Part shown: piece by piece, positions 1 through 64,000 of the stretch | Layout of the letters: each line of letters starts with the position of its first letter | How positions within the stretch are numbered: the first letter of the stretch is position 1 | Assembly (NCBI GenBank): GCA_965178125.1 | Contig: OZ237776.1 | Span: forward strand, 124,001 to 188,000 | Origin: Bilabrum cf. latius | Lineage: Eukaryota | Length of the DNA: 64,000 bases | Direction: 5' to 3' | Translations under genes and position numbers: made by a program | The notes under the pieces: generated by a model | Seen by the model: the letters and a program-made list of their open reading frames with translations, nothing else | What the model was told of the DNA's origin: nothing | Databases searched by the model: none

Positions 1-3000
1 TGTCCGGCCGTCTCCGTTCATGTCGCCCAGGGGAGATCCAGCGGAGAACAGCGTGTTGGAGCCGACGATGCCGGCCAGTGCGCCGGTCGATGGGCGAAGT
101 CTGATGAGGCTCTTCACAGCGTCCGTGGCCCCACCGCCGTTCAAGTAGAGAAAGTACGCGGCTCCATCGTTGGAGCTGTCAGTCCGAGCTCCGACGAAGA
201 GATCTTCGATTCCATCCCCATCCATGTCGCCTGCGTTGCGGACCGGTGCACCGAAGTTGCCTCCCGCGGGTATCGAGCTCGTCGCCAGCCCCTGCTGCCC
301 GTCGGCGATCGTAACCGCGCTATCAATCACTCCGAATTCGTTTAAGCGCACGATGTGAATCTTCTGCGCCCAGCTCTCCCCGATCACCAGATCCACGGGG
401 TTCCCTGCAGACCGCGGTGACAGGGCAGCGATGCTAAACCCGATGCGAGTCCCACCCGTGGGCATGCCCTCCCCTGACGCCTCGGAAACACGAAGCATAT
501 CACGCACCGTGTCGTTGCCGTTCATGAAAAGTAGCCACACGGCTCCCCGGGCGGCTCCCAGGATCTCTGTAGCGGGTGCGCCGGCAGCCACGTCGTTCTG
601 CCCGTCAAAATCCAAGTCACCCACGGTCGTGACAGAGTGGCCAAACTGGTCCCCGGCCGCGACGGTCGCGTTGGGCATGCCCCCAGCCCCGTTCCCAATG
701 ACAACAGTGTGGTTCACTGTGCCGTTGGGCAGCAGCCGCATCACAACGATCGATCCGGTCTCTGCACCGCCGAGGTTGTCTCCGAACATTCCTGCCAGGA
801 GACGAGGAAGGTGCCCGTCATCACCGTTGGGCTGGTCCATTCGCGTGGGCTCCCCGCCGAAACGCTCGTTATCGACATCGGGCGTGTGATTGAGGCCGCC
901 CTCGAGTGCGCTGATCTTCTGGTGGGCCTTCACCGTGCCGTCGGTGTTCAAGAACAGGATGGTGATTGAGCCACTAGCAGTCCTGACGTCGTCGTCTTGA
1001 ATGGAGTACACCGCCACGTCTGGCACCCCGTCACCGTCCAGATCACCGATGCTGCCCGCCCCCTCGCCGAACGAATCACCGTCAGCGATCATTCCGGATG
1101 GAAGCCCTCCCAGCCCGCTTGCGATCTTTTGCACATGGGTCACCACACCAGCAGGAGCGGGGAGGGGAGTGGGGCTGGGGCTCGCCACTGGACCGCCCAT
1201 GGTCACCACGTAGATCGCACCCGCATTGCTCCCTCCAGTGTCGTCGTGAATCGACCCGAACACGAGGTCTGGCCTCCCGTCCCCGTTCAGGTCTTCAAAT
1301 GCCCCGGCAAGGGCGAACAGGCTGCCGGTTGCAACCACCCCGGAAAGCCCGGAAGTAGCCGTTGACAGCTCCACAATGCTGCCTACAGCATCCGTCGCAG
1401 ACGCGTTGTTGAGGTGCAGGATGTACCCCTTGCCGGAGGCAGCTCCACCGGTGGAGTCCTTCCAAGCCGCCACTCCCAGATCATCCACGCCGTCGCCGTT
1501 CATGTCGCCCACGTGCACGATATAGACCCCGAACTCGGAGCCGGTCTCGATCGTCCCAGTTGGAATGCCGTTCTGGCCATCGGAAATCTCCTCGATCGAC
1601 CCGGGAATCACGCCACCGGTGGAGTTGATCCGGCAGAGAACAACCACATGATCTGCTTGCGAAGCGATGGCTACATCCACGGGATTCTCGCCGGCCGCCC
1701 GCGGTGGAATCGCTGCGATCGCGTATCCTAGCTGGTCCATGGTGGAGCTCAGTCCGGCGAATGCAGACCCCAACGCCTGGGAATGCTGGACGGCCTGCTT
1801 GACCATGTCTGTCTCTGCCATGAAAAAGATGTGAAGAGCGCCGTCGGTGCCGGCGGTAGGGGCTCCCACGGCGATGTCGTTCAGCCCGTCGCCGTCCAGA
1901 TCACCCAGATTGCCCGCAATATCGATCCCGAACCGCGATGAAGCAGGCAGGTAGGCAGCGGGCAAGCCACCTTCCCCGCTCGACAAAGCGGTGACATTCG
2001 TCACGGTGCCGTCGCTGGTGTTGAAGCGAAGCACGAAAACACGGCCTGTGTCTGAAGTAACGCCATCATCCCAGCGAAACTGCCCCACGATGAGTCGCGG
2101 CTGCTCGGGGAAGTGTCCGTTGGGCTGGTCCAGCCGAGCCAAGCCCCTGCCGAACTTGCTGCCCCCCTGCCCCGCGATCGAATCATCGATGCCTCCTCCT
2201 GTGCCCAGCCAGAACTCGTCATACGAGTCGACGGTGCCGTCGGTGTTCATGTAAAGAAGAACGAAGGAACCTTCGGCTGCAATACCCTTGTTTCGTTCCT
2301 GGATCTGCACCGCCACGTCCTCGATACCGTCCTCGTTCATGTCGCCGACCACGGATAGCCCGTGGCCGAAGTTGTCGCCCACAGCGAGGAACGAGGCCCC
2401 GAGCCCGTTCGTGCCCTGTGCGATTTTCGTCGCACTCACGACGGCGCCCGCAGCAGCGGGAGACGGGCTAGGACTGGGGCTGGGGCTGGGGCTGGGACTG
2501 GGGCTGGGGCTACTGCTTGGCGTGGGGCTAATGCTTGGTGTAGGACTGGGACTTGGCACAGAGCCACCCATGAATGCGACGAACAGTGCACCCCTGTCTA
2601 CTCCGCTAGTGTCGTCTTGGCTGGCTGCGAATACCAAGTCAATTCGGCCGTCTCCGTCCAAATCGCCGATGGCATCACCGGCAGAGAAGAAGGTGCCGCT
2701 CACGGCGATTCCGCTGAATGCGCCGGTGGAGATTCCAATCCTGATTATTGATTTTACAGCATCCACCTCTGAGCCTGCGTTGAGGAAGATGATGTACGTC
2801 TCATCGTTTAATCTGCCCCCCGCAAACACGTCTTCGATTCCATCCCCGTCCATGTCACCAGCATTGCGGACCGTGTACCCAAGCTGCGCTGGTGCATCGA
2901 TTGCGGTGGCACCCAGCCCCTCCTGCCCGTTTGCGATGGTTTCGGGAGTTCCGATCACTCCCGACCCGTTGATGCGCACGATGTGAAGGGCGTCGGCCGG

Positions 3001-5100
3001 AAGCTCAGCAATGACTAGATCCACGGGGTTGCCAGCGGACCGAGGACTGATGGCCGTGAGTGAAAACCCCAGGGAGGTTGTCGCTGTGGGCAAGCCCTCC
3101 CCCACCGCAGACGAAATCCGGTACAAGTCGTGGATTGTGTCGTTGGCATTCATGAAGAGCACGAACACGGCACCGGTGTTAGCCGTTCCAGCATCAGCAG
3201 ACGGTGCAGCTGCAGCCACGTCGTTCAATCCATCGCCGTCTACATCTCCCAGTCCAGCAGAGATCGCGTGGCCGAAGAAATCACCTGAGCCCATGGTAGA
3301 GACGGGCATGCCACCCACACCGTTCGCAATCTCCTGCTGATGCGCCACTGTCCCATTCGGCAGCATGCGAAGAACAATCACAGCGCCCGAGTCGGTGGCA
3401 CCCGTGTCGCCCTTGTACATCCCAACCACGATCCTTGGCATGTGTCCGTTATCCCCGTTTGGCTGATTCAGACGGACAGGATCAGCACCGAATCGCTGGC
3501 CCGGCACGGCAGGAGAGAAAGAAAGCCCGCCCTCGAGTGCGCTGATCTTCTAATGGGCCTTCACCGTGCCGTTCCGGTGCAGGAACATTATAATAATGGA
3601 ACCGCTATCCACCTCGACGTCGTCATCTTTAGTCACAAAGACTGCAAGGTCCACCACACCGTCACCGTCCAGATCACCGATAGAGGACAGCGATTCCCCC
3701 ATTGAGTCTCCATCGCTCAGTGCGCTGTCTAATAGACCGCCCATCCCACTTGCGATCTTTTGCACACGAATGGGTACACCTGCAGGCGCGGGGAGGGGAG
3801 TGGGGCTAGGGCTCGCCACTGGCCCACCCATGGTCACCACGTAGATCGCACCCGCATTGCTCCCTCCGGTGTCGTCGTGAATCGACCCGAATACGAGGTC
3901 TGGCCTCCCGTCCCCGTTCAGGTCTTCAAATGCCCCGGCAAGGGCGAACAGGCTGCCGGTTGCAACCACCCCGGAAAGCCCGGAAGTAGCCGTTGACAGC
4001 TCCACAACGCTGCCGACAGCATCCGTCGCAGACGCGTTGTTGAGGTGAAGGATGTACCCCTTGCCGGAGGCAGCTCCACCGGTGGAGTCCTTCCAAGCCG
4101 CCACTCCCAGATCATCCACGCCGTCGCCGTTCATGTCGCCCACGTGCACCAGGTAGACCCCGAACTCGGAGCCGGTCTCGATCGTCCCAGATGGAATGCC
4201 GTTCTGGCCATCGGAAATCTCCTCGATCGACCCGGGAATCACGCCACCGGTGGAGTTGATCCGGCAGAGAACAACCACATGATCTGCTTGCGAAGCGATG
4301 GCTACATCCACGGGATTCTCGCCGGCCGCCCGCGGTGGAATCGCTGCGATCGCGTATCCAAGCTGGTCCATGGTGGAGCTCAGTCCGGCGAATGCAGACC
4401 CCGACGCCTGGGAATGCTGGACGGCCTGCTTGACCATGTCTGTCTCTGCCATGAGAAAGATGTGAAGAGCGCCGTCGGTGCCGGCGGTAGGGGCTCCCAC
4501 AGCGATGTCGTTCAGCCCGTCGCCGTCCAGATCTCCCAGATTGCCCGCAATATCGATCCCGAACCGCGATGAAGCAGGCAGGTAGGCAGCGGGCAAGCCA
4601 CCTTCCCCGCTCGATAGAGCGGTGACATTCGTCACGGTGCCGTCGCTGGTGTTGAAGCGAAGCACGAAAACTCGGCCTGTGTCGGAAGTAACGCCATCGT
4701 TCCAGCGGAACTGCCCCACGATGAGTCGCGGCTGCTCGGGGAAGTGTCCGTTGGGCTGGTCCAGCCGAGCTAGCCCCCTGCCGAACTTGCTGCCCCCCTG
4801 CCCCGCGATCGAATCGTCGATGCCTCCTCCTGTGCCCAGCCAGTACTCGTCATACGAGTCGACGGTGCCGTCGGTGTTCATGTAAAGAAGAACGAAGGAA
4901 CCTTCGGCTGCAATAGCCTTGCTTCGTTCCTGGATCTGCACCGCCACGTCCTCGATGCCGTCCTCGTTCATGTCGCCGACCACGGATAGCCCGTGGCCGA
5001 AGTTGTCGCCCACAGCGAGGAACGAGGCCCCGAGCCCGTTCGTGCCCTGTGCGATTTTCGTTGCACTCACGACGGCGCCCGCAGCGGCGGGAGACGGGCT
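1..5100. repeat. Intragenic tandem duplication with 2631-bp (877-codon) period; ~1160-2469 nearly identical to ~3791-5100, the rest more diverged
   Basis: ggtcaccacgtagatcgcaccc at 1201 and 3832; ctcgagtgcgctgatcttct at 901 and 3532; both offsets are 2631. Confidence 0.92.
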
Positions 5101-5193
5101 TGGCGCCGGCGACTGCCCGCGGCATAGTGGCAGCAGCAGCGCCAACAAAAGAGCATATGCAAGAAGCGGCATGATTCGTTGTTGTAGTTGCAT
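1..5193 (-). CDS. FG-GAP / integrin-alpha beta-propeller repeat surface protein with signal peptide; 3' end runs off the window; one in-frame TAG at 3550-3552
   Basis: N-terminal hydrophobic signal (MPLLAYALLLALLLPLCRG), many GDxNGDGxxDxAV Ca-binding motifs, Pro/Ser linkers. The frame appears open from 3549 to 1 after the TAG (spot-checked; no terminated ORF is listed in this frame) and ends ...LGDMNGDGRT at the window edge. Confidence 0.9.
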
Positions 5194-6344
5194 TACAGAA
5201 TACTCAGCACTTTTGATGTATCTGGAAAGCTTGTGCTCCGCTCGTTCGGTCGATGTACTTCGAGAACAGCACGGGTAGTTGATACTCGTTCGCTACTGAT
5301 GAAAAGGGCACTGACGCCTTGTTGATAAGTTATGTGCAGCGATACTTCTGCGATGAAAACCGGTCAAGTAATGAGCTGCAAAAGAGAGAGAAGGTGCGCC
5401 CGCGTGGAATACACGGCCGTTGGTTGCGGATGCACCGCGCACTGCAAGCAGACACAGCAGCTACCAACAAGCTAGAAATCCAGAATAAATGCAGCTACTG
5501 CAACAAATACTTGACGCATGTGCACTGAGTGCCAGCAGCGAACACCAGAGGCAGCCGGCCGCTTTGCGCGGACCTTGGGGTGGTCACGCTGTTGGCCGAC
5601 ATGCTGCTGGTAGCGACCTATTCCACAGTACCTAGAATAGACGCTTTATAGTTTCATAAATTCACTGTTGCCTTTGGTCAAAGACCCATGCGAGGCCACC
5701 AAACAGCTGGTAGGTCGACCGGCACGCAGCCTAGAATACATCCAACCTCTTGCAATTGCTAAGCAGTTCATCGTGTCCTACTGGCCGTTTATATGCAAAC
5801 GTCAACTTACACTGCAGACTCTATGATATTTCCTACCAAATAGCGAGGATCAAGCCCCAGGTATTGCCGTGCGTTGGGCAATGAAACTGTCGCGACTGTC
5901 AGTGCCCAACCGTTGGTCGCAGATGCTTCTGTGTGACGAGTGAGGAGCTCGGTGGACGGTCCGCACGGTGGACCAGCATGCATGCAGTATGTATAGCTGT
6001 TTCGTGATGATGCGATCCCGTACAACAGTTGAATGAAAGTGCAATGTGTATGCTGCGCTGCCTGGGAAACTTAGTCGCAGCATGAGCAGACAATCGCAGT
6101 ACAGGCGGCGCCACAAGCCTGCAGTATCGCAGCCGAGCACGCACCTCACCATAGCTGGGTAGCTTGGACCTGGCTTGTGTTTGTATACCGTAAGTTTGGA
6201 TAGGCTACTGCATTGTCATGCCAGTGGCGTTGCCATGCCTTCACCGTGACACCGTGCATCGGGTCGGTCCTGTCGCCCCTTCTCTCCTTCGTACGCAAAG
6301 GGTTGCTTGGTGCTAGTAGGGGGAAATAAGTTTAATATATCTGC

Positions 6345-6917
6345 TTAGATCCAGCCGAAGGCCCCATAACCCGCAGCCAACAGCCATGCACCAGCCGCTC
6401 CAAGCACCCCACAGAAACCCAGAATCGGTCCGCTTGCCATGCCTGTCAATGCGAGCTCTACAGCCTGAATCGCTGCACCGCTCACAGCAATCCGCCAGCC
6501 GACGCAACACAATTGATGAGACTCGGGAGTCCCCGTATAGGCCCACCTGACGAGCATCTCGCAGTTGTGATTTACCACGCTATAGTGCTGTGCGGCCTTG
6601 CCTTTCTCGGTCCTGCCATGCATTTCCTTCCGGACCCGTCGAACGGCTTCCTCGGGGGAGTAGGCCTAGTTCTAGTTCGCTATGACGCGCACTTCGAGCT
6701 CCCGCTGGCTGTGAGCCCTGTACTGGCCCAAGCTCTCCTCAATTATGATTCCGTTACGCTGGAGGCTGAGTACGGTATTCGATTCAGCGTCGTATATGCC
6801 CCAGTGGTCCATCACCAAGATGCAGCCAAAGTTGAACGAGTAAACCAAGGCGCTCCCATGGGCCGGTGGTGCTTCATTGCCGGCGCTGCGTTGCTGTCGG
6901 GCGACGTTGTTTCCCAT
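6345..6917 (-). CDS. LRAT/PLAAT (HRASLS-like, permuted NlpC/P60) acyltransferase/phospholipase, 190 aa with TAG read-through
   Basis: HWGIYD His box, PEEAVRRV, YSVVNHNCEMLVRWAYTG (NCEHF-like catalytic Cys), C-terminal hydrophobic segment. Two in-frame TAGs (6672, 6666) lie between the His and Cys motifs; ends TAA. Confidence 0.85.
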
Positions 6918-9900
6918 TACAGAATCGATTCTCGCAGTAATTCCTATTGGTTCAAGTTGAAAGAGTTGTGCATCGTCTGCCTTTCTCCAGTGGCTGGGCC
7001 GGCAGCTCCGAATGAATGCTCAAGAACGGGCGCATTTCCCCGTAATGAGTAACCCCAAAAAACGTCAAGGCGTCGAACGTCCCTCAACATAATCAATTGC
7101 CAACTTCTGAACCGTACGCATCATGGAATAACAAGACAGTATACTGGGCCGAGAACTGGCGAGGAGTAAACAAGCAGCAAACTCATAGTAGCCACCATAG
7201 TTGAAGTTTATGCTGCATTTTGGAGGCACCTGGCACACAATATTATTTTTCACGAACTGTGGAAGGATATAGGGCAATCAACGCGGATTGTGTTTGAACT
7301 AAGGCCTAGTAGCCATGTATTCCATCCTGTACGAATAGTGTACAGGTCCAGAAGGTTAATAGCGTTGTCCCGTGACCACAAATGTATTTCTGCAAATGAA
7401 GTTAGAGACACAGTGCCAAGTAGATCGGTAGATGTACTACACAAGCGTCATATGCTGGTCGGCGCCGCGCCCAGGCAGCGGCGACGGGAGAGGGTTCCGG
7501 ATTTTTTACAGCCACTTTTCTCGGCTCCCACTGAATGCATTCTTTCGAGAGTATGCCAATACCATTGAATTGATTATTGAATTCGATTGGTCCGCTGGAT
7601 CCGAGGTCATGGATCCGGCAAGTAGCTCTACTGGCCCGTCCGACAAGGTGAGGCGCTGCTCGCCTGGCACTCAATCGCGATTTTCTCGAGATTTAGGCAA
7701 TATCTCAAAAACCGCCATTTTTATGTCAGACAGAGTTGTACATTATATCATATTTTGGGGTTATTTATGTCGGATCTTGAAAAATGGATGGTGCATCGGG
7801 TGGTACGTGTAGCACTCCCGAGCGAGCTTTCTGGCAGAGCCGAAATCAGTACCTGGGCAGCTTTCGCATTGTTTTCTCTATGTTTTGCGTAGAATTGTAT
7901 GAATTGAATCGGAATATACAGCGTTTCGCGCAATTTTTGTCTTCCTTGAGTGTATATGGGCGCTGTGCTGATTGTAGCAGCCGAATGAGGGTCTCCTCAT
8001 GGGGTCTTGGCGTGCCCACGATCCAATTGCACACTTTCTCCGTCCGTGTACTGCAACATCGTACGGATTTTTTCCGTTTGATAGATTTTGAGCGAAATTC
8101 AAGATGGCGTATTTTTGCAAATGGGCTTCAAAGATGGTGGTGCGCTTGACAGATTTTGGTTGATATGATCGATAAATATGCATATTTGGCGACGTTGATG
8201 GCGCTATCTTTAAAGTATTTGTAGATTACGTGCTACGGCTCTGTTCCAATGAGTTTCGCAGACGTAATCCACCTCGATCAAGGCAAGAGATCGAGTAGGC
8301 CAACCGGACAGGTCCTTAGGTTTAGACGGTCAGCCTCTAAAACTGGATTCACGGACGTAGCAACGCTAGTATAAGCTGAAGGAGGAGGCAATTGTCTAGC
8401 AGCAGCAAAATTACCTTGAGGAGGCTCGATGCGCAGTCGCATACGCATGCGCATTGTCTCTGGCGGCCGCTGCACTGGCGGACGTGCGCGGCAAGAGGCC
8501 TACCTCTGCATACCTTCGTGTCCTGTAAGTCTGTATCACTAGCTGGACACCTAAAAATGTGGCATTGGCGCTTGCAGGAGTTCATCTATAGCTTGGTGGC
8601 ATATCTGCGGCAGCCTCTGCATGTGCGACCGTGGCTACTTCATCGCTCGTTCTGCAGCTATGCGACACATCCAAGGAAAGTATGAGGCATCTAAATGATG
8701 CAGTGAGAACTAGAAAGCAGCTGTTGAGCTGTGGCACCGCGCGGTCGGCTCCGGGACCTGGACCACCGGGCCGGGTGGCAGGGGATCCAGGGCGACCTGA
8801 GGTGCTCGTGCTGCGCCCGTGGCGAGGCAGAATGCGAGGTGAGGCGACCGGCGGCCCAGCGTCTGCGCCGAGCAATGGCAACGGTATGCTCACTTTCTGG
8901 CGGAGAGCCTCGCCCAACCAGCGGCGAAGGTCGCTCGATCCAGGGTTGCGCGGCCCTGCTCGGTGGGGTCGTTGGTGCAGCGTTGGCATGCAGTGCTGTG
9001 GATCCTGGCCAACCGAGAGAGACGGTTCGCTAGTGGGGTGCCAGAGCCTAAGAATGCTGCCCGAGACGTTTTTTTGCTGATCGAGTACAGAGAGAAGCGG
9101 GAGAGCATCAGATCCTGGACCTGGCCTCGCAGTTGTTCCGGTTTGGCTGGAGCAGACTTGCTGGAGGCTGTCGTAGAGAACGCTGGATGGAGCTGTCCCT
9201 GGAGCCGTTTCTATTTGTCGTCGCTGACAAGAAGGCATAGGGGTGGAAGGGCGTGAACAAGGGTAAGACCAAAAGCGGGGGCAAAGGGCGGGCTGCAGAC
9301 ATTGAAGAAGCAGCGCTGGGCGGGGGGGAGGAGCAGGCGAGCCAAGCGCGGTCTCGAGCATCACGGCAGGGAGTAAACGCAAACGGTTGCGGTCAGGCAT
9401 GCACAAGAAAGGGGTTGAACGCTACGGCAGCGATGGCGAAGACGACCTGAAGGACCAGGAAGACGAGCTGGGGGACCAGGAAGCGCAGGACGCAGCCGAG
9501 CAGGCACAGGAGCAGGGATTGCAGATAGCAACGGCGACAACGCGGTCCGGGAGGGTAGTCTTGAGGTTTCTTCTTCAGCCGTCACGGGGTTCTACGGGCT
9601 GACATGCGCTCGAAGGGGGCGTTTTGGTTCGGCTCGAACGAAGCCCAGCCGCGCCAGGCATACCACTTCGTGGACCCGGCGCGGTTCCGGCGGTTCGGCA
9701 CGAGATCAATTTAACGCATACCGGTACAATGGATGTAAATGAAATCCAAATACACATTTGCGGGCTCAATTTTGCGCAGTAACTCCTATGAGCCCTGTAA
9801 TCAGGGGATGTATGTCCCGGACAGGGCAGTGCGATATTGCCTTTGGCAAGGCCTGGCACGACGCTAACCAAAAACGTTTTCCAGATAATATCACAGTCGA

Positions 9901-10332
9901 TGGCTACTTGGATTTGAGTGCGATTCTAGGCGTTTTGATCAAAAACCCTCTTTGTGTACGTCTGTAGCCGCACCCAAGCAACAGGGAGTACTGACCCTTC
10001 ATGGTATCACTGGTGCGCATCACGATGTCTAACAGGATTTTCCACAGCCAACATCACACGATACTATCATATTAAATCATTTAATAGGACTAATTATCAC
10101 GTTGTACCAAAATTACCCAAGATAATGGGCGGTTCCAGATTTGGCCAAAGCCCCGAAATAGTTGCGTGCACTTAAATCGGTCCCGTCGCCGCTGCCTGGG
10201 CGCGGCGCCGACCATGCATGTCCTTTTTTTTAATGGGATTCGGAATAGCATCGAAGCGGTCATTCAGTCCCGCTTGACGCAGTACGAGGCAAGTCATTAG
10301 GTTAATCGTTGAGATAAAACTCACGTGATATA

Positions 10333-11955
10333 ATGCAGCAGTTTGTCTCGCAAACTCGACATTCATTGTGCTGGCTTCATCTATATTCGCCGGCTTAGAG
10401 ATTCGCCGGCAGGCTCCGAGCATTTCGTGCACTTGGCACGTGTTCGACAAAAAGAATACGAAGACAGGGTAATTTATTGAAATTAAATGGCCCTCTGGGC
10501 GCAGCTATTGGCAGAAACCCATTGCGGAAACCACGATATTGTCGTACCTGCTACGATAGCGGACTGCCACGATGTTGCTGCGGCACTGCGACAAGCACCG
10601 CACCTGGACAACATATAAGAGCATTGCGCTGGAATATCAATGAGATGCCCGAATGCAAGGATGTCACGGTAGTCGCCGACCATCCGTCCTGCGGTGGATT
10701 CTTGGCCGCCAGCAGGCAGCTGCCCGAGGGAACGCTCGTTGCATGGTACGGCGTGGGCCCAGGCACTGCCCAATCGGACCTAGAAGGATAGCAGGAGACA
10801 GTTGCAATGGATTATCCCCAGGCTGCGATTGGACCGGTTCCGACGGGCTCTCAGCTTGTGATGAATGGCGCTGGCGTTGGCGCTGGCCTAGTAGGTGCTG
10901 GGGAAGGGGTGGGCATTAGCATCGGCAGAGGCCCCCGATTCCATGCCGATGCAAGAGGGTCAGGCAGTCCGACAGGTGCAGGTGCAGATGCAGATGCAGG
11001 TGCGGGTGCAGGTGCAGGTGCAGGTGCAGATGCAGGTGCAGGTGCAGATTCAGGTGGCGCTGCTGCTGTGCTCTCCCGCGCCGTACTGTGGGGCGCCACC
11101 GTGCAGCCTGAGGATGAAGATGACGATGAAAACGGTGGTAGGCGCTCGTCCAGCCGAGACCAAATCGAGCAGCAGATTCTGGACCACCCCACCATGCACA
11201 CGGTGCAGCTGGACGGGACCCGACACGCGCTGAGCGAAGGTTCGGCGAGGTTCGCTCCGCACTGCTGCGAACCGACATGCTGCCTCGTCCCAGTTGTTGA
11301 TGCCTCGGCACCAGCAGCAGCCGCTCAGAAACCCCGCGGCCCGGCCGGATTCGTCGCACAAACCGAGCCGCAGGACGTCATCCCCGATGGTGTGGCGAGA
11401 ATAGCGCCCGAGGACGTGATAGGGTTCGCACTCGTCACACTGCGTCCGGTGCCTGCCGGCCAGGCTCTCTCCTTCGACTACAGGACGAGCGAGTGGAGCA
11501 TGTCTGACGCCTTTGTTCCGGTCTGCCCCCCGGCGGTCGCGGTGGTAGGGGGCGGGGACTGGGACGTGGTGGGGGCATAGGCGGAGGCAGTGGTGGGGGG
11601 TAGGGGTGAGGGGGAAACAGAGCAGGAGGCGATTCGAGAGGAGCATGGGTCACAAGCAAGGGTGACTTGTGGTCCTATGGGTGCATTGCATGGTGACGTG
11701 GCGGGCTAGACTCTGGGCGGCGGCGCGGGGCAAGTCATCGATCAGGAGAGTGTTGGGCAATTCGAGATGCGGGAGGGTTGCGCATGCAGGGCGGGCTGCA
11801 GGCGAATCGACGGGGCGGCGTCGCTTGTTCGCTCGTCGCTTCCGCTTCCTGCTGGGTCCACCCCGTTCGTCCGACATATGGCAGCCGTTCAGCGAGGTAG
11901 TGGGTCTGATGCTACCGCTGATGTTGCTGCAGAGGACCGCGCTTTCCGCGGATGA
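10333..11955 (+). CDS. SET-domain protein with post-SET cysteines and low-complexity insertions; start uncertain (10333 or 10645)
   Basis: GGFLAASRQLPEGTLVAWY (SET-N), ARFAPHCCEPTC (NHSC-like), RPVPAGQALSFDYRTSEWSM (ELxFDY-like), GCACRAGC (post-SET). All in one frame across TAGs at 10789, 11578 and 11707; ends TGA. Confidence 0.78.
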
Positions 11956-12842
11956 ATCGGAGCTTGGCTCGCCTTTATTATGGATAATGTCAGTAGGCAG
12001 GTTCATGTATGCCACATTGGCCGCTGTTATTCCCAGGTTATAATTTGATTTGGCAGCACCCTTTCGTTCGATGATCCTCCCCATGATGAAGACCCCAATC
12101 CATGTGAACCCCACTATTCTTGTCGTATACGGGTACTCGGACATCAGGAAGTAGTTATTGGCTCAGGATTAATGCGACAGTGAGCAGAGGAGAGCGGGAA
12201 GACAAGGCTGATGCAGGATGACAGGAGGTGGAGAGGAAGAAGAGGTGGACACCGGCACAGGCGACGAGAGTGCGATACAATAGGGTAATGGATGGTAGGG
12301 GGCATCGCGTGCCAGCCACGAGGGAGACGCGGGTGGCGGCGGGCTGCAAGGCGAGCAGCGCGCAGAGGGCTAACAGGCGGGTGGATAGATCCGATGGGGC
12401 GCACGGCTGGTCGGCCAGGACCGGCGCGAGCAATAATGGATCTGAAAGGATTCGACCGCTAGCACGGCTGGACTGAAGCCGAGCATGCGGCCGATGCACA
12501 CGACGAATACCTCGCGCAGTCATGGCAAGTGTGCTGGCATCATGGGATGAGCCAAAGTGAACTTTTGGATTCCTCGAGTCTACAGCTGCATCGAAGCTCA
12601 GGCTACGCATGGTTGGTAGTTGCACCTGCAAAACACGAAGAGCTGGTCCGGTATCGCGAAGTTCGAATACAAGACCTCATGATGTGCATGACTTTACATC
12701 AAAAGCTGTTGTACACAGCTGGGTGTATATACTATCTAATTATGCATGAATACCAGATTCTGGTTGTTTGAAGTGAAGGTTCACTGATGGCATCGGTCGG
12801 GATTGCTCGAGCCTCGAGGGCTCGTCAAGTCAGAATGAGCGG

Positions 12843-13274
12843 TTGGATGCACAAATGCATCCATCTCAGCATAATCCGAGCCAACTCCAACATCGTCCTG
12901 GGATACGAATAAATGCTACGGGGCTCGACTCTGCAATGGTCGTGTCGCTGGTCCTACGCAAGCACGGATTCATGTCAGTTCATGTCAATGCATCCGGTCG
13001 CGCAGTCTGGAGAAGCATACAGTCCGGTAAATGGCATCGCATCACGCTGATGGACGCGAAGGAGTGGCAGGCAAACGACTCGGACTGGAAGGAGGGCGCG
13101 AGGCAAGGGGAGAACCTGGTCGAGTGGATGGTGCACCAGTCCGCCGGCATCTCGCGATTCTTGGCGCGGTCTGTAGACGAGAGCGCAAACGACATGGTGG
13201 CAGACAGACCGCGGGATGACATTGCCAACCCAGCGTTTGACATGCTTTGCCACATGGCTCGTGCCTACTTTTGA
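12843..13274 (+). CDS. Hypothetical protein; 5' end unclear
   Basis: GC3-rich coding-like codon pattern in the 3' half; ends TGA; no recognisable motif. Confidence 0.3.
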   Translation: MDAQMHPSQHNPSQLQHRPGIRINATGLDSAMVVSLVLRKHGFMSVHVNASGRAVWRSIQSGKWHRITLMDAKEWQANDSDWKEGARQGENLVEWMVHQSAGISRFLARSVDESANDMVADRPRDDIANPAFDMLCHMARAYF

Positions 13275-13325
13275 TCTAGAATCTAGATCTTGGTCGTGCC
13301 AAGTAGGCACTGCCTAACCCCCGCC

Positions 13326-16300
13326 TCACCTTCGCTCCCTCTTCGCCTCCACCAGCCACTCGCTGAACGACTGCCCCCCGCCTTGAAGCCCACTTTCTCC
13401 ATCCCCGTTCTGGTGTACGATCAGCGCGGCAGCAGCCTTTCTTGTTTTAATGCCTACCGTGACGTCTTCAGTCAGATCCTTCAGAGCACCATGCAGGGGG
13501 CCCAGCACCACCTCGGACGACTGGCACAGCAGGATGGCAGACTGAGGGTACAGCTCATTGTAGGCATTCACGGCATCTACGGCACTTGGGCTGAAACCCC
13601 TCACGGAGAACACCAGCCGCGGATGCTCCTCGCCCGCCGCGATAGGAGCATGGTCAAGGAACTAACCCCGCATGCTAGTAGGCTTCCGGGCAAACATGAA
13701 CGGTTGGTCCGCTTCTGGCTTCCTCGATAGGTACTGCCACCCTAGGCTACAGCTGGCCACCGCGTCTGCCAGGTCAACTTTGCCCGGCTTGGCCAGCACA
13801 CCGATCACCGTGCCGTCTGTGGTGCGCATCATTAGGTCCATTCCAGCGTCTTGGTGGAAGTCGTACCATATTGTGCTTGTGCCGGACATTGCACGCCAGT
13901 CGTCCATCTTGCTATCACCGCCGACCATTGGGATGCGGCTTGCTCCCGTGATCTTCACGATCTTGTCCCCCACATTCGTCGGGAAGACAAATCCGCTTGG
14001 TACCACCTCGGCCAAAGCATCCTGGAGCTTAACGCCGTCATCCTTGCCATTGCATGCACGGAGAAACATCCACGCGAAGGCATGCTGGAAACAGCCCCCT
14101 TTCGCACCGCTTCCCCCCATCTCTGTCAGCATGAGGCTTTTGTTGCGCAGCCACTCGTCCCTCATCGGGGATGCCTGCGATAGCGCGAAATTACGCCCTA
14201 CCTTGCGCACAGCTTCCACTGTCACGTGCTCCTGCAGCACACTACCTCCGCCAGTCGGGTCGTAGACAAGCACGCCCTGCCTGACGGCATCTTCCATGAT
14301 CTTCTTGTCTCTCTCGGGGTCAGCGGCGCCGTAGGCCGCTATCAGCATGGGCAGCTTACCACTATCCAGGAATACGCTGTCTAGCAGCTGAAGCAGCAGT
14401 TGGCTTTCGTTCTTTTGCGGCAACACAGGAAGCGCGTCCTCGTTATCGTCCTCACTAGGCAAGGTGAATGTTTTAATCCTCTCTACCATAGTATCCAATG
14501 ATTTTTCCCAAGCGCCGGGTAGGCGCTGCAATAGGATTCCCGCCAGGCGGCGCGCGGATGGGTCCTCAATAGTTCGAATGTCCTCCGGCCATTCTGACTC
14601 GTCAACACGAAGCTCGACCAAGTCGCGCAAAACCTGCGCCAAAAGCTCGTCGAACAGGAATTCCGGCCGCCCTTCCAAGTGCCCCAGGTGGTCCTAGATA
14701 CTGGGCGGGATGGCCTCTGGCAGCGTCGGTACATGGCGACGCAGCAGATCGTGCCACACGTGAGTGGATGTGATGTTAACCGGGTGGTAGAACGTCTGTG
14801 TGCGTCTACGAAGGGAGGCATACGTGTCTTCCCGCAGCATTGCCGCGTCGAAGAAGGTGCCCGTCATGCAAGTAGCGACGCCCTTATCCGTCATGACAGC
14901 TAGCGCCCTAGCAGCGCCACGCAGCCAGTTTCTAGATCTACGGGTGTCAGAGCTTGTGCCACTGAGGCCAGAGCCCGTGCCAAATTGCTGCGAGATGAGC
15001 TTCGAGGCCTCATCGATCGTTACCAATACTTGAGGACTAGGTGAACCAGCTGGCTTCCCGCACAGAGCCAGCTGAGCTCCCTTGAGTTTCGTTGCCGCAG
15101 AAGACACATCCAGTCTTCAAATAGTGCCGCGGGCTCGACCTTGCGGAAGTGCGCGACCCCCCCAAGGCGGTCTTGAACCATGGACGAGATACCGGGCTGA
15201 CTGGCTCCATTCGAAGTCGCAAGCAATATGGCTCGATTGGCATCAGCCTCGGTGCGCTGCCTTGACCCGAGCTTGTGCAGCTCCTCTGCGACATGGGCAG
15301 CCCACTCCATGTGGGCGGCGAGCAAGACAACGAACAGGTTACCGCGAAATGTCCTGAGGAGCTTAGTTTCGTCCTCGACCCCATGCGGGACCATGGTGTT
15401 GCGTAGCCCAGGCTCTGCGTTTGCTAGCTATGCAAAAGGCGCGGCTAAGTCAGTTGATCCGGGTTTGACAACAGAGGCAATGACCGATACAATCCCCTTC
15501 TCCAGTGCAACGTCGTGGGCGAGCTTGGTCTTGCCAGAACCTGAGGACTGCGCGACAACCAACACTTTGCGCTCCTGCAAATTAGACGGCTCCGCAAGCA
15601 TCTCTACCACGCGCGAGAACTCGTCAAGACCAGATCCGACTCGCTGTACGAACCATAAGGCTGTGTGCATCTTCATGTCCTCGCTAGAGCCATATGGCAG
15701 TGGTTTCGCGAGTCCAGGCAGCTGCAGGGCCTCTCGCTGGTACTCGAGGCTCTGAAAGTCGTTCTCGCCCTTCTTGATCATGGAGGCCAGTGCTCGGGCG
15801 TGGTGCATTGTGGTCTCGGACGGGATGCAGTCCCGAAGCGCGATGGCCTGCTCTCGCTGCTTGGTGAAGAAGTCTTCGGCGTCCTTCTTGGCATCCTCAT
15901 ACTGCTGCTCGGCTTGTTCATACTGCTGGTCGGCTTGTTCATACTGCTGCTCGACTTCATCTCGATGCTGAATGGCGTTGAGCTCGCGTTGTCTGGCCTC
16001 GGCGCGCTCTTCGTGCGTCTTGGCGTTGCGAATGTCCTCGGCAGCAGCAAACACAGCGCTGTCGGCTGTATCCACAGCACTCCTGGCCCTGTCCACAGCA
16101 CCCTTTGCCTTCCTAATATCACTCCTGGCCTCTTTCAGGTCACGGCTGGCTTCATTCAGGGCATGGTCCCTCTTGGAAAGTGCCTGCTCACTCTGCAGGA
16201 CCTACTAGATCTAATCGCCAACGAGCCCTTCTTCCCTTGCAATTGGGACTGAGTGCAGCGTGCGGGCGCCTACCAGAATACGCACGCCCGCTGAAGGGCG

Positions 16301-16426
16301 AATGCAGCTTCGGTGGGATAACGTGTGGCATGACAGTGAATATTGCAAACGAAGGGAGCAGCAAAACCCATTAATGATCCGCGCTCCCGGCCTCGTGCCT
16401 CCTTTGAAGCGTCTCAAGGCCCGCAT
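13326..16426 (-). CDS. Crinkler/RHS-type P-loop NTPase plus restriction-endonuclease-fold protein with N-terminal coiled coil; apparent 1-nt frameshift near 15109
   Basis: Walker A LVVAQSSGSGKTKL, Walker B VLVTIDEA, LEGRPEFL motif, C-terminal DAGMDL...VIGVLAK (PD-(D/E)xK-like). Six in-frame TAGs (16211, 16205, 16202, 15428, 14694, 13662); ends TGA. Confidence 0.7.
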
Positions 16427-16925
16427 GAGGTCGAGCTGCGAGGTCAACCGAAGGGACTTCAAATACAATCTGCAAGTCAAATGCTACGACAAGAAATGCA
16501 CGGCAGTCTAACACAGACCAAGAGCATTGCCACTCTGAGCCATTCTGAGCCTGTGCCAGCGGCACCTGAGGCGGAGCCATCGTAATTGTAGTTTAGCAGA
16601 TGCCTGTTCAGTCACGGCATGAGCAGCAAACTTGGGGAGTCTCTCCAAGTCAACTCACACAAGCTGGAACGTATACCTGACTGAATGCAGCACCTTTCTG
16701 AGCAAGAGGAATGCTCTAGAAAACACCTCGCAAGACCCTCTCAGCAACGAACGAACTAAGCCTGTTTCAGGCAAACCCGCAGCCCAAACAAAATGATTTT
16801 GCTGTGAAGCATGCTGCGGGTGATTTCGAAGTGTGATGAAGCAGGCCGCTATCGCCGCGCACTCATTTTCTGGATAGGTTCCGCTATGCTGCGGACAGTG
16901 CGCATTTTGGCCTTGACAGCTTTCT

Positions 16926-19900
16926 ATGCCAAGCACTAGACGGTCGGCAAGACTGAATTCTAAATCATAGCCATTATCGCCCGCTCGAACGGGAGATGAA
17001 GTGACCAATGGTCAAGCTGTTGACCAGGAGAGGGCAAATGAAGATCTTGCTGATGCAGCCACAGAAGATGGTGGGCCAAATATCGGACTTGCACCGGCCA
17101 GCACTGAATCACGTGCGGCTAGTTCAAGCAGTGGAGCTGTACTTGACAAGGATACTTCGTAGGCGCAGCAAGCGAAGGCACTGGATTCTCGAGCTGGCAG
17201 TAAGCGCAGTCGAGCTGATCTGGAAACGACAGGTGTCCCAGGGACAGATCCGGACTCAGCTAAAGTTCCAACAACAAGCGAAAATGCCAGTATTGGCGAA
17301 TTGGAGGGTATGAGCCCCGCGACCGCATCCGAGTCTGCGACAGACCCTCGGAGCATGTCAAGCACAAGCGCAGGCGAGCAGCCCACACCGCTGCAGCAGA
17401 CCTACGACAACCCATCTGACGGTGACGTACCAGGTCTGGAGCCAAGTCCAACTGTTGCTGAAAGCAAAGATCCAGCCCCTGAAACGCCCGACCAGAGCCC
17501 AGACGCGAAGCGACGGAGGCTTGATACCGGTCCTGCGGAACCAATCGGAGAGGCGCCGCGCGATGCCAGTGCCACCCCGATGACTGAAGCGAGCACATCG
17601 TAGGGGCCCCATCTCACGAACTGGCTCCCTCCCGCAGAGCTATGCCGCTGGCCGGTCAACAGCGCCCCGGGTGCATATGCATCGTCGCCATCGTCGTCAT
17701 CGTCGTCTCCGTCGTCTCCGTCATCGTCGTCACCCTCATTGCCCACTGCAGGGTCCCAGGAAGCGCCTGCGCAAGCACCGATGGAAACGGGCGGTGCCGC
17801 GGGGACTGATGGCAACCGCGGATCCACTCATCACACCTCTACCGGGGTCGTTCTGCCTCGGCTTCCCGCTACCGCCGACGAAGCCGGTCTGCCGGAGGAG
17901 CTCTTCCAGAGGCTTCCCGGTGTGACGATTGAAGGTGTGACGAGTGCGGGCATGCCGGCGGTGGCCGTGTTCGCCGCAACTTCGGCCCAGAGGCACGCAG
18001 CGACCGCCGTTGCCATGGCCGTGTCAGCACGCGCCGCAGTGCGCTGCACCGTGATGCCGGCGGCCGGCCGGTCATGGCACGAGCTGGCCCTGGGTGCCTG
18101 GCGCCTGGGCTGCAGGGCCGCACTCGTCATCGATGAGGGGTGCTGCCGTGGGGAACGCAGTGGGCCCGGCGGTAGTGTATCGAAGGGAAGCACCGCCATG
18201 GGTGTGACGAGTGAAGGCGGGTCGGTGGTGGGTGTTGGAGTAGGGTTGCTATCGGTTCTGGCAGGCGGGCTGGCTCCTACTGCGCAAGGCAGCAAGCAGC
18301 CTCCGCCCATGGGAAGAGGAGCAGGAGCGGGATCGGGATCACAACCCGGCGAAGACATGCAGGAAGTTTCTGAGGACATGCAGGAAGGACAAGGTGCATT
18401 GCACAGGGGTGTAGTTCGCACCAAGGCGGGAGGAGGAGAAGTGATGGTATCTGCTTCGGGGGATCCGATCGGATTCATCGATGCCTCACCTGATGCAAGT
18501 GACGAGGATGAAGATGAGGATGATAGTGACAGTCGAGAAGGTGATGATAAGGGTGATGAAGACGAGGATGAAGGTGAAAAAGGGAATAAGAAGGAGAACG
18601 AGAACGAGAAGGACGGTGCAACTGGCAGCGGCAGCAGCGCGGGAGCAGCAGCAGGCCAGGGCGACGAGCCGATGCCCTCCCCTTCTTCCCCCTAGAGCGG
18701 CGCATCGTCGGCACATGCACATGCACCAGCACGGCCACCCGCAGCGCGGCCCCGCTCGCTGCCCACGCCTGCAGGCCTGGAGCAGCTGGCCGCAGGGCAC
18801 TTCCTGTCCCCCGCGGAAGCCATCGGGGCGGTGCGCATGCAGGAGGCCTGGCTGAGGAACTGCCTTGGGGGTGGTGTGACGAGTGATGGTGTGGAGGAGG
18901 GCAGTGTGACGAGCGCAACCGCGGGTGCCTCCGCCATCGCGTATCCTGCGACTGATGCGGCTCTGGCTGTGGCTGGCGTGCCGGCTGCACCTGTTGCTGG
19001 TGGGTCATCCGAGGATGTGACGAGTGACTTTGGTCCGTATGGTGGGTGGCTGCAAGGGGCGGTAGCGGAACGAGTCGTTGCTCCGGGAATCGATCCCGGG
19101 TCGTGGACCCTGGTTGGGGTGGTGGGCAGCAGCAGCAGCAGCAGCAGCAGTTCTTCCATCGGTGGGTCGGGGCCCCAGAGTCGGGGGAGCGGCAGCGGCC
19201 TGAGAAGGAGAGAACCCCACGACGATGCTGACGGTGAGGAGGAGAAAGTGGAAGACGATGGAGATGGTGTGACGAGTGAGGGCAAGGTGCCGAGGGCGTT
19301 TGGCGCAAGGAGCAGCGGAAGCCTGGGAGCTGGGGCCGGGTCTGACGAGGACGATGACGAGGGCGAGGAGGAGGGTGAGGACGGTGCTGATGGTGACGGT
19401 GGCGATATCGAGTCGGGGAAGGCTGGAAAAGGGGGGAACACATGCGAGAATGAGAAGGACGAGGGAACAATCGGCCCGTCAGGATCCCCAGCAGCAGCAA
19501 CAGCCAGCGGCTCAACTAGGACTGGTGCCGTTGCCGGTGCCGATGCTAAGCGAGGTGGAGCTCAGACGAGCAGGAGGAAGAGCAGAAGCAGGACGAGGAC
19601 TAAGCGAGACAGCAGCCATGGGGCACATGCAGGATAGGCGGGAGGCAAGTATGACATCGATGCCATCATGGCAAGGGCAGCTGCAGCCATCAAGGGCACC
19701 CCTGCTCCTGCCCCTGCCCCTGGCCATGCCCCTGCTCCTGCTCCTGCACCAACACCAGGAGCGGCAGCAGCCATTGGCGTCGTTTCTAAACCCGCCGCTG
19801 CTGCTGACACAGCTGCACTCGATGTGGCCAAACCTGCCGCTGATGGGAACGTGGCACCACAGTCTGGATCTGGATCTGGATCTGGATCTGGATCTGGATC

Positions 19901-20315
19901 TGGATCTGGATCTGAATCTGGATCAGGGTCTCACCCAGCGCAGTGTGTCGCTTCTGCCCCTGCAGCGGAGGCCGGGGCACCGACTGGTGCGAGGGGAGGA
20001 TCGGATCATAGAGGATCGGATCATAGAGGATCGGATCAGCGGAGTGTCGCTTCTTCTGGATCTGCGTATCCGTCGTCGTCGTCATCATCTGGAGATGCAT
20101 CGCACGGTGGTGTCTCTCGCCTGGGCGCCAACCTGGGCAAGCTCAGCGGGCTGCTTGCTAAGTTCGCCCCAAACAAGCGGAACCAGCCTGAGGACACCCG
20201 ACAGGCTGGTCCTGAGTCAGCTCAATGTGCCGATACCCATACGAAGGCTGCTGGGGATGAGGCTGAAGCTGGGAATGGACATGCAGCTGGAGACGGCACT
20301 GAGGCTGTGGGCTGA
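16926..20315 (+). CDS. Large low-complexity hypothetical protein (~1130 aa); may extend to the TAA at 20445 via a frameshift
   Basis: Single frame from MPSTRRSARLNSKS through five TAGs (16968, 17160, 17601, 18693, 19635) to TGA; acidic and Gly/Ser/Ala tracts. Confidence 0.72.
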
Positions 20316-20535
20316 GGGTGAGGGTGAGGGTGAGGGAGGTGAGGCTGACCTTCGCGCTGCTTCCGGTGAAGATTCAACTACGAAGGCCGGCGATTCGATG
20401 CAGGGCAAGACGGTGGATATTTCGGACGATGCCACGGGCCTGTAAGCGTGTCACCAAGACAGCGTTTGCGAATGTTCCACGTCGGGTGAGACTAGCTAGA
20501 GATCCTGCATTCCTAACGGTGCTAATACTATATAC

Positions 20536-23500
20536 ATGCTGAAGTAGGCAGGGTTGCAAGAACGAAATTTGGAGCAAGCCATTCAATGTGACCAAGGAAG
20601 CGAGCTACGGATAGGTGGTTCCGTACGGCAGCAACATTGCGCGGCGCCCGATGCGGTCCGTTTGCGAAGATGGGACATTCATGTACATTCACAGCAATCT
20701 AGGAAAGTAACGCTAACACTGATTACTTTGTTCTATCTTTCGCTCACATCGCATGCAGGCAAAGCAAAACGCGGCCCCGACATTTGAGGAATGGACAGGA
20801 GCAGCAGAAAAAAGATCACAGCAAGCCCGGATAGAACGAGCAACCCAGCTTCGCGAACTCAAGCACCAGCGGAAGTTGAGAATTCAATAGCAGAAAATCG
20901 TATCCGTGGCGCTGGATGCTGCCAAACCGCATCTTTGGGCAGCATCTGAGCTTATCGATTCTCTGTTCGATGCTCATCGAGAATCAGTGCAGCAAGCAGA
21001 GAGAGATGGCAACGCCAACAGGTAGATTGCACCTCTCATCCCCTGGAATGAAATTGGCAGGCGCTTGGCCTCTGCGGAGGCTGCTGCTGTCCGAGCCGGA
21101 GAGCTGGCCGCAAGGAGAGCTGCCGAGCACTGCCACGGCGAAGCAGGTGCTCGGGCCTCGCAGGAGGCGAGCAGGGCCATCCGAGCGGCGGTCCACGGAG
21201 CCAACCTGCGACAGCGCTGGAAGGACTGGGCTGTTGCAACTGGCGTGACAATGGAGGGCGTGCCGGTGCGACGAGTGGACCGAGCGCCCGACGGCGGCAG
21301 CATGGCAGTTGCTTTGGGACTGTTAGAAGAGGAGGAGGCAAGGGAGGGGGGGTCAGAGGTGGCAGCAAAGGCAGCTGCAGACGCGGGCGATGCTCCAATG
21401 GGTGCAGCGCATGGTGGTGCAGCGCTGGACACCGGATTCGTGGTGCCATCCGTCCGGCACACCGCCGCCGCCGCGCCCGTTGCAGCGGTACACGCTGCAT
21501 CCACCGGTGGATTGGGTGGCCTGCAGGCCCCGGCACTGACCCCTCGAGAGGCCGCCATGAACCGCCTCTTCTTCAAGGAGCTGAAGCGGGCCTGGGCGCA
21601 GGGCAGGCGAGCCGCGAAGGGACACCTCGATGCGCTGGAGCAGCCGCAGCAGGGACAGGGGCAGCAGCAGCAGCAGCAGAATCCGGGTCAGGAGCAGCTG
21701 GGACCAGCAGCCGCCACCAGGAAGGCAGCGGGCCCAGCCGGGCCTCGTACTACCGGTGCTGCATCGGGGTCAGGAGATTCGGAGGGTGGAGTGGAGGACC
21801 CGGAGTCGGTTGCAGCGAACCTCGCAGAACGTTCTCTATCCGAGGCGAGAGATCTGGTGCGCCGCGGGCTACTGGAGCGCAAGCGCTCGCGGCGGCGAGA
21901 GAAGGAGGACAAAAAGCACGAGGCAGAGACGCAGTTTCGGTCCCAAGTCCGGCGCAAAGACCTTGCGGAGGTTCCGCTGCGCGGCGCCGCGGCCGCTGCA
22001 GGTCTCGCGACCGAGCGCGCGCGGCGCCAATTACGCCGGTCCGTTGGTTCCGCAGGGCTGTCCTACGTGGGCGCTGGTCATCGGAAGGCGGTTCCAGATT
22101 GGAAGGTTCCGCAATCGATTGCGCGGCGCCCACTCGGCATTGGGTTTGGGGAGGACGGCAAGCCGATGGGAACCGCCGCGCTTTCCGGTTCCGCACAGAC
22201 TCGAACAGCGCCCACCTCCACCGTCACCCCATTCGATCGGAGCACGGTGCCTCACGCCGCTCGATTGGATCCCACGGGATCGAGCGTTCCCGCTCGGGGC
22301 ATCTCCGCGACGGATCGGAGAACCTTCCCGGCAACGTCCAGCGGGGCGCTGGGACTCCTGCGAGGGGCCTCGGAAGTGCACGCTACTTTGACGCAGGGCG
22401 AGGCGTTCGACGCCCGTGACGCCACGGCGCCCGCCTGGAAAACCGGAAGTGCCGACGGCGGGGCTCTGGAGCCGCAAGCCGGATCCGACCTGCAGGTGTC
22501 CGTTGGGTTGCGGAGCGGGATGCTGGCCGCCGCGGCGGAGGGTAAAGAGGGGAAGCAATCCAGGGAACAAGAGGGGGGACTGAGGTACGCATCCTGGGTG
22601 GAGTCGGCCGAGGTCGCCGAGGATTCGCGGCGCCAGTTCCGCAGACTGGACGCGCCGCTGCTGTGCTCCAGCGCCGGCTGGCGAGCGGCAGCCGCCGAGT
22701 CGTTAAAATGCGCGGCGCCCGGTTCCGCAAGTGACTGGCTGGAGTGGGCCACGTAGGGGCTGCGGGCGTCCTCCGGTCTAGAATCAGGCGAAGGCTCCGA
22801 GTCAACTACGGTTGAGAACGGGGATGGGGATATGGAGGGTGGCTCATCGGACCGTGATGCGCAACTGCAGCAGCAGCAGCAGCAGCAGCAGCAGCACCAG
22901 GCATGGCTGGAGAGTCTTGCGAGGAGCAGCAGTAGAGAGGACTCGGAATCGCTAAGGAAGGCGTTGCTGGGCGAGTGGAACGCGGCGGGTGGTCTGTTGC
23001 GCGGTGCCGGTTCCGCAGAACGGGCGGCGCTGGGCAGTGCACTCCGGCGATGCAGGTACTGGACGGGCAGGGCGCTGGATTTAAGGACATAGGTGGCAAA
23101 ACTTAAAGCGGAAGAGGAAGATAGAGAAAGAAGGGATGGAACGTCCGGCAAAGGTGTCCAGATAAGTCCCACCAGCGACTCAGGCAGTGTGACGAGGGAC
23201 TAGGGCAAGGGCGAGGGCAAGCGCGGGTCACCATGCAGCCTCACTGGGGAGCAGCTCGCCGAGGCCGAGAAGGAGGCTGACAGAGCAGCCGGGGAGGTGC
23301 ACCGGCACCGCAATGCAGTGCAGGTTGCGTTTCTCTCGCTGGAGAGTGCTACAGATAGGGGCCATGGGATCGGATCGGGGTCCGGGCCCGCATCCACCGG
23401 TGGGCTGCACGGCGCCGTCCTGCAAGCCGCACGGCTAGTTCGAGAAAGTGGCATGCTAGTTGCCATCAAGGGAGCTGGCTAGACAGCAGGTGGTGCAAGG

Positions 23501-26500
23501 CTGCGTGCAGGCGTACTGCCTCCGCCGCCAGCCATATTTGGAGGAGAACTAGGCCCCGCGCAATCGGCCAGCGGAACCGAAGGCCAGTCGGGAGTCGGGG
23601 GCTGCCTCGACGTCTAGCTCTCCACCAAGCAGGTGCCGGTGATCGACCCAGCCTCGGGGTACAGCGAGGAGGGGTTCACCTGCGAGGGTTCGCTGGCAGT
23701 CGGCGACCACGTAAACCGTGAGAATAAGAACGAGAATGGCTTTGTCTCGTCTGCACCTATTGATTGGCTTGGTTTGTGTAGCTGCTTGCACCCCTGCACC
23801 CAGCTTGTGCTCGCTGCGTGTGATTGCTGCCTTGGGAGCCTGGTACCACGTTGATTCGCAGGCGCTGTTGCACCAACGCTTGTACTCGTACTCGCACTCG
23901 ATTTCCTTTCCTTAGTGTGTCTGATATTTTTGATTGCGCAGTGGCCGACGACGTGGAATGGCACGTGGTGACACGAATCGACGCGGCGTCGGGACGAGTC
24001 CGGTTGCAACCAAGCATGTCCGTTCGGTCGCAGGGCAGGGGCGCTCTCCTGCATCGCATTGCGGTGCTGCACGGCCGAAGGTTCGGCCCGTTCGACCGGA
24101 GCAGCGCCGTAGATCGCGTGCGAAACGCCATGGGGATGCCAGGGAGCTCCGAGGCTGCCGAGACCCTGCGCCAGCTTGCTTTGTTGCGTGCGGTTTGGGT
24201 GCCTGCCTCTGGGCTGCGGGGCTGCATGGTGCGCCGTGGCGGCGGTGCCGTGCGCGTGGAGGACGCGGTCGGTGTGACGAGCACACAGCTGGCTGCGGTG
24301 CGCAGTTCGGCGGTGAGCGAGGATTCCGAGGGCGGGGGTCAGGACGATGAGGACTGTGTGACGAGTGACACCCGTTGGCCCCGGCAGGAGGCCGCGTTCT
24401 GCCTGGGTCCCGATGAGCTTGAGCAGGAAGTATTCTGGGTCACTGGAGGTGCCACGTCATCCGCTTCCGGCGAGTACGAGGAGGAGGAAGAGGAGGAGGA
24501 GGCCGGCAGCGACGATGACGAGGGCATGGCAGGCCAGCAAGTCAACGGACAGGGTGAGGCTAAGCGCGATGGATCTGGCCGAAGGGGGCAGGGACGGGCG
24601 ACCATCACTCCTGCGGAACCAAGGCGCGGCGCCGGTACCATGTACCGCCTGCCGCACCCCGAGCAAGCCGCGGGACTCGCACTCGTTCGGGCGCTAGGTG
24701 AGTTGTGCAGCGCAGTGCGGTGCACCCAGCGGGAGGCGAAGCAGACCGAGCAGACGCTGCACGAGGCCCGCAGGAAGGCGGGTCAGCTGTGTTCCCTCGC
24801 GCTGCAGTGCGCTGCACTCGCCAGGGTGTGCTTACCTGAGCTTCGCGGTGATGCTGCCCCACCCACCGGATCCACTGGGTCGAATGCCGGTGCGAAGGGT
24901 GGTCAAAGCGGCGGTGGCTAGGGTGGAATAGACGGTTTCCGGGGCTGGACCAGGGCAGAGTGGTCCGGTGTGACGAGTGCGGTCGCACGGGCCGTCCCCG
25001 GCGCCAAGGTGGTGCTGGGGGCGTGCCGCGGTCTCGGGATCGCAGTCGGTGTCGAGGGGGAGGAGTAGGAGTAGGAGGAGGAGGAGGAGCAGTTATGCGG
25101 AGATAGGGGTGGGAATGGTGATGGTGATGGCGGTGCTGCAGCTGGCAGTGCGATGGAGTCCTCCAATGGAAGCATGGATTCTGGTAGACGTGCTGCCGCT
25201 AAAGGCACCGATGAATCGCCCGCTGATGAATTGGCCGCCTTGGTTCGTGCAGTGCTCGCGGCGTGCCAGCTTGCCCATGCCCATGGCAGGGCAGCCGAGG
25301 AGCTAGTGGAGCTGGGGTGCAGGGCACTGCCGCGGGTTGCATTGGAGTCCGCGGCGCGGTAGATGATGACGGGCTCACGGGCGGACCAGGGAACATACTC
25401 GGAATCGAAATTAGACGGTGCTGAGAATGGCATCAGTGGTGATTCCGCCCCTTCCGATGGCGAGCCGCTCGAGCGATGCATCCGCCAGGTTGCGGTGGCG
25501 CAGGTGGCCAAACAGGTCAGACTGGCCAGGAGCCGGGCTTTCACGGAGATGGAGGCGGCGGCTTTGGACAGGGTGTCGGACAGGGTGTCGCACGATCAGC
25601 AGCCCACCGGTGGATCGGGTCAACGCGGCAAGAGCGTCACGATGCAACAGTTCGAGGATTTCATTGGCGTGGTACGCCAGCGGTTGCTCCGTGGCGCCGC
25701 CGACCTGGTCAAACTGGCGGTCGAGGATGGCGCGCTGGGAGGCAGAACCCTCCGGTTGGTCGCAAAATAGGTGGCCAATCTGTCTCGCAGCATCGCTGAC
25801 ATGGCGCAATCCGATGAGCATGAGCATGTGCATGTGCGCCTCGCTGCGAGGCTGGTCAAAGTGGCACAGGAAGGGTTCGTCAAGGATCGGATCAGCGGGC
25901 CGAAAGAAAGCACCGTTGGCAGCTTGCAGTTGGATCCATCGGTGGATCGCATGATCCGATCCCGGTTGCGAGAGCGGATGGAGTACTTGGAAACGCTCGG
26001 CTCGGATGATGATTCGGGACCGGGTGTGACGAGTGCTGTGCGCAGGAGCTTGTCATCCTCGTCATCGTCACCAAGGCCGAAGCAGAGCGTGGCCCGACTG
26101 TCCGTATCCGTGGACAGCGCGGGGGCGGGCAGCGTGTCGCTGTCGTGGGGCGATCCAGCGTGGGCTGCCCTCATGGAGCGAGCGAGGGGTAGGGGGGGGC
26201 GGGTGGGACTGCTGCGGTGGGTGCATCGCATGGCGGTGTGGGCGAGGGCGCGGGGGCTGCAGGAGGAGGAGCCCGTGGTGTGGGCGCTGAGGGGGGCCTG
26301 GGCCTGGGAGGGCAAGCTCGGTGTGACGAGTGCGATGGAGGGTAAGCATGGTGTGACGAGTGCGACGGGTGGACTCGCTGGTACTGCGGGCGTGCTACTG
26401 GTGCCTGGCTTCGGAACGCGAGCAGCCATCGGGGCTGGGCCAGAGGACGGCAGCAGCACCGCAGTGGAATGCACCCGTATCGACCCAGTGACGGTGCGGC

Positions 26501-29500
26501 AGGTTGCGATGCATGCGGTGCGGGAGGCAAAGTCCGTCGCTCGTTCTATGGGTTTCGATCCGAGCACCGGCTCCGCTTCGGCCCGACGCCTTGCCATGAT
26601 GGGTCCCGGCACTCACTAGTTCCCGCCCCCAGCAGCCGACGATGATGCCACGGCCGCCGAGGCCATGCCCCTGTATCGCCTGGAACTCCACGGAGGCCTC
26701 AGGGCTACGGGTGCATCGCACGGTGGTGCTACTAGTGGTGCAGGCCCCCATGCGCCCGAAGAGGACGGCGCCCCTGAGAAACCGTCCACCGGTGGATTCG
26801 TGCTGGCGTACGAGGGCCGTTTCCCCAGCTGCGTGCTGTCAGGGCTGGCGCCGGGCAGGAGGTACGCCTACCGGATCAGAAGGAGTGTGACGAGTGCGAT
26901 GGGGGTGCGAGAGGCTGGGGGTAGTCGCGATGATGCTTTGGCCAGTGAACTTTCCATGGGCTCCCAGGGCGAGTTCGCCCGCGGCTCGAGCGGCGGCGGA
27001 CTCGCGGGCCTTGATCCGTTCAGGGAATCCGTCTCGTTCGGAGATCGTCGTCACATCGTGGTTAGACCGGACGGTGGTCCCAAGGGTGCATCGCACGGTG
27101 GTGATGACCCAGGGTTTGGGTGGGCAGAGCGGCCCGGTCCGGGTGCATCGCACGGTAGCAGCCTCCAGCCGGTAGCGTCCCAAGCAGCGCCGCTTGCCCT
27201 AAGCCGCGGAGGTTCCACTCGTCACACCGCATCGGACCCAGGAGCAAAGGCCGTGGAATCATTCGGATGTCCCTGGACCTACGGAACCACCTGCACGCTG
27301 CCTCTGGCGCCGCGCAATTTGCGGATCCGCCGATGGGAGAGCACCAGGGGCAGGTGTTGGGCCAACGTCGAGTGGGCCGCGGAATCCTCCCGGACATATC
27401 GCGGATCGTTCCGCGGAATTCCCGCCGCGGGTTCGTACGTGCTTCAGGCACGACTGCTGCCCTGGGGGGTCGGCGACGACGGCGCCGCGCATTCTGGTAT
27501 CGGTTCCGCCAACCAGGTAGATCTGCCACTAGAGCGCCCGTCTGCGGAGTAGGGCAGTGGCGCGTCGGTGGAGATGCGCGGCGCCGCGAGCACCGGTGCG
27601 TTTGCGTGGGAGTTGCGGAACCTCCTGGAGGAAGACGCGTGCGCGGCGGGATGGAGCACCGTGTATTGCGGAACCAAGCGCGGCGCCGGCCTGGGCTGGT
27701 TCCTGCCGGGGCAGCGCGTCGGGCTGCGGGTGTGCGGGCTGACGGCAGACGACCGGCTGGGCCCCTGGGAAACCGGAACCATCGTCGTAGTTCCGCTTCC
27801 CACGCCCGCGGCGCCGCGACTGGTCAGGTCAGGGCCTAGGAGCGTTCACCTCAGGTGGGACCCGCTCGCGGGATCGAACCCCGGTGGCCGGTTCGGCTCC
27901 GGCTGGGAGATCCGCAGGAGGGTGCATTGCCTGCCACCGCGCGGCGCCGCGTCCAACCGAGCGACAGCGGAACCGGCGCCGCGCAGGCTAGTCCCGGATC
28001 CGCTTCCCGAGCCCAGGCCGGCCGTTGCTGCACCGCCTCAGGTGGCCCCGTCACCGGTCGCAACCCCCAGGCCAGCCAAACCGGAATTCCCACCGTCGGC
28101 GTGGTACCCTGTGTACGATCCCCGGGAGGGCCAGCAGCGCTTTTTCTTTTTTCAGCCGTCTTCCGGTGTGTCGGTCTGGGACCCGACGCCCCTTGCGTTG
28201 GGATCGAGGGGATAGGCCAGGGCGGATCAGGCGAGGGTCGCGTTTGGCGCCGCGGGTGCGGAACCAACGGGCGTTGTCGTTGTGCCGAGGCACCACCGGT
28301 GGATTCTGGTGTGGTATCCGGAGCGGAAACAGGCATTTGCCTTTGACCAGGTGTCCAAAGCAGCTCACTGGGATCTTCCCCGTGGGGCGGGCGTGGCCCC
28401 GGAACGGCTCGGCATTTTTTCGGAAGAGATGCCCTTGGCCCACCGGCCTGACTCCTCCGGGAATCGATCCCGGGAGACCGCGGGAAAGCAGTCGAGCGAG
28501 ATTGGCTCTGCCGGAACCATGCAGCAGCTGCTGCGGCTGGACGGATCCACGGATTGCTCGACTCTTGCCCCGTCCTCCTCCTCCTCGACCTCGCCTTCAA
28601 CTGCCGGTGCTGCTGCAGGTGACGAGGACCAGGACCCGGTGGCCGGTGCGGACGATTCAGGTGTGGCGAGTGAGGCCATGGAGGCCCAGGAGGCCAAAAT
28701 GCGGCACTACAGGGAAGTTGGCACTCGTCATCATCGACAAGGTGGTCACGGCGTTGCGGGAGTGCAGGATGAAAAAGCCGCGGCCTCGAGCAGCAGACCA
28801 GCCCCTGCCCCTGCCCCTGCGTCGCCTTCTTCGGCTGCTGCTGATGATGATGATGACGAAGCGCGCGACACCGGGGAAGAGAGAGGCCGTCCCGGGGCGG
28901 CGTGGACTGTGACGAGTGTGCGCAGGGTGGACTCCTACCGGAAATCCTCCGCAGGTGGCGATGCCGGCCGGGCCACCGCGGAGCCCCGCACTCGTCACTA
29001 CTTGCACCCGGAGTACCGCTGGATCCTCACGGCGGAGCCGGTCGACAACCCGGAGCCGAAATCATCGACTCAGTCGGCATCCGCGTCAGCAGCAGCGACC
29101 CAGCCCGAGAATAGGGAAAGGAGAAGCAGCCGGGTGGTCGTGTACCGGGGCACCGGCAGCGAGTGCGTGGTGGAGGGGTTGCAACCGTTCGTGAGGTATG
29201 CCTTCCGGTTGCAACTTGAGGAGCAGCGACACGGGGTGAGGTCCAAGGCTGCGGAACCGGCCCTGGTGTGCTGCGCGGCGCCGGAAGCTCCACGGGGGTT
29301 GCGGGTGGTGCGCGTGTCGGCTGGTGCTGGCAGCAGCCTCGGCGGACCCACTCGTCACACCGCTGCTCTGCAGTGGAGTGCACCCGCAGGCCCTGGCCCC
29401 GGGGCCAGCTGGCCATCACGGTGGTGGTGGACCCCGCACTACGGGGTCGAGGTGGCAGAGGTTCGTGAAGGTTCCATGGCCGCCGAGGAGGTGCGACGAG

Positions 29501-30087
29501 CAGCGAGGGACTGGGTAAACGCGGCTCTGATGATAGGCGACGGTCCTTCTTCTGGTGTGACGAGTGCGGTCCCGGGCGCAAGAGCCGGAGCGTTAGATCG
29601 TCTTGAAAGCGCGTGTGGCGGCTTGTCCTGGCGCCGCGCATACTGCGGAACCTCTCCAAGGTGCGTGGTGACGAATCTGCGGCCGGGCGAGCTGGTCTTG
29701 TTCCGGGTCGTCACCCGGGGCGTGCTGGAGTGCGGACACAGGAGCAGCCCCTGCGGAACTTCGGCGCCGCGCGAGTGGCTCGGCGAAGGACTGGGCGCTC
29801 TGCAGCAGCGGCAGCAGCAGCAGCAGGGGCAGAGGAAGTGCGATCAGCCAGACGGGGCGCGGCTGGGTGAGGAGCGAGGAGAAGAGAAGGCAGATGCGGA
29901 TGGCCGGGGCGCGCAAGTGATTGCGGGAGTGGGGCTGCGTTTTGCTGCTTCTGCTGCTGCTGGGTCTTCTGCAGACAGAGGCGCGAACAGCAACAGACCA
30001 GTGGACAGAACCGGCATTGTCGTGAGCTCATCGATGCCAGTGCCTCGCTTGGTGGCCTGCAGCACGGCATCTGTGCATTTCGCTTGA
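20536..30087 (+). CDS. Giant (~3100 aa) protein with multiple fibronectin type III repeats and two WW-like domains; predicted introns 20707-20758 and 23718-23941; start uncertain
   Basis: FN3 motifs (YEGRFPSCVLSGLAPGRRYAYRIR, VYRGTGSECVVEGLQPFVRYAFRL, YCGTSPRCVVTNLRPGELVLFRV); WW-like AWYPVYDPREGQQRFFFFQPSSGVSVWDP and RWILVWYPERKQAFAFDQVSKAAHWDLP. About 15 in-frame TAGs and no in-frame TAA/TGA in the exons; ends TGA. Confidence 0.8.
23718..23941 (+). other. Spliceosomal intron (224 nt, phase 1)
   Basis: GTGAGA donor, T-rich tract and TGCGCAG acceptor; removal restores the frame (GDHVN-L-ADDVEW) and removes the TGA at 23852. Confidence 0.75.
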
Positions 30088-30387
30088 ATTGTACGTATGA
30101 CGTATCTGTTAGCACTGTCATATCGCTAGATCTAGCACGGCAGCAGCTGTTGTACGGCCTGCGAGGCTTTCTCGTCACTTGCCATCGTAGTTCGCGTAGC
30201 GCCCACGGATTGCAAATACAGGGCAGCTTGAGATCGGTTACCTGTTGTTAGGATTCTACTCTACGCTTGTCCTTGTCTCATTAATTCATGCCGAGCGTTG
30301 TCTATTGATTGCGACCAAGGCCACCGCCATCATGGCGCGCGACCCTTTGTCTCATTTTCTGCAGCTAGTCAGGCGAATATTAGAATA

Positions 30388-33300
30388 ATGGGCGCTTGTG
30401 GCTCTAACAGCTGCAATGCATCCCAAGTGTCAGTAAACAACGATTTCGACGGGTTCGGCAAGCTGCGAGGTGAGACTTTGGAATTATCAGGTCATGCCGA
30501 CGCAGATTGCCGATACGGCAAAGACAGAGTTATAATAACTTCTAGGGGGCATTTATCGAAATATGAACTTGAGTTGTAGGCCTGCTTGCCCTCATTGTCT
30601 TTCATATTTGAGTTTTCGAGCAGCACAGCTTGCAAAAGGCCACTTTATGCCTGTTGATGCTACCGTTGTCATACAAGTGCTCGCAAACGTCGTAATGGCA
30701 GCGGTTGAGTCGTACAGATGATTTGCAGCACCTAGAAGTTCATTATTACTTGGATTGTCTCTCCACCCTTGGTCTTTTGGATGCTTCAGCCACTTCGACA
30801 CGCCGTAGCTCACGGCTGCCCCATCCTTTCCTAGGCTGTGGGCTCAGCGTGCATGTCTGTGACGGATCTAATAGGATTTAAGCATCGACTGTGCATATTC
30901 TTTCAATCGCAGACTCTTATATGCCGAGTATTGACTCATTTGGGTATTCCGCAAAGGTAAGTGGTTGCGTGTGTGTTTCCACAGTGTTTTGCCGAGAGTT
31001 TGTCGTATCAGAGTCGCATGCGTCCTATAACCTAGGCTGTACTGGTGCCCAGTCATCCATAAGTACCATAGACCGAATCGTTTTGCAATCTCTACTGCTC
31101 GCAGGGTGAAATCGAGTGGAGTGTTGTCAAATCGGTTTCCCGTGTGCAGCTGAACAGCACCGTTTGGGGTGTCTCCGACAGCGGCAGCGCCAAGCACCAT
31201 GACGGTCGCAACAATGCCCCAAGACTTTGTTTAGAGTCATTGGACCCTCTGCAGCAGGTCGATGATCGCGAGCGGCAGCGTCAGCCCTGGCACCACGACG
31301 TCACCGCATATCGGCACTTCATGGACAGTGGACCCTCGCAAAGAGGCAATCAGCACCCGTTTATGTCTGCACGACTAGCAAACAGGCTTCGGATCCGCGA
31401 GCATCGGGCAAGGCACGCGTCGAGTGGGGCAGTGGAGCGAAGGGTACGGCTGAGAGAGCTCAGGGATCGCAGCCATCATGTCCCCGAGTCGCCTCCCCTG
31501 TTGACAGCGGGCAACAATACTTGGGGGCGACACGACTCGAAGAATCCAACCCAGGGGAAACGAACGGATTGCGCAATTCAAGGAATTGCAGCTTGGTGCC
31601 AGCACCAGTCTTCCACTCTCACCGCAGCCGGGGCCGATGCTTGCCACCGTGGACCCTCACACCCGAGCGAGGAGGAGAACAGGAGAGTAAAGGAAGAAAT
31701 CGGGAATGTGTATAGGACTCAGGTGCACTCGAGTGTATCCCATGGGGAGGCATCCGAGAGTGACGATCAGCACGGAGGTCATGGTAGCGGAGCAGGCACG
31801 CCGCGCGACAGTGCAGTGCATTAGAACGAAGCAGCGGGTCACGGTGCCGTGCACCGTTGGAACGCCTCGAGCCATCCGATGCGCGCAGTCGGTGGTGGTG
31901 ACCCGGTTGCAACCCCCCGGACGTCCCGCTCCTCGGGGGAGTCCCCGCGCCTAGAGTCCCGCCTGCGGAGCCTCGACCACACTGGCAGCACCGGAACATG
32001 GTGTGACGAGTGGTCCCCGGACCCCAATCGGGCCGAATAGGACGCCGCGGCAGCCGAAGAGGCAGCGAGGTACTACCAGCTGATGGTGCAAGAGCGGCTC
32101 CAGGAACAGCGGCTGGAGCGGCGCCGTCTGAGGCAGCGCCAGCGCCATGGTCCGGCGCCTGGTTTACAGTGTGACGAGTGCATCGGAGGATCTCCGTGTG
32201 ACGCGTGCGTTGGTCCCAGCACGGGCAGCAGCGAACGTTCGCTGGGTGCGTCCCACCGCACCCCTGCCCGGGCCGGGCTGGGGCTGCTCAGACCCACCAC
32301 CACAGGCACTGGCGAGTACACTGACATAGGCCGTGCGGGGACCGCCACTCGTACGAGTGCATGGAAAACACTGCTCGATTCACAGCTCGACTCAAAGGGC
32401 AATGATAACGACGCGACGAGTGAAACCCCTGGCAATTGCGAGACATGTCGAAGCATCGATTCCGGCCGGGATTGCCGCGTCAGGACGCTTCGGCGACCGG
32501 TCGCGACTTTGAGCGACGAGTTTCGCTCCCCGCGCGATACGGACTCCATTGGTGGTGTGACCAGTGATCGGTATCCCGTCCGGCTGCCTCCCTCGCCCGA
32601 GACGTTTTGCGGCCTGCCCGGCATGCCGGAGGTGACGGAGGTTGCAACCGACAGCAGCTCGGCGGCAGAAGCGGGAGACGATGGCCTTGGTGGCGAGGCT
32701 GAATGTGCTGCTGATGCTGATGATGCTGATGATGCTGATGATGCTGAGCGAGAGGAGCGCGATGAGGGGGAGGAGCGCGATGAGGGGGAGGAGCGCGATG
32801 AGGGGGAGGAGCGCGATGAGGGGGAGGAGCGCGATGAGGGGGAGGAGCGCGATGAGGGGGAGGAGCGCGATGAGGGGGAGGAGCGCGATGAGGGGGAGGA
32901 GCGCGATGAGGGGGAGGAGCGCGATGAGGGGGAGGAGCGCGATGAGGGGGAGGAGCGCGATGAGGAGGAGGAGGAGGGGGCCGACAGGTCAGTGCATGTT
33001 CACGCTACGCATCGGCAAACCCCTTGTGCGTCTTCCTCTTCATCCTTTGCCGACTCAGGTTCGGGCTCGCAAGGGGTGCGCAAATATGTCCGCTCTCAAT
33101 CGCAGTGTGACGAGTGTGCGGAGGGTCAGCTGAGAAGCGTGCGGCACGGCAGCACCGAACTCCCTGGTGCAATGAGCACGCGCGTAATGAGTGCCGTGTG
33201 GCGCCCCCCAACGCCGCCGGTGCCCCAAGCTACGGACACCACCAGCAACAGCAGTAGCAGGAGCAACAGCCGACGCAGACTGAGGCCCGGCAGAGAAGGA

Positions 33301-33588
33301 AGAGAGGGGGGAGGCGGCATCCTGCGCCCGGCGGTCCTTTTAGCGCGATGCAGCAGGAGCCAATCTCGGGGGGAACAGCGGACCGATGGCCGGAGCGGGG
33401 CTTCTGGCTCCGGCAAGTGGCTAGGGTCACTCGTCACACATGGAAGTGCGGGGTCCCGCACGCCCGGATCTGGATCTGTGGTATCCGTTGCGCAATCGTC
33501 ACCTGCGTCAACGACAGCGCCAGCGCCACTGGTAGCAGGGCTGCTGTCGCCCGGGTACCAGAGGAGACAGCCCGGGTCTTCATGGTAA
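30388..33588 (+). CDS. Low-complexity protein with N-terminal MGACGS acylation-type motif; predicted introns 30470-30912 and 30957-31104
   Basis: GTGAGA and GTAAGT donors and CGCAG acceptors join in phase; TAGs at 31822 and 32038; ends TAA. Confidence 0.68.
32752..32967 (+). repeat. Coding 18-bp tandem repeat GAGGAGCGCGATGAGGGG, 11 perfect copies plus 1 variant (EERDEG)
   Basis: Directly visible. Confidence 0.95.
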
Positions 33589-33930
33589 TTGGAGCGGTCA
33601 CAGGCTGGGCACCGATTTAATTGATAGTTACATAGATCTAGATAGGGTAAGCCCGTGCTGGGTGAGTCCGCGGGCTCCTGATCGCATGCCACGGTAAGTG
33701 AGCAGACATTCGCGTATGCTTTAGTTACACTATAAATACTATCTCGTATCGGATGTATGCTTTCATGCTCTGGCTGTGATCCGACCATTTGAACCCGCCG
33801 GAGCCGCACATGATGCCTCACGAAACCGCACGAACCGCCGACGCTTGTCGGCATTAGCAGTTCCCACGGCATCAGAAACGGAAGCTGTGACATCCGGACC
33901 TAACCGATCCTGGGGATCACCCCGGTCAAG

Positions 33931-36213
33931 ATGGGACTATGCGGCAGCTCGAACGTGAGTTCTAGCGAGGATCAAGGCCACTCATAGGACTCCGTGAATC
34001 AGAACCAACGCGGTGAGATTTCTTCCATTAGCTGGAGTAGATCTCGTATGACTTTGTCATTTTCAGTACATCTATAGTAATGGTACACAGCTCGTGTTCA
34101 TTCTAGAGTGTGGCACAGCCTCTTATAGTGTGCCCTGAACGTGATATACTATGTCGCGACAATTGCCGCAAAATGTCATGGCAACATGTACTCTGCCATG
34201 CGCTTCTTGCAACACCCCTAACGCAGGTCAACATCCAATGCCATCAGTTTCTCCGGCAAAAACACAAGAGCAAGTGAGTACACAGACTCTGTCTAGCACT
34301 CTGCTGATTCGTCGCAGATACTTTTCATGGTGCGGTTCTGATATTTGTACAAGTTGAACCAAGCATTTCCTAGCACCAGCTTGTACACATGTGAACCATG
34401 AATGATGAGGCTGTACCATGTTTGACATGCCATGTCACCCTTTTCGGCACAACACAACGAGATGCTCAGATACAGCGCGCAACGCCCGCGCCATTTCCCG
34501 CAGTCTGGGTAGCAGAAATTAAGCAGATGCCGAAACAATCATTCACACGGAATGGTCCCTTCCGAATCTAGATTGCTTCGAACGTTTCATGTCGTCCGGG
34601 AACGGAATTGGCTGCAGCCCCAACTTGATCACCATTCGGTCGCTGCGGCACCGGAGTATTCCATCACCAGCGATGGTCGCGGACGTGCGGGGATGCACTG
34701 CCTTCGCGATATCCGTGCGATAGGCACTCGATAGAGGTCGCTATCAAATGCTTTACGGCGGCAGGGAAGTCCTGGCCGTATTCGAAGCAGAAGCATTCCG
34801 CCGGCGCTCCGTCTACGCACTGGCAGGTCTGCTTATTCCGACGAATTCCAGCACCGACCTCACATTGCCTCGCGGTCCTCCAGTGGGGCCGGTAGTGAGC
34901 TGCGGCGGCATCAAGGTCTAGGTTCTATCCATATTCATGAGATTGCCGGCGGCAACGATCACAATGATGTTGAAGCGACTGCTCGAGGCATTGTCAGCAG
35001 ACCAATGCGAGATCGAGCTGCTGGTGAACCGCACGGACGGGAGCAGCGTCGTAGGTTGGTAAAACAGGCACACCAGCAGTATCCATCTGGCTCTGGTGGG
35101 CTTATGCTTCGCCCGTCCAATCGGTAGGCGAGCAGCTCGACAAGGATGATGAGCAGCGGAGGCGCGAGGCACGAGAAGACTAGCTCTGCGACCAACGAGC
35201 CCCGATATTGGTCTCAAGACCCAGGGAACAAGCTGGACGAAGGAATTATCGGTGCCACCGCCGCCACAAACATGCTATTGGGGCAAGTTGCTTCTCCATC
35301 TGGTCAAGCGTCGTCGGAAGAGGGGCGAGTGATCGGGGCTGCAGCCCCCGCTGGGGCAGGACCAGGACCAGGACCAGGGGCAGGGGCAGGGGCAGGGGCA
35401 GGGGCAGGGGCAGGGGCAGGTATACCCCAGGCAGTTCCGGATAGTGAAGGGCAGGCCCGGCCATCGGTAGAGCCAGCTCCTCCAGGTGCGGTCAACAGGG
35501 AGCTCAGTGCAGCGAATGGCGGGCGTGATCAGCTGGTGGGAGAGTGGGGGGTAGAGGCCGGCAGGACGGGTCTGACCAGGTCTGCCAAGTGCTTGTAGGC
35601 GGATCAGGCAGCGAGTGGATTAGAAGGTCTAGGTTCGGGTTTTGCCGCTGGTGGTGGTGTTCTGGATGGTGATAAGGGGCGGCTCCCTTGGGGCGGCTTC
35701 GCGGCTGTTGGAAGCAATGCCCCTGCCCCTGCCCCTGCCCCTGCCCCTGCCCCTGCCCCTGCCCCTGCCTCTATGACGATGCACCTGAATCGGGGGATGG
35801 GGTGGCAGGTGGAAGCGGCCGTAGCTCAGCTGATGGCTGAAGCCGAGGAACACGAGCACGATGAAACCCGTGCTGCTAGGGTGGAGCTGTGCCATGCCCG
35901 AAGGCACGGTCGGATCCAACTTGAAGGTGGCAGTGGGGCGGGGAACAGCAGGCGGCACTCATCGGACAGCCCTGGCTCATCGGCGTGGGCGACCCAGCTG
36001 TCCGCCTCCACGGTTCACGGCCGTGGGTCATCATCGAGCAGCGGCAGCCGCGCTCTCTACTATCATGGTAGGGGGTGGCGGGCATCGTCGAGTGACAGCG
36101 CGGTGCGTCGTTCTCGCGGCATCGGTGGTATTGGCGGTGACTCTTCGTCTTCCACCCCCCGGGGGATCCTGGCTCCTGGCAGCAAGAGGATCAGCAGCGA
36201 CACCACTGGGTGA
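33931..36213 (+). CDS. Low-complexity protein with N-terminal MGLCGS micro-exon; internal exon structure uncertain
   Basis: ATG GGA CTA TGC GGC AGC TCG AAC followed by GTGAGT donor at 33955; frame open 34426-36213 across TAGs at 34510, 34732, 35125 and 35596. Confidence 0.55.
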
Positions 36214-36349
36214 GTGGGTCGAGTGGTATGCGCGGCATGATTGCGGTATCTTGAGGCGATGTCGGCCGTGTAGGCTTTTCTCTGGGCAGTGGATGCCGGT
36301 ATCCGTTAGCTGCGGAGCCGTTGTCAGCAGATTGAAAACACCAAGACTC

Positions 36350-36456
36350 AGCTGGGGTGGGTCGCTCGTGGTGAGCTGGCAGGCAGCAGTCTCAGGATGA
36401 ACGGTCAAGTTCTGTATCTGCGACCCAACCTTACGACAGTGACATTTGCTTGCTTC
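36350..36456 (+). repeat. Dispersed repeat, direct copy of ~43721-43915 (that copy has an internal insertion)
   Basis: Shared ggggtgggtcgctcgtggtgagctggcaggcagcagtctcagga...gtcaagt and cgaccc.acctt..gacagt. Confidence 0.8.
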
Positions 36457-36662
36457 TGCGGCTACGGGAGCACCGTGAGACGAAGGGGGGCGGGGAGGGG
36501 GGGAGGGGTGCATCCAGGCGTTGGGGGAAATGATGTGGCGGCGGCGCCCTTAACCTTACATCCGTGAATGGCCATTTGTATTCCGATCGCGGGTAGATCA
36601 AGGCAGCCGTATCCTCTTTTTTTTTTGGATAGCCTAGTCCTGACTGTCGGATCGCGGGTGTT

Positions 36663-37095
36663 TGTTGGTGAGGCCAGCAAGGTCTCTAAGATTGAGGTCG
36701 CTCGGTGGGCGCAGGACCCACTCGAGGAGCAGGCTCAGATGCGACGTAGCGATGCGGAGGAGTGCGAGAGAGAGAGAGAGAGAGAGAGAGGGCAGCTAGG
36801 GGGGGGAGGGTAGAGCAAAGGGAGGGGGGGACGACGGTTCACGGTTCACCGGAACGGGGGAGGAAATGGTGGAAGAGAAGATGATCGGTGGGGTCATTGG
36901 GTTGATGAGGCGGATAGGAAGGGGGAGGCACAGGCCGGGCAGGTGTGGGTTGGGCATGTGTGACGAGTGACTCGGATCAGGGGGATCGGATCACCGACCA
37001 CATGCGGATGTGGAAGTTGAGAGGTCACAATTAGACTCGAGCGGCAATCAAGCCGCGTGCTATTCGGGCGCTGAGGGGCAGCGTTCGCCAGTTTT
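36663..37095 (-). repeat. Dispersed ~430-460-bp repeat, copy 1 (inverted relative to 40220-40685)
   Basis: Its reverse complement gives gcccctcagcgcccgaatagcacgcgg...taattgtgacctctcaacttcc...ggcctcaccaac, matching 40237-40683. Confidence 0.85.
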
Positions 37096-37429
37096 CTTCA
37101 ATAATCTCCATAATACATGGACACAAAACGAACCCCGATACCGCTCAACATGCCATGCCAAGCCCGATAGAGGGTTACCGGTACGAGCAGGGCAAAGATC
37201 AAAAAGTATACCCGTATGCCGCAGGGCACTTCTTGTTGCGGTGCAGAACATCCACCCAATCCCACCTCTCATTCCGTGAGATCCCGCAAGTGACAAGGGG
37301 AACAATGTGACTCCTTCCTAGTCGATGAGCGAGCTGGAGCAGCGCGGCCCCGCTCTCGTCAGCTGCCTCCACGCACGTGAGGCCCCACTGGCAGCCATAG
37401 TGGGATGGTTACGACGAGAATCATTCAAA

Positions 37430-39898
37430 TCAGAACGGCAGGCGCATCTGACCAAGAACGGCCGGGTCTCCGGTCTTGACCAGTCCCAGGATTCCATGAG
37501 GCTTCTCCGTCTCGTTGAGCGGGTTGCTCAGCAAAACCGCTTCTACGAGTCCGGCCACCGAGGCACTGCTAACTTTGGTGTACGAATCGGCCGTTCCCTC
37601 GCTCTCGACTGCGAGCCAGCGCGCGTACGATCTGCCGGTCATCAGCGCGTCATTGGCGAAGATCTTGTACGTGATAGCACCACCCTTGAAGTAGGGGTGC
37701 AGCTCCACCAGGCCGGCCCCGCGCACCCGCTGGGAGAAGAGGCCCCAAGTGAGCCCAGCGCCATGCATTCCAACCAGCACGCGAGTGCGAAGAGCAGCAA
37801 CAATTTGTTCACGTACAGGAACTCCGACCAAGTCCATCGAGCGCACGGCCAGGTCGGCTGGCAGCCGATCGTAGGATGCTAGGTTGTGCCCCCCCCCAGC
37901 GTGTTGATCCTACCTCTTGACTGCACCGCGGACTCCCTTCCTGCAGGCGGCGGCCACTTCATCTTCATTGGATATCAGGCGTTTAATCTTGTACTTGGGA
38001 GAAGGCCGCCTAGACACGAGCTGTATCTGGGATGCTCGAATGCCCGCTCCGTACGGTGTCTCGAAATCGCGACCATCCCACTCACCTGCGCCACTTGGAT
38101 GCCCAGGGCACATCACGCTGGTCGAGCCTGCTTCCGATCTCCCACTGGGGTTGGAAATCGGGCTCACAGCAAGTGCTGCTGCTGCTACTGCCCTGCCATT
38201 GCGTGCCTCGCACTCGTCCAGTGGGACCAGCCCCATGCCTGCCAGAACGTGTCGCCGGTCTAGATCGAAGGAGCCAGAGATGCCGTGGCACGTGGAAAAC
38301 TAATACGAATCCTACCACGGAATGTTTGCCCATTTCCTCGTGGCGAAGACGGCCTCCCTCATAGGCGGCCTCATCTGCTGCGGCAAGCGAGCCAGTCTGG
38401 CGCCAGCGTACACCCCGGCGCCCCCGATCAGCCGCCACATGTGCTCATAGGGCCCCTCGATGTGTGCATCGGCAAACACAACGACGGTGTCGATAGGGAC
38501 GAGCCGAAGGGCAGCCGCCTGCAGTAGGGCTGCTCGAAACTCGGCGAGGCAGTGCCAGGGGTTCCATTGGGGGGCATAGCAGTCCCGGGAGATGAAGAAG
38601 TACGAGTACCCCTTCGCAACTTTGCTGGTGCCGATTCTGGTGCCGGTGTTGGGGCTACCGGTATGGCTAGCACCTCGGCTGGTCCCTGCGAGAAACATTG
38701 CAGCTTTGTCCAGTGAGCCGGGTGAGCCTGTCTTATCGTGAGCAATCCAGTCCAGTATGCCCTCGGCTCCCTTCTCAAGCTCGGCAGAGATCGCATCGAC
38801 GTCTGGGGGCAAGGTGGCAGCCGCTGTCTGGCTACTGTTCGGTTGCGGTGGTGTGACGATGTCGAGGACAGCAGCCATGGCCGGGTGACCCGGCGGTTCT
38901 TGCAAGGCCTTGTCCACCACAGGCGCGCACAGAGCCTGCCACCGCGGCTGGGGCACTTGCGGCCACTTCTTGTACTGAGCGGAAGGAAGGGTTGGTGCGA
39001 ACTGGCTATCTATCGGCTCCTTCGGGCCAGCGGCGGTGCCCCCGTCATTCCATCTGGAGACGCCTGGATCTCCCGGGGCTGCATCCCACATGGCGTGCAT
39101 GAAGCATACCTTGCCCTTCAGTAACGGGAACTGAGCGCAGCGTTTCTGCACCTGAAGGTCCGGGCCTGAGCACACCACTTCGCCGGGCTCTGCCCAGGCC
39201 TTGGCCTGGTTGTATCCCCAGTCTCTTCTGGCGCACTCCGATGGCGTCCACCGAATCTGCGGCGGTTCCAAAAGCACCGATACGTTCACCATGAACGCGT
39301 CTGCAGGGCGACTGTGATTAAGGAATGGAGATTCTGTGAAAGTGCCATTTGGCAATCGGCCCCGTCCCGACCAGCGAAGCGAGGTGCCCTGACGGCTCGT
39401 CGTTGGATCACCCACTTTCCCACTTCCCAGTGCTGTCCTCGCCTCATGATGGTCCTGACCCCCACTTGCGGTCCAGGATGGCTCTAAATTTGCCCTTTTA
39501 TCAGTGCTACGCTCCACATCTCTGCTTTGAAGATGCTGTGCACGCGATTCTACAGTCTCACCCGTTGCGGGCGCCGCCAACCCAGTCAACGCTGTAGGCT
39601 CATGTCTCCCGCTGTACTCTGCTCGCTCGCGCACTTTCCTTACCTCCAAATTATTTGGAAACGATAAGCTGCGGGTATCTCCTTGTTTGATGGCTGCAGA
39701 CCCCTTGAAGCGATGGTTCCGCGAGTGGACTACAACACCGTTCGGCCTAGCAGGGACCAACCAGCTGCCGTGAAGCTATCGCTCCCCGTTAAATACGTGC
39801 TTATACTGCTAGTACATATTGTGTACGAAAAACATCCATGCAGTAGCCGCCAGCAAGACAAGAAATATCATCCCATTTCGTTTTGATAGGCTTCGCAT
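37430..39898 (-). CDS. Glycosyltransferase family 61 (EOGT/POMGNT2-like, DUF563) type II membrane protein, ~822 aa
   Basis: Signal anchor MIFLVLLAATAWMFFV; NPWHCLAEF; C-terminal PVREQIVAALRTRVLVGMHGAGLTWGLF...LVELHP. Five in-frame TAGs (39809, 39776, 38312, 38300, 37910); ends TGA. The start could be 39931 or further upstream. Confidence 0.82.
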
Positions 39899-40219
39899 GC
39901 ATGCCCTCTACTAGCCAAGCGGGCCCGTCATTGTACCTAAGCTGAGTGAATGTGTGTATGCTATAATAGGCGTGCGGAATAGCTGGCGTGAGCACCTACT
40001 GTACAGAGGCGTGACGTGGTTTGGTGGGCCGACCGACCGAATAACGAATCTTGATCTTCGGGAATCATCACAGTCTTTTGAGAAATCATGCCACCAGGGG
40101 CTATCAAAATCGCCAATTCTGGTACCCATCCCACATGGTGCTATGTAGGATTCGGGAATATTATTGGACTCCCCAGAGCGAGTTGGATGGAATACAACCA
40201 GGCCGCAAAACCCGACTTC

Positions 40220-40685
40220 TCAAACAGGCGAGCGCCGCCCCTCAGCGCCCGAATAGCACGCGGATTTATTGCCGCTCAAGTTTAATTGTGACCTCTCAAC
40301 TTCCTCATCCGTATGTGGTCGAGTGATCGGATCCCTGACCCGGGTCACTCGTTACCCACACACCCACGCGCTTCCACTGGCACCTGCCCAGTTCGTGCCC
40401 CCCCCTTTCAATCTGCCGTTTCAACCAGATGACCCGACGACCAACCATCTCCTCCTCCAATAGATCTACTCCCTCACCCGCTTGGTGAACCGTCGCCCGT
40501 CTCTACTCCGCCCTCTATCCCCCTCGTCAACCCCTTGCCGCCGCTTTTGCTCGTGCCTCACTTGGCTGGCCCCTCGACCGCTCACTCCTCAGCTTCGCTG
40601 CGTTGTATCTGATCATGCACATCGAGAGGGTACTGCGGCAAACGCGCGACCTCAATCTCAGACACCTTGTTGGCCTCACCAACGA
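40220..40685 (+). repeat. Dispersed repeat, copy 2
   Basis: Inverted match to 36663-37095; direct match to 43345-43716. Confidence 0.85.
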
Positions 40686-40957
40686 CATGAATATCTAGCA
40701 CTCTGAGATTGAGTCCACATCGTATTCAATGACAGAGAGGATGTGTATACCATTGCGTATACACGAGTTGGAGAGAGTCCGGCCATGGTGCTTGCCTCTG
40801 GTCGAGTCCGGCTGTGAGGCACCGCCGGCGTGACTGCGGCTTCTGGTTCTGGCCATCGGCGTTAACCATTATTGCACTACAACTGTCCAGATATATCGAG
40901 AAGATTGTGGTTGTTGCTGTGCGCAGTAATCCAACACTAACACGGTAAAACTCTTTT

Positions 40958-42573
40958 ATGGGATTATGCGCTTCATCAAGTTCAGTTGGGCCACTGCAGC
41001 CAGATATAGGCCTTCAAGAAGGTCCGGGACTGGGCCATTCGGCGACAACTGGCGCAGACGAGTGTGAGTGGTCGGCTGCACGTCATTCAGGGTGCTAGCA
41101 GCACAAGGGAATTTGTTTAGCCCCGTCTATGGTCCACGGCTTAGCCTGGATGTTTTAGTAGAGCTGTAATCGTACAGAACTGATAGACCTCAATCACGAT
41201 CGCAAAGCTTTTTGCTAGCTAGAGCATAGTCTCCAAAGAGCATGGCACATTCGAGCGCACAAGTGTTCAAAGATACATCTACATCTTAATGTTATAGTAT
41301 GTTTATATGACCCGGTGCAGTCGCTCGAAGTGGCGATGCAAGATGGGATTTTCGATGGGAAATAGCTGCCAACATCACCGCATTTTGCCACTGAATCCCG
41401 TAATCCACCGCACAGTAGCAAAATGGTGGTAACAATATGTGTTTGATCTGGACTGGAACAATCTTAATGTAATACAGTTGCATTTGCTTTCAGGTGTCAC
41501 TGCAACTACTTACAGCCTCTGCAGGTAACTTGAAGGCTGGATTCGGGCTAAATTCCAAGTCTAGTATTGTCCATGAACCTGAATGGCATGATCCGCCAGC
41601 CACTGGCAAGGCAGCTGATTTGACAGCAAGTACACAGGATATCGCAGAATGTCGGGGAAGCACCACTGCTGGTGCGTCGATTGCGGCTCACAGTGCAGCT
41701 GGGCGCAAAAAGGAAGGCATGTTCACGAAAGGCGAGAAAGGATCAGACAGCTACCGACAAGTAGACTAGCTGTCTGATGGGTCACATAAGTTGCGCTAGG
41801 AACGAGCGTTAGCACTTCTCAAAGAATATATCAGGCTGCAAGACGTGCCGATCATCCTGGAAGAGTTTAGAGGGATGATGTCAGATGGAAGTGTGCCAGT
41901 AGACATAACTGGAAGAGCTACATCACCCAATTCCAATAAATCGGGCGAAGGGACCGACGAGTTTTTGGGATCTGCCAGTGCCAGTGCCAGTGCCAGTGGC
42001 ATGGGAACAGTTGGAAGCTCTGCAACTTCGGATGCCAGTGGCGGCAGCGCCACGCAGCTACAGGGCGCTGGATCATCATCGGAAAGCAGTGGCAACCCTC
42101 ATCATACTATCACCACAGCTGTGGCGGCCTCTGGGGCAACGTTCGGTTCTAATGTCTCGAATCCGCAGTCTCCGATACCGGCTGCACGTGGAGCGATTGA
42201 GCCTTGCTCCAACGGCAGCAGTGGACAATCTTGTAGAGAGCCGGTTAAACATGTTGTTAGGAGCTGCCCAATATCCATTGATGCATCCACCGCGACTGGG
42301 ACTGGAATCCACCAGTAGCTTCAAGTAATTGCTCCAGAAGCACTTGCCCCGCCCGCGTTCTCATCGTCATCCGGATCCGAGGACGAACACGCCCGGCCAA
42401 GGCGTGTTGGACGAGAACCAATACGACAGCCTGCACAGAGTCTCACTACGCAAGCCAAAATCCAATTCCTGGCTCGTAGGATGTCGAGTGGTGAGGTGGA
42501 TGACTTGGCCAGGAGGGTGCGGGCACTGAGGGAGTGGGACAGGGAGGGGGGCACTGGGGGAGATGGGCGGTGA
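40958..42573 (+). CDS. Low-complexity protein with N-terminal MGLCAS motif; multi-exon, internal structure uncertain
   Basis: First exon MGLCASSSSVG...ADE followed by GTGAGT at 41064; acceptor TTTCAG at 41493; frame open 41494-42573 across TAGs at 41767, 41797 and 42316; ends TGA. Confidence 0.55.
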
Positions 42574-42668
42574 GGTGTGATGACTTGGCCAGGAGGGTGC
42601 GGGCACTGAGGGAGTGGGACAGGGAGGGGGGCACTGGGGGAGATGGGCGGTGAGGTGTGATGACTTGA
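42490..42668 (+). repeat. 80-bp tandem duplication (about 2.2 copies) spanning a stop codon
   Basis: gatgacttggccaggagggtgcgggcactgagggagtgggacagg at 42499 and 42579; partial third copy at 42659. Confidence 0.9.
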
Positions 42669-43344
42669 CCAGGCGACTGCTAGCTCAACGACAGTGGCCT
42701 GTAGTGATGAGTACCACCTGGTTTTGTATAGTCTGTGTATTGACGTCGTGACTTCCATGAAAGCTTCTTTTAAAGGTTCAAACGCCCAAATACAATCAGA
42801 CATGGCATTTAACACAGAGCTGTCGCCATGTGCCTGTATCCACCGATGGATTTGTCCACCATCGTAGAACCACAAAGAATTCTCCATGTCGTAAAAGAAC
42901 TTACCACATCCGGGTATTTCTTGTTGGTTTGTTGCAGTGGGGGGTCTAGTTGAAGCAAAGCAAAAGTGTCTCCAAGTAAGTGGGGAATCCACTGGGGATC
43001 AGCTGGACGGCCATCATGATACTTGAGCAACTGCCTCGAGCTGCGCAGCCTGTGGTGCGCGCTGCACCTCAAGGTGCGTCCGGCCGATATCGATTCCTGG
43101 CAGCCCGTCGGCCTCCTGCCAAATGTAGGAGTTCATACGGGTATACTCTTCGTGGAGATCACCTTCCAAGACGCTGCACAGTCAGACGCTTTTCATCTCA
43201 TTGGACGCCAACAACAATCAGACTATGTCTTCTTAATACCATGCTGAGCTGCTGAAATGAGATCACACAGTGCACACAGCACCGTAATCTCGCAGAAAGT
43301 CACACATCCTTGGATAGTGGCAGTTTATGCCTCCGAGAGCCCAT

Positions 43345-43716
43345 CACACACCCACACCTCCACCTGCCCAGTATGTGTCTCGCCCTTTCCATCCGCTGTA
43401 TCAACCAGATGGCCCCACCAATCATCTCTACCTCCACTAATTCCTCACCCACTTGGTGAACCGTCGCCCCTGCCTACTCAACCCCCCTCACCGCCCCCTT
43501 GGCCCCCCCTCCTTCCCCCGTCACCCCTCCCTATTCCGCATTTACCCCATCCCTCTCACCCACCCCTTGCCGCCGTTTTTGCTCGAGCATCACTGACTTG
43601 GCCTCATCAGCCGCGCTCTCGCCTACTCTTCGATAGGTCGCATTAGATATTGCACCTCGAGCGGGTACTGCGCCCAACTCGCGACCTCAATGCTAGTGGC
43701 CTTGCTGGCCTCACCA
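43345..43716 (+). repeat. Dispersed repeat, copy 3 (partial, diverged)
   Basis: cacctgcccagt, tcaaccagatg, cttggtgaaccgtcgccc, gggtactgcg, cgcgacctcaat and ggcctcacca shared in order with 40380-40681. Confidence 0.8.
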
Positions 43717-43947
43717 GCTGAGCCGGGGTGGGTCGCTCGTGGTGAGCTGGCAGGCAGCAGTCTCAGGAAGAACTGTCAAGTACTGTGCCTTGAGGTGAAT
43801 AGAGAGCTACGTGACTTGCAATCCAGATGCCAGTGGTTTCGTGCGACCACCCAAACCGGAACTCCCGAAACCGATTCTGGCGACCCCACCTTGAGACAGT
43901 CACTTTTGCCTGCTACCAATAAAGGGGCGGTCAGGCTAAGAAGCAGA

Positions 43948-46900
43948 ATGCGGACAATCGCTGCATACATAGCGGTTTTCGCAGCCTTGGCTGTCAATTC
44001 GTACGGCGAATTGTCAACTTCGCCAGCTCAAGAAGCTACCAAGCCAGCCGTTGGCGTACCAGGTCTTTTCGCGCACGTGTCCCCCAACCTAGAGGCAGAG
44101 ACCTTCTTTCGGAACGATGTTTAGACTAATATCGTATTCGCTCCCTTTCAACAACAAACTACGGCTTTAGATACCGCAGAACAGGACGAAACCGATTCGC
44201 CGCACAGTCGGTTTCACCTTGGTTTTGACAAGGATACCCTTAAGAAGCTTCTAGACGCCGCTCTTGCGCGCCAAGGTGCGGTGGAATACTCCGTTAAGGG
44301 TAGCATGCGAGCATGGCCTGCAGGTACGACTTCGAACGAGGTGCTGGAGCACCTAGACGCGGGTGGAGCGATCGTCGTGCATGTCGTCGACGCGGATCCA
44401 TTTCTCGGAAATGTGAGACACCTCGCCCGGGCCACCTTCGGGATGCCGGTATCATCCAATCTTTACGTCGGTGGTCCAGGCTCCGTGGCCCTGAACCCGC
44501 ACACGGACCGCTGGGACACTGTGATCACGCAGCTGATTGGAAGCAAGCGCTGGACCGTTTGCGTCCCTCTGCCCGATCTGAGCGCGCAAAAGTCGCAGGC
44601 CGAGCGCGCCGAGATCGCCGAGGCACGCAAGAACCAACAAGAAGGATGCACGCAGTACGGCGGATCCTCGTGGAACGAGACGACCGGCATTCCGGGCATG
44701 GAGTGCGAGCAGATCTTGACCGAGCAGGGCGGTTTCCTCTACATGCCCAAGGGGGTGATCCATGCCGCCGTCGAGGCGTCCGGCTCGGGTCTATCAGCGC
44801 ATCTTACCATCGGATTAGAACGAACAAACCTTCAGTGGATGGACCTCGAAGGTGCCATCATCGATGCAGCAGGCTCCACCGCGGGAGACGACGAAACCGC
44901 TTCCGGCGGCGAGTCTCCCAATGGGCAGCTTCATGTGACGAGTGCAGTGCTTCGCGAGGCAGTCCGACGGGCCAGCGAAGGGGAGGAGGGGATCCAGCTG
45001 CGGTCTCTGCTGCCCATGTGGGACCTTGCCAAGGTGAAGAGAGCCGCTGTGAGAGGGGACATGTCAGCTGTTCAGGCCGCGCTGGCGGGCACGAAGCCCA
45101 GCACCAAGGGCAATGGTGTGACGAGTGATGATCGGAGTGTTCTGTCAGGCCTGATGCAGCAGCACGTACAGGTGCTCTCTCACATCGAGAGCGAAGCCTT
45201 GAAGCTCGGCAGGCAGCTCGTTTCCCGCACCGAGTTCAAGACGACCGCTCACATCGCCTCCTATCAGCAGCTGACCGACTCGCACAAGGCCGTGGAGCAG
45301 ACGATCCGTGCACTGATCCATCGACTGAAGGACCCGATGGCAGTTGCCGCTGGGATCCGCAGGTTCTTCGCCACGATGCACACCCGCGCACGGGCTTCAA
45401 CATCATCCTCGTCTTCACCATCCAGTGCCGCAGCATCAACTGCTTCGCTCAGGTCTTCCCCCCGGTCCAGCATCGTCCACAAGCCCGGTCCCATCAGCCC
45501 GTACGAAGTGATGCAGCATGAAAATGTGCCTGCAGCCACGGCCGTGCACATCGCCGAGGAGACGAGCAGCCTGGGTCGGGCACGGCGCCTCTCGTCCACC
45601 TGTGCCAGCACGTGTGGGACAGCCAGGTCCGTCTGCAACGGTCTCTGCCAGCTCGAGCCGAAGGCATGCGGGTGTGACGGTGCGCCGTGCTTTGCGGGAT
45701 GTGATGATGGCTGCACGGCTGGGTGCGACGGCGGATGTACCACCAGCTGTGACGGCACCTGCGTCTCTGGTTGTGACAGCGCCGGCGTGTGCACCAGCAA
45801 CTGTGACGGGAACTGCTTGGGTGGTTGCGACAAGGGCTGCATCGGTGGGTGTGACAAGTGGGGAGTAAAGTCGTGTGACAGCTCCTGCGTGCGGTCATGC
45901 GACAACAGGTGCAGCACCTCGTGTGACGCGGGCTGCGCGAACGCCGGAAGCTGTGATGACGCGTGCACCACCGATTGCGACGGCGGCTGCACGCTGGCGT
46001 GTGACGACAATTGCGTGGGAGGGTGTGACGAGTAGTGTACGACCGCGTGTGACGAGTCCTGCGGGGACTGTGAGGGAGCCTGCGAGATCCAGTACGACGA
46101 TTGCCTGGCGACGTGCAACGACATGGCTGACATCTGGGAGAGGGTGGAGGGATTCGGAGTCGACGTTGCCGAGCTAGCCGTTGAGCTGGCGGAACTGGTC
46201 CTGTCCTGCATCTCACTGCACGGAAATTGGCCCTCGCTGAACGACCTCAAATCGATCGGAAAGTGCACAGGGTAGGCATTTGCAGAGCAGGCGGCCCCCG
46301 CCCCTTACCAACTTGCCAAAGCGCTACAGGACACGATTGAAGGCGCCAACACGCAGGGGCTGATCGATCTGCAGACTATATTGACGCAGCAATACATCAC
46401 AAAGGAGAGCTGCACCATGATTTGGGACGGAATCGAGCGGATCGCACCCATCTTGGAGTGCTGGGTTGACTCGTTGCAGGCTCTGCCAGCGGTAGGAGTG
46501 TGCTTCCTGGGAGGGTGGCAATTCCCAGCATTCACCATGGGAGTGGGCGTTACGTACACGTCAGTCATCGAGTAGTACCAGTTTGACATGGGGCTTTGGA
46601 TCGACAAACGCGGCGACAGGGGCTGCTACATTGGGCTTGGGAAGGGCGTCGCGCTCGCCCTGCCGTCCGTCGAAGCTGGATTCGGCACAGCAATCATGGA
46701 GAGCAAGACAGCCATATGTGGCGACGGGTACGAAGTGGACGTTTCCGGGACATTTCGCGGGGTCGAGCTCGAGGCTTCGATGGTGTTCCAGACCGACTAC
46801 GAGTTTGGTGATATGCCGATCGGGGTTTCAGGCTAGGGTGCGGTAGACAGTGAGGAGCTTGGAGGTTCTATTGCAGTTCGCAGATCCATCGCCAACATGG

Positions 46901-48309
46901 TCAGCATAGAGGAGGGCAGCGGCATAAACGACGAGAATTCCGGAGACTACTGTCCGCAGCGAGACATATTGCTGGAGCTGTTCGGTCCGTAGGCCAGGCG
47001 CATGCAAGGCGGTGGTGGAGGTGGTGGTGGTGGTGGTGGTGGTGGTGGTGGTGGTGGTGGTGGTGGTGATGGTGGTGGTGGCAATAACGGGAGCGGAAAC
47101 GGACCTAAGTCAGGTTCCAAGGACCGAGAGCAGTTCGACAAGGTGTAGGGCAAGATCGATAAGGTGTCTAAAGAGAAGAAGAAGTCGGGCAGGGTGCCAG
47201 GCATGTCCAGCAGGAGCCCGCACGTGCGCGAGCTCGCCTTCGAGGCCTTCACCGATGGGCTGTCTACTGCTGGGCTTGACATCGACAGCACTGGCCAGGT
47301 GATGGATGCTCCGATCGACGCCAACTGCACCATTGAGTTCCGCAAGCTCCCGTCCCAGTTCGAGAACGCCACGTCACTGCGGCCCTCTCAGCAGAGCTGG
47401 ATCGACCGCCTCATCAAACAAGTCTCCGGCCTCCATCGTCGGTACCTGTCCGTTGAGTCTTACAAAGGAGAGCTAACACTTGAGCTAGCTCGGCTGTACG
47501 GATCGCTCGCCGGCGAGAACCTCCCGGAGAACTTCTCAGAGAACGTTCTCTCCCGCTACAACTCTCTGTCCGTTGACTACGCATCGTCGGTCTGCTCGGT
47601 TCTTCGGATGCGAGAGAACCTTCTACAGCTGCGGGACAGGAGGCCCATCTGGGTATCCAACGACACTGGGGCCGAGACGTCAGCCACACTCGCGGTTGAG
47701 GACCTGGAGTCCACTGCTGATGTGACGATTGAGGTGCTTGCCGCTGGGTTCCGCGAGCTGGTCGAGACGTCTGCCGCGGCTGCTGATGCCTCTGAGGAGC
47801 GGTCAAGGAACAAGGCGATGGAGGAGGCCACGGAGAGGAACCACACCATCGAGGAGTCTCTGCTGGAGGCAGAGGTGGACGAGCTGGACGAAGTCATCGA
47901 CGTGCTGGATGCCAACGTGAGCCAGCTGAGCACCACTGTGGTGTCACTCGAGGCCTCCGTCGAGGCAGCTTCGGCCAACCTGACGGTGCTGGAGCAGCAG
48001 CTGATCGACAATGGGATCGTGCCAGCCACGCGGCCCGACCTGGGAGACCAGATCGAAGATGAAGATGGGGGTGATGACCCACCGCTGTCCACCGCAGCCA
48101 TCATCGGCATTGCACTCGTGGGCGGAGTGGTCGTGCTGCTGGTCGCGGGGCTGGCCCTGATGCGCTGCGGAGGATCCGATGCCAAGGATTGCAATGTGGG
48201 AGGCATCGAGCCAGGGCGGGATGGCTCATCCAAGCACGTTAGCAGTGCTGGTGGGCAGTCCGATGCTGCTGGTACTGCGGGATTCGGTGCCGAGCCCGAG
48301 GCTGTGTGA
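43948..48309 (+). CDS. Type I membrane protein, 1453 aa: signal peptide, JmjC/Cupin_4 (NO66/MINA53/ROXA-like) oxygenase domain, Cys-rich repeats, poly-Gly, coiled coil, TM
   Basis: MRTIAAYIAVFAALAVNSYG; SNLYV...LNPHTDRWD...QLIGSKRW...FLYMPKGVIHAA; CDxxCxxx repeats at ~45600-46120; TM AIIGIALVGGVVVLLVAGLALM. One frame with seven TAGs (44122, 46033, 46273, 46573, 46834, 46990, 47146); ends TGA. Confidence 0.88.
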
Positions 48310-48711
48310 TCCTGAGGTGCTGACCACCGGTCCCATTTGTGTCGCCGCGTCTCGTGCCGATCTCTCTGGGACAATCCGATTCGAATTCCTGCCATGGCAC
48401 AGGGGGCCAGTGGGCTACTGCCGATAGAATGATTTGTTTGCTTTGCGCCGTATGTACTTTGATTCCTTGGTTCTTCATCATTCAAAGATGAAGATGACTC
48501 AAAATAAACCGCCCTGCCGTCACCACTTCCGAAAAGCGTTCAACAGCAAAAGCGGAAGCACAAACAAACAGAAATTTCGGTCACACTATTGCAGGTGTAG
48601 CAAAACTATAGGACTGCTCCGCAATACAAGTAAGGCTTGTCTCGGCGGGCTCACAAAATCCGGTTCTGGATTTTCAACAGCGGTCCAAAGTGGCCCTATA
48701 CTACTCGATTA

Positions 48712-50107
48712 ATGGGACAGTGCAGTGAGACAATCCTTTATACAGCCACCTCAAGAGCATGCGTCCATGTGTGCCTCTTGGAGTTTCCAATTATGGTCAG
48801 TTTTGCCGATATGGATTCCAACCGTACTAGAGGTCCTGAGATCACACATTGCCTGGATACGTATCCGGAACATGTGTCAAGTTGCTAGTTTTCGCTTTTA
48901 ATTGATGTTCCCAACTTGTTTGGTTACAACTTTTGGTCTATGAACACGGTGGCGGTACTTTCGTTTCGCAGTAGCTGCCGGAGGAGCGTCGGAGAAATAG
49001 TGCTCGGCCGTGCGGGAGATGGACGTCTCCTAGTCGCATGAATTTGACGATAGCGATCAGGAAGTGTGCCGTGGAATATGCGGCACGCTCTACCAAGTCC
49101 CATCTGAGAAAATAGCTGTCTCGGACGGACATGCGCACAGGCTTTATGATGCGGACTGGCCCGGTGGCTCTGCTGGCGGTTGCATCGAGTACCTTCCAGC
49201 AAGTTCACCTGTAGTCGCTGCCAGTGGAACAGCCAGGGCTGGAAACCAATCAACATCGCCAGATAACGGAAATGAGCACTTCGCAACGTCTCGATGGGCC
49301 GATCACGGCAGCCGCTGGCGCAGCGATGCTGGCCAGGCATCTGCGGCTGCGGACGGGCGAGCACTGTCACGCGGGAAGCACGCCACCGAGGAGACGACAA
49401 AGTCGGGAAGCCAGGCCAAGGTGCGATGCCCCACCATGAACAACTGCAAGCTATACATTACCAGAAGCAGCACAAGTGGAAGCGCCCAAGGCCGCAGCCT
49501 CCAGCCCATCGAATCGAGCCAACTTGAAGAGCAATCTTCTGCAAGTGCTTCTAGGCCCGAGGGCCGGCAGAGGGCAGGGTCCTGTCACTAGGCCTCCGGA
49601 TGCAGCTCTACTGGGCTCGATGGGATTTCACTCGAACTCGGTGACCTTCCCACGCCCGCGCTGGTGCATCGCAAGGAGGTACATCCGGGAGAGAGCGGCG
49701 TTGCTGGTAGCGCGGCAGGAGGGGCGGGAGGGCTGCAACTTGCACTTGCGGCCCACGGGCTTGGGAACGGAGCCTGCCCGAAGCTGAACATGCCCGCGAT
49801 AAACGATGAGATCTTGCTAGTGACTGGCAGCGGCGCCTCTCGCCGCGCAGGCATCAGTGGGCTAGAAGTAGTAGATCCAGTGGGTGACTGTGCTGCTGAG
49901 CAACCCTCTCACTGTACCAGACCAGCACTGGGCCGCAGCAGGCAAGCCGGTACTTCGCCCGGAACTGGGTGTGCATCAACGCTCGCCGCATCGAATAAAT
50001 GGAGAGGCGTGAAGCAACGGATCAATTCGATCGCAGGCGCCACCATTGTCCCGGGCGGTGTCTTGCCGGGTGGCAGCACTGCTGGATGGCGGTCTTTCTC
50101 GCAGTGA
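48712..50107 (+). CDS. Low-complexity protein with MGQC micro-exon; predicted intron 48725-48971
   Basis: GTGAGA donor and TTTCGCAG acceptor join in phase 1; TAGs at 48998, 49031 and 49589; ends TGA. Confidence 0.6.
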
Positions 50108-50336
50108 TCTTCGTGCTTCAAACTGCCTGCAAGCTTACTTGGAAGTCGAAGACTGTTTACTCTTTTACAGAGTGGCGATTTGTTTGCCAGACAGGAGCTG
50201 CCAGTTACCTGGCAGCATCGATGTCCCGGCCACCAGATCTGCCGGCCACCTATCTTTGTGAGGTGTAACTTGCGCGGCGAAAATCTTATTTAGAATGCAG
50301 CGCAATCTGCAGGCCCCGAAACACGAGAAACCCATC

Positions 50337-52701
50337 ATGGGGTCATGTGGCTCGTCCTTGGCAAATATAAAACCGAACGGAGATGCGCATGCTATCGAGC
50401 ATGATGAGCCAGATCCCCGTTCAGCGATTACAGCAAGTCCATTCAAGCGACCAGATTCTTCTAGTTCCAGTCGCCAAAGTAAGCTTTTTCGTTATCCATC
50501 TTTCATGAGCTGACCAAACTTTCATGTGCATATAGCTTGCTCCCTGCTTGTCGTAATTTGAAAGTTGTTCATTGCGTGAAACTGCATTGCTTGAGTGCAA
50601 GGTTTGTCGTCAGACGTCTTCGCTTGAATCCTGCAATCACACCCTGCGGTAGGAAGCAAGCAATTGAGCCCATTTTATAAAGCCTTTTTCAAATGCCAGC
50701 GTGTTTGACTGCGCTTGGTTGCACTGAGCAGCTGAAGTCGTTTGCACCTGGCGACACCCCTCCCGAAAAATAGCATCAAATTGACTCATTCACTCGATGA
50801 AAGTGATTGTGCCCACCGCAGAGCTTGTGGACGAATCAGCTGCGAGTAGTGGACGGGGAACAAAGTATCAGGTCGCGTCTCCCGGTGGCGTTCAGATTCG
50901 AACGGCATGGCATATCGCAACCGAGCACTTCCCTCCTGCCAGTGGCGATAGAAAGGGCAAAAGCGCAGGCAACGAAGCCCAGTGCGCATTAAACGTAAAG
51001 CATATCAGCGGCAGGAACGCGGGATCCCAAGATATCGACTAGACCGCCCCTGATCTCGATGCAAGCAAAAGGCAGCTCTGGAAGGCCACCTCAGCGCAAA
51101 GTCGCCGAGGCCGTCTTGACGGCAATAGCGACAACAGCATGGATGCCAATGGCGTCGCCGATGGATCTGAATCAGGCGCGAGTAGAACAGAACCGGCGAG
51201 CAGCTCCTGCCATCACTCGTCTCATCACGGTAATTCGCACATGGACCGAGCGAGCGCCAGGACGTCGACCACCGCCACCGCGACGAGCACCCCCTACAAG
51301 GACCACTCGTCACACTCCGTGGGAAGGGCGCAAGCCCACGGGCCGGCCAGCAATCGCAGCCGGTGGCGTGACCTTAGTGCTGGGGGGTTGAGCGAGAGCC
51401 ACATCACCGGGGCGAGCGCTTGCAATCCTGAGGTTGCAACCGGATCCAGCGCGGGAGGCGGTGGTGTGCGACGGGAACACATCCAATAGCCTCAAGGCGG
51501 TGAAGATCGGATCATCTTGGGCACCCGTAGCAGGGGCGGGGCGGCACCAGACGGTGTCTGGAACGACGAACCTTCCCTGGATGTTCGCGAAGGATCGGCG
51601 GAGTTCGCTGAGGCGTCCGCACGGGCTCTCTCGCGCACGGGCAGCGAGTCCGTAGGGGCCGGCGACGATGCCCGAGGCGGAGAGCGTGCCACTCGTCACA
51701 CGGGCCGGGGCCTCTCCTCCCAGCAGCTCGTCTCCGGTGAGTCGCTGCACGTGTCGGGCGGGCGCACGCTGCACCCACGCGCTTCCAAGCAATCGCTTTA
51801 GAGGCTTTCCAGCAGGTATTCCGATTCCGAGTTCCAGGGGCCCTCCTCGGGTAGCCTGGTTGGGATCCTGGCATCCAGAGGTGGGGGTGGTGGTGGGGGG
51901 GGTGCTGGTGCTGGCTTCTCCCGCTCCTCTCTGCCTGGATCGGTTGGTTAGGGTGGTGAGGGTGGTGAAGGCGGCGAGGCAGCCGGGGGCGGCAGCTGGC
52001 AAAGCTTCGGACTCGGGTCGTTCGTCCAGGATGCGGCGAGCGAAAGTGCTGGTGATGGCGCTCCAGGCCCATCGGGTGCACGGAGGGGCGGATCCGGAGC
52101 ATCAAATGCAACCGGCGGTGACAATTTGCACGGTGCGGTCTCGCCGAGGCGGATTGCCGCCGGGGCAGGTGTGACGAGCAGCGATCGAAACTTGGTGCAG
52201 GTGGAGGGACCCAGCGTGGAATCGTCGCTTGAGTCGTCCGATTCGTCCATTGAGGGGCTCCTGTCGCCGGTCTACATGGAGCAGCCCGGCGGTGCAGGAG
52301 GGCTTGGGCAGCGCGATGGTGTGACGAGTGCTTCCCGGCACAGCGCGTGGTCGAGTGACGGCAGCGAGTCTGAGCAGCCCAAAACCGATTCCGAGTCGGG
52401 TCACGATCCTCTGGAGACACCGAGCGACTCCTGGGATGGTGGTGCGGCTGCCGGTGAAGGAGACAGGGAAAGCGGGGCAGGTGCGTCAGCCGCTGCAGCT
52501 GGTCAAGCGCTGCCTCACGGCGGTGCGAGCCACGGCAGTGGATCCGGAGCCGCAGCCAGAAGCAGCACCGGGCTGGTGCAGGCCCCTCCCGAGTGGGAGA
52601 TGGCTCCGATCGATGAGGCATCAAACAGCCGCAGCCGTACGGGTTCATCGACTGGTGGGTCTGGGAGAACTAGACGGAGCTCGCAGTCGGAGCAGCATTG
52701 A
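50337..52701 (+). CDS. Low-complexity Ser/Gly-rich protein with MGSCGS motif; predicted intron 50479-50821
   Basis: GTAAGC donor and CCGCAG acceptor in phase; TAGs at 51040, 51487, 51799 and 51949; ends TGA. Confidence 0.68.
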
Positions 52702-52878
52702 ATGGATTCATCCGGAGTTTTAGCGCTAGGCAGTTTACCTTACTAGGCTACGTAGGCAGCTATGCAGTGCAGCTCCACAATGAATCGCATTAGACTATGC
52801 GGCAGCGTATGTAATCGAAATGGAGTCGTTGCTATGCTGCTCACCCTCGCTGCAGATCCATCCGGATGCATCGATTGC

Positions 52879-54493
52879 TCACCGCAGGCTATCCGCTGCC
52901 ACTGCGGTTCCAGGAACCGCTGGCTGCGCAGCTGCAGGGTCACACCCCCCTGACGATACCGAGTTCCCTTTCATCATAGACATGGACGAGCGCAGTCTGG
53001 CAGTCCACCGCTGAAGCGAACCACCTCCCTGTGTTGATCCACCGGCGTAGGCCGCACCCCTTCCCCTCCCCCCCCTGTCCACAACCGTTCGCGAGCCGGT
53101 TCCGCGGATCGGGCTGCCACTGGCAGCTGCTGCAGCCTGCAGGGAGCCGAGCGGCCGCAGCGGCAGCAGCTCCCCTGAGTGACCCCGAGAGTGATCATCA
53201 TCTGGGCCGCTTACGGATTGCCAACGGGGTCGCCTTGCCGTCGTCGATGGTTGGGTTGCTGCTGTCGATGAGTCGCCTTGGACCCTCCCACTCGTCACAC
53301 CATAGAAGGTTCGCACTGTCGCATCGAGCTGACTAGGGGTGCCAAAGTTGCTCCGCAGCAGTCCCGGTATCGACGCTTCGGATACTGATTGTACTGCCTA
53401 TCGCATCCCAACCCGTCTTTGAGGCGCTGTGTACAGCCGCGGCGGGCAGTCGCGGGGTGTATCATCGGCAGTAGGCAGGTGATCGTGTCTCCCTGGCTGC
53501 CTCGAATACCCCCTGGCCATGTGGCGGTCGCTTTCACTGCGAAACGATGATTCCCCGGTGTTGAACGAGGTGGCACTGCCTCGTTTAACACGCCCTGACG
53601 AGTGCAGAGGATCGGCCACGAGCTGGTCAGAAGCATCGCAAATTCGGCCCCCATAACTACCTGTGCTAGCCTTGCCGGCAGTACCAGCGGACCCGTGTTG
53701 CGGCGCATGTGATGCAGGCTACGATTCTAGGCAAGCATCGTGTCCCCGATTGCATCTCCCCGACGCCTGTGTCGCAGTCTGATCATGTTTCGAAGCAAAC
53801 TTTGGTAAGTGGCTGGCAGAGCCCTGGTGAGCCAGGCTTGTATCGCACCCTGAAATTGACTGCACGATGTGATGCGTTGCTTGACTAGTATTCCTGGCCT
53901 GTAGCTGGGAATCAATTATACCCTCCGCACCCTACGTGCCACTTCTGTTGCTGGCAGGTCCGCATTGATGTACTTCCACGCGAGAAGGGATGTGAGCACC
54001 AGACTCAACCAATCTGGCAGATGCTATTGTATCTGAAAATAACACGGATCCCTCGCCGAAGGGCTAGGTTCCATGTGCAGAGCCTGATGCTTCTGTCTGA
54101 TAGGGGTACGTCTGCGAGCTGGAGATGCCGACGCAACACGATTCATAGATGACAATGAGTTTGACCGCACGAAATATTTCGTCAGTTTAAGCCTCACGGT
54201 TGTGTACTGTACCGTTGATCCTGGTTCAATGCTTTCCTGGAACAGCTATGAAGCTAGCAGTGATCCACCGCATGCTGCTGCGGTAGTGTCTGTGCACTAG
54301 CACACATGAGGTACAAATAAGAATCAAGCACACTTGAATCATTGACGAGATTAACATCATTCATGCAGCCGCATAGAAACATAGTGGTGCGTCGGATGGA
54401 AGCAGAGCACTCACTGCCGGCTGGGTGTTTCAGCTGGAAGTCCACCAGCTCTCTGCTTTCTTCAATACCGACGGAGCTGCTTACACAACCCAT
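52879..54493 (-). CDS. Low-complexity protein with MGCVSS motif; intron(s) around 54110-54414 unresolved
   Basis: First exon followed by GTGAGT; frame open 54186-52879 across TAGs at 54064, 53932, 53719 and 53398; ends TGA. Confidence 0.52.
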
Positions 54494-54825
54494 ACTACAA
54501 TAATTGAATCGACCGTATAATTAGAGGTGCAAGTGCATACGCCAGCGTCGCAGCGCGTGCTGTAGATCTACGTCAGTGTTGCAGTCAAACTGTCTTCATC
54601 TTCAAGAAAAGTGTGTCCGGATTAGGGGCGGCTGACCATGCACAACACATGCGTGATAGATGGAGGGCATTGCAGCCTTGACCACGCGGGCCTAGGGTAG
54701 TGCGGCTGCACATTGGTGGTGTCGCAAGTTAGCCTTAGCCTTGAGAAGGCAACACTGTCACTGGCAGTGCCGTACGAGCAATGCCTCACTTCTCAGGTCC
54801 ATTGCGTAAATTGCAATACGTGACA

Positions 54826-56223
54826 TCAATGAATTGACTCCAACGGGTCAAGAGACCACTCTTCTGCGCTTGCGTATCCGTGCACGATCTACCCCCCTAC
54901 GTCGCTTGCGCCAGTGCCATCACTTTCACCATCTCGCTCCAATGGCACTGCTTCTCCCCCAAGGGACCTCGAAGAAGCACCGAGTGACCTGGTGCTCCAT
55001 GGCTTGGCCGGCCTTAAGTAAACACGCCTTATCGACCTTGCTCGCTCGCCTTGCTTTGGCTCTGCCCCCGCAGCAAGGCATCGGCCGGTGCAGCCGGGCA
55101 GACTAGGAGGATATGTGGCTGGGCTTGGCACCGGCACACCCTGCGACAGGGCTGGGCTTGGCACCGGCACACCCTGCGACAGCTAGTGGTGCTCTACACC
55201 GGTAGATGCGGCGGTGTCCCATGCATGGTCGCGCTCAGCAACGGCTGAACCGCTCTCAGCTGCGGCCATGGCACCCACCTGCTGCTCCACCTCCTATCCG
55301 CTGCCTAGCTGCTCCCGTGTGCGGGTAGTGGCCAAGCCATGCGTGCTGCCTACACCAAACGAAGAGCTGCTATGTTCCTACAAACTGATATTACTTCGCT
55401 CGTCACACCTGCTACGCGCGCCGGGATGGCCGCCATCGTGCGACCGCGTGCATGAGTGCTACTCGTGGCTAGCATGCGACCAAGAGCGGCGACCACCCCT
55501 CGCGTCTGGCTGAGCCATCGCCCCCGTGCCGTCAGTGGAAATACCAGACGTAACCTGCAATTGTTCAAGCTTTGTAGCCAATGATCTAGGTACAACGGTC
55601 TCGCGATGATTCACCCCCCGCGGCGTTGCAACGTACTTGCGGGCAGCAGCACGTGGTGTCAACGGTCTCGCGATACCCGGTTCTAATCGTCGCGTGCCGG
55701 GCAACCCGCTGATTGCACCTAAACTGGGCAAATAGTCAGTGTGGTGGAATGCAGGGTCCAGATTTGGGACTTTGACCTGATTGGCGACGCATTCCTGCGC
55801 GCATCTTGACGAGCGCTTGGTAATTTTCTTCTGTGCCCAGTTTCCTCGAACTGATATGTTGGACCAACTTCGAATTCCAGAGCGCTTAACATACTATCAA
55901 ACATAGCATCCGTCTCACACTGATCTTCTGGTGCCCACCGCTGCAGGAATTTCCACAGCTTAAGCGCTACTAGGAACACTTGCCTGGATCGACCTCTGCA
56001 ACAATAACGCATGAATGAAAGAGACATCTTCGTTGGACAACATCCTTAAATACAACTGTGCGTGTGCATGATCTCTCAACTGTATGTATGCCTTACGTTT
56101 CCTTGATATTCCCACACGATCACAGGTGCATGTGCCTCGATGCGGTGATACGCGAACCTCTGTGTTGGAATGCGCTGCAGCTACTGCATGAACGGCAGGC
56201 ATACTACTTGTCCCGCAGCCCAT
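54826..56223 (-). CDS. Low-complexity protein with MGCGTS motif; intron(s) around 55894-56096
   Basis: GTAAGG donor after the first exon; frame open 55893-54826 across TAGs at 55459, 55378, 55294, 55183 and 54889; ends TGA. Contains a 33-bp duplication at ~55117-55182. Confidence 0.52.
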
Positions 56224-56520
56224 GATAGATTCCTCTTTAACTTTGAATGCTCTTTGGTTTCGTCTCTCTTCGTTTCACGGCAGTGTTTCGACTGTTCGTA
56301 TGTCTGAAAACCGGAATTGTAACGGCGTTACGTTGCGCAATGTTTCATGCATAATCTCGTTACAGTTCGACTTACAAAAATGGTGCCAGCAGTGTCAGCA
56401 TACCACTGGCGCGGTACACTGTACCTTTGAGTTACAGTGGACAGTCAGCGACCGATTCAACCAAGATGAACATTCCTTGCAATGATTACCCCCCTACATG
56501 TGCAGAACCTCAATATAATT

Positions 56521-57519
56521 TGGCAGCCCGAGGACAGCCTCTGGCTCGGCACAGGGCCCATCCAATGGCAGCCCGAGGACAGCCTCTGGCTCGGCACAGG
56601 GCCCATCCACTGGCAGCCCGAGGACAGCCTCTGGCTCGGCACAGGGCCCATCCACTGGCAGCCCGAGGCCAGGCACTGGCTCGGCCCGGGGCCCATCCAC
56701 TGGCAGCCCGAGGCCAGCCTCTGGCTCGGCACAGGGCCCATCCACTGGCAGCCCGAGGACAGCCTCTGGCTCGGCCCGGGGCCCATCCACTGGCAGCCGG
56801 AGGACAGGCTCTGGCTCGGCACAGGACCTGCAGTGGCAGCTCGAGGACAGGCTCTGGCTCGGCACAGGGCCCATCCACTGGCAGCCCGAGGACTGGCTCT
56901 GGCTCGGCACAGGGCTCATCCACTGGCAGCCCGAGGACTGGCTCTGGCTCGGCACAGGGCCCATCCACTGGCAGCCGGAGGACAGGCTCTGGCTCGGCCC
57001 GGGGCCCATCCACTGGCAGCCCGAGGACAGGCTCTGGCTCGGCACAGGGCCCATCCACTGGCAGCCCGAGGACAGGCTCTGGCTCGGCACAGGGCCATCC
57101 ACTGGCAGCCCGAGGACAGCCTCTGGCTCGGCACAGGGCCATCCACTGGCAGCCCGAGGACTGGCTCTGGCTCGGCACAGGGCCCATCCACTGGCAGCCC
57201 GAGGACAGGCTCTGGCTCGGCACAGGGCCCATCCACTGGCAGCCCGAGGACAGGCTCTGGCTCGGCACAGGACCTGCACTGGCAGCCCGAGGACAGGCTC
57301 TGGCTCGGCACAGGGCCCATCCACTGGCAGCCCGAGGACAGGCTCTGGCTCGGCCCGGGGCCCATCCACTGGCAGCCCGAGGACAGGCTCTGGCTCGGCA
57401 CAGGACCTGCACTGGCAGCCCGAGGCCAGCCTCTGGCTCGGCACAGGGCCCATCCACTGGCAGCCCGAGGACAGGCTCTGGCTCGGCCCTGGGCCCATCC
57501 ACTGGCAGCCCGAGGACAG
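56521..57519. repeat. Minisatellite of ~22 copies of a 45-bp unit (43/44-bp variants), TGGCAGCCCGAGGACAG(C/G)CTCTGGCTCGGCACAGGGCCCATCCAC
   Basis: Head-to-tail units with no unique spacers; indel variants shift reading frames. Confidence 0.95.
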
Positions 57520-58637
57520 TATGTGGTCCATTTTAATATTCATTGAGTACCACTACATACTACCAACCACACGCGTCAAACAATGCCGTAAGCAGCGCTT
57601 TGCCGCGGTAGTTTGCGCTCCTAGACGAGCTTGAATTACGGCGGCACGGTTTGTCGCTATTCCAGATGGTGCGGAGTAGGCCAGGTGCTAGCCAGATTTA
57701 GCACACTCGGTCACCACTAGAATTGGCTCCGCTGCCCTGCTCCAGCGTGGACTCTTTGTCCTGAATGCAGCTGAACGACCGCAAATGGCAGGCTACACGA
57801 CTGATAACTGGCGCCCACAGGGATGCACTGGCAGATAGGGGCGGGAACCTAGCCGAAAATCTAAATAGTACCATCTACAGGACGCAGGCACGTGTGGGAT
57901 AACCTCCGCAATGCATTCGTCGGGCCAAGTTAAGCTCCACGAGTGCTCTGCAGCGATCGGCAGACGCTATCATAAGCGAATTGGCCAGGTGCCAGCTGTG
58001 CGATTGGTGTCACTATTACACTGTACTAAGGCATGTGACCTCTACACTGTACAGTCGCAGAGGGTTTCATGTTTGCGAGAAGGTCGACTGGGCACGAGGT
58101 CCAAGTGGGGCGCTGCCTCTGGTTTGTCGGATCTCAGGGAATGTGCTCCCCTATAACATCCAAAGTGCGGCTCGGGCCTTTCAGAAGATATCAAATATTC
58201 GAATCAGATAGCCCCTCGCTACTCTACATTCGCTGAGGGTTCTCTGGTGTGGGGGCTGCTGCCAAAATGGTTGAAGTGCCGAACCGGCGCAGTAATGCCG
58301 ATGCCATTTAGTTGCACTGGCGAAAACAAAATTCACACTGGCGGGATCCGCGAAACAGAATAGGGCGTATCTTAAGTTCTTCGTCTTAACGTGCCCAAGA
58401 AATTTGTGATGTCACAAACAAATCAGCTGGCATCTCTATCCGTGCAGGGGGTGACGCACGAACCATTAACTGAAGATGAAAACAATACTAAGAATCCAGA
58501 ACCAAGCCAGAACCAGTGCAGCAGGCAGCATTTCTCAGACTAGACACGATTGTGAAGGCTAGTACTGCGCTGCCCAAGCATCCATTTGTATACAATTAGC
58601 TAGTTGGTGGAGCAAATTCGGCGGATAGGGGAATCCA

Positions 58638-60908
58638 ATGGATTCGTATCGAGCTGAAGGCGATCAGCAGCAACATGGCAGCATTGGTCCGAAAAAGCGC
58701 AAAGATGCAACTGGTGCGGTAGCTAGTGCCTTCAATCCAGATAAAGCAAGTTGGAAAGAAGTCTTATAGCTGTCAGAACAGTTGAAGGATAACCTTGCGC
58801 ACGCAGACAGACGGCAAAGCGAACTTACCGACGGTGAAATAGAATCGGCTGCACGGCGACTGCGGGAGGCCAGGCGAGCAATTAAAGGACTCTAGCTGGC
58901 TATTGATGCTCAGCTATATGGCGATCATAGCAAAGAGAACGTGCAATGGCGCATCGCGCGGACGGTACCACCAGATGCCACTGATGGTGGAAGCGCACAC
59001 GGTTCTCGGTTCTCGATTGCACATAAAGCCGACGCGTCGGAGATTAGTAGATCTGCGAACTCACAAGTACCAGCTAGTGCATCCTCGAGTCACGAGGGGA
59101 ACATGCAGCCCAGACCGATTGAAATTGGCCGCCGCGGCCATTGCCGACCGGCATTAACTCCGACTCAAAAGACGTCCACTGGAAAGGGAGCCATGCTGCT
59201 AAAGGTTCCGGAACCAGGCCCAGGCTCTACGTCCGGTGCTTCTGGTTCTTCAAAGACATCCGACACGCTGAGTGCGTCTTTAGTTGGTTCGAGTTCACAG
59301 TACGGTGGGACGCTGAGCAGTCGATCCGGCATTTCAGCGGGTGCTGTGGCCGAGATGAGAGCGCAAGGGGATGCAAGTGCCGACGGGACGTCCGAGTCGT
59401 CCGAGCGCCGCAGCGGGCATTCCAGTCACCGGCCAACCAGCTCGAAGGGCAGCTTTGATGATAGTCGGAAGCACGACAATCGATCCAGTGCGGCTTTGCG
59501 GCAGTCGGGAGCTGTTGAAGCAGCATCCGAAATGCCCACACACAGCGGGGCCACCAGAGCCCGCAAGAGAGAGCGCGGGCGGCGCACTGACCATACCGAT
59601 GCCGCGGACCTCGCGGGATCAGCGACTGCCTCGGATTCGCCTGCCAGGTCCCCTGGGCAGCATAGCCAAGGCGGGCGCGACATGAGCTCGCGAAGCAGCG
59701 GGAGCATTCGGCGGAGCGGCGGCAGCAGCCGCGGGAGCGCCAGCCAAACCGGAAGTGGGCGGGGGAACACGCCTTCACTGGCGGCTGATGACGGCTCCGT
59801 GGACCGGGCGGAAGGTGAAGGGAACGAGGAGGGCGGGAGGCATGACACGGGAAGCAGCCGATCGGCAGACTCCAGCCGCGCACTGCCGAGTGTGACGAGT
59901 GCTGGACGCTCCGGGGGTGGAGCAGGTGGAGCAGGAGGAGGAGGGCAGAGGAGGAGAAGAACCAGGACCAGGACCAGGCAGCACCGCAAGAGAAGGCGAC
60001 ACGACAGCGTGATTCGCGAGCTGCAGCCGGGCCAACCGGGTGCATCGCACGGTGGAGGATATCTGCGAACCAGCAGCAGGTGGTCCGGAGACGAAAGGTC
60101 AGGTGCGTTGCACGGTAGTGCAGGTGTCAGGGTCTCGGGTGCAGTCTGGAGCGAACAGCAGGGCCTGATGGTCGGTTTGCCAGAAAACACCTCCCGGGAC
60201 AGCAGCGACCCATTGGCTCGATTCACCGGACTGCCACACCGGGCAAGGGTACAGGAGCAGGATCGCTCGAACTCGATTGGCAGCATCGCACCATCACGTG
60301 CCACCGGCTATCTGCCCTCGGGTACCTCGCTCATTTTGATTCCGGATGGTCAAGGCGCAGCACCCCCTGGAGTACCTCAGCGGGGAATGTGGAGCGGACC
60401 CATCCTGACGATTGGCACTGGAAACGGAAACGCCTCGGGCTCGGGCTCGGGCTCGCAGCTGCAGGCAGGTCTGGGAATAGGAGCAGCAGGTGCGGCGGGG
60501 ACACTGAGCAGCTGCGACGATGGCGCTCTCACCCCCATGTCCCAGCCCCAGTAGCAGCCTGTGTGCCCCGGGGAAACCGGAACTGCAGGGCATGGTGGCA
60601 TAAGTAACCATTCCTTCGTACTGCAACGGCCAAGGGAACGAGGCAGCGAGTCCAGCTCGAGCAGCGACAACACGCTGGTAAGGGAGGCGAGAGCAGCGGC
60701 AGCGCAGGAAGCACATGGCGCCGGGCTCAGCCCATCGAGGGACCTAGCATTCGCTGGCAGTGGAGTGTGCCTGCATCCGAGGCACGTGGATGACGCTGCA
60801 GATGCTCAGGGTTGGTGCGAGGATGGTGCACAGGGGATCGGGCAAGCCGCTGCGCCCATGTCTTCAGGAGGATTGGGCGGCTAGGGCGCACCGGACCAGC
60901 TGCACTGA
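58638..60908 (+). CDS. Hypothetical protein with N-terminal helical/coiled-coil segment and Ser/Gly-rich disordered body; true start may be upstream (e.g. 58476)
   Basis: One frame across TAGs at 58767, 58893, 60552 (CAG TAG CAG) and 60882; ends TGA. Confidence 0.65.
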
Positions 60909-61124
60909 GGTGAGTGCGGTTGCAACCGGTAGCATTCGGATCTGAGGGAACGCGTGACTCAAGATCATCCTGGGGGATTGTGTGCTGCATGCGGCAAGAC
61001 CTGCCCTCCCCTGGGGAGAGTTCCATTTCTTCTCACCTTCGGGCAAATGCCAGGAAAGTTCATTGTATTGTAATTCAAGGCATTCAATGTACATGCGCTT
61101 GATGCAGGTGTTCCAATCCGATCT

Positions 61125-63407
61125 TCACACGCACTCGTCACACTCAAACACAGTGCTAGTTTTCGGCGTAGCCCTCGCCCTCGCCTACGTCGAGCCCCTT
61201 GCCCCTGCCCCTGCCCCTGCCCCTGCCCCTGCCCCTGCCCCTGCCCCTGCCCCTGCCCCTGCCCCTGCCCCTGCCCCTGCCCCTGCCCCTGCCCCTGCCC
61301 CTGCCCCTGCCTCTGCCTCTGCCCCTGCCACAAACTTGACGCCACCGCGGCCCCTTGCTTCCAAGCTCATGTGCCAGCCCACTCGCATTGCAAGCGCAGA
61401 TTCCTGACTGCGGGTCAGTTGAGCCTTCGCATGACGAGTCCAACTCGGAGCCCGATGCAAGCCTCTGCCAGCGCCACTGCCAGTGCCACTGGACTCTCCC
61501 CAGGCAGCCCCGACCCCGCTGTGCTGGACCTGGCCAGCACTGCTCGCGTCCCTGCCTTCCCGCGATTCCACGTAGCTCAACGCTCGCTCGAGCAGCCACT
61601 GGCTAGTGCTGCTCACGAGGTGCGCGGCGCAGGTTCCGCTCGTGCCGAATGTGTAGGCCTCTCCTTCCGTGCCCATCGTGCCACTCTCGGGCGCGAAGCT
61701 TTCCTCCGTCTCGCCTATAGTAGCACGGTGTTCAACATGTTCCCGTGCAGCTTTTTCATATTCCTGCCGCGTTGAAACGATCGATGCCATGTCATTGGCA
61801 GTGCCAGTTGCTTCGGCACCAGGATGCTCTCTGGCATACCAACTTCCTTGCGCTGCGCTGCCCCACGACTGATCATGGTCTCGAGCCATGTTTTGGACGA
61901 TTCTAGTCGTGTGAAGATGCACCTACTGCGATACAGTGGACCCCTCTGCTTCTATGTCAATTCGACTGCAAGCAGGACCGTTGATGTCATCCGGATCGAT
62001 CGGCAACACTTCTTGAGGAGCAGCACTGCCACTAAGTTTGGTGAAAGGGTAATGATGAGCCTCGTCCTACAGCAATGTTGTTGCGACTTCACCCCTCGGC
62101 AATTCAATACCACTGCTGCACTCAACTGCAAGCAGGTCGGATGACTATGGTGATTTTAGGTCTGAGAGGTCGTTGCTGGGCAACCAGACACAACCAGACT
62201 CCCCAAAACTACCTATTGCATCTGTGTGCCTGCGGCATCGCTTTGAGTGTGCCATAGATCGTTTCAAAGCAATTCTGCTGGCCGATTGCGATCTACTGCG
62301 TAGATTCGGCGCCGAGTTTGCGACTGAATCTCCGCAATCAATCGGTTCAAGGGATAACCAGCGCGACCCAGATACTGCGTTTGATTCTTGACGCGCGTTG
62401 TTATTGTCCAAGTCGTGTGGGGAATGCCGTGGAAGATCCTATCTGGCGGCTGGCAGCTGCACTTGCTTGCTCGGTTTGTCGGGGGTTTTCTCCGGCTTTG
62501 AACCATATGAAGGGATGTTTATAGCCCTACCAGTACCTAGAGCGACTTGCGGAGACGATGTAGATAAAACTCCCTACCCCTGATGTTGGGGACGGAATAC
62601 AGTGCTACTGGGTTGCAGTGTCTCGCACCATTGTTGACTTGAACCCTCTCGGGTCCCGCCTCCAAAAATGACGTGGTTTCCAATGGTATAATCTCGCACT
62701 GCCCAGTTGGAGTGGTCCGACGTAGCAGAGAGCACAACATCGCTAGCGACTCCTCCTCGATGATTTACTTGTTTCTCACTGGCAGGGCAGTCACTCGACG
62801 CAGTTCCATGTCTACTCCCATTATTGGATTGTTGGCTACTATGTACCACGCAATAGACACGACGAACTGCGGTGTCGCCAATGAATTCGATTACAAATGA
62901 AGATAGTGCAGATCCGGACAGCATACGTGTCCATTCAATTACATGGTTTCCAGTCGAAAGCATGCCCTTGCCGCCATTAAGAAACTTAAAACGAGACCGT
63001 GTTGTAGTAACTGACTATGCACCTTTCTAAAGCGGCCACATGAACAGGCAAGATAGCTGTCGTCGCGCCAACCGCACTAACAGTTAGCCAGGCGATTGCG
63101 CACTAGCGGGCAACTGCCGGCAATGACAAGATTCCAGTGACTAGTTTGCGAAATTGACCTTCCAGTGCTTTCAAATCCCAACACAATTCTTACTTTTTGG
63201 CCGATTGCAGCTTGATCTCCATGACGATCGGCGCCAGGGCCGGCTACTCGGCAGTATTCCGCCACCCGCGTCGCTACCCTTCGGCAGTGATGCCTCAGTG
63301 TCGGCTTCTGCAGCGTGATGCGCATGCACCCGTGCAGCAGATCGAAACGATGCATTGCGTTTATCATGCTCCCCGTCACCAGACTGCTGGCCTAGGCAAT
63401 TTCCCAT
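61125..63407 (-). CDS. Low-complexity protein with MGNCLG motif; intron starting at 63193
   Basis: First exon followed by GTAAGA; frame open ~62963-61125 across TAGs at 62574, 62439, 62145, 62067, 61923 and 61185; ends TGA. Confidence 0.6.
61194..61329. repeat. (GCCCCT)n hexamer microsatellite, ~22 units, encoding Ala-Gly on the minus strand; same unit also at ~35378-35419 (inverted) and ~35718-35770
   Basis: Directly visible. Confidence 0.92.
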
Positions 63408-63720
63408 TGTATGAGCCCTGTTTGTAAGGCTTGCCGCCACAGGGGTGTCTGGGTGCCACGCAGTGCGGAACTGGTGAGGCGCCGCGACACAGATCTAAGG
63501 CAGGAGGTGCGTACCGGACCATGCCAATGTGCTCGTTGGCTCGCAGAGACCGTATGAAATCATTTTTATTTCGCCGCCAATCAGCCTGCATGCACGCGTG
63601 ACTTAACTCGCGTCTTGCCGGCGCCAAGGATAACCACTGCTCGATGGCAACCACCGTCGATCCTGGCAACCACGCACACAGTTCACCGTAGACTTCACCG
63701 CACGGCGTAGAATGGAACAA

Positions 63721-64000
63721 TCACTGCTGGTCGCCAACACCCCCGTCGATTTTTACTAGCACGTCAGCACGCACCCCGATGGCGCAAGCATCCACACCCC
63801 TGCCCCCCTCCCCTTCCTCATCTGCATCTTCTCCAGAGTCCTCGATTTCATCTCCAACCGTGGCACCACCACCACCACCACCATCATCATTCTCGCCACT
63901 ACTGCTGCTGCATACTCCCCGCACGCTGCCCTCTCCTTTGCTCTTCGTAGCCACAGTACCGTTCTCTAAGGCTGGGTGCTCTGATTCCATGATCTCCTCC
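63721..64000 (-). CDS. 3' end of a gene entering from beyond the window (acidic/Gly-rich)
   Basis: Open frame with composition like neighbouring genes; ends TGA. Confidence 0.45.
   Translation of the reverse strand, partial: EEIMESEHPALENGTVATKSKGEGSVRGVCSSSSGENDDGGGGGGATVGDEIEDSGEDADEEGEGGRGVDACAIGVRADVLVKIDGGVGDQQ

Follow-up and report, generated by a model that had tools for sequence, protein, structure and literature searches.

UAG most likely encodes glutamine, with UAA and UGA kept as stops, in the genome of a GC-rich, intron-poor eukaryote

Does the TAG triplet that interrupts gene after gene in a 64,000-nt stretch of DNA (the window; GC = 59%) terminate translation, or is it read as an amino acid? 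An earlier note on this DNA had proposed that UAG is a sense codon, probably for glutamine, while UAA and UGA still terminate; genetic codes altered in this way are rare. We hold with good, though not complete, confidence that the window is part of the nuclear genome of a GC-rich, intron-poor eukaryote with this code (NCBI table 15); the assignment is made without RNA or peptide data.

We determined all frames delimited by TAA and TGA only and compared their lengths with those in 30 second-order Markov simulations of the window. Reading TAG as sense extends the longest frame from 1183 codons under the standard code to 2087 codons. Eight frames run for more than 800 codons without TAA or TGA (2087, 1861, 1570, 1132, 1043, 929, 841 and 812 codons), all exceeding the longest simulated frame of 634 codons, and the first six carry 8, 3, 7, 5, 7 and 7 in-frame TAGs, respectively. 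With TAA as sense the longest frame is still 1183 codons, and reading TGA as sense yields frames of 1183 and 927 codons, within the simulated range (up to 973).

The 20 gene models, taken from Met to stop or from frame start to stop, comprise 14,975 codons with 82 in-frame TAGs and neither TAA nor TGA. TAG is used near its background frequency, at 0.55% in the gene models, and makes up ~12% of Gln codons. The two off-frames of the same DNA contain TAG, TAA and TGA 221, 110 and 562 times in total. Set against the off-frame counts (~110, 55 and 281 per off-frame), the complete absence of in-frame TAA and TGA, together with the frame lengths obtained when either is read as sense, rejects UAA and UGA as sense codons. 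The zeros themselves are built in, since the frames were chosen on that criterion, and we therefore consider the frame lengths to be the real test.

Coding potential around the TAGs was scored with stop codons set to zero (neutral) and with leave-one-gene-out training. Of the 82 windows upstream of a TAG, 57 gave their highest score, and a positive one, to the same frame, as did 70 of the 82 downstream; both sides did so at 51 of the 82 TAGs, compared to ~9 by chance. The DNA itself is accurate at these sites. Contigs from four runs (three studies) match the window without differences at TAG sites; the long pieces listed come from all four runs, lie on 23800-43799 and show 0 deviating letters. 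Variants among the contigs were reported only at 36702-37038 and 40304, none of them coinciding with a TAG. The contigs are collinear with the window and look like DNA, no run is recorded as RNA, and read depth is even at ~100. Frame statistics, same-frame coding potential and independent DNA runs thus bear out the proposal that UAG is a sense codon.

The gene models and two single TAG sites are collected in Table 1. TAGs are found within or between recognised domains in the GT61, JmjC and FG-GAP genes. Credible Pfam matches were obtained in only 3 of the 20 frames (FG-GAP, JmjC and GT61), with LRAT below threshold; the remaining 16 frames are orphans, many of them of low complexity. The N-terminus of the FG-GAP protein resembles a signal peptide, and an internal duplication spans ~877 residues. 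Two changes of frame noted earlier are present, at ~15020-15116, within the P-loop gene, and at 23824-23854; a homologue search with the P-loop protein found none. The claim that conserved architectures continue intact across TAG stands for two of the four cases put forward. In the GT61 frame, residue 770 is encoded by TAG and falls within the Pfam match (721-830). In the JmjC gene, all seven TAGs lie between an N-terminal stretch resembling a signal peptide and a hydrophobic segment at the C-terminal end, both read from the translation without a predictor. Support from LRAT is weak: its Pfam match (E=8.5e-4, 20 bits, below the cut-off of 24.3) extends over residues 72-165 and spans both TAGs, which fall between the His and Cys motifs. 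The putative SET frame gave no Pfam match at E<=0.01.

Table 1 Gene models and two TAG sites in the 64,000-nt window
Feature	Position	Strand	In-frame TAGs	End	Remarks
FG-GAP repeat protein gene	1..5193	-	1		Pfam FG-GAP E=1.5e-46; runs off window start
FG-GAP in-frame TAG	3550..3552	-			paralogous codon in second repeat copy, 919-921, is CAG
LRAT/NlpC-like ORF	6348..7019	-	2 (6672-6674, 6666-6668)		
ORF called SET in the earlier note	10318..11955	+	3-4	TGA	
P-loop (Walker A) protein	13326..16654	-	6 in models		overlapping frames 15020-16654 and 13326-15116
Low-complexity ORF	16917..20315	+	5	TGA	1132 codons
ORF	20723..23854	+	7	TGA	1043 codons
Longest frame	23824..30087	+	8	TGA	2087 codons
ORF	31063-33588	+	2 in model	TAA	
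ORF	34426-36213	+	4 in model	TGA	
GT61-family glycosyltransferase gene	37430..39931	-	7	TGA (37430-37432)	833 codons plus stop; Pfam GT61
GT61 residue 540 TAG	38312..38314	-			Gln in 4/4 closest relatives (L001, P0001, P0055, P0002)
ORF	41473..42573	+	3	TGA	
JmjC-domain membrane protein gene	43948..48309	+	7	TGA	1453 codons plus stop; Pfam JmjC_2 E=4.6e-12
TAG-bearing frame	48944-50107	+		TGA	
TAG-bearing frame	50785-52701	+		TGA	
TAG-bearing frame	52879-54186	-		TGA	
TAG-bearing frame	54826-55896	-		TGA	
TAG-bearing frame	56395-57969	-		TGA	mostly tandem repeat, doubtful as gene
TAG-bearing frame	58470-60908	+		TGA	
TAG-bearing frame	61125-63083	-		TGA	

A divergent environmental relative shows the same TAG pattern. 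In this metagenome contig (L001), whose GT61 gene is 39% identical to that of the window, three genes carry ten in-frame TAGs (HECT 2, GT61 5, TPR 3) and all three end in TGA. The window GT61 protein has 54 homologues at E<=1e-3, and its closest relatives are represented in the database by fragments (175-386 aa) of a protein ~740-830 aa long, as standard-code gene calling would give on TAG-bearing genes. One protein counts against the proposed code: P0070, 79% identical to the L001 HECT protein, extends over 1084 aa without a stop under the standard code, where ~6 TAGs would be expected at the usage found in the window.

Eighteen frames are complete, 16 ending in TGA and 2 in TAA; the two without a recorded stop are FG-GAP, which leaves the window, and LRAT, whose frame is given without one. 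TGA lies at homology-supported C-termini in the window GT61, which aligns with the C-termini of its relatives, in the L001 GT61, and in the L001 HECT gene, where it coincides with the canonical domain end. That UGA and UAA both remain stops is thus only partly secured: homology-fixed C-termini establish TGA, and the case for TAA consists only of its lack of in-frame occurrences and of two genes, both without homologues, that it closes. UAG itself might still be ambiguous, glutamine within genes and a terminator in some contexts, as in Condylostoma and karyorelict ciliates or as UAA in Blastocrithidia. The last TAG lies close to the terminal TGA or TAA in a few genes (in 58470-60908 at codon 804 of 812, 8 codons before TGA), no homologue fixes the C-terminus of the genes with such late TAGs, and G at +4 is somewhat enriched, at 0.48 after TAG, the top base frequency near the 81 TAGs examined, versus 0.34 after CAA or CAG. 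UAG could therefore still terminate translation now and then. The C-termini fixed by homologues are nevertheless all TGA, every complete frame closes with TGA or TAA, and the TAGs are spread along the genes, so that we consider an ambiguous UAG improbable. Of 81 TAGs, 16 lie within the initial 10% of the gene models, and some of these may sit in 5′ leaders and not in coding sequence.

We then asked which amino acid a sense UAG specifies. Homologues could be aligned at ten TAG sites, a small sample in a window without housekeeping genes. Partner residues agree with each other at four of these sites, and the agreed residue is Gln at all four. The other six are variable (S/H, D/H, H/N/R, D/M, K/G/V and S/T/K). 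Summed over the ten sites, BLOSUM62 scores are 19.3 for Q, 8.7 for E and at most 3.8 for all others. Within the internal duplication of the FG-GAP protein, the TAG at 3552 corresponds to a CAG at 921, the surrounding 14-residue peptide being otherwise identical. In the L001 GT61 gene, one TAG stands opposite Q in both available partners (the window protein and P0002), and residue 82 of the L001 HECT protein is Q in 5/5 homologues, including oomycetes at ~36% identity. At its residue 388, HUWE1 and NEDD4L have Q, and HECTD3 has K. The contexts that had first pointed to glutamine are present: CAA TAG CAG at 20888, CAG TAG CAG at 60552, and TAG ATC TAG TAG GTC CTG CAG on the minus strand (16213-16204).

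Glu, Ser, Leu or Tyr could be specified instead, residues to which UAG has been reassigned elsewhere. Two TAGs (25066 and 25072) lie in a poly-Glu run, S or H stands opposite residue 544 of the window GT61, a variable column, and S, T or K is recorded opposite residue 388 of the L001 HECT protein. Against the agreeing sites and the BLOSUM62 margin of Q over E and S (2.2), we regard a residue other than glutamine as very improbable. The codes in which UAG means Leu or Ser do not fit, the agreeing sites being Q, with Ser at 2.2 and Leu outside the best eight. UAG is most likely glutamine, with UAA and UGA kept as stops, as had been suggested.

TAG could also remain a stop that is overcome after transcription: U-to-C editing might correct it, very short introns might be spliced out around it, or ribosomes lacking a dedicated tRNA might read through it with near-cognate ones. 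Editing is not directly excluded without RNA data. Rescue of this kind would, however, have to apply ~80 frame-keeping corrections within 64 kb, and no conserved flank, splice-like motif or other guide sequence for splicing or editing was found around the 81 TAGs. The same pattern recurs in L001 despite only 39% identity. Single genes with 7-8 such sites would ask far more of near-cognate read-through than its usual efficiency allows. We give post-transcriptional rescue very little credence. Still less likely is it that the window is a large virus or mobile element, for which code 15 as documented in crAss-like and Lak phages is the precedent: the content is eukaryote-like (long low-complexity proteins, signal-peptide and membrane architectures, GT61, JmjC, FG-GAP), a HECT E3 ligase gene adjoins GT61 in L001, virus-typical families are absent from the Pfam matches, genes occupy both strands at a spacing of ~3 kb, and coverage is even.

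Nuclear use of UAG for glutamine alone can be compared to known codes. In Iotanema spirale (Metamonada, Fornicata), UAG is Gln and UAA and UGA are stops (Panek et al. 2017, PMC5304391). As in the window, UAG alone was reassigned to Gln outside the ciliates, and the same mechanism would be expected, combining a tRNA-Gln(CUA) with changes in the eRF1 N-domain. Iotanema, however, is an anaerobic metamonad known from its transcriptome, with UAA as main stop, whereas the window is GC-rich, uses mainly TGA (16/18) and has its closest named homologues in stramenopiles (Cafeteria, oomycetes). Ciliates with UAG-only Gln codes include Blepharisma (table 15), Protocruzia tuzeti and some phyllopharyngeans (McGowan et al. 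2024, PMC11687900). They share the code table and the wide use of UAG within genes, but the window, with 59% GC, long genes and a scaffold of at least 64 kb, shows nothing ciliate-like. Both UAG and UAA are Gln (table 6) in many ciliates, ulvophycean green algae, hexamitid diplomonads, Streblomastix and Amoeboaphelidium (PMC11687900). Gln has likewise gained a former stop there, but UAA is included, and this code does not fit here, as TAA never occurs in frame. The rhizarian exLh and TARA phyllopharyngean genomes use UAG for Leu, and Scotinosphaera uses it for Ser (PMC5304391, PMC11687900); UAG is decoupled from UAA in these lineages too, non-ciliates among them, but the residue here is Gln. 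Codes of the Condylostoma, Blastocrithidia and Amoebophrya types, in which each of the three stops has been reassigned or has become ambiguous, do not fit either, only TAG being found in frame.

No tRNA gene or Rfam match was found in the window or L001, and no eRF1 among the ORFs scanned against Pfam, so that the mechanism can only be inferred. By analogy with other lineages in which UAG has changed its meaning (Panek et al. 2017, PMC5304391), a tRNA-Gln(CUA), one anticodon change away from tRNA-Gln(CUG), would decode UAG and not UAA; changes in the N-terminal domain of eRF1 would abolish efficient recognition of UAG; and CAG-to-TAG transitions, thereby synonymous, could have spread through the genes.

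Placement among the stramenopiles, inferred from the named homologues alone, is tentative, the data containing no rRNA or housekeeping gene. An origin outside the ciliates, possibly an independent one, is plausible but not shown; in the literature, we found no report of UAG-only reassignment to Gln in a GC-rich non-ciliate. That the window and L001 reflect an independent, unreported origin in a GC-rich, intron-poor protist clade, tentatively allied to stramenopiles and with at least two deeply divergent members, is a serious possibility that we stop just short of favouring. If true, the change arose in the absence of the AT pressure to which stop-codon capture is generally attributed, because the genome has 59% GC and uses mainly UGA as stop, and the clade would offer a tractable non-ciliate system for the uncoupling of UAG and UAA recognition. 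The organism of the window is present at ~100-fold depth in one run and is therefore possibly in culture.

The window has a G+C content of 59% (range 54–67% in 4-kb steps) and carries ~20 long frames, distributed over its two strands at a spacing of roughly 3 kb. The standard code allows a maximum frame length of 1183 codons. Taking only TAA and TGA as stops yields frames of 2087, 1861, 1570, 1132, 1043, and 929 codons that contain 8, 3, 7, 5, 7, and 7 in-frame TAGs, respectively, the maximum with TAG as a sense codon being 634 codons when the window was simulated 30 times with a second-order Markov model. Frame lengths are unchanged if TAA is read as sense. Reading TGA as sense leads to a frame of 927 codons, which falls inside the simulated range (up to 973 codons), and the resulting frames are recognisable as off-frames from the up to 26 TGAs they contain. 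We counted 82 TAG, 0 TAA, and 0 TGA in frame over 20 gene models (14,975 codons), compared to 221 TAG, 110 TAA, and 562 TGA in the two other frames of the same DNA taken together. Since the absence of TAA and TGA is a consequence of how the frames were picked, the real test lies in the frame lengths and in the observation that only TAG is tolerated, at close to its background rate. UAG makes up 12.4% of Gln codons. The earlier note had proposed from the sequence that TAG is used within genes and had named in-frame TAA occurring just as often among the observations that would refute it; the counts support the proposal, and all three codon contexts that it quoted are found in the window.

We determined coding continuity around each TAG by a codon log-odds score trained on the other genes, with all three stop codons scored zero. 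The same frame gave the best score, with a positive value, in 57 of 82 windows upstream and in 70 of 82 windows downstream of TAG, and on both sides in 51 of 82 cases (~9 by chance). TAGs are distributed over the full gene length and are overrepresented in the first tenth (16 of 81), where some may be located in leaders instead of coding sequence. No conserved flanks were detected around the 81 TAGs examined, the strongest position being G at +4 (0.48), and nothing points to a splice or editing signal at these sites. The 12-base motif GTGTGACGAGTG can be rejected as a tiny intron, as excising it would disrupt frames that actually continue. Pseudogenes or RIP-like C-to-T decay would give rise to TAA and TGA as well, neither of which is seen.

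Assembly error is ruled out by the agreement of three studies: contigs from four public runs of these studies map onto 23800–43799, and the long pieces listed show 0 other letters. Variant positions are reported only within a repeat (36702–37038) and at 40304, with no TAG among them. No RNA data set is on record; the contigs of all four runs are collinear with the DNA, behave as DNA, and are not informative on transcripts. The sole apparent skip, found in one record, coincides with an 18-base tandem repeat at 32782–32973 that encodes (ERDEGE)n, suggesting collapse of the repeat rather than splicing. Contigs of three runs break or collapse at this repeat, so its copy number in the window is perhaps unreliable. 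In a run of 2,977 million letters, word depth is ~100, from which we roughly infer a genome of a few tens of Mb, if the organism makes up most of the run.

The amino acid assigned to UAG was derived from internal and external comparisons. The sole coding TAG of the FG-GAP gene (3552) falls within a 14-residue peptide repeated unchanged in the other copy of an internal duplication, where the codon is CAG (921). A full HMMER search with the window GT61 protein retrieved 54 homologues, the closest of which are the database proteins P0001/P0055, P0002, and P0003/P0056. A metagenome scan further provided a 7.2-kb contig of a relative (L001, 1–7247, 55.7% G+C), with a GT61 gene that reaches 39% identity in the best segment; eight distant GT61 genes from AT-rich contigs (L002–L009, 19–45% GC) were left out. 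The L001 match spans one 737-codon frame with five in-frame TAGs, and the database protein derived from this locus has just 179 aa. L001 further carries the terminal part of a HECT E3 ligase gene, in which two TAGs are present, and its HECT, GT61, and TPR protein genes lie side by side. Residue 540 of the window GT61 protein, encoded by TAG, is found opposite Q in L001, P0001, P0055, and P0002, and one TAG of the L001 GT61 gene is opposite Q in the window protein and P0002. Residue 82 of the L001 HECT protein (TAG) is opposite Q in five of five homologues, from a 79%-identical relative through oomycetes at ~36%. Residue 388 (TAG) belongs to a variable S/T/K column, yet is opposite Q in HUWE1 and NEDD4L. 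Together with residue 388, six of the alignable TAG sites fall into variable columns. Summed BLOSUM62 scores over the ten alignable sites amount to 19.3 for Q, 8.7 for E, and ≤3.8 for every other residue. As judged from these alignments, a small and consistent sample with four sites supported by agreeing partners, UAG would be read as Gln and not as Ser, Leu, or Glu. The data show that UAG behaves as a Gln codon in two divergent relatives, with support from RNA, peptides, tRNA, or eRF1 lacking.

The remaining stop codons are supported to different extents. The TGA stop of the window GT61 gene is located where its relatives end, and the HECT, GT61, and TPR genes of L001 all close with TGA, the HECT stop being at the canonical domain end. 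Within the window, TGA closes 16 frames and TAA 2. TAA is assigned as a terminator from the lack of in-frame TAA and from two orphan genes closed by it. Occasional termination at UAG is possible and cannot be excluded.

Recognisable genes are listed in the table together with two dispersed motifs. The earlier note had placed TAGs inside an LRAT domain: the match indeed covers both TAGs of this ORF, but its score is weak, and no homologue of the ORF was found in the PDB. The ORF taken for a SET protein has no Pfam match at E ≤ 0.01. The JmjC gene has all of its seven TAGs located after a signal-peptide-like start and before a C-terminal hydrophobic segment, as proposed (translation read by eye, no predictor). 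Searches for homologues of the JmjC gene region and of the downstream part of the P-loop ORF found none. In this Walker-A (P-loop) gene on the minus strand, frame 15020–16654 passes into 13326–15116 with an overlap of ~97 bases, a frame change that may be due to a short intron or a true frameshift, or may indicate that the gene has decayed. Between two long ORFs, the frame changes again at 23824–23854. The remaining frames of the window are orphans, many of low complexity. The segment 56395–57969 is largely tandem repeat and open in several frames on both strands, with peptide repeats of the types GCQWMGPVPSQS and AEPEAVLGLPVDGP, and is doubtful as a conventional gene. No tRNA genes or Rfam matches were found in the window, and a tRNA scan of L001 was likewise empty.

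Recognisable domains and dispersed motifs in the window
Feature	Position	Strand	Evidence
FG-GAP repeats	1-5193	minus	Pfam E=1.5e-46
LRAT match, sub-threshold	6348-7019	minus	Pfam 20 bits vs 24.3
GT61 domain	37430-39931	minus	Pfam 24 bits, just below cut-off 27; confirmed by homologues
JmjC domain	43948-48309	plus	Pfam E=4.6e-12
GTGACGAGTG, example sites	17937, 24358, 26323, 26353, 29557, 44935, 52321, 59892	plus	
GTGACGAGTG, example sites	53298, 61141	minus	
GGGTGCATCGCACGG	26221, 26711, 27086, 27143, 49664, 60040	plus	

The source contigs of P0001 (GT61) and of P0070, a database protein 79% identical to the L001 HECT protein, both have a length of 45,512 bases, which suggests, without proving it, that HECT and GT61 are neighbours in a third relative as in L001 and that gene order is conserved. 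Read with the standard code, P0070 extends over 1084 aa and has no stop, where ~six TAGs would be expected at window usage; its lineage may use TAG rarely or never. The closest named homologues are from Cafeteria for GT61 (~29% identity) and from oomycetes for the L001 HECT domain. Protein-cluster look-ups returned only Cafeteria and the ascomycete fungi Ophiostoma and Penicilliopsis as organism names, and a TAG-free FG-GAP stretch matched bacterial FG-GAP clusters only, which is uninformative on the taxon. The homologies to Cafeteria and oomycetes hint at a stramenopile affinity, which is not established, with no rRNA or housekeeping gene in the window.

The code of the window has the same meaning as NCBI table 15. 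Following what has been proposed for other UAG-reassigned lineages, we infer that UAG would be decoded by a tRNA-Gln(CUA) and that eRF1 would have weakened UAG recognition (Panek et al. 2017, PMC5304391). According to this source, CUA tRNAs read UAG, not UAA, and Iotanema eRF1 carries a T32G change (PMC5304391). In PMC5304391 and PMC11687900, UAG-only nuclear reassignment in eukaryotes is described as unknown before 2017, and the handful of lineages named are Iotanema (Gln), one rhizarian (Leu), Scotinosphaera (Ser), and, among ciliates, Protocruzia and some phyllopharyngeans (Gln or Leu). Apart from those cited, no GC-rich lineage outside the ciliates was found to read UAG as Gln in literature covered mostly at the level of abstracts and without supplementary tables, and there is a real chance that the reassignment represents an unreported independent origin. 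A GC-rich non-ciliate lineage provides a new test case for how codon reassignment starts (codon capture driven by AT pressure or passage through an ambiguous intermediate) and also bears on a possible constraint on the decoupling of UAG from UAA. The closest database relatives are fragments of 175–386 aa from proteins of about 740–830 aa: gene calling with the standard code truncates the proteins of this clade, so that annotations and catalogues for this genome and its relatives are wrong unless table 15 is used. High-depth sequencing in several runs should make tRNA, eRF1, RNA-seq, and proteomic work possible.

The most over-represented 10-mer of the window, GTGACGAGTG, usually occurs inside GGTGTGACGAGTG and is present in 31 copies (~0.1 expected by our own arithmetic) with non-conserved flanks. 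Genes contain 29 of the 31 copies, two are intergenic, and seven are antisense; on the sense strand, 18 are in the V-T-S phase, four in the other stop-free phase, and none in the phase that gives TGA. All copies are identical at all synonymous positions, indicating constraint or origin at the nucleotide level. L001 lacks the motif, and the literature on it yielded primers only. For the G-V-T-S peptide as the product of a CRE-like palindrome, no match was found. A second dispersed motif, GGGTGCATCGCACGG, reads G-A-S-H-G and occurs in six copies on the plus strand only; many run contigs break or branch at 26708/26729, which suggests that it is repeated across the genome.

An element of ~450 bases is present on both sides of the GT61 gene in inverted orientation (36664–37094, plus; 40222–40683, minus; 73.5% identity), and a 95-base fragment of this element is found upstream of the JmjC gene (43622–43716). 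The element holds one copy of GTGTGACGAGTG, and the word depth of bin 36473–37139, ~45 times that of its surroundings, indicates that it is high-copy in the genome. Bin 42476–43142 reaches a depth of ~10 times its surroundings and contains a 105-base direct repeat (42490–42593 and 42569–42673).

Follow-up and report, generated by a model that had tools for sequence, protein, structure and literature searches.

A 12-bp DNA word repeated within the protein-coding genes of a eukaryotic nuclear genome

The locus and its apparent genetic code

We analyzed a 64,000-nt stretch of DNA (the window) from Bilabrum cf. latius, at positions 124,001–188,000 of the forward strand of contig OZ237776.1 (GCA_965178125.1). 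Its gene content is eukaryote-like, simple repeats are abundant, and the host looks like a GC-rich, intron-poor eukaryote. Genes were modeled from the sequence as stop-to-stop open reading frames (ORFs) under the inferred genetic code; GC content is 61.6% in ORFs versus 51.7% in non-ORF DNA. Embedded in this DNA is the 12-mer GTGTGACGAGTG, whose exact copies and one-mismatch relatives are collected in Table 1. Additional metagenome loci were selected by closely spaced GTGTGACGAGTG pairs, and a frame census covered 57 collapsed sites in a total of 167 kb, 27% of which is non-ORF sequence.

The coding frames of the window fall into place only with TAG read as an amino acid, a point absent from the initial annotation. 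Window ORFs of 2087, 1861 and 1570 aa exist only with TAG read as sense, as do ORFs of 2708, 1784 and 1722 aa in related contigs, and the longest ORFs hold 0 in-frame TAA versus 5–30 TAG. TAG is probably a sense codon for Gln, with TAA and TGA the predicted stops. The window and 18 related loci contain no tRNA genes of any kind, a CUA suppressor included. Among the papers listed by the literature search, a nuclear code that reads UAG alone as sense and stops at UAA and UGA appears only in a rhizarian, a fornicate and some ciliates. The host's apparent code is rare among nuclear codes, and gene callers on standard settings will fragment the genes of this organism.

Table 1. Copies of GTGTGACGAGTG and one-mismatch relatives in the window, with the peptides read at each site
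Type	Positions	Strand	Context and reading
Exact	5931–5942	+	no ORF of at least 150 aa
Exact	11429–11440	-	antisense in ORF 10318–11952(+), ALVTL; weak SET-like region
1 mismatch	17825–17836	-	antisense in ORF 16917–20312(+)
1 mismatch	17920–17931	+	sense phase 1, GVTI; 15 bp ahead of next copy
Exact	17935–17946	+	sense phase 1, GVTSA
Exact	18202–18213	+	sense phase 1, GVTSE
Exact	18874–18885	+	sense phase 1, GVTSD
1 mismatch	18904–18915	+	synonymous AGC, SVTSA
1 mismatch	19015–19026	+	DVTSD
Exact	19267–19278	+	sense phase 1, GVTSE
1 mismatch	21266–21277	+	only sense phase-0 copy of the window; in-frame TGA changed to CGA, VRRV
1 mismatch	23187–23198	+	SVTRD
Exact	24356–24367	+	sense phase 1, CVTSD; ORF 23824–30084(+)
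Exact	24968–24979	+	GVTSA
Exact	26024–26035	+	GVTSA
Exact	26321–26332	+	GVTSA; unit 1 of 30-bp two-copy tandem
Exact	26351–26362	+	GVTSA; unit 2 of 30-bp two-copy tandem
Exact	26885–26896	+	SVTSA; directly past weak FN3-like match
Exact	27216–27227	-	antisense, STRHTA
1 mismatch	28661–28672	+	GVASE
1 mismatch	28907–28918	+	TVTSV
Exact	29349–29360	-	antisense, PTRHTA
Exact	29555–29566	+	GVTSA
Exact	32001–32012	+	sense phase 2, WCDEW; ORF 31063–33585(+)
Exact	32169–32180	+	sense phase 2, QCDEC
1 mismatch	32196–32207	+	PCDAC
1 mismatch	32555–32566	+	synonymous ACC, GVTSD
Exact	33105–33116	+	sense phase 2, QCDEC
Exact	33428–33439	-	antisense, SLVTH
Exact	36958–36969	+	no ORF of at least 150 aa
1 mismatch	44933–44944	+	HVTSA, within JmjC protein
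Exact	45116–45127	+	GVTSD
1-mismatch look-alike	45849–45860	+	CDKW, Cys-Asp repeat; peptide conserved in homologue P0004; probably a natural resemblance
1-mismatch look-alike	46023–46034	+	CDE then TAG, Cys-Asp repeat
1-mismatch look-alike	46047–46058	+	CDES, Cys-Asp repeat
Exact	51304–51315	-	antisense in ORF 50785–52698(+), HSSH
Exact	51690–51701	-	antisense, TRHT
Exact	52319–52330	+	sense phase 1, GVTSA
Exact	53289–53300	-	sense phase 1, minus-strand ORF 52882–54186, GVTSG
1 mismatch	55397–55408	-	sense phase 2, minus-strand ORF 54829–55896, CDER
Exact	59890–59901	+	sense phase 1, SVTSA; ORF 58470–60905(+)
Exact	61132–61143	-	sense phase 2, C-terminal end of minus-strand ORF 61128–63083, ECDECV then stop

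Abundance and edges of the 12-mer

All 27 exact copies reported by the initial annotation are present, 19 on the plus strand and 8 on the minus strand, at a density of one per 2.4 kb; 100 of 100 dinucleotide shuffles yielded none. The "about ten" variants with one or two mismatches also exist, but their number had been underestimated: the window holds 15 with one mismatch and 13 with two, where 30 simulations under a third-order Markov model predict 0.5 and 5.6. Across the 167 kb, 10-mers of GTGTGACGAGTG reach observed/expected ratios of ~100–190. The flanks of the copies are unique, with information at background from positions 0 and 13 outward, giving the word sharp 12-bp edges. Within ORFs we counted 73 exact, 24 one-mismatch and 20 two-mismatch copies, with background reached by three mismatches, a series that fits decay from one master sequence. 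The core TGACGA carries GTG on both sides in 88 of its 221 occurrences, and no other family of matching triplets was found among them.

The copies keep no fixed distance from one another or from other over-represented words. Upstream and downstream k-mers are equal at 0 of 56 sites for k=4 (0.27 expected) and at 4 of 56 for k=3 (1.5 expected), and the flanks carry no information that would mark a longer conserved element, a terminal repeat or a donor. Lacking target-site duplications and any longer element or terminal inverted repeats, GTGTGACGAGTG does not classify as a transposon or MITE footprint; nor is it a minisatellite, as a single two-copy, 30-bp tandem occurs among the 27 exact copies of the window. 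The TGACG described earlier as a bZIP-like half-site is indeed there; judged from the letters, the word has the half-site only and no dyad symmetry, and would not make a full TGACGTCA-type bZIP/CRE site.

In a window rich in simple repeats one might suspect coincidence, low-complexity sequence, or an artefact of the assembly or library, and most stretches elsewhere that match a GTGTGACGAGTG pair (at least 120 metagenomic, 26 prokaryotic and 2 viral) are unrelated tandem satellites. Such an origin is exceedingly improbable and already contradicted by the empty shuffles and the unique flanks. Over positions 17000–36999, moreover, contigs of runs from three other studies reproduce 17 of 18 exact copies, with 0 differing letters among the matches listed, and independent JGI assemblies contain dispersed copies.

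The word recurs beyond this contig: dispersed copies occur in 18 metagenome contigs from two data sets, all with the same TAG-sense signature, and its presence is lineage-wide. Head-to-tail arrays also occur in the related contigs, a set selected for pairs of the word. Arrays with sense-frame copies in ORF calls have periods of 15, 18, 21, 30 and 42, all multiples of three; those outside long ORFs have periods of 14 and 17 bp, and the two arrays antisense to a called ORF repeat every 22 and 41 bp.

Reading frames, strand and encoded peptides

The readings listed by the initial annotation, GVTS, CDE(C/W), TRHT and LVT, are right once TAG is read as sense. In the census, sense phases 1, 2 and 0 hold 31, 6 and 0 sites, the antisense phases hold 3, 4 and 6, and 7 sites lie outside any ORF. 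GTGTGACGAGTG therefore occupies five of six frames, four about equally and the Gly/Ser-Val-Thr-Ser frame by preference; the empty one is the sense frame that reads TGA. Non-ORF DNA is poor in the word, holding 7 of 57 sites versus 27% of the sequence, and the 19 exact antisense copies in 122 kb of ORFs exceed what chance would supply. HSSH is a further reading of the word, beyond those listed earlier.

A selected peptide motif, Gly-Val-Thr-Ser-Ala/Asp/Glu, such as a modification site, would make the DNA identity a by-product. VTS does occur 25 times versus 5.4 expected from amino-acid composition, about five times above it, and the residues around it are non-random: flanking-base preferences are seen solely in the VTS frame and hence act at the peptide level. 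We nonetheless regard a peptide motif as very improbable, and already contradicted. The same nine bases encode 18 of the 25 VTS, where codon usage predicts 1.5%, and these contain AGT, a rare codon accounting for 12% of Ser; without the 18, 7 remain versus 5.4 expected. CDE likewise uses one codon set in 7 of 7 cases, and the same 12 bases recur in four other frames and outside ORFs. The enrichment also holds against an amino-acid- and codon-preserving null: 300 synonymous shuffles give 0.6 copies on average and never more than 4, versus the 25 observed in ORFs. Codon identity and shuffle together bear out the earlier proposal that the repeated unit is DNA rather than peptide.

Orientation tracks the gene, not the chromosome strand, as at 53289, 55397 and 61132, where minus-strand copies lie inside minus-strand ORFs. 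This contradicts a polarity of the Chi/KOPS type.

If the word were a signal read in mRNA or as it is translated, on the sense strand and in the VTS frame alone, it could serve to bind a guide RNA or an RNA-binding protein, or to make translation pause at domain boundaries. Such a signal would fit the 31 of 57 sites in sense phase 1, the depletion outside ORFs, the tendency of copies toward protein linkers and tails, and the orientation of single, unascertained copies in the metagenome loci (13 sense, 2 antisense). A second enriched word, CCAGGGAACA, is similarly biased, with 18 sense versus 2 antisense sites across all three frames; given the Cys, Phe, Trp and Leu in its antisense readings, a peptide filter also accounts for this bias. 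We consider such a signal unlikely, as 26 of 57 sites lie off the required frame, exact antisense and non-ORF copies that would need another origin among them. Antisense copies in the window are no more decayed (6 exact, 1 variant), the word is missing from many long genes, and no local RNA structure was found at the copies (pairing probability 0.597 versus 0.603 in controls).

We tentatively favor a reading in which GTGTGACGAGTG spreads by copy-and-paste in any frame and selection then filters the copies by the peptides they encode; it lies close to the "mutational or repair footprint" among the initial annotation's suggestions. Both the copying mechanism and the absence of a function we infer. 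New copies would have entered the nuclear genome repeatedly through a sequence-specific mechanism, by insertion or by short-patch templated replacement, acting without regard to strand or reading frame, with translation filtering the products afterwards. The sense frame reading GTG-TGA would be lethal and so empty; frames adding Cys, His, Arg or hydrophobic residues would be thinned to similar low levels; and the Gly/Ser-Val-Thr-Ser-Ala/Asp/Glu frame would survive in loops, tails and low-complexity stretches. GTGTGACGAGTG would then be a selfish or mutational micro-repeat seen through protein tolerance, neither a peptide motif nor a per-gene regulatory signal. Outside ORFs no filter should act, and neutral insertion does not predict the depletion there unless GC-rich or transcribed DNA is its preferred target; this counts against the reading.

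Protein context, companion words and known systems

Copy neighborhoods are less hydrophobic than the ORF average, both in the window (0.204 versus 0.238, p=0.03) and in the metagenome loci (0.224 versus 0.260, p=0.03). Among homologues of 44–60% identity, the word is missing at 3 of 3 comparable sites. The copy at 45116 falls within a 15-residue stretch missing from homologue P0004, and in an iduronidase-like protein a copy lies in a 52-residue stretch unaligned by HMMER, where the human enzyme has 8 residues. Counting against copy-and-paste, clean 12-bp presence/absence is not seen, and homologues align gap-free at two sites: at 27216 a 59%-identical homologue reads QSRLHG, and at the 44933 variant homologues read DTFL and SVLI. 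A copy had also been placed inside a SET domain, for which support is weak; ORF 10318–11952(+) has no Pfam family at E≤0.01, among its PDB matches to SET proteins the best reaches E=0.41, and the weak alignment gives no clean 12-bp presence/absence at the site.

GTGTGACGAGTG heads a group of over-represented words, likewise in coding DNA, that the initial annotation had not described. The group includes two palindromes, GGTTGCAACC, with 20 sites and an observed/expected ratio of 90, and CCACCGGTGG, with 12 sites and a ratio of 23, along with GCGCGGCGCC and CCAGGGAACA. Companion 10-mers, the two palindromes among them, are enriched inside ORFs; a plain insertion of that length would shift the reading frame, so simple in-frame insertion cannot account for them. 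These words, and the lack of a target-site duplication, terminal repeat or donor, also count against copy-and-paste.

Exact words of very high abundance, HIP1, USS/DUS and Chi among them, belong to bacteria, and how they arise is still debated. HIP1 is a short exact word, enriched about a hundred-fold, that lies in genes in any tolerated frame. It is described as the highly iterated palindrome GCGATCGC of cyanobacteria (PMC4390886, PMC13756078). GTGTGACGAGTG resembles HIP1 as a short exact word, some hundred-fold above composition, within genes and with DNA as the unit, in a genome that also has the palindromic companions GGTTGCAACC and CCACCGGTGG. It differs in being 12 bp long with a distinct reverse complement, in residing in a eukaryotic nuclear genome, in its strong frame bias and in its concentration in particular low-complexity genes. 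The USS of Pasteurellaceae and DUS of Neisseriaceae are non-palindromic, 9–12 bp long, found about once per 1–2 kb within coding DNA and explained by molecular drive, not by a function in each gene. GTGTGACGAGTG matches them in lacking a palindrome, in a density within one per 1–3 kb, and in using tolerated coding frames with the stop-containing frame empty. USS/DUS depend on bacterial natural competence, which is not known from eukaryotes; DUS favor terminators and inverted pairs, unlike GTGTGACGAGTG with its depletion outside ORFs.

Rickettsia palindromic elements, which are selfish, 100–150 bp long and in-frame in genes, show clear presence/absence between orthologues. They share with GTGTGACGAGTG the persistence of repeated DNA in ORFs at tolerant surface parts, and the same idea of a filter; GTGTGACGAGTG is 12 bp and non-palindromic, with gap-free homologues at two sites. 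The coding repeats of Eimeria (CAG and a telomere-like heptamer) occur in about half of genes and are translated in disordered regions, with strand and frame bias set by the tolerated peptide. There too a repeat is written into genes with a bias that fits peptide tolerance; those repeats are tandem and simple, whereas GTGTGACGAGTG occurs as single 12-mers with unique flanks. Chi and KOPS are over-represented, oriented octamers, and GTGTGACGAGTG is likewise over-represented and oriented; their orientation follows the replication strand, that of GTGTGACGAGTG is set by the gene.

A DNA signal of the HIP1/USS kind, functional or driven, is the main alternative to copy-and-paste, possible but doubtful. 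The words would be bound on double-stranded DNA by sequence-specific proteins and kept abundant by selection or biased conversion, coding constraints deciding merely their position and frame; candidate binders might include a zinc-finger array with four fingers for the 12-mer and dimeric proteins for the palindromes. Several over-represented words in one lineage, two of them perfect palindromes, speak for such a signal, as do the 10-bp words in ORFs, the gap-free homologues, the top word being shared by the window and the contigs from two metagenome data sets, and the 3 to 1 ratio of exact to one-mismatch copies. Strand composition also partly predicts the sense excess, since near-cognates with 3–5 mismatches are 1.5–1.9 times commoner on the sense strand. 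Against it stand the depletion outside ORFs, the lack of fixed spacing among copies or words, and a very uneven distribution among genes, with no exact copy in 9 of 20 ORFs of at least 300 aa and nine in one. Substitution or conversion acting alone would find far too few near-cognate precursors to yield so many copies, the expectation per window being 0.5 sites with one mismatch and 5.6 with two.

It is also conceivable, if rather speculative, that GTGTGACGAGTG, GGTTGCAACC, CCACCGGTGG, GCGCGGCGCC, CCAGGGAACA and others form a eukaryotic counterpart of HIP1/USS, written into the coding regions of the nuclear genome and kept exact by dedicated, sequence-specific copying or conversion machinery, which might be oligonucleotide- or RNA-templated repair or reverse transcription. 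If so, this would be a new kind of molecular drive inside eukaryotic genes, in a UAG-reassigned lineage.

In the literature searched, supplementary files aside, no paper treats GTGTGACGAGTG as a genomic signal, its appearances being in primers and similar contexts, and none was found on HIP1-like words in eukaryotic nuclei. The window places a comparable enrichment of a 12-bp word, with companions, inside eukaryotic nuclear protein-coding genes. If copying or conversion writes the words, they would be a source of protein insertions and of genome-wide bias undescribed for eukaryotes; if they are bound or read, they would add a new signal layer overprinted on coding sequence. The frame pattern is, in addition, a natural experiment on tolerated tetrapeptides, with one lethal, one favored and four thinned frames.

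The 12-base word and its copies

The window carries an exact 12-base word, the core TGACGA between two GTG triplets. A direct count in the window returned 27 exact copies, 19 on the forward strand and 8 on the reverse, each where the initial annotation had placed it. Not one of 100 dinucleotide-preserving shuffles contained any copy. Variants with one or two mismatches number 15 and 13, against 0.5 and 5.6 expected from 30 third-order Markov simulations. The 30 bases on each side bear no relation from copy to copy, and a position matrix built from the 42 exact and one-mismatch copies revealed no longer conserved element around the word: information is at background by positions -1 and +14, the only traces being a weak preference for G at position 0 and a scarcity of T at +13. 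Tandem Repeats Finder placed a single pair of copies in an array, at 26321 and 26351 (two copies of a 30-bp unit). Contigs from runs of three other studies match the region 17000–36999 without a differing letter in their listed pieces, which cover 17 of its 18 exact copies. Because the flanks are unique, independent contigs agree and only one pair is in tandem, the word is a real feature of this DNA and not a tandem repeat. That it is an artefact is contradicted, and we give the idea virtually no weight.

The word also occurs elsewhere. A metagenome scan for two copies within 30 bases yielded at least 120 stretches, most of them unrelated tandem satellites (periods 9, 11, 22, 33, 41 and others). 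Eighteen contigs stand apart from these satellites, sixteen from one data set (97 kb, GC 0.53–0.60) and two from another. Their ORFs reach 2,708 (contig L099), 1,784, 1,722 and 1,429 aa solely when TAG is read as sense, and they do not overlap the window. These related contigs (103 kb) were ascertained through close pairs, and elsewhere along their length they hold further dispersed copies. Hence the word is not confined to one contig. The same pair scan run on prokaryotic genomes and viral contigs gave 26 and 2 stretches, all of them only local arrays of 2–7 copies and none with the TAG-sense signature. The only contig read through among those, the source of three stretches (L145, L146 and L142), was binned in a Metamycoplasmataceae MAG; at 52–58% GC and filled by a 15-bp satellite resembling the 12-mer, it seems wrongly assigned to a genome of mycoplasma type. 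The 12-mer or one of its 10-mers appears in 354 papers; among the 20 matches listed, none treats it as a genomic signal, and a literature search for HIP1-like words in eukaryotic nuclei found none.

In a census of dispersed 10-mers over 167 kb (the window plus the related contigs), the 12-mer comes out as the commonest of a whole set of over-represented words. Its companions, too, sit in ORFs between unique flanks, for the most part in genes that also carry the 12-mer, and they are enriched in the related metagenome contigs as well. They keep no fixed spacing among themselves or to the 12-mer, hence no longer element links them. CCAGGGAACA is mostly sense (18, with 2 antisense) and uses all three frames; GCGCGGCGCC has no strand bias (19 versus 15). 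The existence of companion words weakens explanations specific to the sequence of the 12-mer, such as the bZIP half-site suggested at first.

Over-represented words and other features; locations are window coordinates unless a contig or locus handle (L) is given, and sites are counted in 167 kb
Feature	Location	Sites	Observed/expected	Remarks
12-mer		61–63	100–190	ranked first
GGTTGCAACC	1327, 3958, 24002, 29177, 31905, 32640, 51432, 60918	20	90	palindrome
CCAGGGAACA		21	41	
GCGCGGCGCC family	7461 to 29763 (18 sites)		about 20	
CCACCGGTGG	21501, 23394, 25604, 26786, 28293 and others	12	23	palindrome
GGTGCATCGC, CTGCGGAACC			lower	
Short tandem arrays seeded by the 12-mer	L104 3232–3294; L023 9861–9886; L002 1652–1708; L091 888–1235			periods (bp): 14, 17 outside long ORFs; 15, 42 within ORFs; each unit holds the whole word
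FG-GAP-repeat ORF	1–5583 (-)			single ORF of 1,861 aa, TAG read through; two near-identical segments 2631 bp apart
Paired sites in FG-GAP ORF	1327/3958, 1445/4076, 1613/4244			same word sites, same flanks
Hexanucleotide arrays in ORFs	35353–35420, 35718–35769, 61194–61329, 10973–11056			GGGGCA and complement, CAGGTG; encode Gly-Ala or Ala-Pro runs
High-depth segment	36343–36999			depth 10–20x neighbouring bins in all four compared runs; G-rich, GA-repeat-rich, non-ORF
Single-base difference	36720			G in all contigs, A in window
Cys-Asp repeat (C-D-x-x-C)	45673–46060			follows the JmjC domain
45-bp repeat	56521–57519			about 22 repeats, 92% matches; several frames open, both strands

Genetic code and host

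With standard stops, long ORFs in the window are few. With TAG as a sense codon, the window is tiled by long ORFs (2,087, 1,861, 1,570, 1,132 and 1,043 aa); reading TGA or TAA as sense was rejected, as the top ORFs gain no length. The long ORFs of the window contain 5–8 in-frame TAG codons and no in-frame TAA, which is confined to ORF ends; with the longest ORFs of the related contigs included, the range of in-frame TAG is 5–30, again without any TAA. Since the long ORFs require TAG read-through and TAA never falls inside them, we infer that TAG is a sense codon and that TAA and TGA are stops. This signature was seen in the window and in contigs L002, L014, L019, L023, L037, L039, L061, L099, L113 and L119. 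Gln-rich contexts are frequent around TAG codons, and alignment to solved homologues puts Gln at three of six TAG positions (two in alpha-L-iduronidase, one in the PTS2 receptor), with Leu, Val and Lys at the rest; together these make Gln the likely residue. The 12-mer was rejected as a TAG read-through signal because genes with 3–7 TAG codons carry no copy. A UAG-only nuclear reassignment in a GC-rich eukaryote would be rare: the literature found describes it in a rhizarian, a fornicate and some ciliates, and this GC-rich organism is not an obvious match for any of them.

The gene content of the window is eukaryotic, with FG-GAP repeats, a JmjC domain and a weak GT61 match. Related contigs encode SMC-like, kinesin-light-chain-type TPR, PTS2-receptor-like and iduronidase-like proteins, and long low-complexity tracts are part of the gene content. 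The genes appear to lack interrupting introns. In the Atlas cluster nearest the JmjC domain, 89% of members are Eukaryota with Haptophyta the commonest, a mere lead to affinity. A JmjC search restricted to proteins of 800–2547 aa gave a single distant match; the protein P0003, searched against viral and metagenome contigs, found no relatives. Scans for tRNAs (the window and 18 related loci) and Rfam families found nothing, and none near the 12-mer. The stretch 24000–33900 is present in runs under four coded organism labels from four studies, with contigs from three identical where compared; the contigs from the four compared runs are DNA-like and reveal neither splicing nor transcript ends nor strand. 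Several hosts may carry the organism as a cobiont or a contaminant, or it may be an environmental species with a wide distribution. Within the same compared runs, the high-depth segment at 36343–36999 probably consists of repeated or low-complexity DNA that also occurs at other loci.

Strand, reading frame and the repeated unit

In the window, the 12-mer is oriented with the gene rather than with the chromosome strand. Exact and one-mismatch copies together (42) comprise 33 sense, 7 antisense and 2 outside ORFs. Among the sense copies, 23 read (G/S)VTS, 9 read CDE(C/W) and one is in phase 0, where its one substitution converts the in-frame TGA to CGA. Unascertained single copies in the metagenome loci number 13 sense (11 in phase 1, the VTS reading; 2 in phase 2, the CDE reading) and 2 antisense. 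With local arrays collapsed, the 167 kb hold 57 sites: 31, 6 and 0 in sense phases 1, 2 and 0; 3, 4 and 6 in antisense phases 0, 1 and 2; and 7 without an ORF of 300 aa or more. Such ORFs make up 73% of the sequence. One frame is favoured, one, the stop frame, is empty, and four are similarly low. Near-cognates with 3–5 mismatches are just 1.5–1.9 times commoner in sense and equally frequent in phases 1 and 2. A tiny GT...AG intron was rejected as an identity for the word, as ORFs stay open through it and its TGA frame is avoided. A signal read in the mRNA or during translation would be consistent with the dominant frame; 26 of the 57 sites lie elsewhere, which makes this explanation improbable. 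No RNA hairpin or local structure was found around the word.

To separate DNA from peptide, we used the 20 ORFs that reach 300 aa or more with TAG as sense, taken stop to stop under the inferred code from sequence alone. The tripeptide VTS occurs 25 times in them, against 5.4 expected from amino-acid frequencies. Identical nine bases encode 18 of these 25, where codon usage predicts 0.46 x 0.28 x 0.12, or about 1.5%, and all seven CDE tripeptides share one codon set. Shuffling synonymous codons within each gene, with protein and codon usage kept, left a mean of 0.6 copies (maximum 4, n=300) and shuffling codon order left 0.003, against 25 observed. The enrichment, which the initial annotation had attributed to nucleic acid over peptide, therefore survives an amino-acid- and codon-preserving shuffle. 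Preferences for adjoining bases (G or A ahead of the word, C or A behind it) are restricted to the VTS frame and absent in the others; they thus stem from the encoded peptide (Gly/Ser ahead, Ala/Asp/Glu behind), which leaves a DNA unit of exactly 12 bp. Hence the repeated unit is DNA, not peptide. A selected peptide motif is contradicted and very hard to credit.

Placement in proteins and possible origin

Exact copies are unevenly distributed: nine of the 20 long ORFs have none, and nine copies lie in the ORF at 23824–30084. Hydrophobicity around copies is modestly below the average of the ORFs, both in the window (0.204 versus 0.238, p ~0.03) and in related loci (0.224 versus 0.260, p ~0.03). 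In the iduronidase-like protein, a copy falls within a 52-residue stretch left unaligned by HMMER, where the human enzyme has 8 residues. The PTS2-receptor-like protein has two copies directly ahead of an aligned WD repeat and one in its C-terminal tail. At the three sites that can be compared, homologues of two window proteins (44–60% identity) do not have the word. One of these, the copy at 45116, is inside a 15-residue stretch that is extra relative to the homologue; at 44933 and 27216 the alignments are gap-free at the site, with gaps close by. An earlier placement inside a SET domain was set aside, the domain and structure matches being too weak to use.

Across ORFs, the mismatch series runs 73 exact, 24 with one, 20 with two and 69 with three mismatches, the last at background level, which agrees with the decay of a discrete family from a single master sequence. 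None of the usual marks of a known mobile element turned up. Bases adjoining the word are not duplicated beyond chance, giving no sign of target-site duplications. Nor are there variable-triplet families: of 221 cores, 88 lie between two GTG triplets, and no other matching triplet occurs more than twice.

Because antisense and non-ORF exact copies far exceed chance and near-cognates are too rare to yield them by point mutation, some process that creates or copies the word irrespective of frame is required. The reading we tentatively prefer, while granting it somewhat less than an even chance, couples such a process to a translational filter. The 12-mer would be created or copied without regard to frame; a copy in the TGA-reading frame would be lethal, leaving that frame empty; readings that bring in Cys, His, Arg or hydrophobic residues would be thinned; and the small polar VTS reading would be tolerated in loops and low-complexity regions. 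Three observations speak against copying and filtering: the homologue comparisons revealed no clean indel, copies are depleted outside ORFs, and 10-bp words are impossible as simple in-frame insertions. The same three favour the main rival, a HIP1- or USS-like signal at the DNA level, or a conversion drive of that kind, whose placement would be limited by coding constraints, which we regard as possible although rather unlikely.

Two further features of the window concern repeats within genes. A homologue with 44% identity, from a different organism, retains the Cys-Asp repeat. Of the repeat's 16 Cys codons, 12 are TGT, against an overall 71% of Cys codons being TGC; attraction to the 12-mer was rejected as the cause, since the repeat itself accounts for the codon choice. 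In the FG-GAP ORF, the paired identical word sites, their flanks and the near-identical segments indicate a recent internal or tandem duplication.
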